The notes under the pieces: generated by a model
Told to the model about the DNA's origin: nothing
The model's input: the letters and a program-made list of their open reading frames with translations, nothing else
Database searches by the model: none
Made by a program: the position numbers and the translations under genes
Shown here: piece by piece, positions 1 to 64,000 of the stretch
Position numbering within the stretch: the first letter of the stretch is position 1
Layout of the letters: every line of letters begins with the position of its first letter
Assembly (NCBI GenBank): GCA_964533715.1
Contig: CAZHNI010000002.1
Span: forward strand, 46,496-110,495
Direction of reading: 5' to 3'
Source of the DNA: an uncultured Gammaproteobacteria bacterium
Lineage (GTDB): Bacteria > Patescibacteriota > Patescibacteriia > Magasanikbacterales > GWA2-37-8
Length of the DNA stretch: 64,000 nt

Positions 1-163
1 ACAGGAAGGTCGCGATGACCAGAGAAAAATACTTTAAATCCTTAAAAAGTAAAATTGCTTTAAAAAATTTTATAAAAAATAATGCTAAAGTTGGTTAGAG
101 TCCCGACCTGTCGGGATTTACACCGAGGGGGTCGAGGGTTCGAATCCCTTGGCGTGCACGCCA
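1..163 (+). ncRNA. tRNA-like 3' domain ending in CCA (T-arm GGTTCGAATCC). Possibly the 3' portion of tmRNA (ssrA) or an atypical tRNA; the 5' partner strand is not found in the window.
   Basis: The canonical T-loop GGTTCGAATCC lies at 137-147 within a 5-7 bp T-stem (gaggg/ccctt), followed by a 7-nt strand and discriminator, and then CCA at 161-163. A D-loop-like AGTTGGTTAGAG is at 89-100. No standard 7-nt anticodon loop and no 5' acceptor strand could be folded. An intrinsic terminator follows immediately. Confidence 0.35.
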
Positions 164-167
164 TTTG

Positions 168-192
168 AAACAGAGTAAAACCTCTGTTTTTT
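168..192 (+). terminator. Rho-independent terminator (stem AAACAGAG / CTCTGTTT followed by a T-run)
   Basis: Perfect 8-bp inverted repeat with a 6-nt loop, followed by TTTTTT, directly after the tRNA-like CCA end. Confidence 0.6.
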
Positions 193-275
193 GTTGGGTA
201 AGTACATTACATTGACTGAAAAAATCAAGTCTGTTAGGATGGGCCTACACCAGCCATCCCGGCTAGGAGGTGCAC

Positions 276-1121
276 ATGTCGGCAAGAAGCTTCGTGCGAA
301 TGCTGAAAGCGCAGTGGGTGCTGCGGAAGTTCGTCTGCGTCGGGCTCGATCCCGATCCGAGCAAGATCCCCGGCTACACCGAGCAGGCGGGGACCATGGC
401 GGTCCGCGGGTTCCTCGAGGAGATCATCCTGAGCACCCACGACCTCGTGGGCGCCTACAAGCCGAACCTGGCGTTCTTCGAGCAGTTCGGCCCCGAGGGT
501 CTCCAGCTTCTGGTCGAGATCTGTCAGCACATCCGGTCGGTGTGCCCGCAGGTTCCCATCATCCTCGACGCCAAGCGCGGTGACATCGGGAACACCAACG
601 AGGGGTATGCCCGCTTCCTGTTCGATCGGTGCTGCGGCGACGCGGTCACCGTCCACCCGTACCTGGGGCAGGAGGCGCTCGCGCCGTTCCTCGCCCGCAA
701 GGACAAGGGCGTCTTTGTCCTCTGCCGGACCTCGAACCCAGGCGCGGGCGAGTTCCAGGATTTTCTCGGTCCGGACGGCACGCCGCTGTACCTGCGCGTC
801 GCCAGGAACGTGGCCACGAGCTGGAACGCGAACAACAACTGCGGCCTGGTCACCGGCGCCACCTATCCCATCGAGATCGCGGCGGTGCGCGAGGTAGCGC
901 CGAACCTGCCGCTCCTCATCCCGGGCGTCGGCAAGCAGGGCGGCGATCTGGAGTCGGCCGTGAAGGCGGCCCTGGCCGCCGACGGCGAGGGCAACTTCCT
1001 GGTCAACGCCTCGCGCGACATTCTGTACGCCTCGAAGGGCGACGACTACGCCCGGGCGGCACGGGCTGCCACGCTGCGGCTCCACGGCGAGATCATCCGG
1101 CACCTCGGGCTCACGGACTGA
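276..1121 (+). CDS. pyrF: Orotidine 5'-phosphate decarboxylase, type 2 (long, actinobacterial-like form)
   Basis: Motifs GLDPDP, KPNLAFFE, ILDAKRGDIGNT, VTVHPYLG, VFVLCRTSNP and LIPGVGKQGG line up with type-2 OMP decarboxylases. AGGAGG sits 5 nt upstream of the ATG at 276 (the listed ORF starts at an in-frame GTG at 270). The gene is markedly GC-rich compared with its flanks. Confidence 0.85.
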   Translation: MSARSFVRMLKAQWVLRKFVCVGLDPDPSKIPGYTEQAGTMAVRGFLEEIILSTHDLVGAYKPNLAFFEQFGPEGLQLLVEICQHIRSVCPQVPIILDAKRGDIGNTNEGYARFLFDRCCGDAVTVHPYLGQEALAPFLARKDKGVFVLCRTSNPGAGEFQDFLGPDGTPLYLRVARNVATSWNANNNCGLVTGATYPIEIAAVREVAPNLPLLIPGVGKQGGDLESAVKAALAADGEGNFLVNASRDILYASKGDDYARAARAATLRLHGEIIRHLGLTD

Positions 1122-1180
1122 TTCACCCCCGTTCTTCCCGCGGCGCGCGCCGTACCTACGAATTCGTCCCATCATCGATT

Positions 1181-1253
1181 CAGTGGTGGCGGGGCGATCG
1201 CAAGGTCCCCCGCCACTGTTATGTCTACAAAACAAAAGTGGGCATAACAGTGG
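1181..1253. repeat. Two overlapping GC-rich hairpins after pyrF: GTGGCGGGG...CCCCCGCCAC, and the 11-bp inverted repeat CCACTGTTATG...CATAACAGTGG
   Basis: Inverted repeats read directly from the sequence. The second one resembles the ACTGTYAT termini of the palindromic elements at 5207 and 22173. Confidence 0.35.
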
Positions 1254-1271
1254 GGATCTTGTGAAAATGAA

Positions 1272-1310
1272 ACCACCCCGATTTATTTCGGAGTGGTTTT
1301 TAATTTTTTT
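1272..1310. terminator. Bidirectional terminator-like hairpin (ACCACCCCGA / TCGGAGTGGT) with T-runs on the + side and an A-run on the other
   Basis: 10-bp stem with 1 mismatch and a 6-nt loop, followed by TTTTTAATTTTTTT. It lies between convergent genes (pyrF on + and the surface protein on -). Confidence 0.45.
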
Positions 1311-1365
1311 GGTGTGACGTCTTATAACCAAATAATGGTAAGGTGAAGATTTTTTTTGTGATTTC

Positions 1366-2937
1366 CTAAATTTTTATTAATCGTCTAATCAACCATGTCC
1401 CACCACCGATAATTACTACTCCTAGAGCAACCGCAATTGGTATTGTCGACGATCTGGACTGAGATATATTTTGTTTGAATATAACAGTGCTTGTAACGGT
1501 AGAAAACGGTTCCGTGCTGTTGCCGGCATAAGCGAGAAGTTTCAACAAATTCTCACCGTTCTCAAGCGTAAGTGTTTTTTTATATGTTCCATCTGTATTA
1601 ACAGCCAACTCAATTTTTTCACCGTTGAAGTTAAGAAATACCTGGGCATTAGGATTTGTGGACGTTCCGGAAATAACAAACTTATCGTTGGTGGTTTTAA
1701 CAGTCTGGCCAGAAGACAGGTTGCTAGTAAAAGAGGGTGCCATTGCAATGGTAATTTTCTCCCCTTCTTTCACATATTTTGTAATTGCGCTAGATTTAAC
1801 TGTAACGCTCTTTGCCCCCTCCTTTGTGAGAGCAACAGTATATTCATCCTTTTGGAGTGCACGACCATTTAAGGTAACCGGTGAATCGACAGTAAGTGTC
1901 TTGGCTGTATCGTAGAACGTGCAGTTAACGTCGGTTTTAAACAGTGCCCAGAATTTCCACTCAAACCAGACGTAGTAATAATCCAGGTGAGTCATGTTGT
2001 CGAGGTTTTTGAAGGTGTCGGCAGCAGTCTTGCTGGTCAAATTGGCCTGTCCTAAAAATGTAAAGTACATGAAGTTAGCGCGATCCAGGGAAAAATTTTT
2101 GACTCGGGCAGGATCGGTGCGTTTTAAATCCGTTGATTTTGAACCGGGAAAATAGTAATAGTTGTTGATCTGCACCTGGGTGATGGACGTAATAGCAGTT
2201 TGTTGGATAGCAACGACGGTGTTTTGTGTGTTTACTTGTTGAGGAGACTCTTTAATAACACTCGGAAACGCACATGAACCATTATCATGGGTGGCGTTTG
2301 GATCGTAATTAGTCGCGGCACGATCGGTGCATCCATACACTACGTTGGTGGTGGGGGTAATTACTGCTTTTGCAAACGTACAGGATCCATCGTCATTCGT
2401 CGCGGCGGCGTTATAATTGGTGGCGGTTCTATTGGTACAGCCATATACTACTGTGGGGCTCGTAACCGTTGTTGCTTTGGGGAGCACGCACGAGCCATCG
2501 TCTTGGGTTGCTTTTGGGTTGTAGTTAGAAGCGCGGTAATCGGTGCAACCTGTCACAACCGGATGGTTAATGGTAAAAATACCCGACAAATCTTCAACAC
2601 TTCCTTCACCTGTTTGACCGCCTATGAGGTCGATATAGAATTTAGTGTTAGCATTGTTGCTCATGTTAATTTTCCAAACGTATGATCCTGTGTTCGGTAT
2701 GTGAAATGCAATCCAGTCTAAGCAACTGGGGCAGGTTTTATACCCAATGGTAACAGTATCAATGTTTGGCGAAGAATCCCATTTTATAGTTACGGTATCC
2801 CCATCATTGTACACTTCACCGCCTGTGGGGTTAGTGAGTTTAACATATCCGGTCATGACTGCCTCACTACTCTCGGCACCTATGGTCGTAAACAGCACAA
2901 GACAGACGAAAAAGAGGAGAGTTTTAAAATAGCGCAT
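1366..2937 (-). CDS. Secreted, C-terminally membrane-anchored surface protein with three tandem ~37-aa Cys-containing repeats
   Basis: N-terminal signal peptide (MRYFKTLLFFVCLVLFTTIGA). Three repeats of the form VVxGCTDxxAxNYNxxATxDDGSC. C-terminal hydrophobic helix IPIAVALGVVIIGGGTWLI followed by RRLIKI. Confidence 0.7.
   Translation of the reverse strand: MRYFKTLLFFVCLVLFTTIGAESSEAVMTGYVKLTNPTGGEVYNDGDTVTIKWDSSPNIDTVTIGYKTCPSCLDWIAFHIPNTGSYVWKINMSNNANTKFYIDLIGGQTGEGSVEDLSGIFTINHPVVTGCTDYRASNYNPKATQDDGSCVLPKATTVTSPTVVYGCTNRTATNYNAAATNDDGSCTFAKAVITPTTNVVYGCTDRAATNYDPNATHDNGSCAFPSVIKESPQQVNTQNTVVAIQQTAITSITQVQINNYYYFPGSKSTDLKRTDPARVKNFSLDRANFMYFTFLGQANLTSKTAADTFKNLDNMTHLDYYYVWFEWKFWALFKTDVNCTFYDTAKTLTVDSPVTLNGRALQKDEYTVALTKEGAKSVTVKSSAITKYVKEGEKITIAMAPSFTSNLSSGQTVKTTNDKFVISGTSTNPNAQVFLNFNGEKIELAVNTDGTYKKTLTLENGENLLKLLAYAGNSTEPFSTVTSTVIFKQNISQSRSSTIPIAVALGVVIIGGGTWLIRRLIKI
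2263..2564 (-). repeat. Three tandem in-frame coding repeats (~111 bp each) inside the surface-protein gene
   Basis: Protein repeats at residues ~126-152, 163-189 and 199-225. The opposite-strand ORF 2287-2685 shows the same periodicity. Confidence 0.7.
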
Positions 2938-3036
2938 AGATTTGGTTACAAAATTGATATTTTAAAGATGTTGGGAACATACCACATATTGCTTGGCTTG
3001 GCAATAAATAAATAAGATTATTTTTATATAAATTGA

Positions 3037-3065
3037 TTGACTTATTGACGAAAAAAGAGTTTAAT
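3037..3065 (+). promoter_or_regulatory. Candidate sigma70-type promoter (TTGACT - 17 nt - TTTAAT) for the gene at 3097
   Basis: Hexamers and spacing read from the sequence, about 30 nt upstream of the ORF start in an AT-rich divergent intergenic region. Confidence 0.35.
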
Positions 3066-3096
3066 TTGTTTACTTATTAAGTAGCAATTTTAAACT

Positions 3097-4242
3097 ATGA
3101 CAGGATCAGGCAATAATAGGCATGGTGGTATTATAACAGAAGTTTTACAAAGGGAGACAGAAAGAACCCAACCCGACATGGCTCACAAAAAAATTGAGGA
3201 AGCAAAGAAACTTTTTATATCCATGGGTTTAGAGGTGAGCGGCGGTGGGTTTATTTCAAATAATATTTCGCCAAAAAAATTGGCAGAACTTCACGAGTGG
3301 CACGAATCGACGAGAGGGAAGGGAGGTATTGATATGCCAACAGAAGACTCTTTTTATGAAAAAGTTTATCTCGCCGTTTCTTTGTGGCCCCAAAGGGAAG
3401 ATACAAAAATAAACTATTTGTTAGGAAAGGGAGTTGGGGTGGAGGTTGCACTGAGGGGAACAGTTGTTGGAAGAGAAAAAAGGAAAATTGTTTTTCCTTA
3501 TCGGACACATTCCGACTTTGAATTGTACGGAGTTGACTATGAAAATGAAACATCTGAACAAACACCAAGTCTAGCTAAGCCGGTTTATACTCCAGGATTT
3601 AAGCAGGTATTTGGAGCCCAGGAGTATTATCCGCCAACCAAAACAAAAGGTCTTAAAGATATACCTCCTGGGCTACTGTATAAGACTGCCGAATCAGTAG
3701 ATTTAGGTGGAGTGCGAGTGCTTGTTCCAAAATTAGAATTACTATTTTTAGATAAATGGATGGCTCAAGAAACAACACCTAGAGCAGAAGGCAATGACGC
3801 TGAATTATTGGCCAGGCAATATAGTCTCGACAAGGATGAATTGCACGAATATTTGCAAAGATTTGTGGTTGAACCACGAATAAAATCAGTAGAGGCTGAC
3901 GGGAAAGTTTTATCAACCAGACATCTAAGCAATATAGAAAGATATCTGATAATCAAAATGAAAAGTATTGAAGAACCAACAAAAGAAAATATGGTTGCTT
4001 CTCTAAATACAGAAATAGCGCAATATTTATCTATTGATCCAAATGTAAGCATATCTGGGATTAGCGGAAAGTTGTGGATTCCTTTGTCGGCAGACCAAAT
4101 TGATGAGGGTGGTAAGTTAATTGATCAGTCTTATATAGATGAAGTAAATCGTAAAGTTGAAACTCAAACCAAAGTAAAAATAGAAAAAATCAATAATTTT
4201 CACACTGATCTAGATAAATTCTTGAGTCGTGTTGCTGATTGA
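3097..4242 (+). CDS. Hypothetical protein (381 aa; no recognisable domain; start could be the internal Met at 3178)
   Basis: Long ORF with native low-GC composition. No family-level motif recognised. Confidence 0.6.
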   Translation: MTGSGNNRHGGIITEVLQRETERTQPDMAHKKIEEAKKLFISMGLEVSGGGFISNNISPKKLAELHEWHESTRGKGGIDMPTEDSFYEKVYLAVSLWPQREDTKINYLLGKGVGVEVALRGTVVGREKRKIVFPYRTHSDFELYGVDYENETSEQTPSLAKPVYTPGFKQVFGAQEYYPPTKTKGLKDIPPGLLYKTAESVDLGGVRVLVPKLELLFLDKWMAQETTPRAEGNDAELLARQYSLDKDELHEYLQRFVVEPRIKSVEADGKVLSTRHLSNIERYLIIKMKSIEEPTKENMVASLNTEIAQYLSIDPNVSISGISGKLWIPLSADQIDEGGKLIDQSYIDEVNRKVETQTKVKIEKINNFHTDLDKFLSRVAD

Positions 4243-4450
4243 AGCTCATTTTATTTCTTTATACAACCCAGTGAGTTTGTTAAAAACTAATTCCGGAGTA
4301 CAAGTTACTAAAATCAACCCATCTTGATTTCATTAACTTTTAAAAAACAACCCTATCACTTTTATCACAATGTATTATGGTAAAAGTGACAGATCGGGTG
4401 GTTTTAATTCCCGAGCTATCATCGGGAGTTGATGCGGACGCCTCGGTGAC

Positions 4451-5059
4451 TTACTTGGGTGAGTGGACGGAGTGGTAGAGGGGGTGGCCGTAGACCGGAT
4501 AGCTGCCGGTCCCTTCGGCGGAGCAGGACGCGTAGCCGCCCCACTCGATGTAGAGGGCCGCGCCTGGGGGTGCCTCGTTCCAGTTCGTGCACACCACCTG
4601 GAAAGGAATCAGCTTGTCCTTTTCCAGGTGAAGCGGCGTGCTGCCTGGCATCCAGTAGCCAGAGTTGGGGCCGATTTGCTCGCCGATGGTGTCCCCCCCG
4701 CCGTAGCCAATTTCTCCGGTGGGGACTCCGTTCAGCCAGACCTCGATCCGGGGCACCCAGTTGCTGCGTTCATAGCCGAGCCACAGGGACACACCCTCAA
4801 GGTTGATCGGCTGGCAGTCGGCGCTGTCAGCGGCGTGCATGGCGCCGTTGATCAGCACCGCGACCGACTGAGACGCCGGCACCTCATCCGGCGGAGGGGT
4901 GGCCGGCTCAAAGACCGGGAAGCCCGGCACGATCATGTACTTGGCCGTCAGGGTGTACCCCGGGCGGGTTTCGGACAGCACCGGACCGCACTGTGGCTCC
5001 GGCCGATCGGCACCGCAACTAGCCGCGAGCAGCAGAGACAAAACAACCAGTTGGCGCAT
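4451..5059 (-). CDS. High-GC lipoprotein of unknown function
   Basis: Lipobox LLLAASCGA. RBS GAAAGGAAG 6 nt upstream of the ATG. GC-rich codon usage unlike the flanks. The antisense ORFs 4459-4806 and 4463-5110 are judged spurious. Confidence 0.7.
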   Translation of the reverse strand: MRQLVVLSLLLAASCGADRPEPQCGPVLSETRPGYTLTAKYMIVPGFPVFEPATPPPDEVPASQSVAVLINGAMHAADSADCQPINLEGVSLWLGYERSNWVPRIEVWLNGVPTGEIGYGGGDTIGEQIGPNSGYWMPGSTPLHLEKDKLIPFQVVCTNWNEAPPGAALYIEWGGYASCSAEGTGSYPVYGHPLYHSVHSPK

Positions 5060-5206
5060 CGGACACTTCCTTTCTTGTTTTTTAAGGAGCTACCCACTTC
5101 AGCCCCATAGAGCACGCTCTCCTTTGAGATGCTCAGGTGAGGCTTAAATGTTAGTATGTGATGTGTATCAAAGCATATTATTATAAGATGCGTCAATTGG
5201 CAAACC

Positions 5207-5375
5207 CCTTAAGCTTTGAATTACGAAACACCCATTTTGTCATCCTGAACCCCGCTCAAGCGGGGTGAAGGATCTCTGTCCGGTTGTTAACTTGGCCAAC
5301 GTTGGCCAATTAAGACAGAGATTCTTCGCTCTGCTCAGAATGACAGTTGAGTTTCGTAACTCAAAGCCCTTAAGG
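5207..5375. repeat. ~170-bp imperfect palindromic (MITE-like) element, copy A
   Basis: Outer inverted repeat CCTTAAGCTTTGAATTACGAAAC / GTTTCGTAACTCAAAGCCCTTAAGG. Inner termini TTGTCATCCTGA / TCAGAATGACAGTT. Internal hairpin CCCCGCTCAAGCGGGG. Central perfect palindrome TTGGCCAACGTTGGCCAA. Homologous to the element at 22173-22330. Confidence 0.55.
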
Positions 5376-5421
5376 GTCATAATAATAGCGTTTATCTAAA
5401 AAATATGCTAAAATATTACAC

Positions 5422-6618
5422 ATGTATAATCAGCCAGTTGCGCCAGAGAAAGTAGACCGCCCGGTGGTGCTCCACCAGGGCGTGTATAAACAAACCGCCA
5501 CTACCGCCGAGGCGGTGTTTATGATTACCGGCATGACCATTGGAGCCGGTATTTTGGGTATACCGTATGTTGTTGCCAAAGTGGGAATTTTAATTGGGCT
5601 CACGTATATAGTAATTCTTGGTCTTATCATGTTATTTTTAAATATCATGATAAGCGAAGTAGCGGGGCGGACCGGGGAGAATTTGCAGTTGCCAGGTTTA
5701 GCGGGCAAGTATTTAGGCCCGCGAGCTAAAGAAATTTTGTCTATTTCTACTGTGGTAAGTGCGGTGGGCGCGCTGCTTGCTTATATTATTGGTGAGGGCA
5801 AAGCTTTGAGCGCGCTTCTTGGAGGCAATTCTGATGTGTGGAGTGTTATTTTTTGGTCGGTAGGGAGTGGTCTTATATTAGCTGGCCTCCACCGCGTTAA
5901 AGTCGCAGAAAAAATTTTAAGTGCTTTGGTTATTGGCTGTATTACTTTTTTGTCGCTGTACTTATTACCACATATTTCGGTAAGTAATTTGACTCATTTT
6001 GACCCCAAAAATATTTTATTACCGTATGGCGTTATTTTATTTGCGCTCCACGGCACACCGGCTATCGCCGAAGCGCGGGCACTACTTAGTAATGATCGCC
6101 GCCGTTTTCGTAAAGCCGTTATTATTGGCACCTTAATTCCAATTGCGGTCTATATTCTATTTGCTCTTAGCGTGGTAGGGGCGAGTGGTCTTACTACTAC
6201 CGAAGTGGCCTCGGTCGGCCTCGGAGCCCGATTTGGTGGTTTTGTGTTGATTTTAGCCAATGTGTTTGCAGTGTTTGCTATGAGCACCGGTTTTATGGGG
6301 CTTGGTACGGCGCTGAAGGAAGTATTGGTGTGGGACCACAAACTGCCCAAATGGCTCGCCCAAAGCTTGGTCATTGGTATTCCTATTTTGTTATTTTTGG
6401 CGGGCTTTAATAATTTTGTTAATATTTTAGGTATTATCGGTGGCGTTTTTATAGGGCTTGAAGCAATTATAATGATTATGGTATATTGGCAGGCACGAAC
6501 CACCGGTCTATTTGCCCGTTCCCGGTCGGGCGCTCACCATATGTGGTTTCTGAGTGTGCCGCTTCTGGTGGTTTTTATGTTTATAACCATGCATAGTATT
6601 TTTAAATTATTAAATTAA
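5422..6618 (+). CDS. Amino-acid permease (about 11 TM helices; aromatic amino-acid / HAAAP-type transporter family-like)
   Basis: Polytopic membrane protein of 398 aa. The N-terminal GMTIGAGILGIPY motif is typical of Trp/Tyr-permease-like transporters. Confidence 0.55.
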   Translation: MYNQPVAPEKVDRPVVLHQGVYKQTATTAEAVFMITGMTIGAGILGIPYVVAKVGILIGLTYIVILGLIMLFLNIMISEVAGRTGENLQLPGLAGKYLGPRAKEILSISTVVSAVGALLAYIIGEGKALSALLGGNSDVWSVIFWSVGSGLILAGLHRVKVAEKILSALVIGCITFLSLYLLPHISVSNLTHFDPKNILLPYGVILFALHGTPAIAEARALLSNDRRRFRKAVIIGTLIPIAVYILFALSVVGASGLTTTEVASVGLGARFGGFVLILANVFAVFAMSTGFMGLGTALKEVLVWDHKLPKWLAQSLVIGIPILLFLAGFNNFVNILGIIGGVFIGLEAIIMIMVYWQARTTGLFARSRSGAHHMWFLSVPLLVVFMFITMHSIFKLLN

Positions 6619-6626
6619 AGTGGTGT

Positions 6627-6690
6627 TCGTCCCGATTTCGCTTCGGCGAAATCGAGGATCCTCGATTTTCCTCCACAGGAAAATCGGGAT
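6627..6690 (+). promoter_or_regulatory. Structured element in the metK 5' leader with mutually exclusive hairpins
   Basis: Three elements read directly: CGATTTCGC-TTCG-GCGAAATCG (9 bp, UUCG tetraloop), the palindrome GAGGATCCTC, and CGATTTTCC-tccacag-GGAAAATCG. An alternative long-range pairing CCCGATTT / AAATCGGG is also possible. GGTGTTCG is repeated at 6623 and 6703. Confidence 0.35.
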
Positions 6691-6798
6691 TGTTATTCAG
6701 TTGATGGTGTTCGTTGTTGGTTGGTTTACCATTTCGTGGTCGATCGAGCGGGTTACTTATCAACAACGTCCTTCTATCCCAAATTAAATATTCATATT

Positions 6799-7953
6799 AT
6801 GTCAAATTCATATTTATTTACTTCGGAGTCCGTTACGGAAGGTCACCCAGATAAAATTTGTGATCAAATTTCCGATGCGGTGCTCGACAGTCTTTTGGAT
6901 CAAGACCCCAATTCACATGTGGCAGTGGAATGTTTTACTACTACCGGGCTTGTAATTGTGGGTGGTGAGGTAACCACCAAAGGGTATGTGGATGTGCAAA
7001 AAATTACCCGTGCAGTTTTGGATGATATTGGGTATACCGACCCAGCGTATGGCATTGATGCTGAACACGCCGGTATTTTAGTTTCAATCCACGAACAGTC
7101 ACCTGATATTGCCCAGGGGGTAAACAGAACCAGTGTGGAAGATCAGGGCGCGGGCGACCAGGGGCTTATGTTTGGTTACGCCTGTAACGAAACTCCAGAA
7201 TTAATGCCACTCCCAATAACTTTGGCACATCGTTTGGCCGAGCAGCTGGCTAACGTGCGTAAAAGTGGCGAATTGCCATATTTACGTCCAGACGGCAAGA
7301 CACAAGTGGCGGTTGTGTATGAAAATAATAAACCGGTTAGACTTGAGAATGTGGTAGTGGCGGCGCAGCATCATGACACGGTAACGCTTGAACAAATTAG
7401 AAAAGATATTATTGAGCATGTTATAGAGCCAATATGCAGCCATTATATTGACGACAAAACCCAGTTTTTTATAAATATGACCGGAAAATTTGTGGTGGGT
7501 GGGCCGCAAGGCGATACTGGTTTAACTGGCCGTAAAATTATTGTGGATACCTATGGCGGCATGGGTCGGCACGGCGGTGGTTGTTTTTCTGGTAAAGATC
7601 CAAGTAAAGTGGATCGTTCTGGTGCCTATATGGCTCGCTATGTTGCCAAAAATATTGTGGCCGCCGGGTTGGCCGAGCGCTGTGAAGTACAAGTCTCTTA
7701 TGTAATTGGTCGCGCTGAGCCTACCAGTATTAACGTTAATTCTTTTGGCACATCAAAAGCGGGCGACGACAAGCTAATTGAGGCAGTTAAAAAAGTTTTT
7801 GATTTTCGTCCCGGTAAAATTATTGAAGCGTTGGATTTGCTTCGTCCCATATATCGAGCCACGGCGGCATATGGACATTTTGGTAGAGCGGAATTTCCGT
7901 GGGAAAAAATAGATAAAGTAGAAGCTCTTAAAGCACAGGTTGGAAACAAATAA
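6799..7953 (+). CDS. metK: S-adenosylmethionine synthetase
   Basis: Motifs [30 protein letters not shown] and [19 protein letters not shown]. The real start is the ATG at 6799 ([19 protein letters not shown]); the listed 5' extension from 6721 is non-coding leader. Confidence 0.92.
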
Positions 7954-7966
7954 TAAAATAATAAAA

Positions 7967-7995
7967 AACATCGGTTTAAAGCCGGTGTTTTTTTG
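7967..7995. terminator. Intrinsic terminator (8-bp stem AACATCGG / CCGGTGTT plus T7). Likely bidirectional, with an A-run on its 5' side.
   Basis: Hairpin with a 7-nt loop followed by TTTTTTT, between the convergent metK and the minus-strand gene ending at 8006. Confidence 0.6.
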
Positions 7996-8005
7996 TTCTA
8001 ATTTT

Positions 8006-9745
8006 TTATGGGGCGCTAACGGCGGCACCAAATTTGGCTCCACGATCGTCCGATGCTAGCTGATTAGAAAGGGCAGGGAGTTTAGTGTCAAAAATTTTGC
8101 CTACTACAGTGTCTTCTGCATGTACGGTTATTTCTTTTGTTATGGATAGAATGTTGCCAATTTGCTGTGGGGAAGGCGAGACGGAAACCTCAAAATATAA
8201 CCCGGTTTGGCTTTGGGCGGGCAGTTCTCTAAAATTCCAGTGTACCGTTCTAGTGTCTGCGGAATAGGTGAGCTCGGGGCCGATAGTAACGCTTTGTTTG
8301 CCGGTAAAGGCAACCCCGGGAGCAAGCGGGATGTTTACTGAAACATTGTCTACGGCGTTAACGGTGTTATTTAATGTAAGGAAAATCCAGTATTTAGTAG
8401 TTTCGCCAACGCGTGGTGGCAATGGGCCACGACCAAGCTGGTCGCCTTCAGCGGTGTAATAACGAATTTCATTTTTTCCGGAAAAATCTGTAGCCATTTG
8501 TATACTGAGAGGAGCGCTAGACTGCTTAAGCAATTGTCCAGAAACAAGTTCCGTTGATGCCTCCCAGGTAGGAGAGACGGTAAGTTGGTTGTTCGTCGGG
8601 TCGGAAGAGGCAAAGTTTTTTGCCAGTTGCAGGTTAATTATAAAATCATCTGTGGCGCCAGGTTTTGGTGCAGTTAAGGCGGTGCGTGCAAGATTATTAA
8701 TAATTAAATCTTCATGATCAACGGTGAGACGGTTATTTTTGGCTGTGGCAATTAGGTTTACCGCATGCGTGTTAAAGTGGAGACGGATTTGAGCGTTTGA
8801 AAATGCGAATGAGCTGTTATTGCGCCAGGTTATGTGGAGAGGTAATTCATCGCCGCTGTTTATAAAGGGTGGAGAGGTAGGAAAATCGGTGGTCAAATTT
8901 ACTTCTGGCTTAATAAGGGATATGCTTTGAGTATTTCTACCGAGTGGAATTGGTTGTTTGCCAACGGTGATAGTTGGAACCACTTGCGCGTTAAAGGTGG
9001 TCGCTGAAGTTGGAATAGTAAGTGTGCCGGTAAATGTTTTTGTTTCGCCTCCTTTAAGGAAAATATTTTCAAATTTTTCTTTTTCAAGGGTGCTTTGTTT
9101 CCAGTTAGTAACAATCGAAATATTTGGTACGTCGGTTGATCTTGAGTTAAAAATACTAATAGTATACGGGAGTGGTTGGTTGGGGAAAGAGGACGAAGCG
9201 GAGGAAAAAGAGGAAACCACTATACTCGCAGGTAATTCAACGAGCGTGGAGCTTAATTTTTGCTCGGTGCTAGTGTGCCCATCGGCACGATATGAAAGCG
9301 TGCCTATAATTTTTATTTCGGAGTTAGGAGTTGTCCATAGTATACCGGGGAGAACAACGCTACCCTTAGCCCCGGGTTTAATGTCGGGAAGAGTAAATCC
9401 GTTTTCTGCTGAAAAAGTTGAAGATGAAATTGTACTATAGTCAATTATAAAACCCGGAGGGAGCCGCAGTGTGATAGCGGCTTGATGAAGGGTAAATTTA
9501 TTTCGGTTGGTATATGTTGCGGACAGTTCAACTCGTTCGCCACTTTTTATGCGCGAGGTGCCGAGAGAGATTGAAAAATCAACGAGGCCGGTTGTGCCCG
9601 GTTTCCAAAAGAAGAAAAAAATGCTGGCGCCGAAAAAGGCGATGGCCAATCCAAGAAGCACGAGATCGAACACAAACAATTGCTGGGCATGTTGATAAAT
9701 ACCATGATATCGTTTGTGGTATAATTTGTGAAAAAAAGAGGTCAC
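8006..9745 (-). CDS. N-terminally membrane-anchored extracytoplasmic protein of unknown function (579 aa, Thr/Ser/Asn-rich beta-type domains)
   Basis: Single N-terminal TM helix (LVLLGLAIAFFGASIFFFFW) followed by a large hydrophilic, low-complexity beta-rich region. Confidence 0.6.
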   Translation of the reverse strand: MTSFFHKLYHKRYHGIYQHAQQLFVFDLVLLGLAIAFFGASIFFFFWKPGTTGLVDFSISLGTSRIKSGERVELSATYTNRNKFTLHQAAITLRLPPGFIIDYSTISSSTFSAENGFTLPDIKPGAKGSVVLPGILWTTPNSEIKIIGTLSYRADGHTSTEQKLSSTLVELPASIVVSSFSSASSSFPNQPLPYTISIFNSRSTDVPNISIVTNWKQSTLEKEKFENIFLKGGETKTFTGTLTIPTSATTFNAQVVPTITVGKQPIPLGRNTQSISLIKPEVNLTTDFPTSPPFINSGDELPLHITWRNNSSFAFSNAQIRLHFNTHAVNLIATAKNNRLTVDHEDLIINNLARTALTAPKPGATDDFIINLQLAKNFASSDPTNNQLTVSPTWEASTELVSGQLLKQSSAPLSIQMATDFSGKNEIRYYTAEGDQLGRGPLPPRVGETTKYWIFLTLNNTVNAVDNVSVNIPLAPGVAFTGKQSVTIGPELTYSADTRTVHWNFRELPAQSQTGLYFEVSVSPSPQQIGNILSITKEITVHAEDTVVGKIFDTKLPALSNQLASDDRGAKFGAAVSAP

Positions 9746-9915
9746 ATTTTTCTTTTAAGTTTAGTATATAAAGTATAACGATTTTAGGGTAATACTGTCA
9801 AATTAAATTTATGTTGGTTGAAAGTCAATTCGTGATTAATTCTATTTTTATTTATTGTGTGCATAAATTAATTAAAAAACCACCGGCGTTTAGGATGATG
9901 GTTTTTTAAGATTGC

Positions 9916-10254
9916 TTAGTTAGATGTTGGAGGTGGTGGTTCAGAATTTTTTGGTTGAGTAGGGGAGAGGGTTTTTGGATTGGGAGAGAACAGGGGGTTT
10001 TTTATCTTCCATTTATCAACAAATTGGCCGATTCCTTTTTGCATGAGCTTGTTTTTGATAGTAGTATGGCGCTGTGACCATTTTACTAGGCTTTCGAAAT
10101 TAAGTTTATAGCGCCCGCCAACTACCACGTAAGTTACCTCTTGGGCACGAATGGCGCGACGGATAGTTTGAGCGTTAACTCCGAACAGTCTGCCTGCTTC
10201 GGAAATAGATACCCGGATTAATTCTTTTGGTTTGTTTAATGGTGTTTCATTCAT
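9916..10254 (-). CDS. Small helix-turn-helix DNA-binding protein (excisionase/MerR-like HTH_17-type) with a Pro-rich tail
   Basis: ISEAGRLFGVNAQTIRRAIR is a typical HTH. 112 aa. Confidence 0.6.
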   Translation of the reverse strand: MNETPLNKPKELIRVSISEAGRLFGVNAQTIRRAIRAQEVTYVVVGGRYKLNFESLVKWSQRHTTIKNKLMQKGIGQFVDKWKIKNPLFSPNPKTLSPTQPKNSEPPPPTSN

Positions 10255-10405
10255 ATTTGTATACTATAGTATATACAAAATTTGAATTTTTGTCAAGTAA
10301 TGATGATTTTATGTTAGGATAGATTCTGTTTGTTTTGTATTAATATTTATTTTGTGTACACTATATTATACAATTATTGTATACACTATTGTATACAAAT
10401 TGTAA
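10253..10405. promoter_or_regulatory. Array of TTGTATAC(A) boxes, a candidate operator for the adjacent HTH protein
   Basis: TTGTATA-ctatagta-TATACAA (7-bp inverted repeat) at 10253-10274. GTGTACACTATA and ATTGTATACAC-T-ATTGTATACAA-ATTGTA direct repeats at 10353-10403. Confidence 0.4.
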
Positions 10406-10536
10406 AATTTAACACAGAGTTGCACTATTGTTTACCCTAATAACACCTACATAAAATATTTGTGGCAGGCTGTTTATTTGGAATTTAAAATCTTTTCTAA
10501 CTAAAATTGACCGATGATATATTTGTGCTCAATTGG

Positions 10537-10566
10537 TTGACCATTTAGCGGGTTATCTGATATACT
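10537..10566 (+). promoter_or_regulatory. Candidate promoter (TTGACC - 18 nt - TATACT) upstream of the ECF sigma gene
   Basis: Hexamers and spacing read from the sequence. Confidence 0.35.
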
Positions 10567-10612
10567 GGAAGAGCTAAAGTGTAACACTTTTGTTTTTTTT
10601 ACGTCTTCTAAA

Positions 10613-11170
10613 ATGCCAAGTAAGCTTAACGAAAAAATTCTTCTTTACAAATTACTTACCGAGCGCGACCCGGAAGCTTTTGCAGCTCTGTATGATATAT
10701 ATTTAACGCGCATATATCGTTTTGTGTACTTTAAAGTTTCTTCACATGAAGAAGCTGAAGATTTGACATCCGAAGTTTTTTTGAAAACTTGGCACTATAT
10801 ACAGGAGAAGCGCGAAGTGGAAAGTTTTAGTGGTCTTCTCTACAGAATTGCGCGCAACTGCATTATAGACTTATATCGTCAGAAAGCAAGCAAGCCAGAG
10901 ATTTTTACGGATGAAGAGATTGACGCCAGCGATGAAGGAAAGTGGCTCGGGGCTATGAATGTAAAGGCAGAGAATCAACAACTGTTTATAGCCTTGAAAA
11001 AATTAAAACAAGAATATCAAGAAGTTTTGACACTAAAGTATATTGATGAATTGGAGATCGATGAAATTTCGGCGATAACAGAAAAAGGGAGGGTAGCAGT
11101 ACGAGTAACCCTTCATCGCGCGCTAAAAAAATTACGAGAGATAATAGATGTTGAGGTAACCGTGCAATAA
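10613..11170 (+). CDS. ECF-type RNA polymerase sigma factor (sigma-70 regions 2 and 4)
   Basis: Region 2: AFAALYDIYLTRIYRFVYFKV...AEDLTSEVFLKTW. Region 4: LTLKYIDELEIDEISAITEKGRVAVRVTLHRALKKLRE. Confidence 0.85.
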   Translation: MPSKLNEKILLYKLLTERDPEAFAALYDIYLTRIYRFVYFKVSSHEEAEDLTSEVFLKTWHYIQEKREVESFSGLLYRIARNCIIDLYRQKASKPEIFTDEEIDASDEGKWLGAMNVKAENQQLFIALKKLKQEYQEVLTLKYIDELEIDEISAITEKGRVAVRVTLHRALKKLREIIDVEVTVQ

Positions 11171-11172
11171 AA

Positions 11173-12543
11173 ATGTACAATACTATGGGGAATCAGGATT
11201 TGATTCAACAATTAAAATCTTTGCGAAGAGCGGAAATTAACCCGCGTAAGGAATGGTTGGAAAGCAACCGGGCTTTGTTGTTGTCTCAAATTAACAATAC
11301 GTTACCGCCAGCCAGCTTGCGAAGTAAAACAGATCGCTGGCAAAATGTTTGGTCTGCCATGAGTGTGTTTGTGCCACAACGAATTGTTTATACTATAGTT
11401 AGACCGATGGCAGTAGTGGTAATTGCAGCTCTTATAATTACTACTGGTTCAATTGGCGCAGTAGACGCTGCGTATCAAGCTTTGCCGGGTGATTGGCTTT
11501 ATCCAGCCAAGCGTGCCGGTGAAAAAACACAAGTAGTCGTGGCTGGCTTAATTGGTGGGAAAAATGCCGAAACAAAATTACATGCCGAATTTGCCAAACG
11601 TCGCGCTGTAGAAACTCGTCAAATAATTACACGTGATGACCCGGGAACGGTGGCGCAAGTAGTGGCAACTGTGGCAGATTTAAAAAATGAAATTTCTACT
11701 CTGAGTCAAAGTTTAAATGATGAAAGAAAAAATGTTGGTACGTCGCTTCCGTCTGACGTGGTTCGAGAAGTAAAACAAAATGCAGAACAAATTAAAACGG
11801 TTCTCCAAGATGTTAAAATTAGTTTGAATACCACTTCTTCCCCCGAAACCCAAGCTGCTTCTCAGGCGGTGAGTGAAACCAAAGATTTGGTAAAGGACGT
11901 TTCTTTAAAAGCTGTAGGTGTTATTGTTTCAAAACATTTAGATGGTGATCAATCTATTTCTAAGGATGAAGTAACCAACGTTTTGGGTAAAACAATTCAA
12001 GATGCCGCCCTAGAAGCGGGTGATGCTAAACAAAATGTATCTGGAGTAAAAATTATTGTTGATGCCGCGAAAGTAGAAGTAAAAAATTTGGTAAATGATG
12101 ATAAGACCCAGGGGGTTACCACCACACAGCAGTTTGTGGACAAACTGGCGGCGGTTTCAAATCAAACTGTGGCCGCGGTGCTTAAAACAGAGGCGATGTC
12201 CGCTCAGGTAGATAAAAATGTTTCTGAAGCCAGAAAGTTACTTTCGGATGGAGATTTGAATAAAGTGGTTGATAAATTGAAAGAAGCCAATGAAACAACT
12301 AAAGAAGCAGAAAAAATTTCTGACGCAACTTTGCAGAAAGCCCAAACTGTTTTGCCAATTGTACAGGTTATAAAAGATTCAACTGAGGATATTAATGCGG
12401 CAGTTGTAACCACGACAGCCATAAAATCAAATCCATTAACAAACAGCGCAGACGGTCCGGTTATTGTTATGAGCTCAACACTTGTGGTAAAACCAACCTC
12501 TACCCCAGTGGTGGTACCTATTAACGTTATTATTAAGAAATAA
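11173..12543 (+). CDS. Putative anti-sigma factor / membrane protein, DUF5667-like, coupled to the ECF sigma
   Basis: Start lies 2 nt after the sigma stop. Single TM helix (MAVVVIAALIITTGSIGAV), then LPGDWLYPAKRAGEKTQ (a DUF5667-type motif, recalled from memory), then a long Lys/Glu/Thr-rich coiled region. Confidence 0.5.
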   Translation: MYNTMGNQDLIQQLKSLRRAEINPRKEWLESNRALLLSQINNTLPPASLRSKTDRWQNVWSAMSVFVPQRIVYTIVRPMAVVVIAALIITTGSIGAVDAAYQALPGDWLYPAKRAGEKTQVVVAGLIGGKNAETKLHAEFAKRRAVETRQIITRDDPGTVAQVVATVADLKNEISTLSQSLNDERKNVGTSLPSDVVREVKQNAEQIKTVLQDVKISLNTTSSPETQAASQAVSETKDLVKDVSLKAVGVIVSKHLDGDQSISKDEVTNVLGKTIQDAALEAGDAKQNVSGVKIIVDAAKVEVKNLVNDDKTQGVTTTQQFVDKLAAVSNQTVAAVLKTEAMSAQVDKNVSEARKLLSDGDLNKVVDKLKEANETTKEAEKISDATLQKAQTVLPIVQVIKDSTEDINAAVVTTTAIKSNPLTNSADGPVIVMSSTLVVKPTSTPVVVPINVIIKK

Positions 12544-12779
12544 TTTTAATAATTTTAATTTTTATCTCTCTCGAATAATTTTGGCAGACCGCGAAGGTTG
12601 TTTGAGAGAGGTAAGTTTATCGAATATGAACAGTGCTCCAAGGTCGAGGGTCCGTAAAGGATTCGCCTGTTCGGTTGTATCTTGCGGGGGTTTTAAATTC
12701 TCGTAAGAACGGCCCTAGAGTGATTGACTCAGAAATTTTTTCTGGGCGCAGCCATCTGGGGTTCATATTAATTTATTGT

Positions 12780-15700
12780 ATGTCGAATGTATTAAAGATT
12801 GCTAAAAAAGCCCTTACACTCGGCGTAGTATCGTCCACAATTTTGTGGTCCAGCATGGTTTCGGTATTGGTACCGTCTGTCGCGCAAGCGGCTTCGTGCC
12901 CAGTCCTTAACCCAGGTGACATGATTAAAGTTACCGGCAAGGCTGCTATCTACGCTGTAAATAATAGTAATAAAGTATTGTATTTCCCAAGTGGCGATGA
13001 GTTCAAGAGTTGGCGCCCGACCTACGGCGGATATGTTTCCGTCAGTCAGGATTGCTTTGACTCTTTGCAAGTTCCATCAACCTATCCTGGCGCGGTTAAC
13101 TTCCACCCAGGTTCATATGTTGTAAAACGCCCATCATCTGATCAGCTCTACGTAGTTGAACCAGGCAATACCTTAGCCAAAGTTACCCCAGAAGCAGCGA
13201 AAGCTCTTTACGGAACTGGTTATAAGGTAATGACTGTGGCGGATGCTTTCTGGCCACACTACGTTAATCGTGGTGCTGACGTAACAGAAGGCAAACCACA
13301 CCCAGGCATGCTCGTCATGAATGGTGGCAAGACATGGTATGTTGACACTGACATGAAATTGCGCGAAGTAACCGCGACCGGTATGACCGCAAACGGTTTC
13401 CAGAGCAAATTCGTACACGTGGTAACTGATGCCATGATTGCTGGTATGAGCTTTGGCGATAAAATTGACGCCGAAGTAAAAGCTTTAACTGACAAAACAC
13501 AAAGCGGTGGTGTTGCAGCTCCTACGACTCCAGTAGCCGGTGGTAGCCTTTCCTTAGCTTTGGCTTCGGACAACCCATTCTCCGCAACTGTAGTATCTGA
13601 TAACGCCAGCACTTCAAATGGTGCTCAAGCCATGATTCCAGTTTTGAAGGTTGTCTTCACTGCTGGTAATGACGGAGACGTTAAAGTTACCAGTCTTAAA
13701 TTGAAGCGTGGTGGTGTCTCGGCTGATACTGATATCAGCAACATGTACCTCTACGATGGGGATATGTTGGTTGCAAGCAACCCAAGCATCGCCAACAACA
13801 TGGTTACTTTCAGCAACTCTAACGGTGTTTTCACCGTTTCAAAGGGTAGCTCAAAGACCATTTTAGTCAAGTTGGATCTTAAGAATTCTGTATCTGCCGG
13901 TAAAACTTTGTCGTTCGGCGTTAATGCCGCTTCCGACGTAGTTCCAGCCGCCAGCTCCGGTTCTTTCCCACTTGTTGGTAACACCTTTACCACTGCTTCG
14001 GTAACTGATCTTGGTAAGCTCGCGCTTTCCAACGTCAGCCCAACTGTGGCCGGTACTGTAGATCCTGGAACCACTAACTTTGAGGTTTGGAGAATGCAAG
14101 CCCAAGGCAGTAACCAGGACATGGAATTACGCAAACTCAAAATTACTATGGTTGGCTCTGTCAACCCAGGTGATTTGAAGAATTTCGGTCTTTTTGCCGG
14201 CGCCACTCAAATTGGTTCTACCGTCGCTGAGATGGCTTCCGACAAGACAGTTACCTTTGATTTCTCCAGCGCTCCATACGTTATTACAAAGGGTCAAACC
14301 AAACAACTAAGCGTCCGCGCTGACGTTGTTGGCGGTACCAATCGTACCTTCTATGCTTCGATCCAGAATTCTGGCGATGTCATTACCTTTGACAAGAACT
14401 ATGGTGTGTTTGTAAAGACAAACGGTACCGACAGCTTCACGATTGTGCAAGCTGGTGGCAGCAGTTCAGTAAACTGGACTGTTAACACGGGTACTCTTTC
14501 CCAGACCTTGTCCAGTGATTCTCCGACTGGTAACGTAGCTTCAAGCTCCGTTAATACCATTCTCGCCAGATTCATGTGGAAAGCCAATGGTGAAGATATC
14601 AAAGTTTCAAGTCTCAACGTATCAAGTACCATTACCGGTGGCCCTGCCACACCTGTCCTCAAGAATGTTCGTCTCTTGGTTGACGGATCGCAAGTTGGTT
14701 CAACCATTTCAAGCTTAACCGCCAACGGTGCTTCCAACAATGGTTGGGGAACGTTTGGCAGTAGCTTTATTGTAAAATCAGGAACTTCTGCTAAGGTAGA
14801 AATTTCTGCCGATCTCACCGATACATCTATTGGTGCTGGTCAAACAATAACTGTTGGCACCCCAGCCGGTTCCAGCAATGGTCAAGGCACTGTTTCTCTT
14901 ACGAACGTAAGTTCCGTATTGAAGAATGGTAACACTCTTACTGTAAAAGGCGGTACCGTTAATGTTACCAAGAACGCTTCCTTCGGCGACAAATCATCGA
15001 CTAACCCAACTGGTCCAGTTAATGCCCAGGCCGTCAAAGTAGCCTCCTTTGTGGTTACTGCTGGCGCGGGTGAAGATGTAGAACTCAGTCAAGTAGTTTT
15101 GAAGGACAATAGCTCCAACTGTATCGGAACTTCCCTTCAAAATGTATTGTTGAAAGATGCTTCTGGTAAACAACTCGGAGCCACCTGGACTAACCCGGGA
15201 ACCTCGAGCTGTGGAAACAACAGCAACACCTTTAACATCACTCCAGCTGTTACTATTTCCAATGGTGCTCAATACGTGGTTGATGTGTACGCCGATCTTA
15301 AGGCCTCACTTTCTGCCACCGCTATCATGAAGGTTGACTCAGTAACCGCTACCGGCAAGAATACCGGTACCGATGCCAGCTACAGCACTGCCGTAGCTTT
15401 GCAGAACATGTTTGTATCTTCGTCCGGCGCCTTAATGGTGCAAACCGACTCAGATACATCCGTTGCTACTAACCAACTCATGGGTCAAACCGATCAGGTT
15501 ATTGGCAAATTCAAAATTTCTGCCAGTTCAACCGAAGCGGTAAATATTACTCAATTAGTAGTAAGTGGTATTTTCAGTAGCGGAGCTACCGGTACCGTTC
15601 GCAATATTCGCTTAGTCGATGATGCAACCGGTCAACAGGTAGGCAGCGCTGTTTCAGCCTTCAGTGATACTGTGGCTGGTACTAATGCAGCGACCACCAC

Positions 15701-16505
15701 ATACTCGCATGCTACTTTCAGCAGCCTCAATCTCCAGATTGCCAAGGGTACTTCCAAGACCTTGTCTGTAAAGGTTGACTTTACATCCTACGAGGACACT
15801 GGTCTTAGTACCACCGGTCAAACTGTTGCTCTAGTTGTCTTACGCACCTATTATGGTTCTTCAGGCAACAATCCAGTAACAGCTACCGGCGCTTCTTCTG
15901 GAACTTCGCTGACAGCAACAATTTCTGATTCTGGAACTATTCAGTCATTCGCGGGTGCTATTGGTGGCTATGGCTCTACCTCCACCTTGTATCGCGCCAA
16001 GCTTACAACCGCTTGGGCCTCCGATACACCAAGTGGTGCTTCTTCACCATCATCCGCTCAGACAATTGCTAAGTTTGTAATTACCAACTTAGCTAACTCT
16101 GGATCGTACACAGCTACAGTTAACTTAGTTAACTTTAACTTCTCCACCACGATCTCAGCCGCGGCTGGGGCTTCCATGAGCCAAGCCATGAATGTCTATA
16201 AGGATTCGCTTTCGACAACAGCCTTAGCTACTACATACTGGACGTACACCGGTGCTTCAACTGGTAACCCGTATGCTATGTCTGGCAATACTATTATCAC
16301 TGATGCAAACTTTACAGATGTAGATATTGCAGCCGGCGCCTCCAAGACATTCTACGTAACTCAAGACACCAGTGCCGCCGCGAGCACGAAGTCGCTCTCG
16401 GTTAGAATCGCTGGTAGCCAGGTGACGTGGACAGATGGCGTAAGCAGTAGTCTTACTGTTATGGGCCAAGATCTGCCACTTCAATTCAAGACGTTCACTT
16501 ACTAA
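12780..16505 (+). CDS. Giant secreted Thr/Ser/Gly/Val-rich cell-surface protein (1241 aa; repeated Ig-like beta-sandwich-type segments; S-layer/adhesin candidate)
   Basis: Signal peptide MSNVLKIAKKALTLGVVSSTILWSSMVSVLVPSVAQAAS. The real start is the ATG at 12780. The listed extension from 12633 has no coding character. Confidence 0.75.
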   Translation: MSNVLKIAKKALTLGVVSSTILWSSMVSVLVPSVAQAASCPVLNPGDMIKVTGKAAIYAVNNSNKVLYFPSGDEFKSWRPTYGGYVSVSQDCFDSLQVPSTYPGAVNFHPGSYVVKRPSSDQLYVVEPGNTLAKVTPEAAKALYGTGYKVMTVADAFWPHYVNRGADVTEGKPHPGMLVMNGGKTWYVDTDMKLREVTATGMTANGFQSKFVHVVTDAMIAGMSFGDKIDAEVKALTDKTQSGGVAAPTTPVAGGSLSLALASDNPFSATVVSDNASTSNGAQAMIPVLKVVFTAGNDGDVKVTSLKLKRGGVSADTDISNMYLYDGDMLVASNPSIANNMVTFSNSNGVFTVSKGSSKTILVKLDLKNSVSAGKTLSFGVNAASDVVPAASSGSFPLVGNTFTTASVTDLGKLALSNVSPTVAGTVDPGTTNFEVWRMQAQGSNQDMELRKLKITMVGSVNPGDLKNFGLFAGATQIGSTVAEMASDKTVTFDFSSAPYVITKGQTKQLSVRADVVGGTNRTFYASIQNSGDVITFDKNYGVFVKTNGTDSFTIVQAGGSSSVNWTVNTGTLSQTLSSDSPTGNVASSSVNTILARFMWKANGEDIKVSSLNVSSTITGGPATPVLKNVRLLVDGSQVGSTISSLTANGASNNGWGTFGSSFIVKSGTSAKVEISADLTDTSIGAGQTITVGTPAGSSNGQGTVSLTNVSSVLKNGNTLTVKGGTVNVTKNASFGDKSSTNPTGPVNAQAVKVASFVVTAGAGEDVELSQVVLKDNSSNCIGTSLQNVLLKDASGKQLGATWTNPGTSSCGNNSNTFNITPAVTISNGAQYVVDVYADLKASLSATAIMKVDSVTATGKNTGTDASYSTAVALQNMFVSSSGALMVQTDSDTSVATNQLMGQTDQVIGKFKISASSTEAVNITQLVVSGIFSSGATGTVRNIRLVDDATGQQVGSAVSAFSDTVAGTNAATTTYSHATFSSLNLQIAKGTSKTLSVKVDFTSYEDTGLSTTGQTVALVVLRTYYGSSGNNPVTATGASSGTSLTATISDSGTIQSFAGAIGGYGSTSTLYRAKLTTAWASDTPSGASSPSSAQTIAKFVITNLANSGSYTATVNLVNFNFSTTISAAAGASMSQAMNVYKDSLSTTALATTYWTYTGASTGNPYAMSGNTIITDANFTDVDIAAGASKTFYVTQDTSAAASTKSLSVRIAGSQVTWTDGVSSSLTVMGQDLPLQFKTFTY

Positions 16506-16557
16506 GCCAATGTAGTGGTTTAGCAGTAACGTTCGTTTATCGGTACACAACCGATAC

Positions 16558-16590
16558 AACCCCCGCCGCAATGGCGGGGGTTGTTTTATT
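16558..16590 (+). terminator. Intrinsic terminator (CCCCCGCC-gcaat-GGCGGGGG followed by TTGTTTT)
   Basis: Perfect 8-bp GC stem plus a T-run immediately after the giant surface-protein gene. Confidence 0.7.
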
Positions 16591-16619
16591 ATTAAAATTA
16601 TAGTAAAATAAAATAAAAA

Positions 16620-18890
16620 ATGACGAAAATTAGCAAATTATTGTATTTTATTATGACTTGCAATTATATTAAATTTCAACGCTACAGTCTTTATGCAAGC
16701 CTGATATTACCGTTACTTTTTACTTCATTCACCTTTTCTCCCTGGCATTTTGGAAAAACAATTTTTTTTCAAATTTTGGTGGAAGTAATGGTTGCAAGTT
16801 TATTTATATATTGGTTGCGCGTGGCTGGAGAAAAAGAAAAGTTAGTTTTGTGGAGCAAAAATCTAATTAGGCGTATAAATTGGCTCGATTGGTCAGTGAT
16901 TATTTTTTTGTTAGTACTTACTATCACTGCCTTAAGCGGATTTGATGTAAACAATAGTTTTTGGGGTAACCAAGCGCGAACCAACGGCGTATTTACGTGG
17001 TGGCATTTTGTAATATGGTACCTATTTCTTCGTAATATATTCAAAGAGAAAAAAGAATGGCTTTATTTTTTTGGTGTAATTATCGCCGTATCGCTTGTAG
17101 TGTCGTTCACTATTTTTTTCCCAAATTTGCTACCAATGTCGTGGCAGAGCGCTTCTGGCGGTGGCATTATTGGTAATCGGGCATTTGCTGCTAATTATCT
17201 TTTAGTCGCAGTAGGTCTGGCTGTTTATTTAGCAATAATTTTAAAAGGTTTTTGGAAATATGCTGTGATCATGGCTACCATTATACTTTTGGCAGCCCTT
17301 TTTTATCTGGGTACGCGCGGGGCGCAGCTTGGTTTGGTTGTGGGCGTAGTGGTTGGCTGCGGTCTCAGAATAGTGTATATGTCTCGTACAAAATATCGCC
17401 GCGCCGCTTTCGTAGCTGCTTGTTGTGCGGTTGGTATCGTTGGTATTTTAGTCTTTTTTGGACAATCTAATTCTTTTCGTCAAAATTGGCCAAGACTCGG
17501 CAATCTCATCAATTATCATCAGCTTATTTCAGGCACCGGGGAAACCCGTCTTATGGCGTGGCGTATCGCGCTTCAAGGCATTAAAGATAAACCAATTGTC
17601 GGCTGGGGAATGGAAAATTACACTATTGTTTTTAATAAATATTTTAATCCTCAATTTCTCAAACATAGTTTTCAAGAAACGGTTTGGGACAAACCACACA
17701 ATTGGCTTTTGGAAATTGGTATCAGCGCGGGCGTAATAGGTATATTGAGTTATATAAGTATTTTTTGTGCCGCTGGTTATTATATCTTACGTCGACAAGC
17801 TCTGCCGCCTTTTGCGCGAGCAATTTATGCCGGCACGTTGGTTGGTTATTTTGTGGCAAATTTATTTTTGTTTGAAACCAGTAACAGCTTGCTTATGTGG
17901 TTTGCGGTGCTGGCATTTATATCCAGTCAACAATCCATTGGTACCGAGCAATTATCGCAAGCAAGTGGGGCGGCGCAGAGCCAAGCCTCATCATTTAAAA
18001 AAGTATGGTTGGTTGGTGGTATACTATGTATAGTAATATTATTGTGGAAATACAATGTACTTCCTCTTCGTGTGTCATACTACCTTCGCTCTGCCCAAAA
18101 TGCGGTCACGGCGGAATCGTGGGCAGATTATGCGCAAAAAACTCTCAGCCTGCCAAGTTTGTTTCGTGGCGAAAGCGCTATTTTTTTGGCAGAAAGGTTT
18201 ACCCAGCTCGATAAATCAGGGATTTCTATAACCAGTACGTCTACAGTATCGGCCGCGTTGGCAGCAGCGCACGTGTTAGATAAGGAAAGCGAAACACACC
18301 CAACTAATCCGCTCTTTGCAGTCTGGTCGGGGCAAATGTATATGGTTTTAGGAGAGAAACTAAACGAAAAATATTACGCCGATGCCGAGCGCGCCCTCCT
18401 GGTTGCTTACCATTTATCCCCACGCAAACAGGAATTTTTATTTTTCTTGGGTCGGCTCTATCTTCTTAAAAAAGATTTTTCCACTGCCCTGGCCTATCAA
18501 AAGCAAGCCGTTGCCGCCGCGCCAAATATTAGTACAAGCCATTGGTTTTTAGGGCTTACCTATATAGCAAGCGGAGATAAACAAAATGGGCTTCTCGAAA
18601 TTGAACAAGCCTTAAAGTTGGGCTATTATTATAGTTTGACACCCAATCAAAAATTATATATTATAGACCTTTACGCAGAGACTCAACAATACGATAAAGT
18701 TATTGAATGGTATAAAAAATTTATTATCGAAGAACCGGAAAATGTGAATTGGTATATAAAATTGGCTACGGCTTATGCAGTTGCCGGTAAAAAAGATTTA
18801 GCTCTTGAGACAGTGCGTCAGGCAATAGATATGTACCCGCCGCTCGCGCCCCAGGCCGCGGCCTTCATTAAACAATATCATTTACAATAA
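16620..18890 (+). CDS. O-antigen-ligase-domain (Wzy_C-like) polytopic membrane protein with C-terminal TPR repeats
   Basis: Motifs GTRGAQLGLVVGVV, GWGMENYTIVFNKYFNP and WDKPHNWLLEIGISAGVIG. TPR-like C-terminus. Paralogous to 22384-24441. The start may be the internal Met at 16653. Confidence 0.75.
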   Translation: MTKISKLLYFIMTCNYIKFQRYSLYASLILPLLFTSFTFSPWHFGKTIFFQILVEVMVASLFIYWLRVAGEKEKLVLWSKNLIRRINWLDWSVIIFLLVLTITALSGFDVNNSFWGNQARTNGVFTWWHFVIWYLFLRNIFKEKKEWLYFFGVIIAVSLVVSFTIFFPNLLPMSWQSASGGGIIGNRAFAANYLLVAVGLAVYLAIILKGFWKYAVIMATIILLAALFYLGTRGAQLGLVVGVVVGCGLRIVYMSRTKYRRAAFVAACCAVGIVGILVFFGQSNSFRQNWPRLGNLINYHQLISGTGETRLMAWRIALQGIKDKPIVGWGMENYTIVFNKYFNPQFLKHSFQETVWDKPHNWLLEIGISAGVIGILSYISIFCAAGYYILRRQALPPFARAIYAGTLVGYFVANLFLFETSNSLLMWFAVLAFISSQQSIGTEQLSQASGAAQSQASSFKKVWLVGGILCIVILLWKYNVLPLRVSYYLRSAQNAVTAESWADYAQKTLSLPSLFRGESAIFLAERFTQLDKSGISITSTSTVSAALAAAHVLDKESETHPTNPLFAVWSGQMYMVLGEKLNEKYYADAERALLVAYHLSPRKQEFLFFLGRLYLLKKDFSTALAYQKQAVAAAPNISTSHWFLGLTYIASGDKQNGLLEIEQALKLGYYYSLTPNQKLYIIDLYAETQQYDKVIEWYKKFIIEEPENVNWYIKLATAYAVAGKKDLALETVRQAIDMYPPLAPQAAAFIKQYHLQ

Positions 18891-18896
18891 AAATAT

Positions 18897-19580
18897 ATGT
18901 ATAAAAAAATTATTATTGGTGTTGTCGCACTCGTCGTAATTGGTGGGGTGGCAGGACTCTGGTATACGGGGTTTTTGGGAGGGGAGAGGGCCGTGCGCCG
19001 TTCCATAAGTTCTAACCCCGAATGGCTTGCTAACTACGAAAAGGCCAAACAACGCGAGGCCGAAATACAAAAAAACCCAGAAAAAGCCGGCTTGTATTTT
19101 TCGCTCGGCTTGGCTTGGAAGAGTATTGGCGAACTGGGCGGACCAAAAGAATTTTTTAATCGTTCGCTTGCGGTATATGAACAAGGCATTGCTAAATTTG
19201 GCGCACAAAATATTTTGTTTTATCTTAATGCTGGCAAATTGGCCGAACGAGTGGATGACTTAGCCAAAGCGGAAAATTATTATAAAAAAGCTATAGAAAT
19301 TTCTCCCGCCGATGACAGTGGCTACAAATATTTAGCGGAGCTTTATGAGTATCGTTTAAAAAAATCTAAAGCCGAGGTATTGGCTGTTTTCCATATGGGT
19401 GATATTAAAATGGTTAACCCTTCCTCGCTTTTGATGGCCGAAGCATCCTATTTGCATCGGGTTGGTGATGTGCTTGGTGCATTAAAAATTTATCGTGTTT
19501 TGGTTGAGGCGTACCCTAGTAACCAAGGCTACAAACGAGTTGTTCAAGAGTTAGAAACCGAAGCTGCTGCTCAAAAATAG
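18897..19580 (+). CDS. N-terminally anchored TPR-repeat protein
   Basis: TM helix IIIGVVALVVIGGVAGLWY followed by TPR-like helical repeats. Confidence 0.6.
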   Translation: MYKKIIIGVVALVVIGGVAGLWYTGFLGGERAVRRSISSNPEWLANYEKAKQREAEIQKNPEKAGLYFSLGLAWKSIGELGGPKEFFNRSLAVYEQGIAKFGAQNILFYLNAGKLAERVDDLAKAENYYKKAIEISPADDSGYKYLAELYEYRLKKSKAEVLAVFHMGDIKMVNPSSLLMAEASYLHRVGDVLGALKIYRVLVEAYPSNQGYKRVVQELETEAAAQK

Positions 19581-19597
19581 CCTGTAGATTTACATAA

Positions 19598-19622
19598 CCT
19601 CGGTATCAGCCGGGGTTTTTTG
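19598..19622 (+). terminator. Intrinsic terminator (CCTCGG-tatcag-CCGGGG followed by TTTTTTG)
   Basis: 6-bp stem with one G-U pair plus a T-run after the TPR gene. Confidence 0.5.
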
Positions 19623-19663
19623 TTACAATTTTTGTTTATTTACTAATAAAAGTGGATTTTCTA

Positions 19664-19692
19664 TTGACAAAAGGCTCATTTTATGGTATAAA
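19664..19692 (+). promoter_or_regulatory. Consensus sigma70 promoter: TTGACA - 17 nt - TATAAA
   Basis: Perfect -35 hexamer, 17-nt spacer and a near-consensus -10, about 270 nt upstream of the high-GC gene at 19961. Confidence 0.5.
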
Positions 19693-19785
19693 GGGATGTT
19701 CAAATTGCGTCTTTTTGGGCATAATTTGAATGTTAAAACTGTTCTTTTACAATCTATTTGAAGCAATACAAAATGTAATAACGTT

Positions 19786-19903
19786 CCTTGGCACGAAGAG
19801 AGGATAGAAACTAGAAATTGGAAATTGGAAATTGGGGATTTTTAAATCGTCCCGAGTTTCTTATTTCTAGTTTTTAATTTCCAATTTTTCTCCGTGCCAA
19901 GGG
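19786..19903. repeat. Complex repeat/hairpin region: inverted repeat CCTTGGCACG...CGTGCCAAGG enclosing three tandem GAAATTG units plus interleaved complementary blocks
   Basis: AAACTAGAAAT pairs with ATTTCTAGTTT, and AATTGGAAATT pairs with AATTTCCAATT. The block order is not compatible with a single simple hairpin. Followed by the hairpins GGGAC-taaggtt-GTCCC and TCCGGC-tctaa-GCCGGA, the latter abutting the RBS GGAGGAGG. Confidence 0.5.
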
Positions 19904-19960
19904 ACTAAGGTTGTCCCAAGGCTTGTCCCCATTTCCGGCTCTAAGCCGGAGGAGGTTCCC

Positions 19961-20746
19961 ATGTACCAGCAGATCATCCGCATCGCCGCCCTCGTCTTCG
20001 CGCTTTTCGTCCTCAACTCCGCCCCGGCCTCGGCCAAGAAGCCGGCCCCGGTCGCCGAGATCGAGAGTCCCGACCTCTCCCTCGCGAAGGTCCGTTTCAA
20101 GACCGGCGAAAAGAAGTACGAGGCCGAGGACTACGCCGGCGCCCTCAAGGAGTTCGAGGGCGCGAAGTTCCTGCAGCCCAAGCGCATCGAGCTCGATTAC
20201 AACATCGCGCGCTGCCACGATCGGCTGGGCAACTGGGAGCAGGCGGTGAAGTTCTACACCGCCTACGCCGACACGAAGCCGAAGGACGAGAAGGAGGTGA
20301 GGGAGCGTATCGCGATCCTCAAGGAGAGGCTCGCGGCGAAGCCCCTCACCACCCCCGCCGTTGCCGGCACCCAGCCCGCTCCGCCCGCCCTGGCTCCCGC
20401 CCCCGCGACGCGGACTGACGGTGGCGTCACGCCCGCGGCTCCCGCCACCCCCTACGCCGGCAGCAAGCCGAACCTCAACCTGCCGGCCCCCGCCCCGGCC
20501 CCGCCCGCCGCGACTGTCCCGCTCGTTCCGACGACCCAGCCCGTGGCCCCCACGTCGACCAGCCCGCCCTTCTACAAGAAGTGGTGGTTCTGGACGGCCG
20601 TGGGCGCCGCCGCGCTCGTCGCGGTCGGCGTCGGCATCGGCGTCGGAGCTTCGCGGGAAACCACCTATTCCCAGACCCGCCCGGACCTGGGGACCGTTCA
20701 CTTCAACCTCAACCTCTTTCCCACCCCCGACACGGGGGGGAGGTGA
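19961..20746 (+). CDS. High-GC secreted TPR-like / proline-rich protein with a C-terminal TM helix
   Basis: RBS GGAGGAGG. Signal peptide IAALVFALFVLNSAPASA. Long Pro/Ala-rich linker. TM helix WWFWTAVGAAALVAVGVGIGVG. GC-rich. Confidence 0.65.
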   Translation: MYQQIIRIAALVFALFVLNSAPASAKKPAPVAEIESPDLSLAKVRFKTGEKKYEAEDYAGALKEFEGAKFLQPKRIELDYNIARCHDRLGNWEQAVKFYTAYADTKPKDEKEVRERIAILKERLAAKPLTTPAVAGTQPAPPALAPAPATRTDGGVTPAAPATPYAGSKPNLNLPAPAPAPPAATVPLVPTTQPVAPTSTSPPFYKKWWFWTAVGAAALVAVGVGIGVGASRETTYSQTRPDLGTVHFNLNLFPTPDTGGR

Positions 20747-20749
20747 CCC

Positions 20750-22006
20750 ATGCGCCAGACCCTCTTCGCCTTGATGGTCGCCGCCCTCCTCGCGGGGTGC
20801 GGCGCCGACATGCGCCCGTGCCCCAAGGGCGCGGTCCGTATCCACATGCAGTTCGACCAGGTCGTCCGTGATCGTGGGTACGCCGTCACGGCGACCCTCA
20901 CGATCGATGGGGTGTCGGTCCAGACCCCCTTCGACCCCAGCATCAACGGGGATGCGGAAGGGAATATGGACTTCGTCTTCACCCATGGCTACCCGGCGAT
21001 CGGTGCAGAGGCGCAGATCGACCTGGTCGTGCGTCGCAACAGCGACATCGTCGGCGAGGGGCACGCAACCTTCGAGATCACCGAAGGGTGCACCTACGTC
21101 GTCGTCCCGGTGACCGCTTCGGTGGCACCTGAGGACGGCGGCACTGATCTCGCGCGGCTCGACGGCGGCGCTGACCTGTCTCGGCCGGACCTCGCCAGTG
21201 GCGACGGTTCGGTCGACCAGGCCACCCCGCCTGACCTCACGACGCCCCCCGACCTGACGCGCCCCCCCGGCGACCTCACCGTTCCGCCCCCTGACCTCAC
21301 CGTCGCGGGGGACATGGCGCGGCTCCCGGACGCGGCCCTCCCCGACCTGACCACCGCCCCGCCTGACCTCACGACGCCCCCCGACCTGACGCGCCCCCCG
21401 GACCTCGTGGCCACGCCCGATCTGGTTCTCGCCTGCAATCTCGACGCCGACTGTGGCAGCAAGACCGGTGGTGCCTGCAAGAACGGCACCTGCCAGCCCC
21501 CTGCATGCACCGACGGCCTCAAGAACCAGGACGAGACTGACGTCGACTGCGGCGGCGCCAAGTGCGTGCCGTGCGTGCCCACCAAGGCGTGTATCAAGGA
21601 CGCCGATTGCATCATTCCGTGGTGCAACCCCAGCACCAAGAGGTGCGGCAACATGGTCGGTACGGTCTTCATCGGATCGGAGGGCGAGAAAATTGACCTG
21701 AACAACCCGGCGAACAACCCGCCGCCCGTGTGGAGCTGCCTCGACGCCTGCGCCAAGAAGTTCGGTGCCGGTACCTACCGCTGCTCCACCGTGCTCGGCT
21801 CCGTCAACGGGCTGAGCTGGTCGCAGTGCTACGGCGACGGGCAGCACTGCTCCCCTGGTGGAGAGGTGTCCGAGAGCTACAAACTCGGCACCACCTACTA
21901 CTGCCCAGGGGCGCCGGGCTGCGCCTGCTCGGCGTGGGTCGACTACCAGAACAGCGGTGGTTCGGCCTGCGCCAACGCGGGCGCCAAGTCCTACTGCTTC
22001 AAGTAG
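20750..22006 (+). CDS. High-GC lipoprotein with PPDLT(T/R)P repeats and a Cys-rich C-terminal domain
   Basis: Lipobox LLAGCGA. RBS GGGAGG overlaps the upstream stop. Repeated TPPDLTTPPDLTRPP. About 30 Cys in the C-terminal 190 aa (CxxGxCxxxxC patterns). The antisense ORF 19874-22150 is rejected. Confidence 0.7.
   Translation: MRQTLFALMVAALLAGCGADMRPCPKGAVRIHMQFDQVVRDRGYAVTATLTIDGVSVQTPFDPSINGDAEGNMDFVFTHGYPAIGAEAQIDLVVRRNSDIVGEGHATFEITEGCTYVVVPVTASVAPEDGGTDLARLDGGADLSRPDLASGDGSVDQATPPDLTTPPDLTRPPGDLTVPPPDLTVAGDMARLPDAALPDLTTAPPDLTTPPDLTRPPDLVATPDLVLACNLDADCGSKTGGACKNGTCQPPACTDGLKNQDETDVDCGGAKCVPCVPTKACIKDADCIIPWCNPSTKRCGNMVGTVFIGSEGEKIDLNNPANNPPPVWSCLDACAKKFGAGTYRCSTVLGSVNGLSWSQCYGDGQHCSPGGEVSESYKLGTTYYCPGAPGCACSAWVDYQNSGGSACANAGAKSYCFK
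21226..21398 (+). repeat. Two copies of a ~43-bp direct repeat (CCCCGCCTGACCTCACGACGCCCCCCGACCTGACGCGCCCCCC) encoding the PPDLTTPPDLTRPP motif
   Basis: Identical DNA blocks at 21226-21268 and 21356-21398. Confidence 0.6.
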
Positions 22007-22011
22007 ACCCC

Positions 22012-22057
22012 CGCCAGAGGGCGGAGCCCACTTCGGTGGTGCTCCGCCCTCGGCGGA
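22012..22057 (+). other. GC-rich hairpin (GCCAGAGGGCGGAGC...GCTCCGCCCTCGGCGG) at the 3' end of the high-GC islet
   Basis: Near-perfect 16-bp inverted repeat with no T-run after it. Confidence 0.4.
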
Positions 22058-22140
22058 TCTAACCTCGCGGTTGCCTACGGCGACCGCTTCTCTCTTGTAC
22101 TCAAGATTAGTTAAATCGTGGTTACAAGTATAGAAAAAAT

Positions 22141-22172
22141 AAAATCCCAAGGCACATGTCCGGGATTTTTTT
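22141..22172 (+). terminator. Terminator-like hairpin AAATCCC...GGGATTT followed by TTTTTTT
   Basis: 7-bp stem with an imperfect GGCACATGTCC interior, plus a T-run. Confidence 0.45.
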
Positions 22173-22330
22173 ATTAAGTTTGGTTAATAACTGTCATTCC
22201 GACTGAGGAGCTCGCGCGACGAGTGGAGGAATCCCTTGGTTCGTTAAATGGCGATTTTGGTAAAAGGGATTTCTCGACTAGGCCTCCGGCCTCGCTCGAA
22301 ATGACAGTTTTTCATTGAGCTATTTTTGTT
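22173..22330. repeat. ~150-bp imperfect palindromic (MITE-like) element, copy B, homologous to 5207-5375
   Basis: Termini AACTGTCATTCCGACTGAGG / CTCGCTCGAAATGACAGTT, inner GGAATCCCTT / AAGGGATTTC, internal hairpin CTCGcgcgaCGAG. Shares TGTCATYC, GTGRAGGA-TC and GAAATGACAGTT with copy A. The left flank ATTAAGTTTGG resembles copy A's CTTAAGCTTTG. Confidence 0.55.
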
Positions 22331-22383
22331 TGACAGTAATTGTTTAGGCCAGGTATACTATACTGGTATTATTACACTTTTTT

Positions 22384-24441
22384 ATGAAAAATATCATTGA
22401 ACGGATTGTTAAATTCTGTATCTACGCCACATTTTTTGTGCCGCTGGTGGTGGTACCGTCGTCGTTTATTTTTCCGTTTATTGTCCCCAAAATTTTGTTA
22501 TTTCGCGCCCTGGTTACTATAATGCTTGCTGGTTACATTTTGCTTTTAGCTGTAGATTTTGAATCGTATCGGCCAATTCGTTCTATTTTGTCGTTATCTG
22601 TTTTGTTGTTCTTGTTAAGTTTTGGTTTGTCAACTTTTTTAGGCGTGGATGCCTACCATAGTTTTTGGGACAACCACGAACGCATGTTGGGCCTGTTTAC
22701 TATTACTCACTATATTATTTATTTTTTTATTTGTGGCGCCGTGCTGCGAAGCTGGTCGGATTGGAAGTGGGCGTTGCGCCTATTTTTATTGGCTGGTTCC
22801 ATAGTAATGTTTATTGCAGTTTTGCAAAAAGGCAATCCAGAATTACTCTTAAACCAGGGTAGCGACCGCACCGCAAGCACGCTTGGCAATGCAATTTATG
22901 TGGGCGGTTATGGTTTGTTTTTGTTTTTTGTTTCCTTGCTTCTTTTTACCAAGGATAAAATAACAAGTTGGCGGTTTGCCTATGGTTTAGCGGGTATTTT
23001 GGCCATACTTGGTATATTTTTTAGTGGCACGCGCGGATCAGTTATTGGTTTATTGGCAGGCTTGTTTGTAACTATTGTGGGTTATTTAATTATTATAAAA
23101 AATCACGCTCGCGTGCGGTATAGTTTACTTGGCATTTTAGGACTTGTAGTCTTTGGTGTCCTCGTATTGTATGCCAATCGTAATTCAGCGTGGGTGGAAT
23201 CATTGCCGGCCATCGGTCGTTTGTCCGCCACTTCGTTTTCTGATATTAAAAACGGCACTCGTTTTATTGCTTGGCAAATTGCTTGGCAAAGCGCGGCCGA
23301 AAAGCCTTTTTTTGGCTGGGGGCCCAACAACTTTTTTTACGCGTTTAACAAATATTACAATCCACGCTCGCTGGAATTTGGTTATGGCGAAACCTGGTTT
23401 GATAATGCCCACAATATTATTCTTAACACGCTTACCGTACAAGGGTGGTTCGGTCTTATAGTATATCTTTCTGTTTTTGGCGTGGCCGGAGTTGTTTTGT
23501 GGAGAAACAAAAATTTTCGTGAAAGCCAGCCGCACGTAGTGGTTATTGGATCTGCTTTTTTGTTTGCACATTTAGTGCAGAATATTACGGTTTTTGAAAA
23601 CCCCACTTCATATTTGTACTTTATGTTTTGGCTGGCGCTCGTGGCGCAGAGCACAACCGCGGTTGTTAAAAGTGATGAGAATAATATTCAAAAAATAAAA
23701 ACAGCCGCAGCGTCGCAGCCGGTTGGGATCGGCGCGGTTGTGCTCACTGGGCTGGCAGCGTTGGCGGTAATTTTTGTTTTTGAAATTCAACCAGCTCGCG
23801 CTAATATTAAAACACTCGACGCACTTAACGCTTTTGCGACAGACCCGACAACCGGGTTCGCTGTTATGCAGGAAACTCTAAAATTTAACTCTCCCCATAT
23901 TGATGATATTAGAAGCGACCTTGCCCGCATGGTGGTTGACTTGGTTGGGAGATATTATCAAAAATTAGGCAAAGAGCAGTCAGTGCAATTTATTGATTTT
24001 ACTCGAACTTCACTTGAAGAGAATGTTAAACTTCACCCTTTGGATATTCGTAACAACATGACGTTAACGCAGCTTAACCAGCTTAGTTACGCCATTACGA
24101 ATGATCCGCGTTTTATAGTGTCCGCACACGAATACCTTGTAGACGCATTAAGTAAGAGCCCGCGGCGCCAACAACTTATGTATATGTTGGCAAGCATTAA
24201 ATTGCAGCTCGGTCGCAAAGATGAAGCAATACGCCTAATGGAACAATCAATTGAAGAAGACCAGAAAATTTCTGAAGGTTACTGGCGTTTAGCTTTTATC
24301 TACCAGTTTATTGGCGACACAATTCGTGCCAGAGCCACTCTTGGTTTGGCTCATGAGCGGGGAGTAGTATTTGACGCTCAGGGTCAAGATGTTGAAACCC
24401 AGATTATGGCTGGACTTGGAAAGAACGGTACAAAGAAGTAG
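22384..24441 (+). CDS. O-antigen-ligase-domain membrane protein with C-terminal TPR repeats (paralog of 16620-18890)
   Basis: Motifs GTRGSVIGLLAGLFV, FFGWGPNNFFYAFNKYYNP and WFDNAHNIILNTLTVQGWFGL. TPR-like C-terminus. Confidence 0.75.
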   Translation: MKNIIERIVKFCIYATFFVPLVVVPSSFIFPFIVPKILLFRALVTIMLAGYILLLAVDFESYRPIRSILSLSVLLFLLSFGLSTFLGVDAYHSFWDNHERMLGLFTITHYIIYFFICGAVLRSWSDWKWALRLFLLAGSIVMFIAVLQKGNPELLLNQGSDRTASTLGNAIYVGGYGLFLFFVSLLLFTKDKITSWRFAYGLAGILAILGIFFSGTRGSVIGLLAGLFVTIVGYLIIIKNHARVRYSLLGILGLVVFGVLVLYANRNSAWVESLPAIGRLSATSFSDIKNGTRFIAWQIAWQSAAEKPFFGWGPNNFFYAFNKYYNPRSLEFGYGETWFDNAHNIILNTLTVQGWFGLIVYLSVFGVAGVVLWRNKNFRESQPHVVVIGSAFLFAHLVQNITVFENPTSYLYFMFWLALVAQSTTAVVKSDENNIQKIKTAAASQPVGIGAVVLTGLAALAVIFVFEIQPARANIKTLDALNAFATDPTTGFAVMQETLKFNSPHIDDIRSDLARMVVDLVGRYYQKLGKEQSVQFIDFTRTSLEENVKLHPLDIRNNMTLTQLNQLSYAITNDPRFIVSAHEYLVDALSKSPRRQQLMYMLASIKLQLGRKDEAIRLMEQSIEEDQKISEGYWRLAFIYQFIGDTIRARATLGLAHERGVVFDAQGQDVETQIMAGLGKNGTKK

Positions 24442-25567
24442 TTTTGTTTATCATTTCTGCGAGTGAAGGCAAAGGAGGTGCGTTTTTGGCAAGTTCTTTC
24501 ATTTTTTCAGGGTGCTCAGCAGCCCAAACCAGCGCTTCGCTTAATTCTTCAATTGAATCCGGTTGTACCAACAGGCCGGATTTTTTATTTTCAATTAATT
24601 CGGGGATCCCGCCCACACGTGTGGCGATAATTGGGACATGCGCCCTCAGTGCTTCTAAGAGAACATACGGCAAACCTTCTTTGCGGGAGGGGAGAACAAA
24701 AGTTGAAAATTTGGTCAGAAATTGCGCTGCATTTTCTGTTTGGCCCTTCAAAAAGATATTTGCACCAAGATTGTATTCAGCAATCAATTTTTGGATATAT
24801 TTTTTTTCTGGTCCATCACCGTAAATTAAAAATAAACTGTTATGTAATTTAATTTTCGCTTTGGCGACCGCTTTAATAAGTACATCAATACCTTTTGTTT
24901 TGTATAAATTAGCAATGGTACCAAAATATATTTTCGGTAATTGATTTAGTGGGTCCGCGTTCGGCAAAAGATTGGCTTTTCCGTCAGCAAGTGGGTTAAT
25001 TCCGTTTTGCACTAAGTGTATTTTTTCTTTTGGTATACCAATTGTCGTTCCACGCTCAGCGTCATGCTTTGAGAGCGTAATAATAGCCGACTTATCCAAA
25101 GCGGTAGATTTTTCTAAATAGCGGTACAGCGCTTGTCGCCACGACGCAAGTGGTTCATCAAATACCCAGCCGTGAACTGTATACACAATGTGCGGGCGCA
25201 GAGCTTTGGGTAGTCTTCGCGCCGCATACGAACCAATTACGCCAGCTTTGGAACTGTTTAAATGAACAATTCCAGGTCCAAAATTTTTATACAATTTTCT
25301 TAATTCCCATACCGCTCGAATATCGTCCCAAAGAGAGATGTTTCTTACTAAGTATTTTAATTGGACAATTTTAATTTTTTTTGTTAGTTGTTCATTGTTA
25401 ATTGTTAATTTATGTTGCAAATCTCTTCCTCCACTCGGTTCTCCCACCGCCACCGTTACCTCAAATTCAGGTCCCAAATTGGTGGCCAAATCAAACACAT
25501 AGCGTTGCGCACCACCCCACTCGCTTTGAGTAATAACGTACAGAATTTTTATCTTGGTGTGTAACAT
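24404..25567 (-). CDS. Glycosyltransferase, GT4 family
   Basis: N-terminal ILYVITQSEWGGAQRYVFDLA and C-terminal EGLPYVLLEALRAHVPIIATRVGGIPELI. Overlaps the convergent upstream gene by 38 nt. Confidence 0.8.
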   Translation of the reverse strand: MLHTKIKILYVITQSEWGGAQRYVFDLATNLGPEFEVTVAVGEPSGGRDLQHKLTINNEQLTKKIKIVQLKYLVRNISLWDDIRAVWELRKLYKNFGPGIVHLNSSKAGVIGSYAARRLPKALRPHIVYTVHGWVFDEPLASWRQALYRYLEKSTALDKSAIITLSKHDAERGTTIGIPKEKIHLVQNGINPLADGKANLLPNADPLNQLPKIYFGTIANLYKTKGIDVLIKAVAKAKIKLHNSLFLIYGDGPEKKYIQKLIAEYNLGANIFLKGQTENAAQFLTKFSTFVLPSRKEGLPYVLLEALRAHVPIIATRVGGIPELIENKKSGLLVQPDSIEELSEALVWAAEHPEKMKELAKNAPPLPSLAEMINKTTSLYRSFQVQP

Positions 25568-25663
25568 AAAAATGCTTATTTAAGCCAAGCCTGAACGAAT
25601 TGTATCATTTCAGGTAAACAATTGTCAAAAATGCTTTTTAAGATCTGTTAACTGCTAATTTTA

Positions 25664-25692
25664 TTGACTTTTTGTGTTTTTTGTTGTATACT
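25664..25692 (+). promoter_or_regulatory. Candidate promoter TTGACT - 17 nt - TATACT for the long plus-strand glycan operon
   Basis: Hexamers and spacing read from the sequence, 44 nt upstream of the ATG at 25736. Confidence 0.45.
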
Positions 25693-25735
25693 ACTTTGTA
25701 GGTTTTAGCTCAAAAAGGCTTATTTTATTTAAAAT

Positions 25736-26671
25736 ATGACCATAGTAGTAACTGGTGGGGCAGGGTTTATTGGTTCTCACCTGTGTGACCGTCTTGTGGC
25801 CGAAGGGCATCGTGTAATTTGTGTTGACAGTCTTTTTACTGGTAGCCGTGCCAACATTGCCGCTTTGCTGTCTAGCAAAAACTTTTCTTTTCTTGAACAT
25901 GATATTGTTCATCCTTTATTTATTGAAGAGAAAATTGATCAGATCTATAACTTGGCTTGTCCGGCCTCAACTATTCAGTATCAAGAAAACCCAGTGCACA
26001 CTATTAAGGCTAATACACTTGGCGTTATTAACATGCTGGGGTTAGCGCGTAAACATAAGGCTCGTTTTTTGCAAACATCTACTTCCGAAGTGTATGGTGA
26101 TCCAGAAATTCACCCGCAGACAGAAGAGTACCGTGGCAATGTAAACCCGGTTGGTCCGCGGGCCTGTTACGACGAGGGCAAACGTTGTTCCGAAACTCTT
26201 TGTTTTGATTATCATCGTATGCATGGTATGGAAATAAAAGTGGTGCGTATTTTTAACACTTATGGACCGAGAATGGCGTTTGACGACGGGCGTGTTATTT
26301 CTAATTTTATAATCCAAGCTCTTCGAAATGAACCAGTAACAGTATATGGCGATGGGAGCCAAACGCGCAGCTTTTGTTATGTGGATGATTTAGTAGATGG
26401 GCTCATTAAGATGATGAACAGTGATAAAACAATAACCGGGCCGATTAATCTTGGTAACCCAGGTGAACGTAGCATGCGCGAGATGGCCGAAAAAGTTATT
26501 GCACTTACAAAATCAAAAAGTGTCATTGTTAAGCGTAGTCTACCCACCGATGACCCGCGTCGACGTTGCCCAGATATAACTAAAGCACGTGAGCTGCTTA
26601 GTTGGCAGCCAAAAATCAAAATGGAAGATGGGCTTACAAAAACAATCGCCAATTTTAAATCACGACTCTAA
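25736..26671 (+). CDS. UDP-glucuronate decarboxylase / UDP-xylose synthase-like NAD-dependent sugar-nucleotide epimerase/dehydratase
   Basis: Motifs [39 protein letters not shown] and [10 protein letters not shown]. Closely resembles UXS/ArnA-type decarboxylases. Confidence 0.8.
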
Positions 26672-26687
26672 AGTGGACAGCTACGCT

Positions 26688-28382
26688 ATGCGCCTTTCCA
26701 ATCGAATTCGCACGTATGTTTCCCAAAATAAAATATTGGCTATCACCCTGTTGTTAGCCAGTTTTTTTATTTTTTTCCGAATCTCTCACGTCGATATGCT
26801 CGGCGATGACGCACATTACAGCGTGCGATCCATTGGTCTTGTGGATTTTATGTTTTCGGATGTGGAATTTCAACCCACCCCCCTACAGTGGTTTGATCAG
26901 ATGCCTCTTTGGGCACGCCTATCCTTCCACGACCATCCCTTGGTGCTTTTTATTATTCAACATTTCTTCTTAACAATTCATCTCAGTATATTTTTTTCCA
27001 AGTTGCCGTATGCACTCATGGCTCTTGGAACAATGTTTGTTACGTATACATGGATTAAAAAATTATTTGGACAGCGCGTTGCTGAGCTAAGCGCCGCGCT
27101 GTTCCTTCTCAACGCACATTTTATATGGCAGGGCAGAGTGGCTTTTATGGAGAGCGGCGTTCTATTTTTTATTTCACTTGCGTGCTATTATTTTATTTTA
27201 TTTCTCGAGAATCCTAAAAAGTGGCTGCGATTTGGTTTCTTTTTAGGTCTGCTTGTGGAAGTAAAATTTACCACTCTTTTTATTTTTCCGGCGTTTCTTA
27301 CCTATCTTATTATCAAAAAACGTTCATTTTTTAGAGATGTCCGGTTGTATTATGCGGCTCTTGTGGCTGTTCTCGTTGTTTTACCAGTAGTTATTTACAA
27401 CGTGGCTATGTATAGTGCGCGCGGGCATTTTGCCCTGCAGTTAGCCAGACTATTTCATCAATCGGCAAGCCCCTGGCATTTATCAGGAGTAGGGGCCTCA
27501 AGTGGAGTTGGTTTTTTTGGTTATTTCTCTTTTCTTGGCGGGCTTATTTCATATCCGTTTCTGGTTATTTTTGTTTTATCAATTATTTACACCCTTATTT
27601 TTCGGCGCGATGCCTTGCTTATTCATTTGGCGCTAGGTTTTTTTATTGTCGAAGACTTGCTTATAGGTGCGCGTGATTTGTATCCTGTTTTTGCTGCTTC
27701 GCTTACCGCTATCGCCGGGTATGATTTATCTCAGCGTTTGGCTTTAAAACACGCTAAGTTAAGGCGATTTTTTTTGGGATTTGCAGTGGTGTTTAGCGCG
27801 TATCTGCTTTTTTTTATGGCGCGTAGTATTACTTTATTTTCTCCTCAAAATAAAATATATGCTGGTTGGTTGCAATCCAGCGAACCGATGATTAATGTGG
27901 GGGTTGCCCAGATGGATTCGTATCTCAATTCGCTTATAGCTCGCGACCACTCGCTTACTTTTTTGGATGGTTATGGAGATTTAAAATTAAAACAAAATAA
28001 TTTACAAAAATATCTTTTGCGTTTGACTACGGACGAGTTGGAACAAAAGCAGTCACATGCTCGCATTATTATTTTTGATGGCAATATTAATTGGTTTGCG
28101 CGGGTGTGGTTGTTTGAACGGCGGCGGTTTTACCAAAATGTACCCATTTTTTCGCTTAATGAAAAACAAATTTTAGACCAGCTTTCGTTGGAAGATTATT
28201 ATTTTATCAAAGTAACCGAAGACGGTCCGCTTGATCCATATCGTACTCCAAATGGAGAGGCGACCGAGCAGAATATTACGGCGCTTGGAATTAAACCCGA
28301 TTTAGTTTACCGGAATGATGGTAAAGTCGCGTTCAAAATATATCATGTGAGTCAGGGGTCGATACCAAAAAAATATGATTAA
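26688..28382 (+). CDS. Polytopic membrane glycosyltransferase, GT39/GT83 (PMT / ArnT-like) family
   Basis: About 12 TM helices in the N-terminal half and a soluble C-terminal domain. The start is the ATG at 26688 (MRLSNRIR...); the listed extension overlaps the upstream gene. Confidence 0.6.
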   Translation: MRLSNRIRTYVSQNKILAITLLLASFFIFFRISHVDMLGDDAHYSVRSIGLVDFMFSDVEFQPTPLQWFDQMPLWARLSFHDHPLVLFIIQHFFLTIHLSIFFSKLPYALMALGTMFVTYTWIKKLFGQRVAELSAALFLLNAHFIWQGRVAFMESGVLFFISLACYYFILFLENPKKWLRFGFFLGLLVEVKFTTLFIFPAFLTYLIIKKRSFFRDVRLYYAALVAVLVVLPVVIYNVAMYSARGHFALQLARLFHQSASPWHLSGVGASSGVGFFGYFSFLGGLISYPFLVIFVLSIIYTLIFRRDALLIHLALGFFIVEDLLIGARDLYPVFAASLTAIAGYDLSQRLALKHAKLRRFFLGFAVVFSAYLLFFMARSITLFSPQNKIYAGWLQSSEPMINVGVAQMDSYLNSLIARDHSLTFLDGYGDLKLKQNNLQKYLLRLTTDELEQKQSHARIIIFDGNINWFARVWLFERRRFYQNVPIFSLNEKQILDQLSLEDYYFIKVTEDGPLDPYRTPNGEATEQNITALGIKPDLVYRNDGKVAFKIYHVSQGSIPKKYD

Positions 28383-29505
28383 AAAACGTATTCTCATTTT
28401 TTCTACCGCGTATTTCCCGCTTGTCGGCGGAGCAGAAGTAGCGGTTAAAGAAATTACCGACCGTCTCCCCGAGTTTGAGTTTGTCATGATTACCGCTAGA
28501 ATTAAACCGGAATTCCCTGAAGTTGAGCAAATTGGCAATATTCAAGTTCACCGTATTGGACTTGGTAATCAATGGGACAAATTTCGCCTTATTTTAAACG
28601 GCTCGAAAAAAGCTAAAGAGTTAGGAAAATTTGATGCAGTGTGGTCAATTATGGCGAGCTACGCCGGTTTTGCCGCGCTTAGATTCAAGAAAAAAAATAA
28701 ACAGGTGCCATTTTTGTTAACGCTTCAGGAAGGGGATAGCCGTTTCCAAATTTATAAACACGTGTGGTGGTGTTGGTGGTATTTTAAACACATTTTTAAA
28801 AAAGCCGATAAAATCCAAGCGATTAGCAGCTATTTGGCACGTTGGGCAAGGCAGCTTGGTGCCAACGCCGAAACAATTGTAGTGCCGAATGGTGTTGATG
28901 TTCAAAAGTTCGCCTTTAATAATTCACAATCAGGAGCGCGAAACGAATTATTAAACAAACTCAATATTCCGCCCCAAGCAAAAATTGTTTGTACTATTTC
29001 TCGCCTAGTTAAAAAAAATGGAGTTGGCCCACTTATCAAATCACTCCAATATTTAAATCCTTCTGTTCATTTATTAATTTTAGGGAGTGGTGAACTGGAG
29101 CAGAACCTCAAAGCCCTTGCGCTAAAGCTGGGTCTTTCGGGGCGAGTTCATTTTTTAGGCAATACTCCTCATAATGTCCTGCCCCAGTACTTAGCAGTAA
29201 GTTCGGTATTTTGTCGCCCCAGCTTGTCGGAAGGTCTTGGAGTAGCCTTTTTGGAGGCTATGGCAGCAGGTGTGCCAGTGGTAGCGCCGGCAATTGGCGG
29301 TATCCCGGATTTTTTACTGGATGGTGAAACGGGTCTTTTTTGTAAAGTTAATAACCCTAAAGATATTGCCGAAAAAATTGAGCGAGTTTTAAATGACGAG
29401 ATGTTGGGAACTAGGCTCCGCGAAACAGGGCGAAAACTGGTTGAGCTTAAATATACTTGGGAGAGCGTTACTCGCCAAATGAAAAATATTTTTGAAAAAT
29501 TATGA
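28375..29505 (+). CDS. Glycosyltransferase, GT4 family
   Basis: EGLGVAFLEAMAAGVPVVAPAIGGIPDFL. ATGA overlap with the upstream gene. Confidence 0.8.
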   Translation: MIKKRILIFSTAYFPLVGGAEVAVKEITDRLPEFEFVMITARIKPEFPEVEQIGNIQVHRIGLGNQWDKFRLILNGSKKAKELGKFDAVWSIMASYAGFAALRFKKKNKQVPFLLTLQEGDSRFQIYKHVWWCWWYFKHIFKKADKIQAISSYLARWARQLGANAETIVVPNGVDVQKFAFNNSQSGARNELLNKLNIPPQAKIVCTISRLVKKNGVGPLIKSLQYLNPSVHLLILGSGELEQNLKALALKLGLSGRVHFLGNTPHNVLPQYLAVSSVFCRPSLSEGLGVAFLEAMAAGVPVVAPAIGGIPDFLLDGETGLFCKVNNPKDIAEKIERVLNDEMLGTRLRETGRKLVELKYTWESVTRQMKNIFEKL

Positions 29506-30635
29506 AATTATTAATTGCAGCGGATATTTTTCCTCCCGAGTCCGGCGGCCCGGCTACGTACTCTGTTACGCTGGCGAATGAACTCGTGAAGCGGGGAGTT
29601 GAGGTTGTAATCGTTTCGCTTAACCCTAATTCGGATAAAAGCAAGGTTAATTGTCCTGTATTTGTAGTTAAAAGTAGTTTTAAGCCACTGCGTTATTGGC
29701 AGTATTATCAATTATTGTTACAGCATGGAAAAGATGCTCATGTAATTTACGCCATGGGTCCGGTAAACGCTGGCTATCCAGCCAAATGTGCGGCGCAAAA
29801 ATTAAAAAAGAAATTTGTGGTCAAAGTAGTGGGGGATTACGCGTGGGAACAAGGCCAAGTTTCCGGGGTAGTCAGAGATTCGATTGATGATTTTCAGAAA
29901 AAGAAGTACGGCGGAAAAATCGGGTTGTTACAAAAAGTCGAGAAGAAAGTTGTTAAATGTGCCGACCGAGTAATTGTGCCCAGCAAATATCTGGCGGGAA
30001 TAGTAAAGGGCTGGGGAGCGGCAGGTGACAAAATAAGTGTGGTGTATAACTCCGCAGAGTTTACGTCCGTTATCGGGAAATTTTCACACCCCGGTGAGCG
30101 GTGGATTGTATCGGTAGGACGTTTGGTGCCCTGGAAAGGAATGTCGGCACTTGTTGAAATTATGCCAAATTTATTGGCGGCGCTACCAAACTGTAAATTA
30201 AAAATTGTTGGCGATGGTCCCGAAATTCAGAATTTAAAAAATTTAATTAAGGTTTTAAATCTAGAGAACGTTGTTGAGTTGGTAGGTAATTTATCACACC
30301 AAAAAACACTTAATTACATTCAGTCGGCTGATGTCTTTGTTCTCAACAGTGGGTATGAAGGCTTGTCACACGTGCTACTTGAAGCGCTTAATTCCGAGGC
30401 GCCTGTTCTGGCTAGTAATGTTGGTGGTAATTCAGAAGTAGTTCGTCGACAGGAGGATTTATTTGAGTTTAATAACAAACAAAGTTTGATTAAAAAAATT
30501 CTCACATCGCTCGCGTCTCCAGTTGTGAATAGGGCGTCGGAATGGATGAGAGGCGATAATTTTTATGGTCGCTTCATGTTGCCGATCATGGTCTCGAAAA
30601 CCAAAGAAATATTAGAAAAAGTATGCGCCAACTAA
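29502..30635 (+). CDS. Glycosyltransferase, GT4 family
   Basis: EGLSHVLLEALNSEAPVLASNVGGNSEVV. 4-nt overlap with the upstream gene. Confidence 0.8.
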   Translation: MKLLIAADIFPPESGGPATYSVTLANELVKRGVEVVIVSLNPNSDKSKVNCPVFVVKSSFKPLRYWQYYQLLLQHGKDAHVIYAMGPVNAGYPAKCAAQKLKKKFVVKVVGDYAWEQGQVSGVVRDSIDDFQKKKYGGKIGLLQKVEKKVVKCADRVIVPSKYLAGIVKGWGAAGDKISVVYNSAEFTSVIGKFSHPGERWIVSVGRLVPWKGMSALVEIMPNLLAALPNCKLKIVGDGPEIQNLKNLIKVLNLENVVELVGNLSHQKTLNYIQSADVFVLNSGYEGLSHVLLEALNSEAPVLASNVGGNSEVVRRQEDLFEFNNKQSLIKKILTSLASPVVNRASEWMRGDNFYGRFMLPIMVSKTKEILEKVCAN

Positions 30636-31591
30636 TGATAAGTTTGGACAAAAAAATATTGGACCAAACGTCCGCGGCTGCTCGGCGCATGGTTGAATAT
30701 GGAAAAGACAACGAATTGTACATAGTTATTCCACACGTCCAAAAACTGGAGCAAAATTTAAGTAGTTCCGTTCACGTATACGGCTCTGGCGGTAGCAGTA
30801 AAGTGTGCCAATTTTTTAATACCTGCAAAACCGCTCGCGGCCTGGTGCCGAAGTTTAAAATTAATTCAGTCACCACACAAGATCCGTTCTTTACCGGCTT
30901 GCTCGGGCTTCGCGTTTCCCATAAATTTAAGATTCCGCTTGAAGTGCAGGTGCACGGTGATTTTTTTAGCGGCACATATTATAACGCAACGTTTTTTGGC
31001 AAATTAAAAAATTTGCTCGCAAAATTTGTTTTACGCCACTCCGACTCGGTGCGCACGGTGGGGGAGCGAGTCCGCGCTAGTCTTGTAAAAATAGGCGTAC
31101 CAAAAGAAAAAATTTACGTAAAACCTATTAATTTAAATATTGGCACGGTGTCCAAAAAAAATGATTTGCCAAATAAGAAATATTTTGTGTGGGCCGGTCG
31201 AATGGACCCGGTAAAGAACTTGCCGTTTTTGCTCGAAGTATTTTGTGAAGTTTGCAAAACAAGGCCGGAGGCCCGCCTTGTATTAATAGGAGAAGGCAGC
31301 GAGGCAAATAAACTTCGAGAACTTGTGCGCGCGCTTGGTTTAGAAAAAAATGTTACATTTGTTGGCTGGCATTCAGCGCCATTCATGGATATATACAATG
31401 CTAGCGCCCTGCTTTTGCCAAGCTTAAGCGAAAGTTATAGCGCGGTCGCGATGGAGGCAAATGCAATCGGCACGCCAGTGATTATGAGCGACGTCGGAGT
31501 TGCCAATTACGAACTAAAGCCTAGTGACAAGGTAACTATCCTGCCTATTAATGACAAAGAAAAGTGGGTGCAGGCGATCTTAAAAGTATAA
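30623..31591 (+). CDS. Glycosyltransferase, GT4-like
   Basis: C-terminal SESYSAVAMEANAIGTPVIMSDVGVANYEL. Confidence 0.7.
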   Translation: MRQLMISLDKKILDQTSAAARRMVEYGKDNELYIVIPHVQKLEQNLSSSVHVYGSGGSSKVCQFFNTCKTARGLVPKFKINSVTTQDPFFTGLLGLRVSHKFKIPLEVQVHGDFFSGTYYNATFFGKLKNLLAKFVLRHSDSVRTVGERVRASLVKIGVPKEKIYVKPINLNIGTVSKKNDLPNKKYFVWAGRMDPVKNLPFLLEVFCEVCKTRPEARLVLIGEGSEANKLRELVRALGLEKNVTFVGWHSAPFMDIYNASALLLPSLSESYSAVAMEANAIGTPVIMSDVGVANYELKPSDKVTILPINDKEKWVQAILKV

Positions 31592-31597
31592 ATTAAT

Positions 31598-32209
31598 ATG
31601 GAAAAGCCCTGGGAGATTTTTTTAAAAGAAAAAATTAAAAAGATTTTTACGGAAAAGAAAACCATAATCGATATTGGTGGCGGTTTGCGTATTGATGCCA
31701 AGCGCAACAATCGTATCGATCCAAAAAATGTTTGGATTCAGGAGTTGCTGCCTAAAGTTGATTACAAAATTTTAGACAAAGTAGCGGATTATCATCCGGA
31801 TATTGTTGGCGATGTCCACCATCTTCCATTTGCCGACAACAGCATTGACGCCGTGGTTTGTATTGCGGTTTTAGAACACGTGGAGGAGCCTCAGCAGGCG
31901 ATGCGGGAAATATATCGCGTGCTAAAACCCGGCGGTTATTGTTTTTTTTACGCCCCGTTTTTGTATTATTACCATCCTATGAGCGGGTACTATAGCGATT
32001 TCTATCGGTTTACCTATGACGGTGTTAAATATCTCGCCAAAGATTTTAAAACAGTCCAAATTCAAAATGTGCGCGGCGCTTTGGCTACGCTAGGCAATCT
32101 GGTACCTGCTTTTTCCAAGCGCACCGGAATTTTTGAATTCTTGGACAAAGTATTCAAAAAAGAAAAAAGCAATCAAACGAGTGGTTACAGCGTATTTTGC
32201 ATTAAGTAG
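31598..32209 (+). CDS. Class I SAM-dependent methyltransferase (type 11)
   Basis: Motifs IDIGGG, DNSIDAVVCIAVLEHVEEP and LKPGGYCFF. Confidence 0.75.
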   Translation: MEKPWEIFLKEKIKKIFTEKKTIIDIGGGLRIDAKRNNRIDPKNVWIQELLPKVDYKILDKVADYHPDIVGDVHHLPFADNSIDAVVCIAVLEHVEEPQQAMREIYRVLKPGGYCFFYAPFLYYYHPMSGYYSDFYRFTYDGVKYLAKDFKTVQIQNVRGALATLGNLVPAFSKRTGIFEFLDKVFKKEKSNQTSGYSVFCIK

Positions 32210-32214
32210 AGGTT

Positions 32215-33252
32215 ATGAATCTTTTGGTTACAACTCAAGTAGTTAACAAAAATGATGCTAACCTTGGATTTTTTCATGAGTGGCTTAAGCGTTTAGCTGC
32301 TGAGGTCGACAAACTATATGTTGTTTGTCTTTTTAAAGGTGACTACGATCTGCCGTCAAATGTTGAAGTAATTTCGCTTGGCAAAGAGCAGGGGAAAGTG
32401 AATAAATTGATCTATTCTTTTCGTTTTTATAAAATTTTTTGGCAGCTGCGGGGCAAATACGACGGAGTATTCGTGCATATGAATCCCGAGTATGCCGTGC
32501 TCGCGGGGTGTCTGTGGAAATTGGCCAAGAAAAAAGTTTTGCTCTGGTATACGCACAAGTCGGTTGATTTTAAATTGCGCCTTGCCGAAAAATTGGTTGA
32601 TAAAATATTTACCGCCTCCAAGGAAAGTTTCCGCCTGCCAAGTAAAAAGGTTGAAGTGGTGGGGCATGGTATTGATACGGAACATTTCAGGCCTGGGCAA
32701 CGATTGTTACCATCAAATTATTTTTTGTCAGTTGGTCGCCTTTCTCAGTCAAAAGATTGGGAAACCGTTGTGAAAGCGCTGAAAGCAATAAACGACAATG
32801 GAATTATTATTAACCCTCTGCTCGATATTGCTGGTGTGCCTGTTACTGGTGCAGATTTTGAATATGTAAAAGAACTGCATAAAACATTTGGCAACATTAC
32901 TTTTAAATCATTTACTTATGATGAAATGCCACAACGCTATCAGTTGCACAGCTTACTCATTCATACCAGTCGTACCGGTAGTATGGATAAAGTCGTCTTG
33001 GAAGCTCTAGCTTCTGGGCGGCCCGTAGTTACTTCCAGTGAAGCCTATGCTAGTTTGGCTGATGGGGAGCTTAAAGGCGTGGTTTTTCGTTTTACTCCAG
33101 GTAATTATAAAGAATTGGCTAAGACTATTGAAAAAATATATACAGATGGTATACTTAACACTATCCCTAACCAAAAAGGGATTGATTATGTTAGGCAACA
33201 CCATAATTTAGATAATCTGATACAAAAGATTGTTGGATATTTTAAGGCATAA
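32215..33252 (+). CDS. Glycosyltransferase, GT4-like
   Basis: C-terminal TSRTGSMDKVVLEALASGRPVVTS. Confidence 0.65.
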   Translation: MNLLVTTQVVNKNDANLGFFHEWLKRLAAEVDKLYVVCLFKGDYDLPSNVEVISLGKEQGKVNKLIYSFRFYKIFWQLRGKYDGVFVHMNPEYAVLAGCLWKLAKKKVLLWYTHKSVDFKLRLAEKLVDKIFTASKESFRLPSKKVEVVGHGIDTEHFRPGQRLLPSNYFLSVGRLSQSKDWETVVKALKAINDNGIIINPLLDIAGVPVTGADFEYVKELHKTFGNITFKSFTYDEMPQRYQLHSLLIHTSRTGSMDKVVLEALASGRPVVTSSEAYASLADGELKGVVFRFTPGNYKELAKTIEKIYTDGILNTIPNQKGIDYVRQHHNLDNLIQKIVGYFKA

Positions 33253-33255
33253 TAT

Positions 33256-33954
33256 ATGAAACTATCGGTTGTCATTCCGGTCTATAACGAGATTAAAACC
33301 ATTGAGCAAACTCTAGCGACGGTAAAAGAAGCCGAATTGCCTAATTTAGAACGAGAAATTGTTATAGTTGATGACTGCTCAACGGACGGTACGCGAGAGT
33401 GGCTCCAAAAATTATCCGACCCGATGGCTAAAATTTTTTACCATGAAGTTAATTGCGGCAAAGGAGCGGCGCTCCGTACGGGTTTTAAGGAAGCGACGGG
33501 CGATTTTTGTATTATTCAAGACGCCGATTTAGAGTATGATCCGAATGAGTATCACCTGCTTCTCAAACCGTTAATAAACGGTAGAGCTGATGTGGTGTAT
33601 GGATCCCGTTTTGTTGGCGGTAAGCCTCATCGCATTTTATTTTTTTGGCATTCATTTGGTAATAAACTCCTCACCATTTTTTCTAACATGTTTACCGATT
33701 TAAATTTAACCGACATGGAAACGTGTTACAAAGCGTTTACCAAAGACGCCTTGCATAAAATTTTATCGCGGCTCACTGCTAACCGTTTTAATATTGAACC
33801 GGAAATTACCGCGCGAGTGGCACAAGCCAAGTTGCGTATCTACGAAGTTGGTATTTCGTATTACGGTCGTACGTATGCCGATGGAAAAAAAATTGGCTGG
33901 AAGGATGGTTTTAGTGCGGTGTGGTCAATTATTAAATTTAATATATGGCGGTAA
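33256..33954 (+). CDS. GT2 glycosyltransferase (polyprenyl-phosphate sugar transferase, DPM1/ArnC-like)
   Basis: Motifs SVVIPVYNE, VIVDDCSTDGT, GKGAALRTG and QDADLEYDP. Confidence 0.8.
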   Translation: MKLSVVIPVYNEIKTIEQTLATVKEAELPNLEREIVIVDDCSTDGTREWLQKLSDPMAKIFYHEVNCGKGAALRTGFKEATGDFCIIQDADLEYDPNEYHLLLKPLINGRADVVYGSRFVGGKPHRILFFWHSFGNKLLTIFSNMFTDLNLTDMETCYKAFTKDALHKILSRLTANRFNIEPEITARVAQAKLRIYEVGISYYGRTYADGKKIGWKDGFSAVWSIIKFNIWR

Positions 33955-35159
33955 AGAAGGTGCTTGTTGTTACACCAAAATTTCCATATCCCCCCAAGGG
34001 AGCATGTGAGTTGGATCGTGCCAGCGGAATAGAAATGCTGATTGCGAAAGGATTTGAAGTGCAGGTGATAACCAAGGTATACGACAGCGAACACGCTTTG
34101 GTTGCCAAGCATACTGCGGATAGATTGGGCATAAAAATTATGCCGATTGCTTATAAAAATTTAAGCATGAATTTTTTTGGTAGATTAAAATCAATTTTTA
34201 CGCGGGTAATTAAACCGTGGTATCTTGATGGCGCGGCTTTTGAATACGCCGATGCAGAAATTCAGACCGTACTCAAAACAACCCTGGATTCTTTTAAGCC
34301 GGATGTGGTGTGGTTTGATTATACGTATTTATGGCCGCTGTATAAATTTGTCAGACGGCGGAATATCCCCATAGTGACACGCTCAATTAATTTTGAACCA
34401 AATCATTTTTTAGAAGAGGATGGGCGATCGTTAATTAATTATTTCAAATTTTTACCTAAGTTATTAAGTGAATATCTTTCTGCCAAGTGGAGTGCTGTTG
34501 TCTTTGCCATTACTCCGAGCGAGGAGGCAATTTATAAAAAAATTGGCGCACCTAAAGTGGTCACTCTTCCGCTTCGCAGTTTGTCACGGTGTGTTAATTT
34601 TAAAATTACCGAACACGTCGGCGCCCCGCTCCAAGTTTTTTTTATGGGCTCCACCTATAATGTGGCCCATAATTTGGCTGCCCTGCGCTTTTTATTGTTA
34701 GAAATTGTTCCCAGAACGGAGAAAATGTTCCCGGGCCGTTTTCAGTTTAATATTTTTGGCGCTAAAATTCCCGAATCATTAAAGGTACAGCTCCGCCCTG
34801 CGGTTAGTTTTGTTGGTCATGTGCCTTTCGAGAGGTTAGACGGAGTCTTATCTCGCATGGACATCGCGGTAGTTCCTTCCTTATATGGCGCCGGTATGCA
34901 GCAGAAAATTTTTGAACCGATTACTCGCGGATTTTCCACAGTTGTTTCTCCGCGCGGCTTGGCCGGTTATCCTTTTAAAAATGACGAGCACCTGCTTCTT
35001 GCTTCCACGGGCGAAGAGTTTGCCAATAGCCTGGGCCGGTTGCTTGATGTTAATTTGCGTCGCCGGTTGTCGTCTGCCGCCAAACAAGCTGCTGCTCAAA
35101 TTTTTTCCAGCCAGACAATAGAGAAGATTATGTTCGACTCTTCACTTGGAGTTTTTTAA
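33945..35159 (+). CDS. Glycosyltransferase, GT4-like
   Basis: N-terminal VLVVTPKFPYPPKGACELD and C-terminal VVPSLYGAGMQQKIFEPITRGFSTVVS. Confidence 0.65.
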   Translation: MAVKKVLVVTPKFPYPPKGACELDRASGIEMLIAKGFEVQVITKVYDSEHALVAKHTADRLGIKIMPIAYKNLSMNFFGRLKSIFTRVIKPWYLDGAAFEYADAEIQTVLKTTLDSFKPDVVWFDYTYLWPLYKFVRRRNIPIVTRSINFEPNHFLEEDGRSLINYFKFLPKLLSEYLSAKWSAVVFAITPSEEAIYKKIGAPKVVTLPLRSLSRCVNFKITEHVGAPLQVFFMGSTYNVAHNLAALRFLLLEIVPRTEKMFPGRFQFNIFGAKIPESLKVQLRPAVSFVGHVPFERLDGVLSRMDIAVVPSLYGAGMQQKIFEPITRGFSTVVSPRGLAGYPFKNDEHLLLASTGEEFANSLGRLLDVNLRRRLSSAAKQAAAQIFSSQTIEKIMFDSSLGVF

Positions 35160-35161
35160 TT

Positions 35162-36190
35162 ATGCAAAATACCTACTTAATTATAGGGGGAGCCGGTTTT
35201 ATCGGCAGCAATGCCGCAGAATATTTTTTGAATCAAGGTCATCGTGTTATTATTTTTGATAATTTTTCTCGTTCCGGTTGCGTCGCAAACTCAGAGTGGC
35301 TTAAATCGTTGGCTTCAGGAGGGTCGCTGGAAATTGTAAAATGTGATGTCATCGATGTGAACCAAGAGGTCTTAAAAAATTTGGTGGAAAAAGCGGATTT
35401 TGTTTTGCATCTGGCCGCACAAGTTGCCGTTACCACTTCTGTTATTGATCCCAGAGCCGATTTTTTAACTAACGCTTTTGGAACCTTTAATGTGCTAGAA
35501 GCAGTTAGGTTATCCAAAAAACGTCCTGGCCTGATTTATGCCTCAACCAATAAAGTATATGGCGGTTTAGAGAATTTGGCGGTTATAGAAAACGATACGC
35601 GCTACGTATTCCGCGATGTGCCGTCTGTTTCCGAAACTCAACCGTTGGATTTTCACTCGCCATATGGCTGTAGTAAGGGCGCTGCCGACCAATATGTGCG
35701 GGATTATTCGCGCATTTTTGGTCTTAAAACTGCCGTCTGCCGTCAATCATGCATTTATGGCACGCGTCAGTTTGGGGTTGAAGATCAGGGGTGGGTAGCC
35801 TGGTTTATAATTGCTGTGCAGACCGGTAAAAAAATTACAGTTTATGGCAACGGTAAGCAGGTACGCGATTTGTTGTTTGTTACAGATCTGGTGCGTCTTT
35901 ATGATACCATCTGTAACAACTTTGATCGTGTGTCCGGCTCAATATTTAATGTCGGTGGGGGAGAGAACAACACGCTTTCACTTCTTGAATTTTTGGATAT
36001 TTTATCAAAAAAGATGGGGCGGCCTATTCAATACACCGCTGGCGATATTCGTCCCGGCGACCAGCCTATATATATTAGTGACAATAGCTTGGCTAAATCG
36101 AAATTGGATTGGGTTCCGAAAGTAGATGTTAATCATGGTATAGAAAAATTGTGGGTATGGGTAAAAAATAATCCGTCGCTTTTTGTGTAA
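35162..36190 (+). CDS. NAD-dependent nucleotide-sugar epimerase (CDP-paratose 2-epimerase / UDP-Glc 4-epimerase family)
   Basis: [15 protein letters not shown], a YGCSKGAADQYV active-site Tyr-xxx-Lys motif, and Rossmann fold. Confidence 0.75.
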   Translation: MQNTYLIIGGAGFIGSNAAEYFLNQGHRVIIFDNFSRSGCVANSEWLKSLASGGSLEIVKCDVIDVNQEVLKNLVEKADFVLHLAAQVAVTTSVIDPRADFLTNAFGTFNVLEAVRLSKKRPGLIYASTNKVYGGLENLAVIENDTRYVFRDVPSVSETQPLDFHSPYGCSKGAADQYVRDYSRIFGLKTAVCRQSCIYGTRQFGVEDQGWVAWFIIAVQTGKKITVYGNGKQVRDLLFVTDLVRLYDTICNNFDRVSGSIFNVGGGENNTLSLLEFLDILSKKMGRPIQYTAGDIRPGDQPIYISDNSLAKSKLDWVPKVDVNHGIEKLWVWVKNNPSLFV

Positions 36191-37529
36191 GATTATGATT
36201 AATTGGTTATATCAAAATAAAATTATACTCAGTATAGTGTTTTTGTCATTTATTTTTTCTCTGACCTATTCTTTCATCTATCGCATTCAACCGGTTGTGG
36301 ATGCCTATGCGTACGATCAAATTGCACTTAATATAGCGTCCGGGTACGGTTTCCGTGAAAATATTGACGTCGACATTCTAAACGATGTGTCTATCGTTCG
36401 GGCCGGCCCTGGATATGAATATATGTTGGCGGCCCTGTATCGATTATTTGGGCATTATTATGAAGCGGTTTGGATATTGCAGGCCATATTGCACGCTTTA
36501 TCGTCTGGTGTGCTCTATTTGGCTGCCAAACGTTTATTTAAAGGGAACGGTCACGTAATTGGGGTAGTTGCTGCACTTGTTTTTGGTTTTCATCCGGATC
36601 TAATAGAAATTTCTGCCATGTTGATGACGGAAACTCTGTATCTGTTTTTTACCACCATAATAATTTATGGGTTAGTTCGTTTTTTTGATGAGCCTAAAAA
36701 CCGTGTGTTGGCCGCGCTCCTCGGTGTCGCTCTCGCCGCCGGCGTACTTACTAGGCCCCCACTCATACTTCTGGTTCCGATAGTTTTATTTATAGCTTAT
36801 CGATTTCGCGCCTGGCATACCGGCATAATATTTATTTTAGCTCTCGGTTTGTCGCTACTGCCGTGGGTTGTTCGCAACTATCTCATTTATCATCAGCTAA
36901 TCCTCGCAACTCTTATCGGGGAATATAATTTGTGGGTTGGCAATACGCTTCTTTCTAATGGCGGCCAAATATCGGGCGGCTTTAATGCTGTTACAAATTA
37001 TACAGATGCGCATGGTTTTTTGAATTTGTCTAAAGTTGCCCATCATGAATTTTGGAATTTTATTTTTACCCACCCTGTGGTTTTTGTTAAGTTGTGTTTG
37101 TTTAGAGCTCTGCGTTATGTCAGTCTTATTCGCCCCATGGGTTTTTGGTTTTATCAAACTGGTTTGTCGCAGATGATTTTTGTGGGCAGTTCTCTTATTG
37201 GCATAGCGGTTTTATTTATTGGTGGTGTTACCGGCATGACTATTTTGCTTAAGGAAAAGCAGTTTCGCTACAACGTGCTTGTTGTTTCTGCGCTAACTGC
37301 ACCGCTTCTTCTCATACCGACGGTTGTTCAGTCGCGTTATCGTTTTCAAATTTATCCTTTTCTGGCCATATTTGCGGCCTATGCGTTCGTAAAAGCTAAG
37401 CAAACTCCTGTCTGGTGGAAAAGCCCCTGGTTCGTAGCACCCGGCGCTGCTTTAGCTGTGTTGTCTGCTATCGACATATTGCTGAGTTCTCCGGTTATTA
37501 TGCAGAGGATTTTTTCACTTCTCCAATAG
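36183..37529 (+). CDS. Polytopic membrane glycosyltransferase, GT39/ArnT-like
   Basis: About 12 TM helices. ATGA-type overlap with the upstream gene. Confidence 0.6.
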   Translation: MCKIMINWLYQNKIILSIVFLSFIFSLTYSFIYRIQPVVDAYAYDQIALNIASGYGFRENIDVDILNDVSIVRAGPGYEYMLAALYRLFGHYYEAVWILQAILHALSSGVLYLAAKRLFKGNGHVIGVVAALVFGFHPDLIEISAMLMTETLYLFFTTIIIYGLVRFFDEPKNRVLAALLGVALAAGVLTRPPLILLVPIVLFIAYRFRAWHTGIIFILALGLSLLPWVVRNYLIYHQLILATLIGEYNLWVGNTLLSNGGQISGGFNAVTNYTDAHGFLNLSKVAHHEFWNFIFTHPVVFVKLCLFRALRYVSLIRPMGFWFYQTGLSQMIFVGSSLIGIAVLFIGGVTGMTILLKEKQFRYNVLVVSALTAPLLLIPTVVQSRYRFQIYPFLAIFAAYAFVKAKQTPVWWKSPWFVAPGAALAVLSAIDILLSSPVIMQRIFSLLQ

Positions 37530-37537
37530 TTTTTATT

Positions 37538-38986
37538 GTGTCCTTAAAGATAATAAAACAATTTTCTAATCGAACCGCTATTGCTGGCGCTGCTATCGCT
37601 GTAGCGTTGTTGTTTTTCAGCACCTGGAATTTGGGGAATAGCCCGGCTACATGGTTTGATGAAGGTATTAACATGGGAATAGCCAAATCATTTTTGAATT
37701 CAAGTGTTTATAGTTTACCAATCGGTCCGGACGAATACGTTTCGGAAAGATTTCAATTGATCACTACCAATTTTCCCCTACTTATTCCAGTGTCATTCTC
37801 GCTCGCAATATTCGGCAATTCAATTGCAGTTGCGCGTCTGCCTATGGTTTTGTTCTTGTTTGTTTTTGTAGTTTTGGCGTACTTCTTCGTTAAGAAGGAG
37901 GCTTCGCAGTTTGCTGCTTTGTGGAGCGCCGCCCTTATCGTTGCGTTTTCCCCATTTTATGGAAATGGTAAGGCTGTCTTGGGGGAGGTCCCAGGGCTAG
38001 TGTTTTTTTTGGCGGCCCTGCTTTTTTTGCCAATTGAATTCAAACGAAGGAGACTGTTTTCAGCGGGATTATTTTTTGGCTTGGCGGCGACGACTAAGCC
38101 TTTTTTTCTCATCATCGGTTTGTCCCTTTTGTTTGGGGAATTGATTGCAAATTTTAATAAAAATAATATTAAATTGTTGCTTACCAGACTAGTTTACTTG
38201 GGTATAGGTGCGTTTTTACCGCTCACAATTTGGATTTTTACAATCATGCCGGAAATATCTTTGTCGGGTTTACAAAACACTTTTTCGTTTTATTCAAACT
38301 CATATGCAGCGCAAAGTTTTTTTCCGTTGATATTTAAGAATGCAGTTCGATTTTTTTCCGAAACCACCCCTCTTCACATGACACTGCTTGTCGTTATTTC
38401 TTTGTATGCGTGGTATAAAAGTTGTCGCAGTGGCGAAAAATCGAGTGAACGTAAGCGAATTGTTTGGATTTTTATTATCATTAATATTTTGTGGTATTTA
38501 AAAACCCCCGGCTGGTATCGTTATTTTTTTACCGCCCACATACTGGCGTTCTTATGGTTTCCCGCTGCTTTAGAAAAGATTTTTTCAAAGCGCTTGGCAA
38601 CCGTCATGCTTAGCGTTCTCCTGGTAGTCCAGCTTGGGTATCTGCTACAAAGGAGAAATGACCCTTTATATTTTTCGGTTGAGTCGGACACCGCTTCTGC
38701 CAAGATTAATAGTTTAGCCAGACGCGACGACTCCGTATTGTTTGTAAACGCCCCCAGCTTGGCGTTTGTTAACAAGGATCACAAGGTTTATCAGTTTCTG
38801 CAAATTAATCCACAGCTTTTTTTTGGAAACAAACGACTTAATGATGAAATGGGGGAGCCCTACCGCTGGTTAGTTGTTAACGGAGATATCGGTGCGACCG
38901 CCCTTGCGAGTGAGACACAAGTTTTAAAACAGCAGTACAGCAGGGTCGCCGAAGAAGGCCATTTTGTTTTTTACAAGCACTTATGA
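37538..38986 (+). CDS. Polytopic membrane glycosyltransferase, GT39/ArnT-like (tandem paralog). The start is uncertain: GTG at 37538 or ATG at 37415, the latter overlapping the upstream gene by 115 nt.
   Basis: TM1 (AIAGAAIAVALLFFSTW) begins only after the upstream stop, and the ORF is in a different frame from 36183-37529. Confidence 0.5.
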   Translation: MSLKIIKQFSNRTAIAGAAIAVALLFFSTWNLGNSPATWFDEGINMGIAKSFLNSSVYSLPIGPDEYVSERFQLITTNFPLLIPVSFSLAIFGNSIAVARLPMVLFLFVFVVLAYFFVKKEASQFAALWSAALIVAFSPFYGNGKAVLGEVPGLVFFLAALLFLPIEFKRRRLFSAGLFFGLAATTKPFFLIIGLSLLFGELIANFNKNNIKLLLTRLVYLGIGAFLPLTIWIFTIMPEISLSGLQNTFSFYSNSYAAQSFFPLIFKNAVRFFSETTPLHMTLLVVISLYAWYKSCRSGEKSSERKRIVWIFIIINILWYLKTPGWYRYFFTAHILAFLWFPAALEKIFSKRLATVMLSVLLVVQLGYLLQRRNDPLYFSVESDTASAKINSLARRDDSVLFVNAPSLAFVNKDHKVYQFLQINPQLFFGNKRLNDEMGEPYRWLVVNGDIGATALASETQVLKQQYSRVAEEGHFVFYKHL

Positions 38987-39711
38987 ATCCAGTTTTAACC
39001 TTGATCGTGCCGGTATATAATGGAGAGGATTTTTTGGCCGCTACGCTGGCGAATTTAATAAAATGGCGTAATGGCCGGTCTGAAATAGAGATTATTATCG
39101 TTAATGATGGTAGTACTGATGCGACCGAAAGCATTATTAAAGAGGCACAAAAACAATCTGACCTACGCAGTATTTTATTAGCACACAACAAAGGTAAGGG
39201 GGCGGCGCTACGTGCCGGGCTTGCTTCTGCAAAGGGGAGCGTGGTCGCCTTTACTGACGCAGATCTGCCGTACGGGCTAGAAAGTATAGATGCGATGTGT
39301 GAAAGAATTCGCACGGCCCCCGCACTCCAGCTTTTATACGGTTCGCGTAGCCACCACAAATCAGTGGTCAGAAAAGACTACGGAATACTGAGAAAATTTG
39401 GCAGGTTATTTTTTTCACTCGCCGTTAGAATATTGGCTATACCGGGAGTTCCCGATACGCAATGCGGAATTAAGATGCTCCGCAGAGAATTGGTAAATGC
39501 CGCAGTTAAGCTCGCTCGTTTAGATAGGTTTGCTTTTGATATCGAATTGTTTACTATTGCTCGCCAAAACGGTATGATAATGGAGCCTTTTCCAGTTGAG
39601 TTGAATCATCGACGGGAGAGTAGCGTCCGGGTTGTGGTAGATACTCTAAAAATGCTTTTTGATATTCTTAGAATCCGTTTGCGATCAATTCGTGGTTTTT
39701 ATCGTCCTTAA
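38983..39711 (+). CDS. GT2 glycosyltransferase (polyprenyl-phosphate glucosyl/mannosyltransferase-like)
   Basis: Motifs LIVPVYNGE, IIIVNDGSTDAT, NKGKGAALRAG and TDADLPYG. Confidence 0.8.
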   Translation: MNPVLTLIVPVYNGEDFLAATLANLIKWRNGRSEIEIIIVNDGSTDATESIIKEAQKQSDLRSILLAHNKGKGAALRAGLASAKGSVVAFTDADLPYGLESIDAMCERIRTAPALQLLYGSRSHHKSVVRKDYGILRKFGRLFFSLAVRILAIPGVPDTQCGIKMLRRELVNAAVKLARLDRFAFDIELFTIARQNGMIMEPFPVELNHRRESSVRVVVDTLKMLFDILRIRLRSIRGFYRP

Positions 39712-39718
39712 TTTCATT

Positions 39719-41590
39719 ATGTGTGGCATTAATGGTTTTAGTTTTAAAAATGATGACTGCCTCAAACGAATGAACGAGGTAACGAAACACCGTGGGCCAG
39801 ACCAGACGGCTCTATTTAGCGATGCACACATTTCGCTTGGTTTTAATCGCTTGTCAATTATTGATTTATCAGAGCGCGGTAATCAGCCCATGTGGGACGA
39901 ACGCGAAGAACTCGTTATTGTTTTTAATGGAGAAATTTATAACTTTAAAGAACTCCGCTCCGTTCTTGAAAAAAAATATGCGTTTCGTTCGCAGAGTGAT
40001 ACCGAAGTAATTCTGTATGCCTATCGTGAGTGGGGGATAGAGTGTATTAAAAAATTAAATGGCATGTTTGCCTTGGCAATTTGGGATACTCGAACGAGTG
40101 AATTATTTTTGGCGCGTGACCCCATGGGTGTTAAACCGCTGTATTATTATTTTGATGGAGAACGATTAATTTTTTCTTCGGAAATAAAGGCCGTTTTGGA
40201 ACATAATATACCACGCAGTGTGGATGTTGACGCTTTTAATTTTTATTGCCGTATTCTTTACGTTCCGGAACCACTAACCATGTTTGAGGATATTAAAAAA
40301 TTGCCTGCCGCACACTACGCACATTTTAAAAATAACAAACTCACCATTACGCGCTATTGGCAGATTGATAATTTTACCGACTTCACATCGTATAATAATA
40401 CTCGTGAGCAAGTTCGTAATTTATTTGACGATTCAGTTCGCCGACAATTAGTCTCAGATCGCCCAGTGGGTGTATTTTTAAGCGGAGGCATTGATTCAAC
40501 GGCGGTACTTGGTGCTGTAAAAAAATATACAACTGGCCTAGTTAGCACATTTTCTGTTGGTTTCGCGACCAAAAAAGTCGATGAGAATAAGTTTAACGCC
40601 GATTTTTTATTAGCACGAAAATCAGCTCAATTTTTTAATTCCAACCACCATGAGCTCGTGATTAGCGCGCGCGACATTGGTGATAACTTAGAAAAAATTG
40701 TCTGGCATTTGGACGAACCAAATTTTAACGCTACAGCCGGAGCAGTTTATTTGCTGTCGCAGGAAGCCAAAAAAAAGGTAACAGTAGTTTTAGGAGGTGA
40801 CGGCGGTGACGAGTTGTTTGGTGGGTATCCGCGCTATTATTACAGTCGTTTGCTTAGTTATTATTGGCGTTTACCAAGGGCCGCGCGAACATTAATTGAA
40901 ACAGCTCTACAGCGAATTCAGCAGGGAGATCTTGCCACAAAAATACATATGGGCTCAAAGGAGAGTCGGATACTCCGATTTTTGTCACAAAAAAATGATA
41001 CAGTTGCAGATATTATGAATCCGTCGCAACTGCGCCCAAACGTTGTCAATGGATATTTTGCGCATAGATTTTTTAGTAATTCAGAACAACAAGACGATTT
41101 TGAAAAAAAATTCATGAATATCGATCGACAAAGTTGGCTTGTGGATGAATCGCTCACGCGAACAGACAGAATGACGATGGCGTTTGGCATTGAAGAGCGC
41201 GTGCCTATTTTAGATATTCCGCTTGCAACCTTAGCGTATCGTATTCCGACAAAGTGGAAATTTTCTGTTTGGCAGAAAGGGAGTACATTTCAAGGGAAGA
41301 AAATTTGGATAGACGCGGTAAAAGATTATTTACCAGCCCATGTTTTGCACCAAGAGAAACGCGGTTGGTTTACCCCAATGGCCAAATGGATTAGAGAAGA
41401 TTTGCTCGACCAGGTAGCCGATATTATTAGCCCGCATAATATTCAAAAAGAATTTTTCAATCCCCAAGCGGTACAACGGATTTGGCGCGATCACCTCAGT
41501 GGTAAAAAATACAACTTGAACATTATTTGGGCAATTGTGATGTGGCAACTGTGGTATAATGCTTTTATTAAAAAATATGAATCTCGTTAA
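39719..41590 (+). CDS. asnB: Asparagine synthetase (glutamine-hydrolysing) family amidotransferase, copy 1
   Basis: Starts MCGINGF (class-II GATase with N-terminal Cys). PP-loop SGGIDS. The real start is the ATG at 39719. Confidence 0.85.
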   Translation: MCGINGFSFKNDDCLKRMNEVTKHRGPDQTALFSDAHISLGFNRLSIIDLSERGNQPMWDEREELVIVFNGEIYNFKELRSVLEKKYAFRSQSDTEVILYAYREWGIECIKKLNGMFALAIWDTRTSELFLARDPMGVKPLYYYFDGERLIFSSEIKAVLEHNIPRSVDVDAFNFYCRILYVPEPLTMFEDIKKLPAAHYAHFKNNKLTITRYWQIDNFTDFTSYNNTREQVRNLFDDSVRRQLVSDRPVGVFLSGGIDSTAVLGAVKKYTTGLVSTFSVGFATKKVDENKFNADFLLARKSAQFFNSNHHELVISARDIGDNLEKIVWHLDEPNFNATAGAVYLLSQEAKKKVTVVLGGDGGDELFGGYPRYYYSRLLSYYWRLPRAARTLIETALQRIQQGDLATKIHMGSKESRILRFLSQKNDTVADIMNPSQLRPNVVNGYFAHRFFSNSEQQDDFEKKFMNIDRQSWLVDESLTRTDRMTMAFGIEERVPILDIPLATLAYRIPTKWKFSVWQKGSTFQGKKIWIDAVKDYLPAHVLHQEKRGWFTPMAKWIREDLLDQVADIISPHNIQKEFFNPQAVQRIWRDHLSGKKYNLNIIWAIVMWQLWYNAFIKKYESR

Positions 41591-42239
41591 ATATTTAAAA
41601 GAAATGTGGCGCGGTAAAGACATTTACCGTATTCTTATGAACGCGGAATGTTCGGAACATTCATTATCTGGTGTCACCTTAGATGTAGGAAGTGGAGAAA
41701 ACATGGCCAGTTATCACCGATTTTTAAAAAGAAAACCGGATGTAGAAGTTATGTCTTTAGATTTGCATTTTGTTTCGGATGGAAATGAGAAACAGTTTAT
41801 TGATTTAGAGAAAGACGCATTGCCAAAAAATGATTCTAGCGTTGACACCGTACTTTTATTCAATTTTTTGGAACATATATATAACTATTCTCATGTCTTT
41901 AATGAAATTAAGCGGGTTTTAAAACCGAACGGCACATTAATTGGAGCAGTGCCATTTTTAGTGGCGTACCATCCCGACCCGCACGATTACTGGCGGTATA
42001 CAAAAGAGACGTTGGAAAAGATTTTTACTTCTGCTGGATTTATGCATGCGAGCATTAAGTCGTTTGGTTGTGGTCCGGCCACAGCCGCTTTCTCGCAGTT
42101 TGAAGTCGTGTGCCCGCGGATTTTAAAAATGTTTTTATTCCCAATTGTTTTTTTATTAGATTCAATTATAGTTCGTTTGCGCCCACAATTTGGTAAAGAG
42201 AAGTTTTCGCTTGGCTTATTTTTTGAGGTTTCTCCGTAA
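41577..42239 (+). CDS. Class I SAM-dependent methyltransferase
   Basis: Motifs LDVGSGEN, DTVLLFNFLEHIYN and LKPNGTLIGAVPF. Overlaps the asnB end; the listed start at 41559 is also possible. Confidence 0.65.
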   Translation: MNLVKYLKEMWRGKDIYRILMNAECSEHSLSGVTLDVGSGENMASYHRFLKRKPDVEVMSLDLHFVSDGNEKQFIDLEKDALPKNDSSVDTVLLFNFLEHIYNYSHVFNEIKRVLKPNGTLIGAVPFLVAYHPDPHDYWRYTKETLEKIFTSAGFMHASIKSFGCGPATAAFSQFEVVCPRILKMFLFPIVFLLDSIIVRLRPQFGKEKFSLGLFFEVSP

Positions 42240-42242
42240 CAT

Positions 42243-43370
42243 ATGCAGAAAATATATTACATTGCCAATATTCGTCTGCCGACCGAAAAAGCGCATGGTT
42301 TGCAAATAATGAAGACATGCGAAGCCATGGCTAGGCAAGGAGTTGAGGTTGAATTGATTGTTCCAAAACGTTTTAATCATATTACGGAGGATCCATTTGT
42401 GTTTTATGGTGTGAAAAAAAATTTTACAATTACCAAATTATGGTGTTTGGATTTAATTTCTCTAAATTTTTTTGGCTCAGTAGGGTTCTGGGTTGAAAGT
42501 TGGACATTTTATCGGAGTGTGCGAAAATATCTCAAGCAACAACAATCTGGTGTTTATTATACGCGCGATTTACCAATTGCAAATTGGCTTTCAAAAAGTT
42601 TTGGTCCATTGTTTTATGAAATTCACACCTTGCCCGATGTTATTTCGTCGCGCTACAGGTCGGCATGGCAGCGGGCCAAAGGCTTAGTGGTAATTAGTAA
42701 TGGGCTAAAAAGTGCCTTGCTTAAACAGGGGATAGTAGAAAGTAAAATACTTGTGGCGCGTGATGCAGTAGATATTGAACAGTTTTCCATTGCTCTTTCA
42801 CAAATTGAATGCCGACGAAAACTTGAATTACCTCAAGACAAAAAAATTGTTCTTTATTCCGGACACTTGTATTCGTGGAAAGGGGTATATAATGTTTTGG
42901 CGGTAGCTAAGTTATTGCCAGAGGTTTTATTTATTTTTGTTGGTGGAACGACTGAAGATTTATTATCATTCCGGCAGAGAGCTAAGACTGAAGGAACTAC
43001 CAATGTTCTTATTTTTGGTTACAAAAAGCATGAAGAGATTCCCCCTTTTCTTAAAGCGGCAGATGTGTTATTATTGCCGAATAGTGCAATGGAAAAAATT
43101 TCAGAGTATTACACCTCTCCTTTAAAACTATTTGAGTATATGGCTTCAGGAGTACCGATCGTGGCCTCTGACATCCCTTCAATTCGAGAAGTTTTATCGG
43201 AGAAGAACGCCTTTTTTTTCCCGACTGACAATTTAAATAAGTTTGTTGATACAATTAATTTTGTCTTGAATAACCCGGCTTTTTCTGGCAAGATTGCCGC
43301 ACAGGCCCATGAAGATTCCAAGCGGTTTAGTTGGGCTAACCGAACTAAGGCTATTATTAATTTTTTATAA
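42243..43370 (+). CDS. Glycosyltransferase, GT4 family
   Basis: C-terminal domain with SEYYTSPLKLFEYMASGVPIVASDIPSIREVL. Confidence 0.75.
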   Translation: MQKIYYIANIRLPTEKAHGLQIMKTCEAMARQGVEVELIVPKRFNHITEDPFVFYGVKKNFTITKLWCLDLISLNFFGSVGFWVESWTFYRSVRKYLKQQQSGVYYTRDLPIANWLSKSFGPLFYEIHTLPDVISSRYRSAWQRAKGLVVISNGLKSALLKQGIVESKILVARDAVDIEQFSIALSQIECRRKLELPQDKKIVLYSGHLYSWKGVYNVLAVAKLLPEVLFIFVGGTTEDLLSFRQRAKTEGTTNVLIFGYKKHEEIPPFLKAADVLLLPNSAMEKISEYYTSPLKLFEYMASGVPIVASDIPSIREVLSEKNAFFFPTDNLNKFVDTINFVLNNPAFSGKIAAQAHEDSKRFSWANRTKAIINFL

Positions 43371-43406
43371 TATATTTTTAGAAAAAGTGTATCATCCTTT
43401 TTTATT

Positions 43407-43808
43407 ATGGAATATTATAATAAATTAGGGTTTATTAAACAGTTCGCACGCTTTGTGTTGTCTGGCGGGTTAGCTGGTTTTTTAGGGATATTCACAATTT
43501 ATATTTTGGTTGATCTGCTTCATTTATGGTATTTGGTTTCAAGTATAGCAGCATTTTTTGTTACTTTTGTGGCTGCATTTTTTTTACAAAAGTTTTGGAC
43601 CTTTAAAAATTATGCTTTGTTTTTGTTGCCTAAGCAGGCGACTTTCAGTTTTGGGATTGCGGTGTTGAATTTTTTCCTTAACACTTTTTTGATGTATGGT
43701 TTGGTCGATAGGTTAAGCTTAAACTATCTTTTTTCACAATTTCTTACATATATTTTTTTTGGTGTAGTTGATTTTTATATTTATAAGTTTGTTATTTTCA
43801 AAAGTTAA
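43407..43808 (+). CDS. GtrA-family membrane protein
   Basis: 133 aa, 4 TM helices, FARFVLSGGLAGFLGIFTIYILVDLL and a KFWTFKN motif. Confidence 0.7.
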   Translation: MEYYNKLGFIKQFARFVLSGGLAGFLGIFTIYILVDLLHLWYLVSSIAAFFVTFVAAFFLQKFWTFKNYALFLLPKQATFSFGIAVLNFFLNTFLMYGLVDRLSLNYLFSQFLTYIFFGVVDFYIYKFVIFKS

Positions 43809-43820
43809 TTAAGAATATGT

Positions 43821-45989
43821 ATGCATGATTTGTCCATTATTTCTGGCTGTTTAAATGAAAGTCGAAATGTCGTGGAACTTGTTGAAAGACTACAGGCGGT
43901 TTTTGTTAAAGATAAAATTAATGGAGAAATTATTTTGGTGGATGACGGGTCCACCGATGATACGGGGCAGCTAATTGAGGAAATGTCCAAAAAATTTTCT
44001 AATGTAAAAAAAATCACTCATTCTCATAATCGAGGCATAGAGCAATCCTGGAAATCTGGCCTTCGCGCTGCCTCCGGTGTGTACGTCTGTCTTATTGATT
44101 CAGATTTACAAAATTTGCCAGAAGACTCAGGGAGATTGTATAGAGAAATTCAGTTTTCGCACGTTGATGTTGTTCAAGGTTGGCGCAACCACATTGGAAG
44201 GCTGCAAGATAGTTTTTTGCGACACTGGTTTAGCCGCGGCCTTAATGCGTTGTTAAATATGGTTTTTGGGATGTCTCTCAAGGACAATAAATCCGGGTTT
44301 ATTTTGTGTCGTAAATCAGTATTGGAAGATATTTTAAATCACCACTTGAACTATCATTATTACCAGACGTTTGTTACTGTGGCAGCTAAATATAAAGGGT
44401 ATACCATTAAAGAGGTAGAAACTCTTTTTCAAAGCAGAGTTTTGGGCAAGTCTTATTTAACAAATTCTTTTAAAGCTAGTTTTTTGACTTTTGTCGATAT
44501 ATTAAAAGGATTTTTTGAATTTCATTTTATTTCTAAGTACGATAATTTTTTAAGGGATTTTTTGCGAGAGAATCCTGTTGTTTCAAAAGATAAAGAAAGC
44601 TCTTGGTTCAGACGTTTGTATTTTAAATTATATATTTTTTTGTTTCCGCTCCATCATTGGTTTATTTCCAAGAATTCTTATGAGTACTTACAGGATTTAA
44701 ATAATAGTCAATGGCTAACTCCCCAAAAAATTAGGGAATATCAAGAAAATCGATTAAAAAAATTAATTAACCACGCGTATTACCACGTGCCTTTTTATCG
44801 CGATCTGTTTAATGCTCAAGGAATTAAACCAGAACATATTCAGACATTGGAAGATTTGCAAAAATTGCCAATAATTAATAAAAAAATTGTAAAGGAAAAT
44901 ATCTATTTTGGGTTACTGTCGGATAACCACAATAAGAAAAACCTCCAAAAGGTACAGACCAGCGGCTCGACCGGGGAACCTTTTTATACGTTCGCCGAAA
45001 GGAAACAGCTCGAAATGAGGTGGGCAGCCACTCAGCGTGCGTTTGATTGGACCGGGTATCGTTTTGGTGATCGTCAGGTCCGGTTATGGCACAAATATCT
45101 TGGTATGAAGCCGCTAGAGATCGTCCGTGAGTTGCTGGACGCGCTGCTCACTAGGCGTAAATTCATCCCCGCCTACGAAATTAAGGAAGACAACTTGGGG
45201 GAGTATGTTGACTCCATCATGAAATATAAGCCGGTACTGCTTGATGGTTATGCAGAATCATTTAATTTTTTAGCGCACTATCTTAAACATCATACTTATG
45301 ATGGCTATAAACCAAAAGCCATTATGTCGTCGGCCCAGTCGATGCCGCCGGAGAGTCGTAGAATAATTGAGGAAGTTTTTGGGTGTGGAGTCTATGATAA
45401 ATACGGTTCACGAGAATTTGGCGGGGGAGTGGCGTATCAATGCAAGGAACGTAATGGGTACCATGTTGTAGCGGAGTGTGGTATCGTGGAAATAATTAAG
45501 GATGGCCGACCGGCACAGCCGGGTGAAATAGGCGAAATTGTTATAACCGAGCTGAATAATTTTGCCTTGCCATTGATCCGCTACAACATAGGCGATCTCG
45601 CTGTAAAAATAGACCCCAATCAAACGTGTAAATGCGGGCGCGGTTTGCCACTAATTGGTGAGATTCAGGGGCGTGTTCAATCCATTGTTGTTGGTACCAA
45701 CAAGCAATTTATTCCGGGAACTTTTTTTAATCGCGTTTTTTTTAAACATGATTTGGCAGTGCGCCAATACCAAGTCGTTCAGGAAGAACTGGGCAAATTA
45801 AATATAAAAATAATTAAAGGTAATTTATTTACCGACCAAATCCTTGAAACCATCTCCAAAGATATTAAAATACACATGGGAGAAAACATGGTTATCCAAT
45901 TTGAATTTGTCGACGAAATACCGCTTGGTAGAACCGGTAAAAGACAATATTGTGTGTCCAAAATTAATCCGCTTGAATATCTAAAATAA
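43821..45989 (+). CDS. Bifunctional protein: N-terminal GT2 (polyprenyl-phosphate sugar transferase-like) fused to a C-terminal adenylate-forming ligase (PaaK/CapK/F390-synthetase family)
   Basis: GT2 motifs ILVDDGSTDDT, NRGIEQSW and LIDSDLQN. Ligase motifs TSGSTGEPF (ANL P-loop) and YDKYGSREFGG. Confidence 0.7.
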   Translation: MHDLSIISGCLNESRNVVELVERLQAVFVKDKINGEIILVDDGSTDDTGQLIEEMSKKFSNVKKITHSHNRGIEQSWKSGLRAASGVYVCLIDSDLQNLPEDSGRLYREIQFSHVDVVQGWRNHIGRLQDSFLRHWFSRGLNALLNMVFGMSLKDNKSGFILCRKSVLEDILNHHLNYHYYQTFVTVAAKYKGYTIKEVETLFQSRVLGKSYLTNSFKASFLTFVDILKGFFEFHFISKYDNFLRDFLRENPVVSKDKESSWFRRLYFKLYIFLFPLHHWFISKNSYEYLQDLNNSQWLTPQKIREYQENRLKKLINHAYYHVPFYRDLFNAQGIKPEHIQTLEDLQKLPIINKKIVKENIYFGLLSDNHNKKNLQKVQTSGSTGEPFYTFAERKQLEMRWAATQRAFDWTGYRFGDRQVRLWHKYLGMKPLEIVRELLDALLTRRKFIPAYEIKEDNLGEYVDSIMKYKPVLLDGYAESFNFLAHYLKHHTYDGYKPKAIMSSAQSMPPESRRIIEEVFGCGVYDKYGSREFGGGVAYQCKERNGYHVVAECGIVEIIKDGRPAQPGEIGEIVITELNNFALPLIRYNIGDLAVKIDPNQTCKCGRGLPLIGEIQGRVQSIVVGTNKQFIPGTFFNRVFFKHDLAVRQYQVVQEELGKLNIKIIKGNLFTDQILETISKDIKIHMGENMVIQFEFVDEIPLGRTGKRQYCVSKINPLEYLK

Positions 45990-45994
45990 AATTT

Positions 45995-46786
45995 ATGAAT
46001 CTGATAGAAAAAAACACCGGTGACCTATACTCTGATTGTTGGCAGGTATTAAGAAAGGAGCAGTGGTTGGCGCAGGGGGAGCTTTTGTCCGATCAGCTGG
46101 GGCTTACCTCGGATCAGGTGCAGGGCAAAATTTGCCTGGATGGAGGTTGTGGCCACGGCGCCCTTAGTTATAGGCTGCATTTGTTGGGAGCCAAAGAAGT
46201 AGTCGGTGTTGATTTAAAGCCTACTCCTCCCAAGGAAGTTTTTCAGGATATTACATCAGTTAAATTTGTCGAGGCGTCTCTAATCAAAGTTCCATTTAAC
46301 GATCAGTCTTTTGATTTGGTGGTTTCCAGCGGAGTTATTCATCACACAATCGATCCGGAGAAATGTTTCTCCGAACTTGCTCGTGTGTTAAAACCAGGAG
46401 GAATACTTACTTTGGGTGTATATGGTAAACACGGTTTATTTTCTTATTGTCTTTGGGTGGCCAGATTATTTACTATCAAATTGCCAATTCTACGTAAAAA
46501 TATTGTTTCTAAAATAGTCGATCTTTTTAGGCTGGATCCTATTTGGAGGTACCAAGTTTTAGATTATCTTTATGTTCCCATACTACATCGTTATAGCCCA
46601 GAACAGGTTAAAGAAATGTTTATAAGAAACGGATTGATGGATCCTCGGCGCGTATCCAATATTAGTAGCGACAAGGCCAAGAAATATATTTCCCAAAATA
46701 CATCATATTCTTATGATCATCGTCGCTGGACTTCAAAACTACTTTTTGGTTATGGTTTCATTGTAATTAAGGGACGTAAAAAATAA
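45995..46786 (+). CDS. Class I SAM-dependent methyltransferase
   Basis: Motifs LDGGCGHGALS, VVSSGVIHHTIDP and LKPGGILTLGVY. Confidence 0.75.
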   Translation: MNLIEKNTGDLYSDCWQVLRKEQWLAQGELLSDQLGLTSDQVQGKICLDGGCGHGALSYRLHLLGAKEVVGVDLKPTPPKEVFQDITSVKFVEASLIKVPFNDQSFDLVVSSGVIHHTIDPEKCFSELARVLKPGGILTLGVYGKHGLFSYCLWVARLFTIKLPILRKNIVSKIVDLFRLDPIWRYQVLDYLYVPILHRYSPEQVKEMFIRNGLMDPRRVSNISSDKAKKYISQNTSYSYDHRRWTSKLLFGYGFIVIKGRKK

Positions 46787-46790
46787 TAAT

Positions 46791-48566
46791 ATGTGTGGGG
46801 TTGTGGGTTTTTTTGATAAAAAAAACCAACTTACCGAAGTCGAAAGGCAGAGGTTAATTGGACAAATGATAGAGCAAATTGATCATCGCGGCCGTGATGA
46901 TCGTGGTTCGTACTCAGAAAATGGCGTAGTATTGGGCCACACCCGTCTTAGTATTTTAGACCTAAGTAAGAACGGCGCGCAGCCATTTTTTAGCTATGAT
47001 AATTCGGTTGTGTTGTCATATAATGGAGAAGTTTACAATTATCAAACGCTCAATGAGGAATTATCAAAAAGACACCCTCTAAAATCAAACTGCGACACGG
47101 AGACCATTGCTGTTAGTTATGTTGATAAAGGGGTATCATGTGTCCAGACCTTTAATGGCATGTTTGCTTTTTCTTTATACGATAAAAAAAAGCAAAATAT
47201 TGTTTTAGCAGTAGACCGTTTTTCCATTAAGCCTTTGTATTTCATTGATACGCCAAATTGGTTCGCTTGGAGTTCTGAGGCCAAGAGCCTGCTGTTGCTT
47301 CCAGGGTTTAAGGCTGAGTTTAATGAAAAAAAGCTGTCGGAATATTTAATGTTTAGACAAATTGCTGGCAAAGAAACCCTTTTTAAAAATATATATCGTG
47401 TTCTACCAGCGCAAATCATTAATTTTGAAACATCATCAAACGAGTTCACTAGTAATATTTATTGGGATTTGGCCAAAAATGATTTTGGTGATATTGATTA
47501 CGAAACGTTTTTGCTTAAAAAATTGGAGAGTAGTGTTTCCAGTCATCTCATGTCGGATGTGCCGGTTGGAGTTCAATTAAGCGGCGGATTAGATTCTAGT
47601 TTAGTTGCGGCCATTGCCAAGAGGCAGATTAAAAATTTGAATACCTTTTCTATTGGTTTAAAGACAGAGGGTTGGAATGAGTTCGAATATTCGCAAAAAG
47701 TTGCCGGTGAAATCAATACTACACATCACCAAATAACTTTTTCGGAAGATGATTTTTGTCGGGAGTTGCCAAACCTTACTTATTTTCACGACGAACCAAT
47801 AAGCCACTCTCATTCTGTGCCCATGTATTTATTAGCCAAAGAAGCCGCGAAATATGTAAAGGTTCTGCTCAGTGGTGAGGGTGCGGATGAGGTTTTTTTC
47901 GGCTACAGGCGATACTTGAATTTTTTTGGTAAAAATATTCAAGCTAATGATTTAGTCTTTTCTAATGCATGGGTAGGAGCGGCTTTTGCCCAAAAAGTTA
48001 GCAGACTAGAATTTAACCAGCTTGAGGCCTTGGAGCAAAGATTCGCTCTCGCTAAGAAGGTAGATAACCTTTCTACAGTGGATAAATTGAGCTTTTATGA
48101 TATAAAAACTTATCTGCCATCTTTGTTGTTGCGACAAGACAAAATGGGTATGGCGGTAACTTTAGAAAATCGGGTGCCGTTTTTGGATTATACTTTGGTT
48201 GAGTTCGGTTTTTCATTGCCGGAGAATTTAAAAATTGACAGGAGTGGAAATAAAATTTTGTTAAAAAAAGTGGCTGAAAGTTTTATATCGCAGAATATTA
48301 TATATCGCAAGAAGTGTGGTTTTGCTCAACCGCTGTCCGAGTGGTTTAAAAACAAAAATGGTTTAGGGGCTTTTCTTAGCTTGCTTTTGGAAAGTAAAAG
48401 AGATTTCTTGAACTATGAAGAAATAAACAAAATAGTTGTTGAACATCAGGCAGATAAATCTGATCATTCAGAAATCCTGTGGGTTTTAGTTAATTTGGAA
48501 ATATGGTTTCGGATTTTTATTGACGGCATCAAACCAAGCGAAATTCTAAATAGTGTTTATAGGTAG
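46791..48566 (+). CDS. asnB: Asparagine synthetase family amidotransferase, copy 2
   Basis: Starts MCGVVGFF. PP-loop SGGLDSS. Confidence 0.85.
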   Translation: MCGVVGFFDKKNQLTEVERQRLIGQMIEQIDHRGRDDRGSYSENGVVLGHTRLSILDLSKNGAQPFFSYDNSVVLSYNGEVYNYQTLNEELSKRHPLKSNCDTETIAVSYVDKGVSCVQTFNGMFAFSLYDKKKQNIVLAVDRFSIKPLYFIDTPNWFAWSSEAKSLLLLPGFKAEFNEKKLSEYLMFRQIAGKETLFKNIYRVLPAQIINFETSSNEFTSNIYWDLAKNDFGDIDYETFLLKKLESSVSSHLMSDVPVGVQLSGGLDSSLVAAIAKRQIKNLNTFSIGLKTEGWNEFEYSQKVAGEINTTHHQITFSEDDFCRELPNLTYFHDEPISHSHSVPMYLLAKEAAKYVKVLLSGEGADEVFFGYRRYLNFFGKNIQANDLVFSNAWVGAAFAQKVSRLEFNQLEALEQRFALAKKVDNLSTVDKLSFYDIKTYLPSLLLRQDKMGMAVTLENRVPFLDYTLVEFGFSLPENLKIDRSGNKILLKKVAESFISQNIIYRKKCGFAQPLSEWFKNKNGLGAFLSLLLESKRDFLNYEEINKIVVEHQADKSDHSEILWVLVNLEIWFRIFIDGIKPSEILNSVYR

Positions 48567-48577
48567 CCTATATATTT

Positions 48578-49156
48578 ATGAGTGTTGCAGAAATTAAATT
48601 AAATTTAGGTTGTGGCGAGACCAAGAAGGCCGGCTATGTTAATGTCGATTGGAATTTTCGCGACAACCCGGATGTAGTTCATGATTTGAATGTTTTCCCG
48701 TATCCTTTTGCTGACAGCACGTTTGATTTAGTTGAAGCCGATCATGTTTTGGAGCATTTAGATAAACCTTTTCTCGTAATGAAGGAACTGCATCGCATAT
48801 TAAAGCCATCGGGGCGCGTGGTTATTCGGGTCCCGCATTTTAGTCGCGGTTTTACACACGCTGAACATGCTCACGGTTTCGATGTCACATTCCCCTTATA
48901 TTTTAACAAAAAGACGACCGTGGCCAATTACTATGGTAGTGACTTTGAACTAGTTAATTTGGAATTAAAATGGGAGGCATTTCTTCATTTGTTGCCATTT
49001 ATGGGCTATGGGAAAATTACTATAATGTTTATTAAATTGCTGAATCACATAATTTCTTTTTTGGCCAATTTAAGTCCGGCTTTTTGTAGCCGGGTGTGGT
49101 GTTTTTGGGTGGGGGGATTCAATGAAATAAAATTTGAAATGAAGTGTATTAAATAG
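48578..49156 (+). CDS. Class I SAM-dependent methyltransferase (type 11)
   Basis: Motifs LNLGCGETKK, EADHVLEHLDKP and LKPSGRVVIRVP. Confidence 0.7.
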   Translation: MSVAEIKLNLGCGETKKAGYVNVDWNFRDNPDVVHDLNVFPYPFADSTFDLVEADHVLEHLDKPFLVMKELHRILKPSGRVVIRVPHFSRGFTHAEHAHGFDVTFPLYFNKKTTVANYYGSDFELVNLELKWEAFLHLLPFMGYGKITIMFIKLLNHIISFLANLSPAFCSRVWCFWVGGFNEIKFEMKCIK

Positions 49157-49163
49157 TTTTGGT

Positions 49164-50057
49164 ATGAAATCAATTTCTGAATTTTTAAAAATTCTTCGTT
49201 GTACTTGCGGCGCTGATTTAAATAGTATCCAAAAAAATATTGCTTGTTCAAAATGTGGACAAATATATGGATCGGCGGACAATGCTTATTTTAATTACAC
49301 AAAAGAACACAAAAATAAAGAAAACGTTGAATCAAATCCGGATGGTCTTGTGGCGCGACTTAAATATTTTTTTAAAAAATTTCCGAAATTTTACTATTTT
49401 CTGGCCTATTTATTTGGCGGTCGTCAGGTAAATACTACGGCAGAAAAATTTTGTAAGACACTCCGTTCCGACGCCGTTGTAGTTAATGTTGGATCTGGCA
49501 CAAAAAGATTGGGGGAAAATGTGATAAACGTTGATTTTTTTCCATTTTCTGTAGTTGATGTGGTGACCCTAGCAGAGCAGCTACCATTCAAAGATGGTTC
49601 GGTGGATGCAGTGGTGTGCGATAACCTGCTTGAACACGTCAAAAAACCGCTGGCCGTAATTAGAGAAATACACCGTGTTTTGAAAACGGGTGGTATTGTT
49701 TATGTTGGTATACCTTTTATGCTTGGTTATCATTCGTCACCAAATGATTTTCAGCGTTGGACTGCTGAGGGGCTTCGTGAACTAATGTTCGGGTTTAGCG
49801 AGAGAGAACTAAAAATCGCTTATGGTCCAACTTCAGCTATGGTAACCGTTTTGAGTGAGTGGTTGGCCTTGGTTTTTTCTTTTAACATCTCCTTTCTTTA
49901 CAATAGTTTACTTATTATCCTTACCATCATCTTGTCGCCACTTAAGTTGCTTGATTGTGTTGTTTCGCATTATAAAACAGCCGAAAATATTGCTTATGGA
50001 TTTTATTATATTGGTACCAAAAAGTCAGTCAACAGTAGCCTATGTCTATCTTTATAA
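49164..50057 (+). CDS. SAM methyltransferase with N-terminal Cys4 zinc-ribbon (Trm112-like) and a C-terminal hydrophobic segment
   Basis: CTCG...CSKCG zinc ribbon. Methyltransferase motifs VNVGSGTKR, DAVVCDNLLEHVKKP and LKTGGIVYVGIPF. C-terminal TM-like stretch. Confidence 0.7.
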   Translation: MKSISEFLKILRCTCGADLNSIQKNIACSKCGQIYGSADNAYFNYTKEHKNKENVESNPDGLVARLKYFFKKFPKFYYFLAYLFGGRQVNTTAEKFCKTLRSDAVVVNVGSGTKRLGENVINVDFFPFSVVDVVTLAEQLPFKDGSVDAVVCDNLLEHVKKPLAVIREIHRVLKTGGIVYVGIPFMLGYHSSPNDFQRWTAEGLRELMFGFSERELKIAYGPTSAMVTVLSEWLALVFSFNISFLYNSLLIILTIILSPLKLLDCVVSHYKTAENIAYGFYYIGTKKSVNSSLCLSL

Positions 50058-51790
50058 GAAAAAATTTTATATTTATTATGGGCGCTCTTTTGGTTGGCGT
50101 CGTTTCTATTCTACCCCAAATTATTCCAGTTTTGCATTTGGGCAATGAGTATAAAGGCATCCCTTTTATATACACCGCTAACGAAGACACCTACCTTGCC
50201 AGAATTAGAGAAGTCATTGACGGGCACCCGTTAGTTGGGTCGGCTTTTTTTTATGAATATAAAAATTGGCGCCCAATTGTTCCGGCAATCGGAGAAAACT
50301 TATATGCAATTCCAACCTTATTGTTTTCTGCGCCCCTGCTTGGCGTAGTTACGGCTAGTAAATTTCTGCTCCCAGCCGGTCTATTTATCCTGGCGTCTCT
50401 TTTAATTCTGCGTTTAAGCACCGACCCACAATCAAAGTGGTCCAAAGTTAATGCGTTTGTGGGTGCTCTTCTCATTACTTTGGGCTATGATATCTTTGAT
50501 TACCAACATTTTTTTAAGCTGGTTACTAATCCGGTAGATGCTTTTAGCCTCTCTGTGTGGACTAGGCCGATTAACCCGATATTGGGGGCAATTTTTTTAC
50601 TAATTTTTTTGTTGCTCATCTTAAAAATAATAGAACAAAGGAAAATAATTTATATTATTCCGGCCGCCGTAGTGTGGGCGCTGTCAGTGGGGTATATATT
50701 CAGCTGGACGCTTATTCTGGCAATTGTTGGTCTCTTTATTTTGCTATTCATAATAAAGAAAGATTTCGTCCTTGTTCGTCAGCTAATCTTACTTGTTTTG
50801 CTTTGGTTCGTGTTAACTTTTCCGTATTGGTACAGTTTGTTGGGTGCTTTAGGTAATTCGGTTGGGGGGGTGGCTGCTGCTTCTCGAAATGGAATTTTTT
50901 TAACTCATCGCCCCATTATCAATAAAATTGTTTTGGCATTTACCTTTATTTTTTTGGGATTTTCCGGTTATTTTCGATGGTATCAGAAAGGAAAAAATTC
51001 GCCGGAAACTTGGTGGTATGTTTTAGAGGTATTCGTAGCCGCCTCCTGGGCGGTTTTCAATCAGCAAATTATCACCGGTCGAACCGTTTGGTATCATCAT
51101 TACGTGCAATACACGATTCCGCTTGGTATTGTTGTGGTTATGGTTATCTTTAATAATTGGGTTAGACCGATTTTATTTAAGGTTTGGGCTGGGTTTATTG
51201 TCAGTATCATTCTGTTTGTCAGTTTTTATAATTTTATAGATTTGCGCGCGATAAATTATCGTTATTTAGATTTTCAAAATTTGCAAAGTTACGCCCCGCT
51301 TTTTTTGTGGATTAATAAAAACGCCGCAAGAGAATGTGTAATATTAAATCAAGACACCCCTGTTAGATTTGAATTGTTGGTCTCGGCGTTTACCGGCTGT
51401 AATAGTTATGCCCCTTCATGGGTTTTTGATGGTGTCCCTGCGGAGAGAATCAGACATGATTATTTAGTTATGCTTAGGCTTAGGGGTATTAACCCAGAAT
51501 CAGTTAAACAATATCTAATCGATCACGAAACTGAAGTTCGCTCATACTTTTTTAAAGACTGGGATCAGATGTTTGGCCGAGGACCAGACCCGTACATAAC
51601 AGAAGTTATTGACCGTTTGTCGAGCGATTATGCAAGTTTTGTTAAGGGTAATTTTGTCGATGAATTAAAAAAGTATAAGTTGGATTATATACTTTTTGTC
51701 GGGCCACCATCTCCTGATCTGACGAAATCCCTGCCAGGAATTATGCCGGCGTTTCAATATGATAATTTTTATCTCTATAGATTTAATTGA
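50042..51790 (+). CDS. Polytopic integral membrane protein of unknown function (possible GT-C-fold glycosyltransferase)
   Basis: 582 aa, more than 12 predicted TM helices, and a soluble C-terminal region. Confidence 0.5.
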   Translation: MSIFIRKNFIFIMGALLVGVVSILPQIIPVLHLGNEYKGIPFIYTANEDTYLARIREVIDGHPLVGSAFFYEYKNWRPIVPAIGENLYAIPTLLFSAPLLGVVTASKFLLPAGLFILASLLILRLSTDPQSKWSKVNAFVGALLITLGYDIFDYQHFFKLVTNPVDAFSLSVWTRPINPILGAIFLLIFLLLILKIIEQRKIIYIIPAAVVWALSVGYIFSWTLILAIVGLFILLFIIKKDFVLVRQLILLVLLWFVLTFPYWYSLLGALGNSVGGVAAASRNGIFLTHRPIINKIVLAFTFIFLGFSGYFRWYQKGKNSPETWWYVLEVFVAASWAVFNQQIITGRTVWYHHYVQYTIPLGIVVVMVIFNNWVRPILFKVWAGFIVSIILFVSFYNFIDLRAINYRYLDFQNLQSYAPLFLWINKNAARECVILNQDTPVRFELLVSAFTGCNSYAPSWVFDGVPAERIRHDYLVMLRLRGINPESVKQYLIDHETEVRSYFFKDWDQMFGRGPDPYITEVIDRLSSDYASFVKGNFVDELKKYKLDYILFVGPPSPDLTKSLPGIMPAFQYDNFYLYRFN

Positions 51791-51796
51791 AGCAGT

Positions 51797-52456
51797 ATGA
51801 ACATATTTATAAAAGAATTTTTAAAATATAAAGAAAAAATATTTCCCGACAGAAAGTTCCGTCGCGCCAGAATTTGGTCCAACCAAGAACTAAAAAAAAT
51901 CGCCAATCTTTTTGAGGGAGACATAATAAATGTGAGTGGGTGGAAAGACAGTGACAAACGGGATGGTTTTTATCGGGACTATTTTCCCAAAGCCAAGTCT
52001 TATTGGCTTTCTAACTTTTCCGGTCCATCTGGTTTCCAGGGCAATAATCCAAATGAAATTTTTCTTGATTTGGAAAAAGACTTAGACAATGATTTTGTGG
52101 GGAAATTTGACGTGGTATTTAACCACACCACTCTTGAGCATGTATACAATTTTCAAAAAGCTTTTCAGAATTTATGTCATTTAAGCAAGGACGTAGTCAT
52201 TATTGTTCTGCCTTTTTTGCAACAATTACATGCGGTTAAGGGTGATTATGAAGACTATTGGAGATTTAGCCCGTATGCTATAGAAAAAATGATGAAAGAA
52301 AACGGATTGGCGTTATTGTATATGTCAGCCAATAACAAAAAGTCCGAGAGTGTTTACGTGTTTGCTGTTGGGACAAAAAACCCGCTCCGGTGGGCGGGAA
52401 AAATACAAAACGGTAATCAGGATTTTTTTAATAATTTAGGCGATAAAGCCTTTTAA
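51797..52456 (+). CDS. Putative SAM-dependent methyltransferase-like protein
   Basis: Motifs FDVVFNHTTLEHVYNFQKAF and VVIIVLPF, resembling type-11 methyltransferase motifs. Confidence 0.5.
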   Translation: MNIFIKEFLKYKEKIFPDRKFRRARIWSNQELKKIANLFEGDIINVSGWKDSDKRDGFYRDYFPKAKSYWLSNFSGPSGFQGNNPNEIFLDLEKDLDNDFVGKFDVVFNHTTLEHVYNFQKAFQNLCHLSKDVVIIVLPFLQQLHAVKGDYEDYWRFSPYAIEKMMKENGLALLYMSANNKKSESVYVFAVGTKNPLRWAGKIQNGNQDFFNNLGDKAF

Positions 52457-52457
52457 T

Positions 52458-53957
52458 TTAGGCAAGATTGATTCTTTTGGCAATCAGATCAACCAACGGT
52501 TCTATTCCTGTCAAAATTTTGTTGAAATCACGTTCGTGGTACCAAAGGTGCACAATATCAACCGGTACAGTGTCGCGCTTGAGCGCCGCAATAAACTGCA
52601 CCAATTCGTCATGGTTATAAGAGAAGTTTTTTAATTGGTGCTCCACTGTTTGTGGTAGCTGAGCAATGTTTTCACAGTTTTTTACCATCGATAGACAATT
52701 ATAAAAAGTATTGCCAAATGTGATGGGCGGTTTTTTATAGAGCAACGCTTCCCATGCGGCAGTTCCGGTTATGGTAACGATCAGTTTTGCATTTTTAATT
52801 AATTCAAAGCTTTTTATGTTCGGTCGAATTAATTTTACATTCGGCATTTTCTTCAACTCTTTATAAAATGTTTTAGTACGATAGCCAACCATGGCTGGGT
52901 GTTCTTTTACGTACAATTTAAAATTAAGCGGCAACGATCGGGCCAGCTGGCGAACGTAAAACAATTGGTTGGTAGCGTGTTGTGCGTAGAGCAATAAAAA
53001 AATTTCCGGTTCAACGGCCAATGGAAAGTAGACAAAATCTTCTCCTGGCGCAACCTCATCGTATAAATCTTCAAAACCAACCAACATTCTAATTTTTCGT
53101 TTCATTCTGTCTAGTAAATGGTTCCAGGGGCTAATGCTAGTATAGCCTTTCCAGTTTTTGGAATAATATTGTTTGAACATGAAAGCAACCCCACCGAGTG
53201 ATTTTAGCCAGTTTTTTGGATGCAAGAATTTAAATTGACGCAATCTATTGATTGGTTGGCGATCCGGTGAATCCCCCTGGTGGTAGGGGCGGGGAGTCTC
53301 GGCGAATTGGGTGATGTATGAATTAATTTCTTCGACTTCAGTTTCTTTAAGTTTTATTTCCCCGCTTTGTATTTTGTGCCAGTTTTCCTCGGCCCAGTAG
53401 TATCGCTTAAAATCGTTTGTTATCATGTAGCTGTCAGGAAAGCGTGATAATTCGCCAAAAATGACCCTGATGCCTCTTTTTTTGGCAACTTCATAAAGCA
53501 CGTAACTGCTCATGTTATTTATAACGGCGAAGAAAATGGCGTCCGGTTTTTCCCTTTCAATAAAATTTATGACCTCTCTAATCGTCACCTGGAGGAGTTT
53601 CATTAAATCCTCGTGACTGTATTGGGTTTGGTCGTATGGGTATTCCCTTAAAAGTTGGCCATGCATTAATACTCTGTCTACCAGAAGATAGGGCCACAAA
53701 AAAGGTATCCCATATTCAGTTTCCATTTTTTTTAAATATTCTATATCCAACTTTTCTACTTTATAGGACTCATGCAGTTTCTCATCGAGTAAAAGAGAAG
53801 TATAGGCAATATCTCTTTGATTTTTTAAAAAATTATAACTATAACGCGTAGAAACAAGCGCACAAAAATCATGCACCCCATATTTTTTTTTAAATTGTAT
53901 TGCCATGGCGTGTCCAACGCGAACAAAGCTACGTTGCATGTGGAAGCAGATTTTCAT
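52458..53957 (-). CDS. Polysaccharide-biosynthesis protein of uncertain family (capsule-polysaccharide-biosynthesis / KpsS-LpsZ-like or glycosyl-phosphate transferase-like)
   Basis: 499 aa soluble protein. Motifs VKEHPAMVGYRTKTFYKELKK and IVTITGTAAWEALLYKKP resemble capsule-synthesis family proteins. The assignment is tentative. Confidence 0.3.
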   Translation of the reverse strand: MKICFHMQRSFVRVGHAMAIQFKKKYGVHDFCALVSTRYSYNFLKNQRDIAYTSLLLDEKLHESYKVEKLDIEYLKKMETEYGIPFLWPYLLVDRVLMHGQLLREYPYDQTQYSHEDLMKLLQVTIREVINFIEREKPDAIFFAVINNMSSYVLYEVAKKRGIRVIFGELSRFPDSYMITNDFKRYYWAEENWHKIQSGEIKLKETEVEEINSYITQFAETPRPYHQGDSPDRQPINRLRQFKFLHPKNWLKSLGGVAFMFKQYYSKNWKGYTSISPWNHLLDRMKRKIRMLVGFEDLYDEVAPGEDFVYFPLAVEPEIFLLLYAQHATNQLFYVRQLARSLPLNFKLYVKEHPAMVGYRTKTFYKELKKMPNVKLIRPNIKSFELIKNAKLIVTITGTAAWEALLYKKPPITFGNTFYNCLSMVKNCENIAQLPQTVEHQLKNFSYNHDELVQFIAALKRDTVPVDIVHLWYHERDFNKILTGIEPLVDLIAKRINLA

Positions 53958-54061
53958 ATTTTTAATTTAACTAAAATTTTTGATATCTTAGCAATTTCCT
54001 AATAAAATTGCAAACTCTCGCTTAGAACGTATAACCGAAAATTTTTTCGCTTTAAGTTACA

Positions 54062-54898
54062 TTAGCGAATTAATAATAAAAGTCCCAAGATAAGGCAAAC
54101 TCCTAGGATTAGTTTTTTTAAAATGTGCTCTTCCCCAAAATATAATTTACCAGAGATTACGGCTAGCACTAATGCTGAGGCACGTATAGCAGATAAAATT
54201 ATGGCAGCAGGTGCGAATTTATAAGCAAAGCTTGTTAGAATTGCTGCTCCAACTTGGGTGCTGGATTGAATTAAAAAAAGTGGTTTAAATAAATTATACG
54301 AAAAATTCTGTTGTTTCTTCAGAAATGTGCCAATAAAAAAATAAATTGTTAACCCACCATACGCTATAGTTTGTTCTGCAATTACAGAATTAAAGTGAGT
54401 AATATTATATTTATATAAAGAAATAGTGCATGCCGCATTAATAGCCGAAATAATAATAAGGCCCGCTCCTGTACGGCTAAATTCTTGTTTAATAAAAGCG
54501 ATTATAAGCGCCAGTAGGATTAAAATAATGCCCATTATTTGTCGATTAGATATAGAATATCCTAGCGTTAAGTCTATAATTAGAACAAGAGGGATGGCTG
54601 TGCTGCGTAGAAAACTAAACGTACTGCGATCACTTTTAACAAGCGCTAAAATTGCTAAATGTGCCTGGGTGATTTCTAAAATTAAGCGAATTGCTACAAA
54701 TGGCAGGGAAGCGGCAACAAAGACAAAACCGCCGGGTTGGATTATTGCTAAAAGTATGAAAACAGCAAGTGTCGCCGAGTTTTGGATAAACCCAAGCGTG
54801 TAGATACTTTCTCGGCCGGCTGCTACTGCCCATTTCCCAATAGAACCGGATAATTCATCGCCGAGTGATCCGAGAGCTGCAAGTAAAACTCCAAACAT
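54062..54898 (-). CDS. DMT-superfamily (EamA-like) membrane transporter
   Basis: 278 aa, about 10 TM helices, with a two-repeat architecture. Confidence 0.55.
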   Translation of the reverse strand: MFGVLLAALGSLGDELSGSIGKWAVAAGRESIYTLGFIQNSATLAVFILLAIIQPGGFVFVAASLPFVAIRLILEITQAHLAILALVKSDRSTFSFLRSTAIPLVLIIDLTLGYSISNRQIMGIILILLALIIAFIKQEFSRTGAGLIIISAINAACTISLYKYNITHFNSVIAEQTIAYGGLTIYFFIGTFLKKQQNFSYNLFKPLFLIQSSTQVGAAILTSFAYKFAPAAIILSAIRASALVLAVISGKLYFGEEHILKKLILGVCLILGLLLLIR

Positions 54899-54959
54899 AG
54901 TACTTTTGAGTATATCACAATTTTAAAAAATTAGCTGTAGATGCCCTAATCAGTCTTTA

Positions 54960-54998
54960 AATCAAAACCGTCCAGATGATTTCTGGACGGTTTTGATT
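54960..54998. terminator. Perfect 15-16-bp hairpin (ATCAAAACCGTCCAG-atgattt-CTGGACGGTTTTGAT) between two minus-strand genes, at the edge of the high-GC islet
   Basis: Inverted repeat read directly. Likely the terminator of the high-GC gene ending at 55058. Confidence 0.5.
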
Positions 54999-55057
54999 AG
55001 TGCTCGAGGGGGGTGGAAACCTCAGGGGGATGTCGAGCGGCATCGTGAGGGGGGGCT

Positions 55058-55894
55058 CTAGAAGATCTGGAGGTCGAGGAGGGCGCGGAGCGCCAGGGCG
55101 CGGCACATGTTGCCGCCCTTGGTCTGCATCCGCACCACCCGGTTCAGCGTCTGGAAGGCGCCGGCCGGGTTGTCGAGTCGGAGCTGGGCCTTGGCCGCGA
55201 AGAGGAGCGCGGTCCCGATGGCGTCCCCGTACTCGCCGGTGAGCGCGGTCGCCTCGGCGATCTCGATGGCGCTGGTGAAGTCGCCGGCGTCGTAGAGCCT
55301 GGCCACCTGGGCCATCATCCAGAACGGGCGGAACAGGTCGTGGTAGCGGTTGTCGGCCGCCTCCATCGCCTGCATCGCCGCCAGGTACGACGAGCGGCCC
55401 TGGTACTGGTTGATGTTGGCGAGCATGCTCGCCTCGACGACGTGGGCCGGGATGTTCCCCTCGACCCACTCGAGCGCACGAGGGGACTCGTCGCCCGCGA
55501 GCGCCTGCTGCGCCACTGCGGCGGCGGCGGCGAGCCGGTTGAAGGTGTGGCCCAGCTCGTCGCCCCTGACCACGGCGTTGTTGAACGCCGAGACCGTGGC
55601 GAGGAACGCCTCGATCGCGTAGCTGGTGTCGGTCTCGCGCGTTGCCGGGGGCGAGCGGTACTGCTCGGCGGCCAGCAGGTGCAGGTTGATCAGCGCACCG
55701 TAGCCGCCGCCGTCGCGCGTCATGATGCGGGCGTTGTAGCCGGCGCGGAGCGCGAGCGCCGTGCGCTCGACCCCGTCCGGCAGCTCCGCGATCTCCGCCA
55801 TGACCTCACGCAGGAGGACGGCGGCTTCCCCGAATCCCTCGTTGGTCTGGCGCAGCGCGTACACCCGGTCGATTTTTTTTCCGATTTCTTCCAT
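55058..55894 (-). CDS. High-GC all-helical hypothetical protein (278 aa)
   Basis: RBS AAGGAGGG 8 nt upstream of the ATG at 55894 (MEEIGKKIDRVY). GC-rich throughout. The plus-strand antisense ORFs 55340-55939 and 55000-55242 are judged spurious. Confidence 0.6.
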   Translation of the reverse strand: MEEIGKKIDRVYALRQTNEGFGEAAVLLREVMAEIAELPDGVERTALALRAGYNARIMTRDGGGYGALINLHLLAAEQYRSPPATRETDTSYAIEAFLATVSAFNNAVVRGDELGHTFNRLAAAAAVAQQALAGDESPRALEWVEGNIPAHVVEASMLANINQYQGRSSYLAAMQAMEAADNRYHDLFRPFWMMAQVARLYDAGDFTSAIEIAEATALTGEYGDAIGTALLFAAKAQLRLDNPAGAFQTLNRVVRMQTKGGNMCRALALRALLDLQIF

Positions 55895-56044
55895 GTGCTT
55901 GCCCTCCTTGTGGGCGTTTTGGGTCAAAATTTTGCTTAGCAAAAATTAAAGCACCCCTCATTTTATCATATAATAAGGTTTTTGTCAATTCGCGATCATC
56001 GATTCGTTTAAAATTTTTAACCCGCTAGTTTTTCTTGATAAATT

Positions 56045-56053
56045 TGGTATAAT
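56045..56053 (+). promoter_or_regulatory. Extended -10 element TGGTATAAT
   Basis: TGnTATAAT match 46 nt upstream of the ATG at 56099. Confidence 0.4.
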
Positions 56054-56098
56054 ATGGTACTCTTAACTCAGATTAGATTGAAAGAAATTACCTTAAAT

Positions 56099-56821
56099 AT
56101 GAAAATTCTTGGTATTATTCCAGCGCGTGGCGGCAGTAAAGGTATTAAAAATAAGAATATTAGACAGTTTTGTGGAAGGCCATTAATCTCGTACGTTATT
56201 GATTGCGCCAAAAAATCAAAATACATTCAAAAAACCATAGTTTCTACCGAATCAGAGGAAATTGTCAAAGTTGCTAGGCGTTATGGCGCAGAAGTTCCAT
56301 TTTTGCGCCCTCCCCAATTTGCGCAAGATAAAAGCAGGGTTTCTGATGCGATAATTCATTTGTTAAGCAAGCTAAAAACGGATTTCGATTATATACCAGA
56401 TATTATCGTTTTGCTTCAGACAACTTCTCCTCTTAGAACCCCTCAAGATATCGACGGCGCTATTAAGTTATTAATCGATAAAAAAGCGGATTCGGTGGTG
56501 AGTGTGTGTGCTACAGAGCAACTGGTTTTTACTAAAGATTCGGAGAATCGGCTCAAAAATTTAATTACAAAAAAAGAATTCCTGCGTTCTAATAATCGAC
56601 AGGAACTGCCTCGTACTTTTAAACTGGATGGTTCCATGGTGTATGCCATTAAAACAAAAATTTTTCTAAAGTATAAATCTTTTTTAGCCGGTAAATTGGT
56701 GGGTTATGAAATTCCACGTTGGAGAAGTGTTGATTTAGACGAACCTGAGGATTTTGTGGTAGGAGAGTTGATTTTTTCTCAATTTAAAAAATTGGCACAT
56801 AAAATTGAGCATTTTAAGTAA
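56099..56821 (+). CDS. Acylneuraminate (CMP-nonulosonate / CMP-sugar) cytidylyltransferase family protein, copy 1
   Basis: ILGIIPARGGSKGIKNKN and LLQTTSPLR motifs. The real start is the ATG at 56099. Confidence 0.8.
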   Translation: MKILGIIPARGGSKGIKNKNIRQFCGRPLISYVIDCAKKSKYIQKTIVSTESEEIVKVARRYGAEVPFLRPPQFAQDKSRVSDAIIHLLSKLKTDFDYIPDIIVLLQTTSPLRTPQDIDGAIKLLIDKKADSVVSVCATEQLVFTKDSENRLKNLITKKEFLRSNNRQELPRTFKLDGSMVYAIKTKIFLKYKSFLAGKLVGYEIPRWRSVDLDEPEDFVVGELIFSQFKKLAHKIEHFK

Positions 56822-56831
56822 TTAAAATCAT

Positions 56832-58148
56832 ATGTCTTCCAAACCACACATTAAAGAATTGCTAAAAAAGCGGCACGATCTAATTCCGGGTGCTGCTCAT
56901 ACCTACTCCAAAGGCGACGACCAATTTCCAGCCAACGCCCCCAAAGCCATGCTAAAAGGCAAGGGCGCTTATGTGTGGGGAGATGATGGTAAAAAATATC
57001 TTGATTGGTGCATGGGGCTTAGATCAGTATCGCTTGGACATGGTTATTCAACAGTTGTTAAAGCGGTGTCCAAAATAATCAAAGACGGAACTAACTACGG
57101 TCGTCCCCATATTTCTGAGTTTGCCTTGGCTAACAAAATTACAAAAATTATTCCATATGCGGAAATGGTAAAATTTGCTAAAAACGGCTCTACCGTTACC
57201 ACCGCCGCCACCAAACTGTCTAGGGCCTTTACTGGTAGAAAATATATCGCTGTGTGTAGTAGCCATCCTTTTTTTAGCTATGACGATTGGTTTATTGGTA
57301 CTACCCAATGCGACGCCGGAATTCCCGAGGAGATTAAACAATTGACGCTAACTTTCAAATACAACGATATCGACAGCGTTGAAAAATTGTTTGCGGAACA
57401 TCCCAAAGAAATAGCCTGCGTTATAATGGAGGTTGTAACCACCGACGAGCCGCAAAATAATTTTTTGCAAAAAGTTCAGGATATAACCAAGCGCAATGGC
57501 GCCGTGTTTATTTTGGATGAGATGATTACCGGTTTCCGTTTTGATTTGCAGGGCGCCACTAAATTATATGGGTTAAAGCCTGATTTAATAACATATGGCA
57601 AAGGCATCGCCAATGGTTTTTCTTTGGCAGTGTTAGCGGGCCGCAAAGACATTATGGAATTAGGTGGGCTCAAACACAAAAAAGAAAGGGTGTTTCTTAT
57701 TTCCACTACTCACGGCGCGGAAACTTCCGCCCTAGCAGCGGCCAGCGAAACAATCCAAGAAATGAAAAAGAAAAGAATCCAACAACATTATTGGAAGATG
57801 GGAGGTAAGCTACGCAAAGGCCTGGCAGACTTAATAAAAAAACATGGTTTGTCGAAGAATTTGGATTTAATTGGGTTTGCCCCAAATTTGAGTTTGAATT
57901 TTAAGGACAACTCTGGCACTGTGTCGTTTGTTTATAAATCAATTTTTTTACAGGAAATAATCAAGCGCGGTATTCTCTTTCAGGGTTATTTTGCAATTTC
58001 TTTTTCCCATAAAGAAGCTGAAATTAAACACACGATAAAAGTTTTTGACGAAGCTATGAAAACTTTTAAACAGATAATTTCAACAGGTAACCCAGAAAAA
58101 TATTTGTTAGGCGAGGCGGTTAAGCCGGTCTTCAGAAAATATAATTAA
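56832..58148 (+). CDS. Class-III PLP-dependent aminotransferase (glutamate-1-semialdehyde 2,1-aminomutase-like)
   Basis: Motifs YVWGDDGKKYLDWCMG, FILDEMITGFRF and YGKGIANGFSLAVLAGR (PLP-Lys region). Confidence 0.75.
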   Translation: MSSKPHIKELLKKRHDLIPGAAHTYSKGDDQFPANAPKAMLKGKGAYVWGDDGKKYLDWCMGLRSVSLGHGYSTVVKAVSKIIKDGTNYGRPHISEFALANKITKIIPYAEMVKFAKNGSTVTTAATKLSRAFTGRKYIAVCSSHPFFSYDDWFIGTTQCDAGIPEEIKQLTLTFKYNDIDSVEKLFAEHPKEIACVIMEVVTTDEPQNNFLQKVQDITKRNGAVFILDEMITGFRFDLQGATKLYGLKPDLITYGKGIANGFSLAVLAGRKDIMELGGLKHKKERVFLISTTHGAETSALAAASETIQEMKKKRIQQHYWKMGGKLRKGLADLIKKHGLSKNLDLIGFAPNLSLNFKDNSGTVSFVYKSIFLQEIIKRGILFQGYFAISFSHKEAEIKHTIKVFDEAMKTFKQIISTGNPEKYLLGEAVKPVFRKYN

Positions 58149-58155
58149 TTGAGGT

Positions 58156-58956
58156 ATGCAAAAAGGTGTGGTAAGGGTCGCATTGGCACAAATGAACGTT
58201 GAATGGGAAGACAAAACAAAAAATCAAACAACGTGTGAAGAACTGGTTGCTAAAGCCGCTAACCGCGGGGTTGATATTGTGATATTTCCGGAAATGACTT
58301 TGACCGGATTCTCAATGAACGTTGCTAAGGTCGGGGAGTTAAACAATCGGAGCCAAACCACAAGATTTTTTGCAGATTTGGCAAGTAAATACAAACTGGG
58401 TATAGTTTTTGGTGTGGTAGAGAAAACACTCTCGGCTAAGGGGGCCAATACGGCAATCTTTGTAGATAGATCTGCTCGCGTCAAGGCGCGTTATCAAAAA
58501 ATTCATCCCTTCAGTTTTTCTGGAGAGCACAAGCATTTTATTTCGGGTGAAAAACTATCTTTTTTTACAGTCAACGGACTAAGATTTGTTTTGGCAATCT
58601 GTTATGATCTTAGATTCCCCGGAATGTTTGAAGCCATATCTAGATATAAACCGGATGCCACGATAGTGATTGCTAACTGGCCACAACAACGAATTAGTCA
58701 TTGGAAGACGCTTCTTTGTGCCCGTTCGCTGGATTTACAAAGTTATGTCATCGGAGTTAACCGGCTAGGGGATAGCCCCGTTGGAAAATATAACGGAGAA
58801 TCAACCGTGTATGATCCCGGAGGTAAAGCAATACTAAAATTAAACAATAAGGCGGGGGTTGGATATGTAGATTTGAAAAAGGCCGATGTTTTAGAGGCTC
58901 GAAGAAAATTTCCTTCTGTTAAAGACAAGAAGTTTTCTGTATATAAGAATCTGTAA
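58156..58956 (+). CDS. Carbon-nitrogen hydrolase (nitrilase superfamily)
   Basis: Motifs VALAQMN, DIVIFPEMTLTGF, KIHPF and AICYDLRFP (catalytic Cys). Confidence 0.75.
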   Translation: MQKGVVRVALAQMNVEWEDKTKNQTTCEELVAKAANRGVDIVIFPEMTLTGFSMNVAKVGELNNRSQTTRFFADLASKYKLGIVFGVVEKTLSAKGANTAIFVDRSARVKARYQKIHPFSFSGEHKHFISGEKLSFFTVNGLRFVLAICYDLRFPGMFEAISRYKPDATIVIANWPQQRISHWKTLLCARSLDLQSYVIGVNRLGDSPVGKYNGESTVYDPGGKAILKLNNKAGVGYVDLKKADVLEARRKFPSVKDKKFSVYKNL

Positions 58957-58958
58957 TT

Positions 58959-59960
58959 TTGGTTCTATTATTTATGAATAAAAGGCTGGTTACTATTGTT
59001 ACATACCACTACGTTCGCGATTTAAAGAATTCTCGCTACCCGGCAATAAAGGGGCTGACAGTCTCTGATTTTAAAGAGCAGCTTTCTTATATTAAACGTC
59101 ATTATGAGGTTGTCTCCATGGAGTCGATCCTCAATGCCGTTGTTTACGGTGGTGATTTGCCGACCAATTCACTATTGCTTACCTTTGATGATGGTTATGC
59201 CGACCACTTTAACACGGTATTTCCTATTTTGGATGACCTTGGTTTGCAAGGAAGTTTTTTTCCTCCATTTAAGGCGGTATTAGAGCACGAAGTTTTGGGT
59301 GTAAATAAGGTACATTTTATTTTGGCCACAGTATTAGATCGTAAAAAATTGTTGCGCGAAATTTTTTCAGAATTAAACGTGTATCGTAAAAGTAATAAAA
59401 TAGAAAGCAACCAGTATTTTGTTGACATGATCACAAAAGATCATCGCTTTGATGACCGGGAAACTCTGGTTGTAAAACGGTTGTTGCAGAGGGAAATTCC
59501 TGAAAAGATTCGGGGTGGCATCGTCGATAAGCTATTTAAAAAATATGTCACCTCTGACGAAGCATCCTTTGCCAGTGAACTTTATGTAACTATGGATCAG
59601 TTGCGGTGTATGAAAAAAAATAATATGTATATTGGTGGCCACGGATATAGCCACTCCTGGTTGGGGCGTCTAAATCCGATCGAGCAAAAAAAAGAAGTTA
59701 AACTTATGATTAAAAATCTTAAGGCTGTCGGCGCAGATACAAAACGCTGGGTGATGTGCTTCCCGCACGCCTCATATAACGATTCTCTCATCCAAATATT
59801 AAAAGAAAACGGCTGTGTTGTGGGTTTGGATGTGGTTCAAAGAGTCGCCAACTTGGATAGCGACAACACCTTTCTTTTACCCAGGCTAGATACCAACGAT
59901 TTGCCGCACAAAGCCTCGGCTAAACAGGATAAATGGATAAAAAACTATGATGTTTGCTAA
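58959..59960 (+). CDS. Polysaccharide deacetylase (NodB / CE4 family)
   Basis: LLTFDDGYADHFNTVFPIL and HGYSH motifs. Confidence 0.75.
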   Translation: MVLLFMNKRLVTIVTYHYVRDLKNSRYPAIKGLTVSDFKEQLSYIKRHYEVVSMESILNAVVYGGDLPTNSLLLTFDDGYADHFNTVFPILDDLGLQGSFFPPFKAVLEHEVLGVNKVHFILATVLDRKKLLREIFSELNVYRKSNKIESNQYFVDMITKDHRFDDRETLVVKRLLQREIPEKIRGGIVDKLFKKYVTSDEASFASELYVTMDQLRCMKKNNMYIGGHGYSHSWLGRLNPIEQKKEVKLMIKNLKAVGADTKRWVMCFPHASYNDSLIQILKENGCVVGLDVVQRVANLDSDNTFLLPRLDTNDLPHKASAKQDKWIKNYDVC

Positions 59961-61737
59961 CAACAAAATAGTAAGGGCGTTCAGAATTTTTCGGCGCGCT
60001 TATGGCGAGTACAAATATCGCGCATTGCTCCAAGTGGCTTTGAGTTTTGCCAACTCAGTTTTGGAGGGTGTTGGTATTACGGCCATTATTCCTATATTTT
60101 CGTTCATCGTAAAAAATCAGAATCCAAGCAGTGATTTTATTTCTAATATTATCTCTCGTGTTTTCGGTTATTTTAATATAGCCTTTAGCCTGCGTTATCT
60201 GCTTGTTTTTGTAGCTTTTCTATTATTTAGTAAGGTTGTGGTTTTATTTTTAGCTAATTATTTAGCTGCTAAGATGGCCGCAGAGTACGAGTCTAGGACC
60301 CGAGACAGGTTATTGTCCGCTACCCTTTCAGCCAATTGGTCAGTGCTATCAAAACAAAAGATTGGGCATCTAGACCAAGTTGTCACTACAGATGTGATAA
60401 ATGCATCCAGCTTGCTTCTGAATCTCAATACATTTTTACTTTTCTTGGCGCAGCTGATAACTTATACGCTCGTTGCGGTCAACATTTCTTTTGTTGTAAC
60501 TGTTCTTGTTGGAATTGTTGGGTTGCTTATACTCTTTGTATTTAAAAAATACTTTTATCTTAATAAAGTTGTTGGAAGACAAGGCGAGCAGCTGTATAAA
60601 AAAGTTGCTCATTTTATCAATCAAAATGTTTTGGGTTTAAAAACGGTTAAAGCCATGGCGGTAGAGGACAGCGTAATTAAAGAAGGGGTTGGTTATTTTG
60701 GTGAACTAAGAAGGATTAATATTAAGACGGCAGTTTTTCGTAATATTACCACAATTTTTATTCAGCCGATCGGGATTTTGTTTGTCATTGGTGTCTTCAC
60801 TTATTTATATAAAACAACTAACTTTAATTTTGCATCTTTTGTTGTTATTATTTTTGCCATCGGTCGAATTTTCACACAAATTCAGACAGGACAAACCCAG
60901 CTGCATAATATTATCGGTTTAGTTCCATATCTTCAGAACATACTTAATTATACAGACTTGATGGAAGGTGGGCGGGAAGAGACAACCGGCGCTCTGTCTT
61001 TTGTAATGAATGTAGGATTGGAATTTAAAAATGTTAGCTTTTCCTATCCGGGACGCGACTTGGCAATTTCCGATGTAAGCTTCCTGCTTAAAAAAGGCGA
61101 GCTCACCGGGCTTATTGGTCCATCGGGTGCTGGTAAAACCACGATCGCTGATTTGTGTCTTCGTTTGTTTTACCCTGTGGAAGGAAAAATTTTGCTAGAC
61201 GCGGTAGACAGTAGGGGGGTCAGCCTCAAGGAATGGCGTAAAAACATCGGCTATGTTTCTCAGGATAACGTGCTGATCAACGATACTGTTGAGGCGAATA
61301 TCCGTTTTTATGATAGTTCTATTTCCGAGAATGATGTGATGGCGGCGGCGCGCAGTGCTTATATTTATGATTTTATAAAAAGCATGCCAAATGGTTTTTC
61401 CACCGTAATCGGTGATCGCGGAATCGATTTATCAGCCGGTCAACGTCAAAGGGTTATGTTGGCTCGGGTTTTGGCTCGTCGACCGCGCATGCTCATTCTA
61501 GACGAGGCCACCAGCGCTCTGGATAATGAATCCGAGGATTATATTCAGAATGTAATAAATAATTTACGAGGTTCCGTAACTGTTTTAATAATTGCACACC
61601 GACTTTCTACGATAATTAATTGTGATAATTTATTGGTTCTAGATCGAGGAAAAATTGCCGAAAGTGGTTCCCCGCAATCATTGCTAAGTGATGAAAGCAG
61701 CTATTTTTTTAAGATGTATAATATTAAAGTCAAGTAA
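59947..61737 (+). CDS. ABC transporter, fused permease/ATPase (MsbA-like exporter)
   Basis: Six N-terminal TM helices. Walker A GPSGAGKTT, ABC signature LSAGQRQR and Walker B ILDEATSALD. Confidence 0.85.
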   Translation: MMFANNKIVRAFRIFRRAYGEYKYRALLQVALSFANSVLEGVGITAIIPIFSFIVKNQNPSSDFISNIISRVFGYFNIAFSLRYLLVFVAFLLFSKVVVLFLANYLAAKMAAEYESRTRDRLLSATLSANWSVLSKQKIGHLDQVVTTDVINASSLLLNLNTFLLFLAQLITYTLVAVNISFVVTVLVGIVGLLILFVFKKYFYLNKVVGRQGEQLYKKVAHFINQNVLGLKTVKAMAVEDSVIKEGVGYFGELRRINIKTAVFRNITTIFIQPIGILFVIGVFTYLYKTTNFNFASFVVIIFAIGRIFTQIQTGQTQLHNIIGLVPYLQNILNYTDLMEGGREETTGALSFVMNVGLEFKNVSFSYPGRDLAISDVSFLLKKGELTGLIGPSGAGKTTIADLCLRLFYPVEGKILLDAVDSRGVSLKEWRKNIGYVSQDNVLINDTVEANIRFYDSSISENDVMAAARSAYIYDFIKSMPNGFSTVIGDRGIDLSAGQRQRVMLARVLARRPRMLILDEATSALDNESEDYIQNVINNLRGSVTVLIIAHRLSTIINCDNLLVLDRGKIAESGSPQSLLSDESSYFFKMYNIKVK

Positions 61738-61811
61738 TCATTTTGGTTGGAGGGGAAAGATCGGCGTAAATTTATCGAAACAATATATCAACTTCATTTA
61801 TAGAATATACT

Positions 61812-62546
61812 ATGGAGAAAAAAACTATTTTGGCAATCATCCCTGCTCGCTCTGGCTCTAAGCGTATTCCTAATAAAAACATTAAGAAATTTTTAGGCAA
61901 ACCATTGATCGCTTACACTATAAAGCAGGCCTTATCTAGCCCTCTGGTTGACCGTGTAATTGTTGATACGGATTCCGATGAAATCGGAAAAATTGCCAGG
62001 CATTTTGGCGCTGAAGTTCCATGGCTTCGCCCGAAAAAACTGGCTTCAGACAAAGCCAATGTTGTTGATAGTATATTGTATACGTTGAAAAGGCTTTCTG
62101 CAGAAGAAGGTTATCACCCCACACACTTAATGGTTTTGCAAACCACCTCACCGCTCAGAGAACAAGAAGACATTGAGGCGTGTTGGAATCTTTTGAAAAA
62201 AACTAAAGCCACCACAGTTTTAACTGTCGCGCCCACCCACCCAAAGCTGTATCATTTGTCAAAGTACCAAGACACCATTTTGGTAAACGGTTCGGAGAAA
62301 CACTCCAACAATACCCAGACCTGGGAGCCGGCCTATATTCTAAACGGATGTACTGTATATATAGTCGAGGTAAAAGCGTTGTTAAGGGAAAAGCGGGTAA
62401 TTACCGAGAAGACTAAAGCAGTTATCTTGCCAAAATGGCGCTCCGTTGATTTGGATACACCGGAAGAATGGGTGATGGCGGAACTTTTTTATAAAAATAA
62501 AGACTTTATTAAACGGCGGATTAAGTACATTGTAAACAAGGTATGA
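61812..62546 (+). CDS. Acylneuraminate cytidylyltransferase family protein, copy 2
   Basis: ILAIIPARSGSKRIPNKN and LQTTSPLR motifs. Confidence 0.8.
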   Translation: MEKKTILAIIPARSGSKRIPNKNIKKFLGKPLIAYTIKQALSSPLVDRVIVDTDSDEIGKIARHFGAEVPWLRPKKLASDKANVVDSILYTLKRLSAEEGYHPTHLMVLQTTSPLREQEDIEACWNLLKKTKATTVLTVAPTHPKLYHLSKYQDTILVNGSEKHSNNTQTWEPAYILNGCTVYIVEVKALLREKRVITEKTKAVILPKWRSVDLDTPEEWVMAELFYKNKDFIKRRIKYIVNKV

Positions 62547-63481
62547 GAATAGGAATCATCGGTTTCGGTTCGGCGGGGGAACGCCATTATAATAATTTAC
62601 AAAAATATACCAAAGACATCGTTGTTTTTTCTAAGAGAAAAGATGTTAATGTATCTTGTTTGGTAAATGATTGGGGGGAATTCAAAAAATTCGGGCCATT
62701 TGATTTGGTTTTTATTACGAACGAAACACATAAACATGTCCAGACAATTAAGAAGTGTTTAAAGATGGGTTTTAGAGCTTTTTTTGTTGAAAAACCGATT
62801 TCACACAATTTACGCGGTCTAGCCGCCCTGCGCAGGCTAGTGCATCAGAAAAAAATTATTTTGTGGGTCGGCTATAATCGACACTTCTACCAACCGCTCA
62901 TAGAAATTAAAAAGTTTATTCAAGGAAATAAGCTTGGAAAAATTTATTATTTACGTGTCTCCATCGGTCAAAATCTCAAGGACTGGCGTCGGCGTGATTA
63001 CCGGCTTACTTACTCATCCAAAAAAGAACAGGGGGGCGGAGTGATGTTGGATTTGGTTCATGAAATAAATTATGCGGGTTGGATGCTCGGTGAGACCCTA
63101 GAGCCAAAGGCCGGAGTCAACCGTAAATTGTCTAATCTAGAAACCGATGTAGAAGATTGTGCGGAAAGCCTGCTGGTATCAAAAAATGGCACTATTGTTT
63201 CTATTCATCAGGATTATTTAAATACAGTATTAAAATGGAGTGTTGAAGTGGTTGGCTCGAGTGGCAATATAAATTGGGAAAGACGTGACAGGAAGATCAT
63301 TTTTCAAAATGACAAGAAAACTATCGTTAGGCCAGTTTTTGCTGAGTATAATAAAATGTTTGAGGCAGAGTTAGTTTATTTATTTAAAATGCTTGGAAAA
63401 AAGAAGTTTTTTACCAACATAGATGAAGCTTGTCGTGATATTGAAATTATTGAAAAACTTAAACGCTATGGACAGAAATAA
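62543..63481 (+). CDS. Gfo/Idh/MocA-family NAD(P)-dependent oxidoreductase
   Basis: N-terminal Rossmann motif RIGIIGFGSAGERH and the family-typical EKP motif. Confidence 0.7.
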   Translation: MRIGIIGFGSAGERHYNNLQKYTKDIVVFSKRKDVNVSCLVNDWGEFKKFGPFDLVFITNETHKHVQTIKKCLKMGFRAFFVEKPISHNLRGLAALRRLVHQKKIILWVGYNRHFYQPLIEIKKFIQGNKLGKIYYLRVSIGQNLKDWRRRDYRLTYSSKKEQGGGVMLDLVHEINYAGWMLGETLEPKAGVNRKLSNLETDVEDCAESLLVSKNGTIVSIHQDYLNTVLKWSVEVVGSSGNINWERRDRKIIFQNDKKTIVRPVFAEYNKMFEAELVYLFKMLGKKKFFTNIDEACRDIEIIEKLKRYGQK

Positions 63482-64000
63482 TTTTATTTTTTTGCACGTT
63501 GGTCTTGGCTCAATGGGGAAAAGACGAATTAGAAATTTATTGCACTGCGGTATAAGCCGTGATAAAATTTTTGGTTTTGATTTTTCCGAAAATCGCGCTG
63601 ATGAAGTGGCGAAGGAGTATGGTATTAAGACCTTCAGCAATTTTGAGAGGGCGGTGGCTGAGACCAAGCCCAGCGCGCTTATTATTTCCACCCCTCCAAA
63701 CCAACACCATTCATATTTTTTGTTTGCCGCCAAAAATAAAATTAATTTTTTTGTTGAAGTAACAACTCGGGAAGATGGCTATGATGAACTTTTTTCGTTG
63801 CTCGATGATTCTTTTGTGGCGGCGCCATCTTGTACGTACCGTTATTTTCCGGCCGTAAAAAAGATGAAAGAAGTTATAAACTCAAATATCATCGGAAGAC
63901 CGCTCTCGTTCAATCACTACTTGGGTCAATATCTGCCAGATTGGCACCCGTATGAAGACTATCGTAAAGTATACTTTGCTCAGAAAGATACTGGCGGCTG
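63468..64000 (+). CDS. Second Gfo/Idh/MocA-family oxidoreductase (5' part only; runs off the window end)
   Basis: Open frame from the ATG at 63468 (MDRNNFIFLHVGLGSMGKRRI...) to the window end, overlapping the upstream stop. Not in the ORF table because it has no stop inside the window. Confidence 0.6.
   Translation, partial: MDRNNFIFLHVGLGSMGKRRIRNLLHCGISRDKIFGFDFSENRADEVAKEYGIKTFSNFERAVAETKPSALIISTPPNQHHSYFLFAAKNKINFFVEVTTREDGYDELFSLLDDSFVAAPSCTYRYFPAVKKMKEVINSNIIGRPLSFNHYLGQYLPDWHPYEDYRKVYFAQKDTGG

Follow-up and report, generated by a model that had tools for sequence, protein, structure and literature searches.

The closest described system to the locus analysed here is the protein O-glycosylation cluster of Tannerella forsythia, combined with Gtr/Arn/Pgf-type lipid-linked decoration. 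The 27-kb T. forsythia cluster contains nonulosonic acid (NulO) genes, 5 glycosyltransferases, 3 methyltransferases and an AsnB gene (PMC6120980). The NulO transferases of T. forsythia have been described (PMC5420450) and can be compared with a BFO_1060-like match reported below. ElaA, for which 3ezy was reported as the closest structure, is a Gfo/Idh/MocA C8-oxidase of CMP-Leg (PMC13656337).

The window (the whole stretch of DNA that was analysed, 64,000 nt) probably carries a composite envelope-glycan locus of Patescibacteria (CPR), in which three modules would cooperate and which would continue past the window end. On this reading, a tiny-genome CPR bacterium spends at least 40 kb on an elaborate surface sugar coat, in which a sialic-acid-like sugar of legionaminic type is very probably present.

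Organisation of the locus

The gene content was verified with Pfam, NCBIfam and PDB sequence searches, and the very large surface-glycan locus proposed by the initial annotation was borne out. The direct observations are the gene families and folds, the intactness of motifs, the packing of the operon and the synteny. Positions 24404-64000 hold 36 ORFs and are 98% coding. Between 25736 and 52456 run 24 plus-strand genes that overlap at 9 junctions and are nowhere more than 36 nt apart, which agrees with the tight operon described before, but the overlaps are exactly 4 nt at only 3 junctions in 24404-64000. The UXS-like decarboxylase, epimerase, GtrA, three GT2s, three GT39/ArnT-like transferases (here PMT_2 GT-Cs), two AsnBs, class-III aminotransferase, C-N hydrolase, CE4 enzyme, MsbA-like exporter, two cytidylyltransferases and two Gfo/Idh/MocA proteins named in the initial annotation are all present. 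A KpsC/BFO_1060-like transferase, an EamA membrane protein and a PaaK/CapK domain on the third GT2 were absent from that first listing. The domain matches span nearly the whole of each Pfam model, every catalytic motif examined is intact, and no sign of pseudogenisation was seen. Scanning of window ORFs of at least 100 aa turned up no initiating phosphoglycosyltransferase, UDP-glucose dehydrogenase, Wzx or LCP ligase.

The top-scoring named homologs come from Magasanikbacteria, Falkowbacteria, Parcubacteria, Buchananbacteria or Niyogibacteria, with one Nanoarchaeota-labelled entry as the sole exception. A sigma70 and DUF5667 gene pair is also present and was counted towards the Patescibacteria lineage.

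Proposed cytoplasmic assembly

24404..25567, minus strand, GT4 glycosyltransferase (Glycos_transf_1 3.8e-37, Glyco_transf_4)
25736..26671, plus, UDP-xylose synthase (UXS; UDP-glucuronate decarboxylase), opening the 24-gene operon
28375..29505, plus, GT4 (Glycos_transf_1 1.7e-42)
29502..30635, plus, GT4 (Glycos_transf_1 2.4e-33)
30623..31591, plus, GT4 (Glycos_transf_1 1.9e-25)
32215..33252, plus, GT4-type glycosyltransferase (Glycos_transf_1 1.7e-15, only the C-terminal domain recognised)
33945..35159, plus, divergent GT4-like glycosyltransferase (Glyco_trans_1_4 8.7e-11)
35162..36190, plus, nucleotide-sugar 2-epimerase of CDP-tyvelose-2-epimerase type (SDR)
42243..43370, plus, GT4 glycosyltransferase (Glycos_transf_1 6.5e-24)

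Seven GT4s were found by Pfam, fewer than the about 10 first claimed. The leftmost is divergent from the long operon across a 168-nt gap with promoter-like sites on both strands, and the three consecutive GT4s (28375..31591) share merely 22-30% pairwise identity. Judged by sequence, the decarboxylase is a true UXS ortholog (human UXS1, PDB 4gll/2b69, E 2e-115, full length). The 2-epimerase matches PDB 9rl0 (1.2e-91) and 1orr (4.9e-88), both over the full length. In this first module, the seven mutually divergent GT4s would assemble a hetero-oligosaccharide on a lipid carrier at the cytoplasmic side, with UDP-xylose supplied by UXS and another sugar by the 2-epimerase. The initiating phosphoglycosyltransferase would be located outside the window.

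Probable lipid-linked donors and a conserved module

26589..28382, plus, PMT_2-family GT-C membrane transferase (PMT_2 6.9e-16, PMT 3e-8)
31598..32209, plus, SAM methyltransferase MT_a (Methyltransf_11 2e-19)
33256..33954, plus, short soluble GT2 of polyprenyl-phosphate sugar synthase type, GT2_a (Glycos_transf_2 5e-36)
36183..37529, plus, PMT_2 GT-C membrane transferase (PMT_2 3.2e-13)
37415..38986, plus, PMT_2 GT-C membrane transferase (PMT_2 2e-9)
38983..39711, plus, second short GT2 of the same type, GT2_b (Glycos_transf_2 2.8e-26)
39719..41590, plus, AsnB-type glutamine amidotransferase a (Asn_synthase 5e-81, GATase_7)
41559..42239, plus, SAM methyltransferase MT_b (Methyltransf_11 3.3e-10)
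43407..43808, plus, GtrA-family small membrane protein, candidate lipid-linked sugar flippase (GtrA_DPMS_TM 5.8e-14)
43821..45989, plus, GT2-PaaK/CapK fusion (GT2 at residues 1-215, adenylate-forming domain at ~280-700)
45995..46786, plus, SAM methyltransferase MT_c, conserved module (Methyltransf_11 7e-23)
46791..48566, plus, AsnB-type glutamine amidotransferase b, conserved module (Asn_synthase 1e-85)
48578..49156, plus, SAM methyltransferase MT_d (Methyltransf_11 4.9e-10)
49164..50057, plus, SAM methyltransferase MT_e with N-terminal Cys4 ribbon (Methyltransf_11 4.5e-14)
50042..51790, plus, new GT-C-fold membrane glycosyltransferase family, 582 aa, Patescibacteria only
51797..52456, plus, probable sixth methyltransferase, last operon gene (hhalign, BLASTP)

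Lipid-linked donors and GT-C transferases, as first suggested, were confirmed at family and fold level. The first PMT_2 protein likely starts at 26688 and has 9 predicted TM segments; the other two (36183..38986) have 7-9. GT2_a is closest in the PDB to dolichol-P-mannose synthase (5mlz, 3.9e-19) and ArnC, and its NCBIfam matches (AglJ, PgfS, PpgS) are all below cutoff. GT2_b was placed in the polyprenyl-P type by NCBIfam alone (PgfS, ArnC, PpgS, below cutoff). GT2_a and the GT2 domain of the fusion resemble DPMS and ArnC; GtrB is among the best solved relatives only for the fusion. Six methyltransferases were found, the number first claimed: five by Pfam and a probable sixth, which gave no match in the Pfam search, only by hhalign (94% to the methyltransferases of the locus), with a BLASTP match to MT_b (1.6e-8). 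MT_a has orthologs of 54-64% identity in two relative loci (L086, L047).

The N-terminal domain of the fusion matches 5mlz (1e-13) and ArnC (2e-12), and its C-terminal domain matches PaaK (4r1l, 1.5e-34) and the DVU_1553-family ligase model (159 bits). It carries DSD at 93 and TSGSTG at 380, and more than 120 full-length Patescibacteria homologs with Pfam CapK_C are 51-80% identical to it. The AsnB a ORF opens at 39659 with the true start MCG at 39719 (TIGR01536, 458 bits). It has the Cys2 nucleophile and an SGGIDS loop; AsnB b likewise starts with MCG (Cys2 nucleophile) and has an SGGLDS loop. Both score above the cutoff of the generic asparagine-synthase model. The new GT-C has neither a Pfam nor an NCBIfam model.

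The order GT2-CapK / methyltransferase / AsnB / methyltransferase / GT-C is kept in L086, L087 and L088, twice beside a NeuB or KpsC-like gene. In these three loci MT_c orthologs (51-59% identity) lie immediately 3' of the fusion gene and AsnB b orthologs are 49-51% identical; MT_e orthologs (43-47%) occur in L086 and L087, and GtrA also adjoins the fusion gene in L087 and L088. These genes form an uncharacterised module conserved in Patescibacteria. The word "undescribed" suits this GT2-CapK/new-GT-C module and the setting in CPR, but the general kind of system is already known.

Extracytoplasmic lipid-linked decoration is very probable, with one of the sugars added by a previously unrecognised membrane transferase family. 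The three GT2s would put single sugars on polyprenyl phosphate, GtrA and perhaps EamA would flip them, and four GT-Cs (three PMT_2 and the new family) would pass them to the acceptor on the outer side of the membrane. In the sub-module from GtrA to the new GT-C, the sugar would probably be carboxyl-activated, amidated and methylated.

Proposed nonulosonic acid branch

52458..53957, minus, KpsC/BFO_1060-like transferase, candidate CMP-nonulosonate transferase (Capsule_synth 1.5e-8)
54062..54898, minus, EamA/DMT-type membrane protein, candidate flippase or transporter (weak EamA match 5.5e-4; 9-10 TM)
55058..55942, minus, GC-rich foreign-type gene (GC ~0.70, GC3 0.94)
56054..56821, plus, NeuA/PseF-clade cytidylyltransferase 1 (CTP_transf_3 2e-26)
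56832..58148, plus, class-III aminotransferase, HemL-like, PRK06209-type (NF004856 576 bits, cutoff 486)
58156..58956, plus, Nit2/Nit3-like C-N hydrolase, candidate omega-amidase (CN_hydrolase 4.5e-37)
58959..59960, plus, CE4 polysaccharide/sugar de-N-acetylase (Polysacc_deac_1 2.2e-17)
59947..61737, plus, fused TMD-NBD ABC exporter of MsbA/PglK/HepA type, candidate lipid-linked-glycan flippase (ABC_membrane, ABC_tran)
61812..62546, plus, NeuA/PseF/LegF-clade cytidylyltransferase 2, CMP-nonulosonate synthetase (PseF model, PDB NeuA)
62543..63481, plus, Gfo/Idh/MocA oxidoreductase 1 (Pfam; top PDB 3ezy)
63468..64000, plus, Gfo/Idh/MocA oxidoreductase 2, truncated at the window end (Pfam)

The two cytidylyltransferases are 43% identical. 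Their assignment as NeuA-like rather than KdsB was upheld: the PseF model gave 153 and 177 bits (both under its equivalog cutoff of 205.7) versus ~65 and 63 for KdsB, and solved NeuA structures align over the full length (9ftb, 1.9e-29 for cytidylyltransferase 2), KdsB over the N-terminal ~70 residues only. In L054, a 57% identical ortholog of cytidylyltransferase 1 stands between an Aminotran_3 gene on its 5' side and NeuB-NeuC on its 3' side. Aminotransferase homologs (49-52%) lie in the Bacillota operons Aminotran_3-Gfo-CN_hydrolase (L057) and Aminotran_3-Gfo-cytidylyltransferase (L060). The C-N hydrolase matches PDB 3p8k, yeast Nit3 (9e-17), mouse Nit2 (8e-16) and the YafV-type amidohydrolase model (135 bits). 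CE4 genes recur next to the cytidylyltransferase in L090, L008 and L030. The exporter scores 301 (HepA), 282 (MsbA) and 222 (PglK) bits, each below cutoff, and is 49% identical to an ABC gene within a Magasanikbacteria NulO cluster (L003).

The KpsC-like gene matches the NCBIfam BFO_1060 family weakly (1.3e-9; 37.7 bits, cutoff 200). Its family profile matches KpsC 6mgb (1.6e-12) across the yvKeHP motif, and in 18 of the listed CPR loci a BLAST ortholog (37-50% identity) is found next to the NulO cassette. EamA homologs (39-42% identity) adjoin NulO cassettes in L001, L028 and L031, and the L090 cassette is also closed by an EamA-domain gene. The GC-rich gene (GC3 0.35-0.44 in its neighbours) has no Pfam match and no homolog in the fetched relative loci; it is flanked by a promoter-like site (55988-55960) and a perfect 17-nt hairpin (54960-54998), and is probably outside the pathway.

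No NeuB, NeuC, DegT, PseB-like or WbuX homolog was found within the 64 kb. Cytidylyltransferase 2 orthologs (60-75% identity) stand beside NeuB/NeuC across Patescibacteria. Of the 38 CPR loci whose sequence extends 5 kb or more past the 3' side of this ortholog, 35 have NeuB and/or NeuC within 7 kb downstream (33 for each), and in 30 a Gfo gene of Gfo 2 type follows directly. In L001 and L090, the cytidylyltransferase-Gfo-Gfo triad is followed by NeuB-NeuC-SDR-PseB-like; the L001 orthologs of Gfo 1 and Gfo 2 are 49% and 72% identical, and the 4-nt and 14-nt overlaps in the L090 triad are identical to those of the window. Legionella loci share gene order with the NulO cassette. In relatives, the same triad is immediately followed by NeuB and NeuC, together with DegT and a PseB/PglF-like dehydratase, which makes it very probable that the earlier suggestion to search past 64000 was correct. 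These comparisons give strong, indirect support to the NulO reading. Judged from the relatives, whose NeuC scores 390 bits (above cutoff) and whose NeuB scores 354-381 bits (well over its own PseI scores), the pathway is of legionaminic type (NeuC/NeuB), not PseG/PseI.

The genes past 64000 are inferred, as are the substrates, the acceptor and the order of the steps. In this second module (52.4-64+ kb), a legionaminic-type sugar would be made by NeuB, NeuC, dehydratase and DegT just past 64000, and converted to the CMP sugar by cytidylyltransferase 2. Two routes are proposed for the remodelling of this CMP sugar by the Gfo/Idh/MocA pair: epimerisation through a keto intermediate, by analogy with ElaA, or amination with the class-III aminotransferase, where the Nit2-like amidase would pull transamination forward. 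CE4 may permit N-acyl exchange. The KpsC/BFO_1060-like enzyme would move the CMP sugar onto the glycan, and the PglK/MsbA-like exporter would flip the lipid-linked product.

Comparison with other systems and candidate acceptor

The initial annotation compared the locus with Campylobacter pse/ptm flagellin loci. This analogy is not supported: Maf, flagellin and PseBCHGI genes are all missing from the window, and the relatives carry NeuC/NeuB of legionaminic type, not PseG/PseI. PseA belongs to the WbuX/PP-loop family. The AsnB-like enzymes were wrongly likened to PseA, which is of another family: it is WbuX-type, and the window amidotransferases are AsnB-type (TIGR01536); their precedent is T. 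forsythia Tanf_01265 and uronamide-forming AsnB homologs. In 24 of 39 relatives, a WbuX gene accompanied by HisH/HisF lies 5' of the cytidylyltransferase (WbuX model passed at 388 bits in the one representative scanned). Alternatively to a single composite pathway, the three modules might each serve a different glycan. For the composite pathway, which we prefer, a surface protein is the most likely final acceptor; one candidate and two Wzy_C-TPR proteins are encoded by genes that start upstream of 24404:

12780..16505, plus, secreted protein of 1241 aa, rich in Ser/Thr and S-layer-like, candidate glycan acceptor
16620..18890, plus, Wzy_C (O-antigen ligase / PglL-type) with C-terminal TPR (Pfam Wzy_C 5e-18, TPR)
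22384..24441, plus, second Wzy_C and TPR protein (Pfam Wzy_C 1.2e-21, TPR)

It is a reasonable guess that the 1241-aa protein, the obvious candidate, is the putative acceptor. It has a signal peptide (...VPSVAQA, then AS), 25% Ser+Thr (S 13%, T 11.6%) and no Pfam or NCBIfam match, and is followed by the two Wzy_C-TPR proteins, which would serve as ligase or O-oligosaccharyltransferase onto the surface protein. The first of them, itself a candidate for either role, has ~10 predicted TM segments.

Organization and integrity of the glycan locus

An ORF listing with Pfam and NCBIfam domain scans gave 36 ORFs in 24404-64000, covering 98% of the sequence. Twenty-four co-directional plus-strand genes run from 25736 to 52456 with a largest gap of 36 nt, and a second plus-strand run, of eight genes, begins at 56054 and reaches the end of the window; the two runs are separated by three minus-strand genes. 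These counts agreed with the initial annotation, which had described more than 35 consecutive glycan genes, mostly in one plus-strand operon. It had also described 4-nt overlaps between the genes. Overlapping packing was indeed found, at nine junctions of the 24-gene run, but the overlap is exactly 4 nt at only three junctions in the whole region 24404-64000, and this detail had been overstated. Similarly, GT4 glycosyltransferases are present as claimed, but their number is seven and not about ten.

The SDR at 25736-26671, expected to be a UXS-like decarboxylase, proved to be a true UDP-glucuronate decarboxylase, matching human UXS1 with E = 2e-115, and the expected epimerase is the SDR at 35162-36190, which is of the CDP-tyvelose-2-epimerase type (E = 1e-91). 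A PaaK/CapK adenylate-forming domain (Pfam CapK_C) is joined to the third GT2 (43821-45989) in one protein. The ORF at 51797-52456 is a probable sixth methyltransferase according to profile comparison (hhalign 94%). No NCBIfam match above cutoff was obtained for the GT4s, the Wzy_C-TPR proteins, GtrA, the EamA protein or the giant secreted protein upstream, and the Rfam and tRNA scans of the 64-kb window gave no matches. No initiating phosphoglycosyltransferase, UDP-glucose dehydrogenase (UGDH) or Wzx was found within the window among the ORFs of at least 100 aa scanned; Bac_transf and UGDH genes adjoin the nonulosonic acid (NulO) cassette in relatives.

The Pfam and NCBIfam domain matches span their models, and the catalytic motifs are intact where checked: Cys2 and SGGxDS in both AsnB proteins, DSD and TSGSTG in the GT2-CapK fusion. 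A patchwork of pseudogenes was therefore ruled out. Pairwise identities among the paralogs of the locus are low (22-32% for the GT4s, 28% for the AsnB pair, 43% for the cytidylyltransferase pair). The paralogs are thus old, in keeping with a complex hetero-glycan rather than recent amplification.

The named top homologs of cytidylyltransferase 2, the GT2-CapK fusion and a new GT-C protein belong to Magasanikbacteria, Falkowbacteria, Parcubacteria, Buchananbacteria, Niyogibacteria or groups like these, with one entry labelled Nanoarchaeota. A sigma70 and DUF5667 gene pair also lies upstream, and the source is a Patescibacteria (CPR) MAG. An LPS O-antigen locus was considered and rejected because LPS genes are missing and the organism is a Patescibacterium.

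Probable nonulosonic acid activation and the synthase genes of relatives

Two cytidylyltransferases are encoded in the locus (56054-56821 and 61812-62546, both plus strand), each with a CTP_transf_3 match in Pfam. Both matched the NCBIfam PseF model at full length with 153 and 177 bits (cutoff 205.7), whereas the KdsB models gave 34-65 bits (KdsB-type cutoff 193). Solved NeuA enzymes in the PDB also aligned at full length (best 1.9e-29), while KdsB aligned only to residues ~7-75. The proposed NeuA-family identity was thus supported, and identity with KdsB, the CMP-Kdo synthetase, was rejected on its best score of 65 bits and its cover of only the N-terminal ~70 residues.

In the 64-kb window itself, tblastn found no homologs of NeuB, NeuC, DegT, PseB-like proteins or WbuX. 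A set of 185,579 species genomes was scanned with cytidylyltransferase 2, and 50 Patescibacteria-type loci with an ortholog were obtained (50-72% identical); the counts use the 38 loci having at least 5 kb downstream. NeuB and/or NeuC is present within 7 kb downstream in 35 of the 38 (NeuB in 33, NeuC in 33), and reading of the gene orders revealed NeuB/NeuC within 10 kb in two further loci. In related genomes, whose synteny had been proposed for comparison, the synthase genes recur. A Gfo/Idh/MocA gene directly follows the cytidylyltransferase in 30/38 loci. The usual cassette of these Patescibacteria (CPR) is an optional minus-strand KpsC-like gene, then HisF, HisH, WbuX, cytidylyltransferase, one or two Gfo, NeuB, NeuC, sometimes a PglD-like gene, DegT and a PseB-like gene. 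In two of the fetched loci, L001 and L090, the exact cytidylyltransferase-Gfo-Gfo triad of the window is followed by NeuB-NeuC-SDR-PseB-like. The Gfo orthologs of L001 are 49% and 72% identical to the pair in the window, and the triad of L090 has the same 4-nt and 14-nt overlaps. We consider it highly probable that NeuB/NeuC lie just past 64000.

In the relatives, NeuC scored 390 bits (cutoff 236), NeuB scored 354-381 bits (cutoff 400) against 216-229 for PseI, and WbuX scored 388 bits; PseB-like, DegT and NeuD/PglD-like genes are carried as well. Two Legionella loci (L063 and L068) share with the CPR relatives the order WbuX-HisF-HisH-cytidylyltransferase-NeuB-NeuC-acetyltransferase-DegT. The NeuB/NeuC-type scores and the Legionella gene order together indicate, at the level of gene content, a pathway of the UDP-linked legionaminic type and not of the pseudaminic type.

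It is extremely improbable that the substrate of the NeuA-like enzymes is Kdo or some other compound outside the nonulosonic acids, and that a NulO branch does not exist. The missing synthase gene in the window, the scores under the PseF cutoff and the use of CMP-Kdo by KpsC, the nearest solved relative of the transferase at 52458-53957, would agree with such a role, but KdsB models reach 34-65 bits where PseF reaches 153-177, solved NeuA matches at full length and KdsB only over the N-terminal ~70 residues, and orthologs at 60-75% identity stand beside NeuB/NeuC in 35/38 loci.

Two observations were made in the relatives. Radical-SAM/SPASM enzymes and sulfotransferases are encoded between or beside the cytidylyltransferase, NeuB and NeuC in two loci (L089, 3681-8661; L090, 1648-2547), and this may point to Patescibacteria nonulosonic acids that are sulfated or C-modified. 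A WbuX-type amidotransferase of Magasanikbacteria (L003, 7752-9008) is 73-74% identical to those of L. norrlandica and L. pneumophila (L063, 7210-8583; L068, 2760-4163), while its neighbours are only 31-52% similar to their Legionella counterparts. This difference suggests that the WbuX gene may have been exchanged recently between Legionella-like bacteria and CPR.

A tail module with two Gfo enzymes, an aminotransferase and a C-N hydrolase

The WbuX/HisFH acetamidino set is missing upstream of cytidylyltransferase 2 in the window. Its place is taken by cytidylyltransferase 1, a class-III aminotransferase, a Nit2/Nit3-like C-N hydrolase, a CE4 protein and an ABC exporter. The aminotransferase is HemL-like (NF004856, 576 bits, above cutoff) and has homologs 49-52% identical in two Bacillota MAGs. 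In one of them (L057, 1209-4459, minus strand) the operon is Aminotran_3-Gfo/Idh/MocA-CN_hydrolase, and in the other (L060, 7481-10666, plus strand) it is Aminotran_3-Gfo/Idh/MocA-CTP_transf_3. From these operons, the aminotransferase, Gfo, C-N hydrolase and cytidylyltransferase families appear to be a recurrent sub-module across phyla. The Bacillota operons look like a nonulosonate-modifying trio, uncharacterised and shared across phyla.

A coupling of glutamine transaminases to omega-amidases is known, and it would explain the C-N hydrolase in the tail module. The Gfo enzymes may make a keto-CMP-nonulosonate, which would then be re-reduced to an epimer or transaminated, by analogy with A. 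baumannii ElaA, a Gfo/Idh/MocA enzyme that oxidises the C8-OH of CMP-Leg5,7Ac2 (PMC13656337). The top PDB match of Gfo_1, the first of the two Gfo proteins, is 3EZY, which is also the nearest solved structure of ElaA (PMC13656337). An aminotransferase of the same annotation stands beside a NeuA-like gene in the O-antigen cluster of L. pneumophila Sg6 (PMC3694923).

The ElaABC system of A. baumannii KL49, which makes 8-epi-legionaminic acid, has a CMP-Leg synthetase next to a Gfo/Idh/MocA gene (PMC13656337); in the window, the neighbours of the two Gfo genes include a cytidylyltransferase. The second redox partner there is the SDR ElaC, whereas the window has a second Gfo/Idh/MocA gene and no SDR partner. 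The aminotransferase in the operon of the window suggests that amination could be an alternative outcome.

Probable lipid-linked donors and a GT2-CapK module

The best solved relatives of GT2_a (33256-33954) and of the N-terminal domain of the GT2-CapK fusion are DPMS 5mlz and ArnC, and for the fusion also GtrB. GT2_b (38983-39711) was assigned through NCBIfam matches only, and all NCBIfam matches of the GT2s are below cutoff. A GtrA_DPMS_TM match (5.8e-14) and an EamA-like membrane protein were also found, together with four GT-C enzymes, and a check for a GT-C fold transferase with an acidic motif in the first external loop was positive. The suggestion of lipid-linked sugar donors used by GT-C transferases was therefore supported by family- and fold-level evidence. 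Further family parallels are UXS with the ArnA decarboxylase, CE4 with ArnD and the EamA protein with ArnE/F.

One of the GT-C enzymes is a 582-aa protein (50042-51790, plus strand) whose fold is visible only by structure prediction, with AftA, AftD and ArnT among the top fold matches. Its family profile had no match among PDB sequences, and comparison of the family with the three PMT_2 paralogs of the locus gave an hhalign probability of 6%. It has 139 homologs, and all those carrying a name are hypothetical proteins. The GT2-CapK fusion has more than 120 full-length homologs (51-80% identical).

A sub-module around these two genes is conserved in three Patescibacteria loci (L086-L088), with identities of 55-61% for GT2-CapK, 51-59% for the methyltransferase MT_c, 49-51% for AsnB_b, 43-47% for the methyltransferase MT_e and 24-36% for the new GT-C, and with GtrA. 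In L087 and L088 it lies within 10 kb of a NeuB, DegT or KpsC-like gene. Judged from these families, a lipid-linked acidic sugar would be carboxyl-activated, amidated and methylated before its transfer outside the membrane.

Both AsnB proteins (39719-41590 and 46791-48566) pass the TIGR01536 asn_synth_AEB model with 458 and 440 bits (cutoff 267), as ordinary asparagine synthetases for amino-acid supply would do. That they serve this purpose and do not modify the glycan is nevertheless quite unlikely: the two copies are only 28% identical and lie within a glycan operon with 4-11 nt gaps either side of AsnB_b, AsnB_b accompanies GT2-CapK and methyltransferases in three other loci at 49-51% identity, and the glycan cluster of T. 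forsythia (PMC6120980) offers a precedent for AsnB.

Candidate acceptors and the possible unity of the locus

The minus-strand gene at 52458-53957 encodes a KpsC-like protein, a candidate CMP-nonulosonate transferase, whose family profile matches KpsC 6mgb at 1.6e-12 across the CMP-binding 'KxHP' motif. It weakly matched the NCBIfam BFO_1060 family model (37.7 bits, cutoff 200); this family takes its name from a homolog of the nonulosonate transferases of T. forsythia (PMC5420450). Orthologs (37-50% identical by BLAST) stand beside the NulO cassette in 18 of the CPR loci. AlphaFold, run on the single sequence, gave a model with a pLDDT of only 35, too low for use.

Upstream of the locus, a 1241-aa secreted protein (12780-16505, plus strand) with a signal peptide and a Ser+Thr content of 25% shows no known domain, and it is adjoined by two Wzy_C-TPR proteins (16620-18890 and 22384-24441). 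Wzy_C is the family of O-antigen ligases and also of PglL-type O-oligosaccharyltransferases. A protein target is the most likely reading, although our confidence in it stays somewhat under even. It is favoured because of the BFO_1060-like transferase and the PgfS/AglJ-like GT2s, with the upstream secreted protein and the Wzy_C-TPR proteins.

The same enzymology could, however, build a non-protein product, namely a lipid-anchored or wall-linked lipoglycan, secondary cell-wall polymer or capsule. The Wzy_C-TPR proteins would then be polymerase or ligase, and the GT-Cs would add sugars to the polymer, as is seen when O-antigen is glucosylated, teichoic acid glycosylated or arabinogalactan modified. 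O-antigen polymerases and ligases do belong to the Wzy_C family, ArnT is in PMT_2, glycans or lipids are the substrates of AftA, AftD and ArnT, which are among the top fold matches, KpsC belongs to capsule synthesis, the best NCBIfam matches of the ABC exporter are HepA and MsbA, and those of the GT4s, all below cutoff, include teichuronic-acid and EPS enzymes. On the other hand, LCP ligase, Wzz, Wza and Wzx were not found among the window ORFs of at least 100 aa scanned, the locus adjoins the secreted Ser/Thr-rich protein, and the TPR fusions, the PgfS/AglJ-like GT2s and the BFO_1060 match lean to protein targets; none of these points is decisive, and we regard such a polymer as a possible but rather doubtful product.

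It is also conceivable, though unlikely, that a GT4/GT-C operon, the GT2-CapK module and the NulO cassette are independent clusters that are only neighbours in a compact genome. The module and the cassette are arranged variously and sometimes apart in relatives, the strand switches at 52.4-56 kb and a foreign GC-rich gene separates both parts; yet L087 and L088 again have the module within 10 kb of NeuB, DegT or a KpsC-like gene, only a 1-nt spacer lies between the operon end and the KpsC-like gene, and the same gene families occur together in several loci.

A joint reading of one undescribed envelope glycosylation, Patescibacteria-wide, can be proposed tentatively, as less probable than not. 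On this proposal, which would involve two novel chemistries, a legionaminic-type NulO would be oxidised by Gfo/Idh/MocA at the CMP-sugar stage and then epimerised or transaminated by the HemL-like aminotransferase using glutamine. A Nit2-like omega-amidase would render that step irreversible, and an epi- or extra-amino (e.g. 5,7,8-triamino) nonulosonic acid would result. In addition, GT2-CapK would link an acidic sugar to polyprenyl phosphate, with amidation by AsnB and methylation next; the GT-C family without a sequence model would deliver it outside the membrane onto an S-layer-like protein mediating episymbiont-host contact.

Other genes were noticed around the secreted protein. An ECF-type sigma-70 gene and a gene for a DUF5667 membrane protein (10613-12543) lie directly upstream of it; they are likely a sigma/anti-sigma pair and may regulate the surface protein. 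Proteins that are secreted or anchored and have Ig-like, Glucodextran_B or DUF11 domains are encoded upstream of the locus at 1366-2937 and 8006-9745, both minus strand, and are candidate additional surface proteins. A SAM synthetase gene (MetK, 6721-7953) lies 17 kb upstream of this locus with six methyltransferases, which may be coincidence.

Comparison with known systems

The closest known system is the 27-kb protein O-glycosylation cluster of T. forsythia, here combined with a three-component lipid-linked decoration. The T. forsythia glycan reportedly has xylose and methylated sugars together with a uronamide; the UXS, methyltransferases and AsnB of the window would correspond to these. 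Besides wzx and pse or leg genes, the T. forsythia cluster has asnB, three methyltransferases and five glycosyltransferases (PMC6120980), and NulO genes, glycosyltransferases, methyltransferases and AsnB were found together in the window as well. It is one polycistronic locus with CMP-Pse/CMP-Leg synthesis and a dedicated transferase of the BFO_1060/Tanf_01245 family, and its product decorates the S-layer and other surface proteins. In contrast, the host of the window is a Patescibacterium and not a Bacteroidete, its match to the BFO_1060 model is weak (37.7 bits), it has seven GT4s instead of the five glycosyltransferases gtfSMILE, and it has a fused ABC exporter and no Wzx/MOP-family match where the T. 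forsythia cluster starts with Wzx. The GT2/GtrA/GT-C extracytoplasmic decoration and the Gfo pair with class-III aminotransferase and C-N hydrolase are, of the two, found only in the window.

GtrA/B/C, ArnC/D/EF/T, Ppm1/Pmt and S. mutans PgfS/PgfM/PgfE share the combination of GT2, small flippase and GT-C with the window. The window differs in having four GT-Cs, one without any sequence model, and a GT2 fused to a CapK/PaaK adenylating domain that is co-conserved with AsnB and methyltransferases; lipid A is not known from its lineage. Compared with the Legionella-type pathway, the window has no WbuX/HisFH upstream of the cytidylyltransferase and no synthase genes within it, and CPR cassettes have one or two Gfo/Idh/MocA genes inserted between cytidylyltransferase and NeuB. 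The UDP-linked pathway is that of the LPS cluster of L. pneumophila and of the sps genes of B. subtilis (PMC7439481), in which legionaminic acid occurs on a monoderm surface.

The earlier analogy with the Campylobacter pse/ptm flagellin loci did not hold. NeuA-family NulO activation is shared, and amidino and methyl modifications of such sugars occur there, but no flagellin, Maf or PseB/C/H/G/I was found among the window ORFs of at least 100 aa scanned. Unlike pse/ptm, the relatives carry NeuC/NeuB and not PseG/PseI. The comparison of the AsnB-like proteins with PseA also failed: those of the window are AsnB-type (TIGR01536), whereas PseA is WbuX-type, and WbuX has no homolog in the window and appears only in relatives (388 bits). 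The legionaminic branch in Campylobacter uses GDP-linked precursors (PMC7439481).

GC-rich islands

Four gene-sized islands of 62-79% GC stand out in the ~40%-GC window, at 250-1200, 4400-5050, 19950-22010 and 55000-55900. The GC3 of their ORFs is 0.82-0.94, compared with 0.35-0.44 for native genes.

Open reading frames of the GC-rich islands
270-1121, plus strand: pyrF-like OMP decarboxylase
4451-5059, minus strand: 202-aa ORF
19961-20746, plus strand: TPR lipoprotein-like gene
20750-22006, plus strand: Cys-rich 418-aa secreted protein with PPDLT repeats
55058-55942, minus strand: 294-aa helical protein, inside the glycan locus

The islands have AT-rich flanks with hairpins, and direct repeats on either side of them were not found. 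At least one island ORF is present in the NCBI deposit. In tblastn searches against plasmids, the 294-aa protein had no match and the 418-aa protein had only a 68-residue match; for the pyrF-like gene, identity to the best relatives is no more than 57-60%. Repeated horizontal transfer may account for the islands, with a high-GC organism, possibly the host, as donor; assembly chimerism is the other possible cause. Just upstream of the 19950 island, the AT-rich spacer at 19783-19905 contains an imperfect inverted repeat of 56 nt (73% complementary) that includes AAATTGG repeats.

Significance for Patescibacteria

CPR bacteria are ultra-small and largely uncultured; their genomes are reduced, their metabolism is stripped down, and a host-attached life is assumed for them. 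Their surface is the interface deciding host recognition, phage susceptibility and immune-like interactions. At least 40 kb for a glycan with a sialic-acid-like sugar would be roughly 4% of a ~1-Mb genome, the size typical of the group. Considering this expense and the 50 ortholog loci, mostly with a conserved cassette, we argue that surface glycosylation is a core trait of Patescibacteria and not an accessory one.

In the literature searched, no paper was found linking Patescibacteria to nonulosonic or pseudaminic acids. A nonulosonate-capped, methylated and amidated surface glycan with Gtr/Arn-type decoration is established in other bacteria. What is new or uncharacterised here is the lineage and the scale, together with the GT2-CapK/AsnB/methyltransferase module, the additions of Gfo, aminotransferase and amidase, and the unmodelled GT-C family. 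This last family, the GT2-adenylating fusion with AsnB and methyltransferases, and the aminotransferase/Gfo/C-N-hydrolase trio, which recurs with NeuA-like genes also in Bacillota, are concrete candidate enzymes.

Several TPA_asm contigs, including CAYFPJ010000002.1 (L006), are titled 'uncultured Gammaproteobacteria' or 'Saccharibacteria' and have Patescibacteria gene content with a cytidylyltransferase 60-72% identical to that of the window. These taxonomic titles are likely placeholder or wrong labels.

Follow-up and report, generated by a model that had tools for sequence, protein, structure and literature searches.

A continuous open reading frame on the + strand of the 64,000-nucleotide stretch of DNA analysed here (the window) runs from an ATG at position 43821 to a stop codon at 45987-45989 (43821..45989) and encodes a 722-residue protein in which two enzymes are joined. 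According to the ORF call together with Pfam, NCBIfam, AF2 and Foldseek, residues 1-235 form a GT2 glycosyltransferase domain of the polyprenyl-phosphate sugar synthase class (DPMS/ArnC/GtrB-like), while residues 263-722 make up an adenylate-forming ligase domain of the PaaK/CapK clade with all its core motifs intact. The original prediction had read the single ORF as a DPM1-like GT2 fused to an ANL ligase, and Pfam, NCBIfam, PDB and Foldseek comparisons bear out both domain assignments. Both halves belong to well-known superfamilies, and their widespread combination is unstudied; our literature search for GT2-CapK fusions returned no study and no characterised example. We tentatively propose, as a possibility that may well need revision, that the protein works at the membrane surface as a two-function enzyme of a polyprenyl-phosphate monosaccharide pathway, and that its ligase half activates a lipid-linked uronic acid at the C6 carboxylate.

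Could an error of sequencing or assembly have run two separate genes together? Separate GT2 and CapK genes are known from one lineage, but the reading frame is unbroken and a database search for the fusion architecture returned at least 119 independent full-length homologues (clusters at 90% identity in one search; 51-80% identity), which stem from numerous samples, assemblers and phyla, are collinear through the linker, and have complete genomes as well as a closed plasmid among their sources. The whole 722-residue chain is moreover modelled confidently by AF2 (pLDDT 88.9, pTM 0.87). The probability of such an artefact is negligible, and the collinear homologues, which number in the hundreds over all searches, exclude two wrongly joined genes. 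The fusion is kept in at least seven phyla; its carriers include Patescibacteria, Myxococcota, Acidobacteriota, Actinomycetota, Bdellovibrionota and Alphaproteobacteria, with cultured strains among them, and the family numbers roughly 10^3 members. Current labels of these proteins are “glycosyltransferase” or, wrongly, “phenylacetate-CoA ligase”. An Rfam search of the whole window gave no match.

The two domains are separated by a linker of residues 236-262 (44526..44606, +), which shows a mean identity of 27.7% compared to 54-61% in the domains, and which contains only a single 3-column indel in an alignment of 62 homologues. The gene boundary of the split pairs falls here as well: in a nested lineage (loci L039 and L040) GT2 and CapK are encoded by overlapping adjacent genes in the same order as in the fusion. 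The GT2 of this lineage is 40-43% identical to the fused GT2 domain, against 26% for the one other GT2 of the window whose alignment extends over most of its length. The arrangement of the split genes argues for a functional coupling of the two halves, as does the presence of the fusion in at least seven phyla.

The GT2 domain (43821..44525, +) matches Pfam Glycos_transf_2 (PF00535) over residues 5-171 with 93.6 bits, well above the cut-off of 23.3 (E-value 1.6e-26), and in comparisons with NCBIfam, PDB sequences and Foldseek it comes closest to ArnC, PgfS, P. furiosus DPMS and GtrB (Foldseek: ArnC, PDB-code 9bhe, 1.9e-15, and also GtrB and DPMS). It has a GT-A fold followed by an amphipathic interface helix at residues 216-235. 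The predicted DxD motif is present as D93-S-D95-L-Q97 (44097..44111, +), a metal/nucleotide-sugar motif that aligns to DADLQ of 5mlz and ArnC and corresponds to the DxDLQ of DPMS/ArnC. None of the residues D42, D93, D95, Q97, R122, D155, K157, R206 and S211 varies among 62 homologues, and the acceptor-side motifs GxR, KDxxSGF and RxxGxS align to those of lipid-phosphate GT2s. A QxxRW-like region, which had also been predicted, proved to be wrong: the fusion protein lacks the motif and has only “QGWR” at residues 119-122, aligned to the “GSR” strand of DPMS. QxxRW is a trait of processive GT2s and not of DPM1-like enzymes, and because of its absence we reject a processive GT2 identity.

The fold, the motifs (DxDLQ..PE, GxR, KDxxSGF, RxxGxS), the amphipathic interface helices and the presence of partners of the GtrA and GT-C types are common to the fusion GT2 and to DPMS (5mlz), ArnC (9bhe, 9hwj) and GtrB (5ekp, 9nyd). 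The main difference lies in the membrane anchor. ArnC and GtrB have two C-terminal transmembrane helices and PfDPMS has four, whereas none is predicted in the GT2 half of the fusion, where no 19-residue window reaches a Kyte-Doolittle hydropathy of 1.6; a 460-residue ANL ligase stands in the place of the two helices of ArnC and GtrB. Some eukaryotic DPM1 proteins likewise lack a transmembrane helix. Scored against the NCBIfam equivalogs ArnC, PgfS, PpgS and AglJ, the GT2 half does not exceed any curated cut-off (best: ArnC, 70.8 vs. 529 bits), and therefore none of these names should be applied to it.

The ligase consists of a large N-terminal subdomain (residues 263-615; 44607..45665, +) with a “PLHHW” helix and a helical microdomain, and of a C-terminal subdomain delineated by alignment and AF2 (residues 616-722; 45666..45986, +), which lies past the hinge G617-R618. 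The P-loop TSGSTGEPF is present just as predicted and occupies residues 380-388; its A3 core T380-S-G-S-T-G-E-P387 (44958..44981, +), confirmed by a regex check, is invariant and clade-wide. The further core motifs are YGSRE (A5, Y528-G-S-R-E532; 45402..45416, +), GD (591-592), GR (617-618) and TGK (A10, T705-G-K707, with K707 encoded at 45939-45941, +), all of them, like TSGSTGEP at 380-387, invariant or near-invariant. Across the 62 homologues the invariant positions are A3, Y528, G529, R531 and E532 of A5, D592 of A7, G617 and R618 of A8, and T705, G706 and K707 of A10. Taken together, the domain matches and the invariant catalytic residues in both halves support the bifunctional model.

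The C-terminal half clearly matches the PaaK family of ANL ligases. Its PDB sequence match is the PaaK-type protein BT_0428 (PDB-code: 4r1l; E-value 2.7e-35), and Foldseek returns 4r1m (1.3e-29, probability 1.0) followed by PaaK1/2, HCL, NatL2, AjiA1 and ClxA. PF00501 (AMP-binding) scores 24.5 bits against a gathering score of 29.9, and the precomputed annotation of the exact 722-residue protein and of homologues includes PF27533 (CapK_C). The NCBIfam matches, namely a DVU_1553-family ligase (1.4e-46), PaaK and F390 synthetase, are all below their curated cut-offs. For the PaaK equivalogs TIGR02155 and NF041878 the scores are 107.9 vs. 646 and 117 vs. 700 bits, respectively, which rules out a PaaK sensu stricto; the JGI name “phenylacetate-CoA ligase” is an over-annotation. 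The properties of the PaaK family have been described (PMC8388817), and the family includes ligases that do not use CoA, such as NatL2 and AjiA1 (PMC8388817). PaaK1/2, BT_0428, 2-hydroxyisobutyryl-CoA ligase, NatL2, AjiA1 and ClxA have the fold, helical microdomain, P-loop, hinge and A10 lysine in common with the fusion ligase. On the other hand, the latter is only about 25% identical to them and below every curated NCBIfam cut-off, has an additional N-terminal “PLHHW” helix, and is found in glycan loci rather than in aromatic catabolism. It also carries in A5 an arginine in place of the usual threonine or serine of its PaaK-family relatives, a substitution by which the CapK clade can be recognised.

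F390 synthetases and the CapK-type ligases share a COG, and the matches to the NCBIfam models for F390 synthetase (TIGR03335, 1.5e-24) and the F390-related TIGR02304 (1.2e-12) raise the question of whether the ligase, instead of activating a carboxylate, could place AMP or GMP on the sugar or lipid, at a hydroxyl or a phosphate group. We consider this very improbable, because the F390 score is far under its cut-off (86 vs. 459 bits), carboxylate-activating PaaK-type ligases match better, and such a reaction has no known precedent among glycan pathways. A literature search on F390-synthetase-like genes in connection with O-antigen or uronamides turned up nothing of use.

CapK-like ligases were expected to occur separately in capsule loci, and standalone copies are indeed found in polysaccharide loci, while one plasmid homologue of the fusion is annotated “capsule biosynthesis protein CapK”. 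These free-standing proteins (CapK_C, PF27533; COG1541; capsule and EPS loci) share clade and motifs with the fusion ligase, are mostly 25-40% identical to it, and usually lie beside GT4 genes. We know of no standalone CapK protein that has been biochemically characterised, and a literature search on CapK biochemistry and PF27533 yielded nothing useful. A Methanococcus maripaludis gene for the attachment of threonine to ManNAc3NAmA is said to be CapK-like; the reviews consulted do not name the gene, and we set it aside as evidence.

Standalone CapKs sit in GT4-rich loci of the Wzx/Wzy type, and CapK-like domains are also fused to GT4, a methyltransferase, GNAT, the aspartate decarboxylase PanD or a second CapK. 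Such variety, like the fact that the NCBIfam and PDB relatives are mostly CoA ligases, is what one would expect if the two halves acted in the same pathway but not one after the other on a single lipid-linked molecule. Joining them would then do no more than ensure co-localisation and stoichiometry, and the ligase would modify a nucleotide sugar, a finished polymer or another acceptor, or make an acyl-CoA for a separate acyltransferase. We regard this as unlikely. The ligase is expected to be cytoplasmic and ATP-dependent and is tethered to a membrane-surface GT2, so that the nearest available substrate would be the product of that GT2; the genes seen beside the fusion in four related loci (L035-L038) included neither an acyltransferase nor a carrier protein; and the analogous Cj1438 system does not accept the nucleotide sugar. 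The lack of an adjacent acyltransferase or carrier protein, together with the existence of PaaK ligases that do not use CoA, also favours direct transfer over a CoA route, although the CapK-GNAT fusions hint that some members of the clade may make CoA thioesters.

In the window, the fusion is part of a tight + strand operon. A GT4 glycosyltransferase (42243..43370, +), also kept in L035, L036 and L037, heads the sub-operon. It is followed, 12 nt upstream of the fusion, by a GtrA/DPMS_TM-family protein with four predicted transmembrane helices (43407..43808, +; PF04138, 5.8e-14), a candidate membrane partner or flippase. Only 5 nt downstream of the fusion lies a class I SAM methyltransferase, MT_c (45995..46786, +; Methyltransf_11, 7e-23), whose best NCBIfam match, a DVU_1556-family methyltransferase, is under the cut-off. 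Next come an AsnB-like, carboxylate-amidating glutamine amidotransferase (46791..48566, +; TIGR01536, 440 bits), two further SAM methyltransferases (48578-49156 and 49164-50057, spanning 48578..50057, +) that are kept in L035-L038, and a 582-residue polytopic membrane protein (50042..51790, +). The last gene encodes a 219-residue, weakly methyltransferase-like protein (51797..52456, +; Methyltransf_31, E 0.0014), which has a counterpart of 218 residues in L035.

The 582-residue protein has no match in Pfam or NCBIfam. Its AF2 model (pLDDT 92.5) gives 22 top Foldseek PDB matches that are all GT-C (PglB at 9e-8, STT3, DPY19, AftA, ArnT, Pmt4), and hhalign against PMT_2 proteins gives 83%. On the strength of these models we assign it to a new GT-C-fold family, kept in L003 and L035-L038, and consider it a candidate for the transferase that uses the lipid-linked sugar. 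GtrA, the GT2 domain and the GT-C-fold protein are thus encoded together in one tightly spaced operon, the set recurs in L035-L038, and it matches a three-component lipid-carrier glycosylation system of the Gtr/Arn type. Since the window also encodes two other DPM1-like GT2s and three PMT_2 GT-Cs, the presumed pairing of the fusion GT2 with the 582-residue protein is based on adjacency.

The neighbourhoods of homologues were compared by blastp and phmmer with seeds derived from the window; such searches perform poorly in high-GC genomes, and the counts are therefore lower bounds. A GalE-like SDR was found in 17 of 31 loci, usually directly beside the fusion, and a methyltransferase similar to MT_c in 12 of the 31, which makes it the second most conserved neighbour; in L035-L038 a methyltransferase is directly downstream of the fusion. 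Outside Patescibacteria the fusion constantly has as neighbours the GalE-like SDR, a UDP-sugar 6-dehydrogenase and a GT-C, and in many cases a second, epimerase-like SDR as well. The dehydrogenase lies within 10 kb of the fusion or split pair in L039, L040, L041 and L042. The PDB matches of the second SDR are 5u4q (deposited as a dTDP-glucose 4,6-dehydratase), followed by the 6zl6 group and MoeE5, which we take to be UDP-GlcA 4-epimerases. Within Patescibacteria, the AsnB-like amidotransferase is beside the fusion in L001 and L035-L038. GtrA adjoins the fusion in L035 and is nearby in L037, L038 and L042; as its adjacency is limited to Patescibacteria-type loci and, at a distance, R. litoralis, it is not a family-wide trait. 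GT-Cs of the PMT_2 or GT87 type, MprF-TM and DedA proteins adjoin homologues and, with the GtrA and GT-C genes of the operon, support a lipid-carrier pathway. The UDP-sugar 6-dehydrogenase, the two SDRs, the AsnB-like enzyme and a UDP-glucuronate decarboxylase (UXS) that heads a large operon in the window (25736..26671, +; human UXS1, 4gll, 2e-115) and implies a UDP-GlcA pool in the organism speak for a uronic-acid carboxylate as the group that is activated.

Several observations count against this assignment. UXS is the sole UDP-GlcA enzyme of the window and removes the carboxylate, and Ugd, the GalE-like neighbour SDR and DegT are absent from the whole window. Uronate amidation could fall to the AsnB-like enzyme, in which case the ligase would not be needed for it. 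In Sorangium the surroundings of the gene (methyltransferase, DUF362, PEP-utilising enzyme, MFS) do not resemble a classical glycan locus. DegT aminotransferases near the homologues in L001, L037 and L041 fit an amino-sugar N-acylation equally well, in which the polarity would be reversed: the ligase would activate a free acid (an amino acid, β-alanine or an organic acid) and use it to N- or O-acylate the lipid-linked sugar that the GT2 has produced, a step comparable in concept to the transient N-formyl group of the Arn pathway or to D-alanylation. This reversed polarity would also suit ArnC, which handles an N-acylated amino sugar, being among the best GT2 matches, the fusions of CapK-like domains to GNAT and to a decarboxylase that supplies β-alanine, and a window with UXS rather than a uronate epimerase. 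We nevertheless judge it somewhat unlikely: DegT is missing in most loci, the most conserved partners are epimerase-type SDRs, plus UDP-sugar dehydrogenases where annotated, and a conserved gene for making a special acid was not seen among the neighbours.

Under the uronic-acid reading, the GT2 would, like DPMS, ArnC and GtrB, load polyprenyl phosphate with a sugar taken from a nucleotide sugar. The CapK-type ligase would then use ATP to adenylate the C6 carboxylate of this lipid-linked uronic acid, and the acyl-adenylate would be resolved directly by an amine or hydroxyl to an amide or ester with no CoA intermediate. As the ligase would act on the GT2 product, the sugar would be decorated while still at the cytoplasmic face. 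The make-up of the operon suggests that more modifications may come from the AsnB-like amidotransferase and from the methyltransferases, that GtrA may flip the product, and that the GT-C-fold protein (50042-51790) may pass the decorated sugar to a cell-surface acceptor. The coupled activation and transfer step of the original prediction has gained genomic support from the split pair, the invariant catalytic residues and the synteny kept with sugar-nucleotide enzymes, flippase-like proteins and GT-C transferases; the acylating or amidating chemistry itself we infer.

The prediction had also recognised no characterised pathway of this kind. Our literature search indeed found none with the fusion, but a functional analogue exists (PMC11800397). 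In C. jejuni Cj1438, the nearest one, a GT2 (residues 1-325) is fused to an ATP-dependent D-glucuronate C6 amidoligase (residues 453-776); amidation follows glycosyl transfer, UDP-GlcA is not a substrate, and Cj1438C produces ADP (PMC11800397). Both proteins link a GT2 covalently to an ATP-dependent enzyme, which in Cj1438 decorates a sugar carboxylate, and this precedent supports the uronate-decorating model. The ligase of the fusion is of the AMP-forming ANL type whereas Cj1438C, presumably an ATP-grasp type enzyme, forms ADP, and the relationship is one of analogy and not homology. Cj1438 moreover acts on a growing capsule chain of an ABC-transporter pathway, while a polyprenyl-phosphate monosaccharide is proposed for the fusion. 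Editing at that stage is known from ArnD, the deformylase of Und-P-Ara4FN, and Francisella NaxD, the deacetylase of Und-P-GalNAc, which act, as proposed here, once the GT2 has done its work and before flipping or GT-C transfer. These separate proteins remove groups hydrolytically, in contrast to the proposed ATP-driven addition by a fused ligase.

It is conceivable, though rather doubtful at present, that the family represents an undescribed class of step, in which an ANL ligase fused to or operonic with a lipid-sugar synthase carries out ATP-driven amide or ester ligation on a polyprenyl-phosphate-linked monosaccharide at the cytoplasmic face, and that, on the same doubtful reading, this step is common to Patescibacteria, Actinomycetota, Myxococcota, Acidobacteriota and Alphaproteobacteria. 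If true, the long-missing enzymes for attaching amino acids or amines to the uronic acids of many surface glycans would be the CapK-type proteins. Decoration of a lipid-linked sugar by the ligase would add a new form of carrier-stage sugar editing beside the hydrolytic ArnD and NaxD, and would provide a concrete candidate for the attachment of non-carbohydrate substituents to uronic acids in surface glycans. Because cultured carriers of the fusion exist (Roseobacter litoralis B14, on plasmid pROLI127, protein WP_187431085.1; Protaetiibacter intestinalis, CP032630.1; and Sorangium sp. So ce375), its function is open to experiment. Next to nothing is known about the envelopes of Patescibacteria, and for these bacteria the locus sketches out a full decoration module that includes a new GT-C family.

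The gene at 43821–45989 (+) is a single ORF, from ATG to stop, whose 722-residue product combines an N-terminal GT2 glycosyltransferase domain with a C-terminal ANL ligase domain, as the original prediction had proposed. For the N-terminal part, Pfam places Glycos_transf_2 over residues 5–171 (93.6 bits, cut-off 23.3), the first 260 residues align with ArnC and the dolichol-P-mannose synthase of P. furiosus through DxDLQ..PE, GxR, KDxxSGF and RxxGxS, and Foldseek retrieves ArnC, DPMS and GtrB (1.9e-15). The NCBIfam matches of residues 3–213 to ArnC and PgfS both lie far below the curated cut-offs, and no TM helix is predicted in the whole 722-residue protein, in which helices 216–235 and 262–278 are hydrophobic or amphipathic. 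In domain, motifs and closest structures the N-terminal half agrees with the polyprenyl-phosphate GT2 class, but it lacks the TM helices and reaches no named equivalog. The C-terminal 444 residues match the PaaK-type ligase of B. thetaiotaomicron (4r1l, 2.7e-35), Foldseek finds PaaK-family structures (1.3e-29), and NCBIfam relates residues 279–619 to DVU_1553-family AMP-dependent ligases (1.4e-46), PaaK and F390 synthetase, all far below the curated cut-offs; the Pfam AMP-binding match (residues 460–577) is weak. We assign this half to the PaaK/CapK clade of ANL ligases. An identity as PaaK proper was rejected, and because the PaaK equivalog thresholds are not reached, the name “Phenylacetate-CoA ligase” is an over-annotation.

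Of the motifs read from the sequence beforehand, the DxD (D93-S-D95) and the P-loop TSGSTGEP (residues 380–387) are present, but the supposed QxxRW-like region is not: the fusion contains no QxxRW, just QGWR at 119–122. In an alignment of 62 sequences, D42, D93, D95, Q97, R122, D155, K157, R206 and S211 are invariant in the GT2 half, and T380–P387, Y528, G529, R531, E532, D592, G617, R618, T705, G706 and K707 in the ligase half, so that both active sites look functional. In the A5 motif YGSRE, an arginine replaces the threonine or serine of other ANL enzymes; it occurs in CapK-like proteins whether fused or standalone, and is thus a clade marker.

The proposed database search for the same architecture, run against 5.8 billion protein sequences, yielded many full-length homologues across phyla. 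Among the best 120 matches, all but one fragment are 705–780 residues long, with 96–100% query coverage and 51–80% identity, and are annotated as GT2 plus CapK_C (PF27533). An exhaustive search of representatives added about 27 full-length fusion clusters with identities down to 35%, beneath which standalone CapK-like proteins of about 450 residues are ranked. Full-length copies occur in Bdellovibrionota, Polyangiaceae, including Sorangium sp. So ce375, Acidobacteriota, Binatia, Alphaproteobacteria, Acidimicrobiia and Protaetiibacter intestinalis, and on a closed plasmid of Roseobacter litoralis. In the 62-sequence alignment, mean identity is 54.5% for the GT2 domain and 61.5% for the large ligase subdomain; the linker (residues 236–262) is poorly conserved (27.7%) and has only a 3-column indel. 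An artefactual fusion was rejected on the basis of these homologues, the near-constant length of the linker and the confident AlphaFold2 model of the entire chain (pLDDT 88.9, pTM 0.87).

The two activities are also found as separate genes, apparently through gene fission. A clade of standalone CapK proteins of 470–477 residues (represented by P0142, more than 40 clusters) is 58–64% identical to actinobacterial fusions, and is nearer to them than they are to the window protein. Two split loci have the order SDR, GT2 (244–250 residues), CapK, SDR, with GT2 and CapK overlapping by 8–14 nt, a divergent UDP-sugar dehydrogenase gene upstream and GT87 GT-Cs close by. The split GT2s share 40–43% identity with the fused domain, compared to 26% for the window's other GT2 that aligns over most of its length, and the breakpoint falls within the linker. 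This is Rosetta-stone evidence of the classical kind that both activities belong together. Other CapK-clade fusions (P0216, P0264, P0235, P0223, P0153 and others) comprise tandem CapK-CapK proteins of 900–980 residues, CapK+GT4, MTase+CapK, GNAT+CapK and CapK+aspartate 1-decarboxylase (PanD). All of these would fit a function in attaching small acids or amines to glycans, and the PanD fusion, PanD being a source of beta-alanine, offers a lead to the ligase's small-molecule substrate.

The fusion lies in an operon (25736–52456, +) with several GT4s, two other DPM1-like GT2s, three PMT_2 GT-Cs, two AsnB-like amidotransferases, at least five further methyltransferases and a UDP-glucuronate decarboxylase (UXS; 4gll, 2e-115). 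Right around it, genes overlap or are 4–36 nt apart, in the order GT4 (42243–43370, +), GtrA (43407–43808, +), fusion, MTase (45995–46786, +), AsnB (46791–48566, +), two MTases, a 582-residue polytopic membrane protein (50042–51790, +) and a 219-residue protein. The 582-residue protein has no match in Pfam or NCBIfam. Its AlphaFold2 model, from a 52-sequence alignment, has a pLDDT of 92.5, and GT-C proteins (PglB, STT3, DPY19, AglB, AftA, ArnT, AftD, Pmt4) fill the first 22 places among its PDB fold matches; compared by profile with the PMT_2 proteins of the window, it reaches a probability of 83%. From this model we are confident in predicting a GT-C-fold glycosyltransferase, apparently of a family undescribed so far: all 139 detected relatives for which an organism is named come from Patescibacteria and are annotated as “hypothetical proteins”. 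With this fold, the sub-operon has all three types of component of lipid-carrier glycosylation.

A second triplet, parallel to that of fusion, MTase and AsnB, lies directly 3' of two PMT_2 GT-Cs and consists of a DPM1-like GT2 (38983–39711, +), an AsnB-like amidotransferase (39659–41590, +) and a SAM methyltransferase (41559–42239, +), which suggests that a lipid-sugar, amidation and methylation module recurs in this organism. Directly 5' of two PMT_2 genes, a CDP-tyvelose-2-epimerase-like SDR of the same operon (35162–36190, +; 9rl0 1.2e-91, 1orr 4.9e-88) hints that a Patescibacteria glycan contains a sugar that is CDP-linked or epimerised at C2.

Elsewhere in the window, three sharp-edged, gene-sized islands of 65–75% GC interrupt sequence of 38–42% GC (about 250–1200, 19900–22150 and 54950–55950), with hairpins at edges (19783–19905, 54960–54998). 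They hold an OMP decarboxylase (270–1121, +), a TPR/Pro-rich membrane protein (19961–20746, +) with a 418-residue unknown protein carrying proline-rich 46-nt repeats (20750–22006, +), and a weakly TPR-like ORF of 294 residues (55058–55942, −), respectively, and reflect either the recent acquisition of gene-sized pieces from high-GC bacteria or a chimeric assembly. On either side of the second island a large Wzy_C protein (O-antigen ligase/polymerase-like; 16620–18890 and 22384–24441, +) carries TPR repeats at its C-terminus, unusual where LPS is presumed missing. A downstream cluster (56054–63481, +) of two CTP_transf_3 cytidylyltransferases, a class III aminotransferase, a CN-hydrolase, a polysaccharide deacetylase, an ABC exporter and a GFO/IDH/MocA oxidoreductase looks like a pathway for a CMP-activated (nonulosonic or similar) sugar.

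In Patescibacteria-type homologue loci (L001, L035–L038; 56–67% identity) the block of fusion, MTase, AsnB, MTase(s) and new GT-C recurs, frequently with GtrA and GT4. In other loci (L002–L004, L006, L008, L012, L023 and others) a GalE-like SDR immediately upstream is the constant neighbour. A second SDR frequently lies downstream, with 5u4q as its top PDB hit (3.8e-143) and then the 6zl6 group and MoeE5, the latter two being UDP-GlcA 4-epimerases; PMT_2 GT-Cs and DedA or MprF-TM proteins are close by. Over 31 non-redundant loci, a seed-based scan giving lower bounds counted the upstream SDR in 17, the fusion-adjoining type of methyltransferase in 12, the downstream SDR in seven and AsnB in six. 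In L039, L040, P. intestinalis and R. litoralis, a UDP-sugar 6-dehydrogenase (Ugd) is encoded no more than 10 kb away; the 64-kb window holds no Ugd, DegT or GalE-like partner. The Sorangium sp. So ce375 locus (L021, NZ_CP150335.1, 8980–18413), with MTase, fusion, DUF362, a PEP-utilising enzyme (PPDK_N) and an MFS transporter, is unlike a glycan locus and may serve a different product, e.g. a small glycolipid or metabolite; this context apparently occurs in other Polyangiaceae as well.

Which group could the ligase activate? We hypothesize that the GT2 domain makes a polyprenyl-P-sugar, that the ligase adenylates a carboxylate and then forms an amide or ester on this lipid-linked sugar before flipping, and that the GT-C would afterwards pass the sugar outward. 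Within the PaaK family, NatL2 and AjiA1 are ligases that do without CoA (PMC8388817). We favour the C6 carboxylate of a uronic acid, because dehydrogenase and epimerase genes are neighbours in other phyla, the UXS in the operon implies a UDP-GlcA pool, carboxylate-amidating AsnB homologues accompany the fusion, and no acyltransferase or carrier protein is found among the adjoining genes. With the opposite polarity, the ligase may transfer a free acid onto an amino sugar, in line with the DegT genes of three homologue loci. A direct functional analogue, already characterised, is C. jejuni Cj1438, in which a GT2 (residues 1–325) is linked with an ATP-dependent amidoligase (residues 453–776): the latter amidates the GlcA C6 carboxylate once the sugar has been transferred, and UDP-GlcA is not a substrate (PMC11800397). 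Since this amidoligase yields ADP, the two are analogous, not homologous.

Literature searches found no publications on the GT2-CapK fusion or on CapK biochemistry. We rate the fusion as a putative glycosyltransferase plus sugar-modifying enzyme inside a three-component lipid-carrier system. The architecture alone would not surprise a glycobiologist; the family, however, is large, phylogenetically broad and uncharacterised, and suggests a new, testable modification at the carrier stage, for which cultured hosts exist.

Follow-up and report, generated by a model that had tools for sequence, protein, structure and literature searches.

The window, by which we mean the whole 64-kb stretch of DNA that was analysed, holds a GC-rich gene that was probably acquired recently by horizontal transfer from a bacterial donor of ~70% GC and wired into the expression signals of its host. 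This gene, here called islet 4, is one of four compositionally foreign, gene-sized islets in the window (Table 1), and it is best read as a case of horizontal transfer, not of a new kind of gene-capture system.

A foreign gene in a surface-glycan locus

Judged from its sequence, the host belongs to the Patescibacteria and is related to Magasanikbacteria, with a MetK that is 77% identical to those of Magasanikiibacteriota and Patescibacteria MAGs and synteny that spans 5422–16505. Patescibacteria are ultra-small and mostly uncultured, and many are thought to be dependent on other bacteria; the present host is described as an ultra-small groundwater-type bacterium. Host GC is ~41% (42.4% across the whole window), intergenic DNA makes up 7.8% of host sequence, and most of the window is a single glycan-biosynthesis cluster of ~40 kb, for a surface glycan or sugar coat. 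Islet 4 occupies the divergent spacer between an EamA-type transporter gene and an operon headed by a CMP-sugar cytidylyltransferase gene, which is followed by genes for an aminotransferase, a nitrilase-type hydrolase and a deacetylase.

Table 1. Features of islet 4 and its surroundings, and the four islets of the window
Feature	Position	Strand	Details
Sigma-70-like promoter (putative)	55960..55988	-	TTGACA, 17 nt, TAAAAT, TG upstream; consensus match; in host-like AT-rich DNA
Predicted 5′ UTR	55895..55953	-	transcription start placed from the -10 position
Islet 4 foreign gene	55058..55894	-	278 aa, predicted cytoplasmic TPR-like alpha-solenoid; 69.7% GC, GC3 0.95
Islet 4 GC-rich 3′ untranslated tail, foreign	55002..55057	-	56 nt past the stop codon; change-point at 55002
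Perfect 17-bp hairpin	54960..54998	.	5-nt loop; host-like composition
EamA-like (DMT) transporter, host gene downstream of islet 4	54062..54898	-	weak EamA match; GC3 0.27
CMP-sugar cytidylyltransferase, host gene divergent from islet 4	56054..56821	+	Pfam scan
Islet 1	248..1214	+	pyrF (subfamily 2 OMP decarboxylase); GC3 0.91; own AGGAGG; GC-rich terminator hairpin
Islet 2	4410..5059	-	202-aa predicted lipoprotein; GC3 0.82; no family match
Islet 3	19945..22087	+	TPR + transmembrane protein; Cys-rich lipoprotein with PPDLT repeats; GC3 0.92, 0.88
Islet 4	55002-55894	-	single TPR-like gene; GC3 0.95

The first-pass annotation of this DNA had described a GC-rich gene on the minus strand at this position, and the gene is present as described, with a GC3 of 0.95 against 0.27–0.44 across 25 host genes and 0.27–0.31 in its immediate neighbours. 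GC content is 58% or more in the 100-nt windows between 54981 and 55920 (68.6% GC overall), and a third-order Markov model places sharp change-points around a foreign segment at 55002–55872 (~69% GC). Although the mechanical ORF reaches a TTG at 55942, the ORF that starts at an ATG covers 55894–55058 (-). The first eight codons after this ATG are AT-rich (5/8 end in A or T, vs 9/269 in the remainder, p = 8e-6), a pattern that agrees with a start-proximal bias of the native gene as well as with adaptation in the recipient. The tetranucleotide correlation of islet 4 with the host is -0.13 to -0.34 in raw form and 0.17 after base-composition normalisation. Codon and oligonucleotide usage are both unlike those of the host, as in a horizontally acquired gene.

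Likewise upheld was the proposal that four islets share one pattern: all of them carry intact genes with a Shine-Dalgarno sequence, a GC3 of 0.82–0.95 and structured 3′ regions (z -4.2 to -9.4). A tetranucleotide signature shared with the host had been set beforehand as the outcome that would speak against the islets being foreign, and the islets do not share it. The raw correlations are 0.66–0.89 among islets and 0.86–0.98 among host segments, vs -0.12 to -0.38 between islets and host (0.08–0.17 when normalised), and the normalised signature of islets 1, 3 and 4 combined correlates at 0.72–0.84 with unrelated environmental genomes of 64–72% GC and at 0.10 with the host. Comparable ORFs number five in the window and none in 1.08 Mb of other low-GC loci. 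The islets lie 3–33 kb apart, each downstream of a host-type promoter-like site, and their foreign sequence extends at most ~30 nt ahead of the start codon (perhaps up to ~80 nt in islet 2) and 40–95 nt past the stop. All four are intergenic, which under random placement has p ~4e-5.

The contents of the islets differ. The pyrF of islet 1 is 52–58% identical to its best matches, which include CPR and Chloroflexota proteins. Islet 3, a two-gene unit that terminates at its own GC-rich terminators, has domain-level matches that include Nannocystis and Labilithrix proteins, and counterparts of its gene pair lie ~1 kb apart in a native contig of 64.5% GC, with an outer-membrane efflux protein (OEP) alongside.

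Expression signals and the border hairpin

Upstream of islet 4 lies a putative sigma-70-like promoter that matches the consensus at 11 of 12 positions, 66 nt ahead of the start codon, with the joint top score in 50000–60000. The strong ribosome-binding site reported earlier is also present, as AAGGAGGG at 55909–55902 (-), 7 nt ahead of the ATG.

Beyond the 3′ end, the first-pass annotation had noted a perfect inverted repeat of 15 bp. The repeat is indeed perfect, with 100% complementary arms, but the arms are 17 nt long: AATCAAAACCGTCCAGA at 54960–54976 and TCTGGACGGTTTTGATT at 54982–54998. Its core is CCGTCCAGA/TCTGGACGG, flanked by AATCAAAA and TTTTGATT, and the 9-bp core stem, written as CCGUCCAGA/UCUGGACGG, runs into UUUUGAUUU at 59 nt past the stop codon, an arrangement that is symmetric on the opposite strand. 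This is the longest perfect hairpin of the 64 kb, where just three others reach 10 bp; it folds with z-scores of -4.8 and -6.1, and none of 200 shuffled sequences folds equally well. As had been claimed, the hairpin is low-GC, host-like sequence at the islet border, and it stops 3 nt short of the composition change-point.

By its sequence, this is best taken for an ordinary intrinsic (Rho-independent) terminator of the bidirectional type. It is a stable stem-loop with a U-rich tract, located after a gene, and it resembles bidirectional Rho-independent terminators in its 9-bp GC-containing core, 5-nt loop and T-tract, in the complementary A-tract that lengthens the stem to 17 bp, and in its position between two genes; we found no sequence feature that sets it apart from them. 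Similar host terminators stand at other operon ends (e.g. 16556–16584), and no copy of the hairpin was found in 168 other loci or in viral contigs. Since the hairpin is located upstream of the EamA gene, that gene needs a promoter of its own.

The islet 4 protein and its relatives

The islet 4 protein is predicted to be a TPR-like alpha-solenoid. An AlphaFold2 model built from a 7-sequence alignment has 13 helices and a pLDDT of 91.7 (59 for a single-sequence model), and its best fold matches in the PDB by Foldseek are the TPR arrays of RapI, NprR and phage phi3T Rap (TM 0.48–0.55, E ~1e-2). The model resembles these RRNPP-type solenoids in its all-helical TPR-like array and similar size, however, the protein is without their N-terminal HTH or phosphatase domain and is 11–15% identical to them, and no extra domain is found within its 278 aa. 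Pfam returned only a sub-threshold TPR_16 match (17.8 bits vs a cutoff of 32.7), and the homologs described below match TPR models with E ~1e-5 at best (TPR_12, in 2 of 7 members). NCBIfam has no family for the protein, a sequence profile search of the PDB gave nothing meaningful, and the anti-phage defence models of PADLOC have zero matches among the islet proteins and homologs.

A word-indexed homology search returned no matches to the islet 4 protein, and an exhaustive HMMER scan of 1.84 billion representatives recovered just four true homologs, which are ~22–28% identical and align over nearly the full length. The three that could be placed are all on Patescibacteria or CPR-like contigs, and two of them adjoin glycan genes. 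In three genomes the homolog is a GC3 outlier (0.90 vs 0.61–0.80, 0.79 vs 0.46–0.56 and 0.66 vs 0.28–0.41). One of these genomes is Ca. Magasanikbacteria GW2011_GWA2_56_11, where the oligonucleotide signature of the homolog correlates at r = 0.67 with the islets of the window and at 0.12 with its own genome. Viral contigs hold no relatives of four family members, and a plasmid collection gave no DNA match.

At loci L082 and L081/L169, as in the window, the family member adjoins an EamA-family gene; homolog P0003, from a Magasanikbacteria MAG, is followed by one. We rejected orthology of a conserved module of helical protein and EamA transporter because the EamA proteins have no significant similarity. 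The islet 4 protein is possibly a protein- or peptide-binding scaffold, and the genes beside its homologs in two other genomes suggest a possible link with glycan or envelope functions.

Origin of the islets

We propose that a gene-sized piece of ~0.9 kb from a bacterium of ~70% GC, comprising a complete ORF, its Shine-Dalgarno region and a 3′ tail of 56 nt, was integrated into the EamA/CMP-sugar cytidylyltransferase divergent spacer inside the surface-glycan cluster. Entry would have been by DNA uptake followed by illegitimate recombination, with selection retaining only those inserts that are intergenic, complete and expressible. The gene would now be an autonomous transcription unit driven by the host-type sigma-70 promoter at 55988–55960, with the strong ribosome-binding site and AT-rich first codons favouring initiation and the 17-bp hairpin predicted to act as a bidirectional Rho-independent terminator that insulates the downstream EamA gene. 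Islets 1–3 would be independent events of the same kind. Import at the DNA level is favoured by islets 1 and 3, which retain their own GC-rich terminator hairpins, and by the native 64.5% GC counterpart of the islet 3 pair. Against a recent import of islet 4, its closest proteins are ~22–28% identical and the placeable ones are Patescibacteria-like, not from a high-GC genome. Four unameliorated islets per 64 kb is also an unusually high density for natural transfer, and tight gene-sized boundaries are unlike random illegitimate recombination, unless strong selection or deletion shaped them. To look for an empty site, MetK was searched against genome contigs and the flanking aminotransferase against metagenome contigs; in the related loci the flanking proteins are 61–77% identical (aminotransferase 61–73%) and different genes stand in the corresponding slot, and no informative empty site was found.

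Genomic islands and individually transferred genes are reported to be common in Patescibacteria, reaching up to 13% of genome length, and competence has been proposed as a DNA uptake route (PMC12455944). The transfers detected in the phylum are reported to be mostly internal to it and mostly older, with gene-exchange pairs that are 3.9–34.5% divergent (Gios et al. 2025, PMC12455944). The islets share with these cases the recipient phylum, compositionally detectable inserts and streamlined genomes, and MAG nzgw350 (locus L001), which is closely related to the host, belongs to that dataset. They differ in that islet 4 has a GC3 of 0.95 vs ~0.37, that the inserts are of single-gene size and without mobility genes, that there are four in 64 kb, and that islet 3 at least suggests a high-GC diderm donor.

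A cassette-like or site-specific acquisition, as the first-pass annotation had suggested, is not supported by the window. A Pfam scan of 49 ORFs (44 host and 5 islet) detected no integrase, transposase or recombinase family, direct repeats across the islet borders do not exceed chance, no target-site duplications were found, and we saw no sequence motif common to the four islet hairpins or borders. There is no tRNA near islet 4, and a tRNA-like 3′ end occurs near islet 1 alone, without an att-like repeat. At gathering thresholds Rfam finds nothing in the window, and its matches around islet 4 do not rise above chance. We rejected a tRNA/tmRNA-targeting integrative genomic island, for which islet 4 has no integrase, tRNA site or direct repeats. 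An IS200/IS605-type or PATE hairpin element, a reading prompted by the junction TTGAT, was rejected because the hairpin is on one side only and neither TnpA nor TnpB is present among the scanned ORFs. Under a scenario in which a dedicated recombinase, of an integron-like or hairpin-targeting kind, inserts promoterless cassettes and uses the border hairpins as its recombination sites, the gene-sized units with their own Shine-Dalgarno and 3′-side hairpin are accounted for; like integron cassettes, the islets are promoterless ORFs with a short 5′ leader and a structured element past the stop. However, there is no intI among the scanned ORFs and no array, and the insertion sites are scattered. 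attC sites are imperfect stems with extrahelical bases, whereas the stem at islet 4 is perfectly paired and has the flanks of a terminator. The core pattern RYYYAAC ... GTTRRRY is missing from the 220 nt that follow islets 1, 2 and 4; one match spans the right border of islet 3 (background 0.01 per 222 nt) but has no paired stem in the predicted fold. We give this scenario a very slim chance. Barely more credible to us is a capture process, as yet undescribed, in which the boundaries of genes or transcripts are recognised, together with a TPR-like family that Patescibacteria would have imported repeatedly from their high-GC partners. Each islet starts within ~0–30 nt of a start codon (perhaps up to ~80 nt in islet 2) and ends at or just past a hairpin of terminator type, which in islets 1 and 3 is that of the donor, an outline that resembles an mRNA or a cassette and not a random DNA fragment. 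The route could be reverse transcription of host-cell transcripts taken up by an epibiont, or hairpin-directed insertion at host terminators.

Deliberate or artefactual insertion, also raised by the first-pass annotation, is disfavoured, and we hold a chimeric metagenome assembly, wrong gap filling from a co-occurring high-GC organism or an in-silico insertion to be quite improbable. The extreme compositional contrast with sharp junctions, the four islets in 64 kb vs none in 1.08 Mb of other low-GC loci, and the lack of mobility genes and integration scars in the window would all suit an artefact. An exact-match look-up in public assemblies also returned no record for host or islet proteins, so the assembly has no corroboration from it. 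Yet all four insertion points fall within the small intergenic fraction of host sequence, each of the islets comprises a whole gene unit, oriented so that a promoter-like site of host type precedes it, and host sequence on both flanks requires two chimeric joins per islet and therefore eight in all. The AT-rich first codons of islet 4 also speak against an artefact, as do the same outlier pattern of its family in independently assembled public contigs and the distance of the islet proteins from public sequences, none of which they copy (best matches 28% identical for islet 4, 57% for islet 1 and 41% for islet 3). Exchange within Patescibacteria, from an accessory pool restricted to the phylum and carried by CPR lineages of high GC or by a high-GC virus or mobile element yet to be sampled, with no import from a non-CPR bacterium, is somewhat easier to entertain but still unlikely. 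It fits the placement of every placeable homolog, one of them in a named Magasanikbacteria MAG, the two homologs in glycan clusters, the recurrent EamA-family neighbours, the CPR proteins among the matches of pyrF and the predominance of within-phylum transfer (PMC12455944). Still, the family gene is a compositional outlier in every such genome, which makes each of them an implausible native home. Islet 3 suggests a Myxococcota-type diderm donor, the signature is similar across islets 1, 3 and 4, and no relative was found on viral contigs. A native gene, inherited vertically in Magasanikbacteria and GC-rich by gene-specific selection or biased gene conversion, could explain why a second Magasanikbacteria genome has the homolog in the same orientation to a gene of the EamA family, and likewise downstream of a divergent operon. 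This reading is already close to refuted: no gene-specific cause is known for the GC3 contrast with the neighbours, the high GC extends into the non-coding 3′ tail, four unrelated gene families in the window have the same anomaly, and neither the flanking EamA proteins nor the genes around them are orthologs across the two genomes.

Patescibacteria are already known to acquire genes horizontally, and current concepts are unchanged by recent acquisition of islet 4; the window adds a clean and unusually dense example. What stands out is the density of unameliorated gene-sized islets (four in 64 kb) together with the recurrent foreignness of the islet 4 family. The locus illustrates how a streamlined genome can domesticate foreign DNA, with a complete ORF placed between a resident promoter and a resident-style terminator. 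The family is foreign in all four genomes with examined context and lies twice in surface-glycan clusters; it is a candidate symbiont-host interaction factor. Genes of ~70% GC origin that are still unameliorated record, at the molecular level, with whom Patescibacteria exchange DNA. The islets could thereby indicate the partner organism, given the resemblance of islet 3 to diderm genes of Myxococcota type.

Composition and setting of the islets

Horizontal acquisition of islet 4 is supported. The four high-GC islets reported in the first-pass annotation were all recovered against a window mean of 42.4% GC (see table), and a change-point analysis, in which a third-order Markov model of the host was set against one of the islet core, placed the limits of islet 4 at 55002 to 55872. 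Its gene, which that annotation had described as GC-rich with its own ribosome-binding site, has a GC3 of 0.95 versus 0.27 to 0.44 in host genes (n = 25), and AAGGAGGG lies 7 nt 5′ of the ATG. Tetranucleotide profiles correlated among islets (r = 0.66–0.89) and among host segments (r = 0.86–0.98), whereas islet versus host was negative, and normalizing oligonucleotide usage for base composition gave r = 0.08–0.17 for islets versus host. A signature common to islets and host had been named beforehand as grounds for rejecting foreign origin, and the profiles point the other way. Normalized usage of islets 1, 3 and 4 combined reached r of up to 0.84 with unrelated environmental genomes of 64–72% GC, and no ORF of comparable composition occurred in 1.08 Mb of other low-GC loci. 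At the islets, foreign sequence extends at most ~30 nt upstream and 40–95 nt downstream, with the 3′ limits at hairpins.

Coordinates of the islets and of features in and around them
Feature	Position	Strand	Remark
Islet 1	~241-1260		within 64–69% GC (range of the four segments)
Islet 2	~4421-5100		within 64–69% GC (range of the four segments)
Islet 3	~19901-22140		within 64–69% GC (range of the four segments)
Islet 4	~54981-55920		within 64–69% GC (range of the four segments)
Islet 4 ORF	55894-55058	(-)	single intact ORF, 278 aa
Hairpin beyond islet 4 gene	54960-54976 / 54982-54998		arms 17 nt, loop 5 nt
EamA-like transporter gene	54898-54062	(-)	one flank of islet 4
Cytidylyltransferase operon	56054 onward	(+)	other flank of islet 4
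tRNA-like end	85-163		T-arm and acceptor end
pyrF	276-1121		islet 1
Composite hairpin	1198-1260		predicted fold
MITE-like element, two copies	5237-5346; 22191-22307		~110 nt
Host metK	6721-7953		
Host protein gene	12633-16505		1290 aa
Host hairpin	16556-16584		ends a host gene
AT-rich imperfect hairpin	19786-19902		117 nt

The host MetK is 77% identical to those of a Candidatus Magasanikiibacteriota MAG and a Patescibacteria MAG, and gene order is common to the window and these MAGs over 5422-16505. The 1290-aa host protein has no Pfam match and is 42–58% identical to counterparts in two related Patescibacteria MAGs. By Pfam annotation of 44 host ORFs, the window from ~16.6 kb to 63.5 kb is essentially one surface-glycan cluster, with many GT1, GT2 and GT4 enzymes, O-antigen-ligase-like and PMT_2 proteins, asparagine-synthase-like amidotransferases, methyltransferases, two CMP-sugar cytidylyltransferases, an aminotransferase, a deacetylase and an ABC exporter. 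Islet 4 occupies the divergent spacer between the EamA-like gene and the cytidylyltransferase operon.

Predicted expression signals of the islet 4 gene

Given a promoter-like site, an AT-rich ORF start and a hairpin, all predicted signals, the islet 4 gene appears to form a transcription unit that is self-contained and can be expressed. At 66 nt before the ATG, in AT-rich, host-like DNA, is the predicted promoter (TTGACA-17-TAAAAT, with TG upstream), and its 11/12 match is the joint best, with one other site, in its 10-kb region. A or T is the third base in 5/8 of the codons that directly follow the ATG, versus 9/269 in the remainder (p = 8e-6). Start-proximal codon bias is strongest in GC-rich genomes; the AT-rich codons may reflect this bias, or they may reflect adaptation after transfer.

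The hairpin, previously described as a perfect 15-bp repeat, is indeed perfectly complementary but has longer arms (see table), making it the longest perfect hairpin of the window. It lies 59 nt 3′ of the stop codon, and its region folds with z of -4.8 and -6.1, no shuffle being equally stable. The inner 9 bp are CCGUCCAGA/UCUGGACGG, with UUUUGAUUU after them and the complementary AAUCAAAA before them. A-tract, stem and T-tract in this order make up the classical layout of a bidirectional Rho-independent terminator, and the hairpin reads as an ordinary predicted example, in agreement with its initial description as a terminator. Hairpins of this type end other host genes, including that at 16556-16584. 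The islet 4 hairpin is unique, with no copy in the comparison loci or in viral contigs.

Beyond the hairpin, the EamA gene lacks a Shine-Dalgarno sequence (54899-54960). An extended -10-like motif, TGATATACT, stops ~12 nt upstream of its ATG, which suggests that this gene has its own leaderless or very short-leader transcript.

The islet 4 protein and its relatives

No Pfam, NCBIfam or PADLOC model matched the islet 4 protein above threshold, the sole family match being TPR_16 at 17.8 bits (cutoff 32.7). A word-indexed search of 5.8 billion proteins returned no matches, and HMMER, run exhaustively over 1.84 billion representatives, returned six: four true near-full-length relatives at ~22–28% identity (P0001, P0003, P0004 and P0006) and two generic TPR proteins. 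AlphaFold2, run on a seven-sequence alignment, confidently modeled a 13-helix solenoid (pLDDT 91.7, pTM 0.88), for which Foldseek against the PDB found TPR arrays only; the top TM-scores, to the quorum-sensing receptors Rap and NprR, were 0.48–0.55 with weak E-values of ~1e-2. On this predicted model, we call the protein a TPR-like scaffold and assign it to no named family.

The P0003 gene lies in Ca. Magasanikbacteria GW2011_GWA2_56_11 (locus L082, 6001-7008), within a NeuB/UDP-glucose-dehydrogenase glycan cluster, with a consensus promoter and divergent operon upstream and an EamA-family gene next downstream. It has 68.8% GC in a genome of ~58% GC, and its oligonucleotide signature correlates at r = 0.67 with the window islets versus r = 0.12 with the rest of its own genome. 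The genes for P0001 and for another relative, P0127, have as neighbors DegT, epimerase and GT2 genes as well as one for a large membrane protein with weak similarity to that at 50042-51790 of the window, and the P0006 gene sits among housekeeping genes on a 43% GC contig. In these three genomes, GC3 of the gene was 0.90 vs 0.61–0.80, 0.79 vs 0.46–0.56 and 0.66 vs 0.28–0.41. Because the TPR-like genes are GC3 outliers at every locus examined, the family appears to have been imported repeatedly, from lineages without representation in the databases searched. The EamA neighbors of the islet 4 gene and P0003 have no significant protein similarity to each other, and an orthologous module of two genes is therefore not proposed here.

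On the public contigs L169 (1-4100) and L081 (1-2934), five GC-elevated genes (GC3 0.66–0.80) form a block: a contig-edge partial ORF, an EamA-like gene, a 175-aa gene, the TPR-like homolog and, at 173 aa, a paralog of the 175-aa gene. Between the genes are AT-rich spacers, which carry promoters and terminators of host type, and the block adjoins glycan genes of 43–49% GC, an architecture like that of the window islets.

The other islets and the proposed route of acquisition

Import at the DNA level from bacteria of high GC also finds support in the other islets. Islet 1 carries a subfamily-2 pyrF whose best matches reach only 52–58% identity. Islet 3 has two genes, one for a Cys-rich protein with domains in common with Nannocystis and Labilithrix proteins; counterparts of both, separated by ~1 kb, occur on a contig of 64.5% GC together with a gene for an outer-membrane efflux protein, and a second contig, of 67% GC, carries the other top match and encodes LolA and a TonB-dependent receptor plug. 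Islets 1 and 3 keep their own GC-rich terminator hairpins at their 3′ edges.

Several further elements lie in or near the islets. The pyrF of islet 1 stands alone, while in the two closest relatives examined (L085 and L086) a pyrE-like phosphoribosyltransferase gene directly follows it. Islet 1 starts ~85 nt downstream of the tRNA-like end (GGTTCGAATCCCTTGGCGTGCACGCCA), which has a hairpin before and a terminator after it and may represent the 3′ part of a tmRNA gene truncated where the window begins; neither ARAGORN nor Rfam called it, and no att-like repeat of it was found near islet 1. At the right border, foreign GC-rich CAAGGTCCCC is predicted to pair with host-side GGGGATCTTG around an AT-rich inner hairpin, so that one long composite hairpin spans the junction. 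The palindromic MITE-like copies (termini AACTGTCATYCYGA...TCRGAATGACAGTT; DNA fold z -7.0 and -3.0) lie ~100–180 nt from islets 2 and 3, respectively, and their terminal 12-mer recurs in the CPR-like contig L081 (4949-4960). Directly upstream of islet 3, the AT-rich imperfect hairpin with GGAAATTGGAAATTGG repeats has a weak promoter-like site on one side and the foreign genes on the other.

The first-pass annotation had proposed cassette-like or site-specific acquisition, or else deliberate or artefactual insertion. The former is not supported. Pfam detected no integrase, transposase or other recombinase family among the 44 host ORFs; the attC core pattern is absent at islets 1, 2 and 4, and its one match at islet 3 lacks stem support; and no direct repeats over the islet borders exceeded chance. 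We found no evidence of a dedicated capture system. Chimeric assembly or deliberate insertion is quite unlikely, since all four islets fall in the 7.8% of host sequence that is intergenic (random placement, p ~4e-5) and are oriented behind promoter-like sites, eight junctions would have to coincide, and the TPR-like family shows the same outlier pattern in independent public assemblies.

The most economical account is that foreign DNA would have been taken up by the host and integrated illegitimately, with only intergenic, complete and expressible inserts retained. Uptake with illegitimate integration does not explain well, however, why the segments are so tightly gene-sized; that their boundaries reflect transcripts or cassettes has a low probability. 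Genomic islands and single-gene transfers are abundant in Patescibacteria, with competence proposed as a route (PMC12455944), and conjugation-related T4SS are widespread in the phylum (PMC12102498). The islets are a clean, unusually dense example of an already known phenomenon, and a notable side result is the small TPR-like family, whose members are foreign in all genomes with an examinable context.
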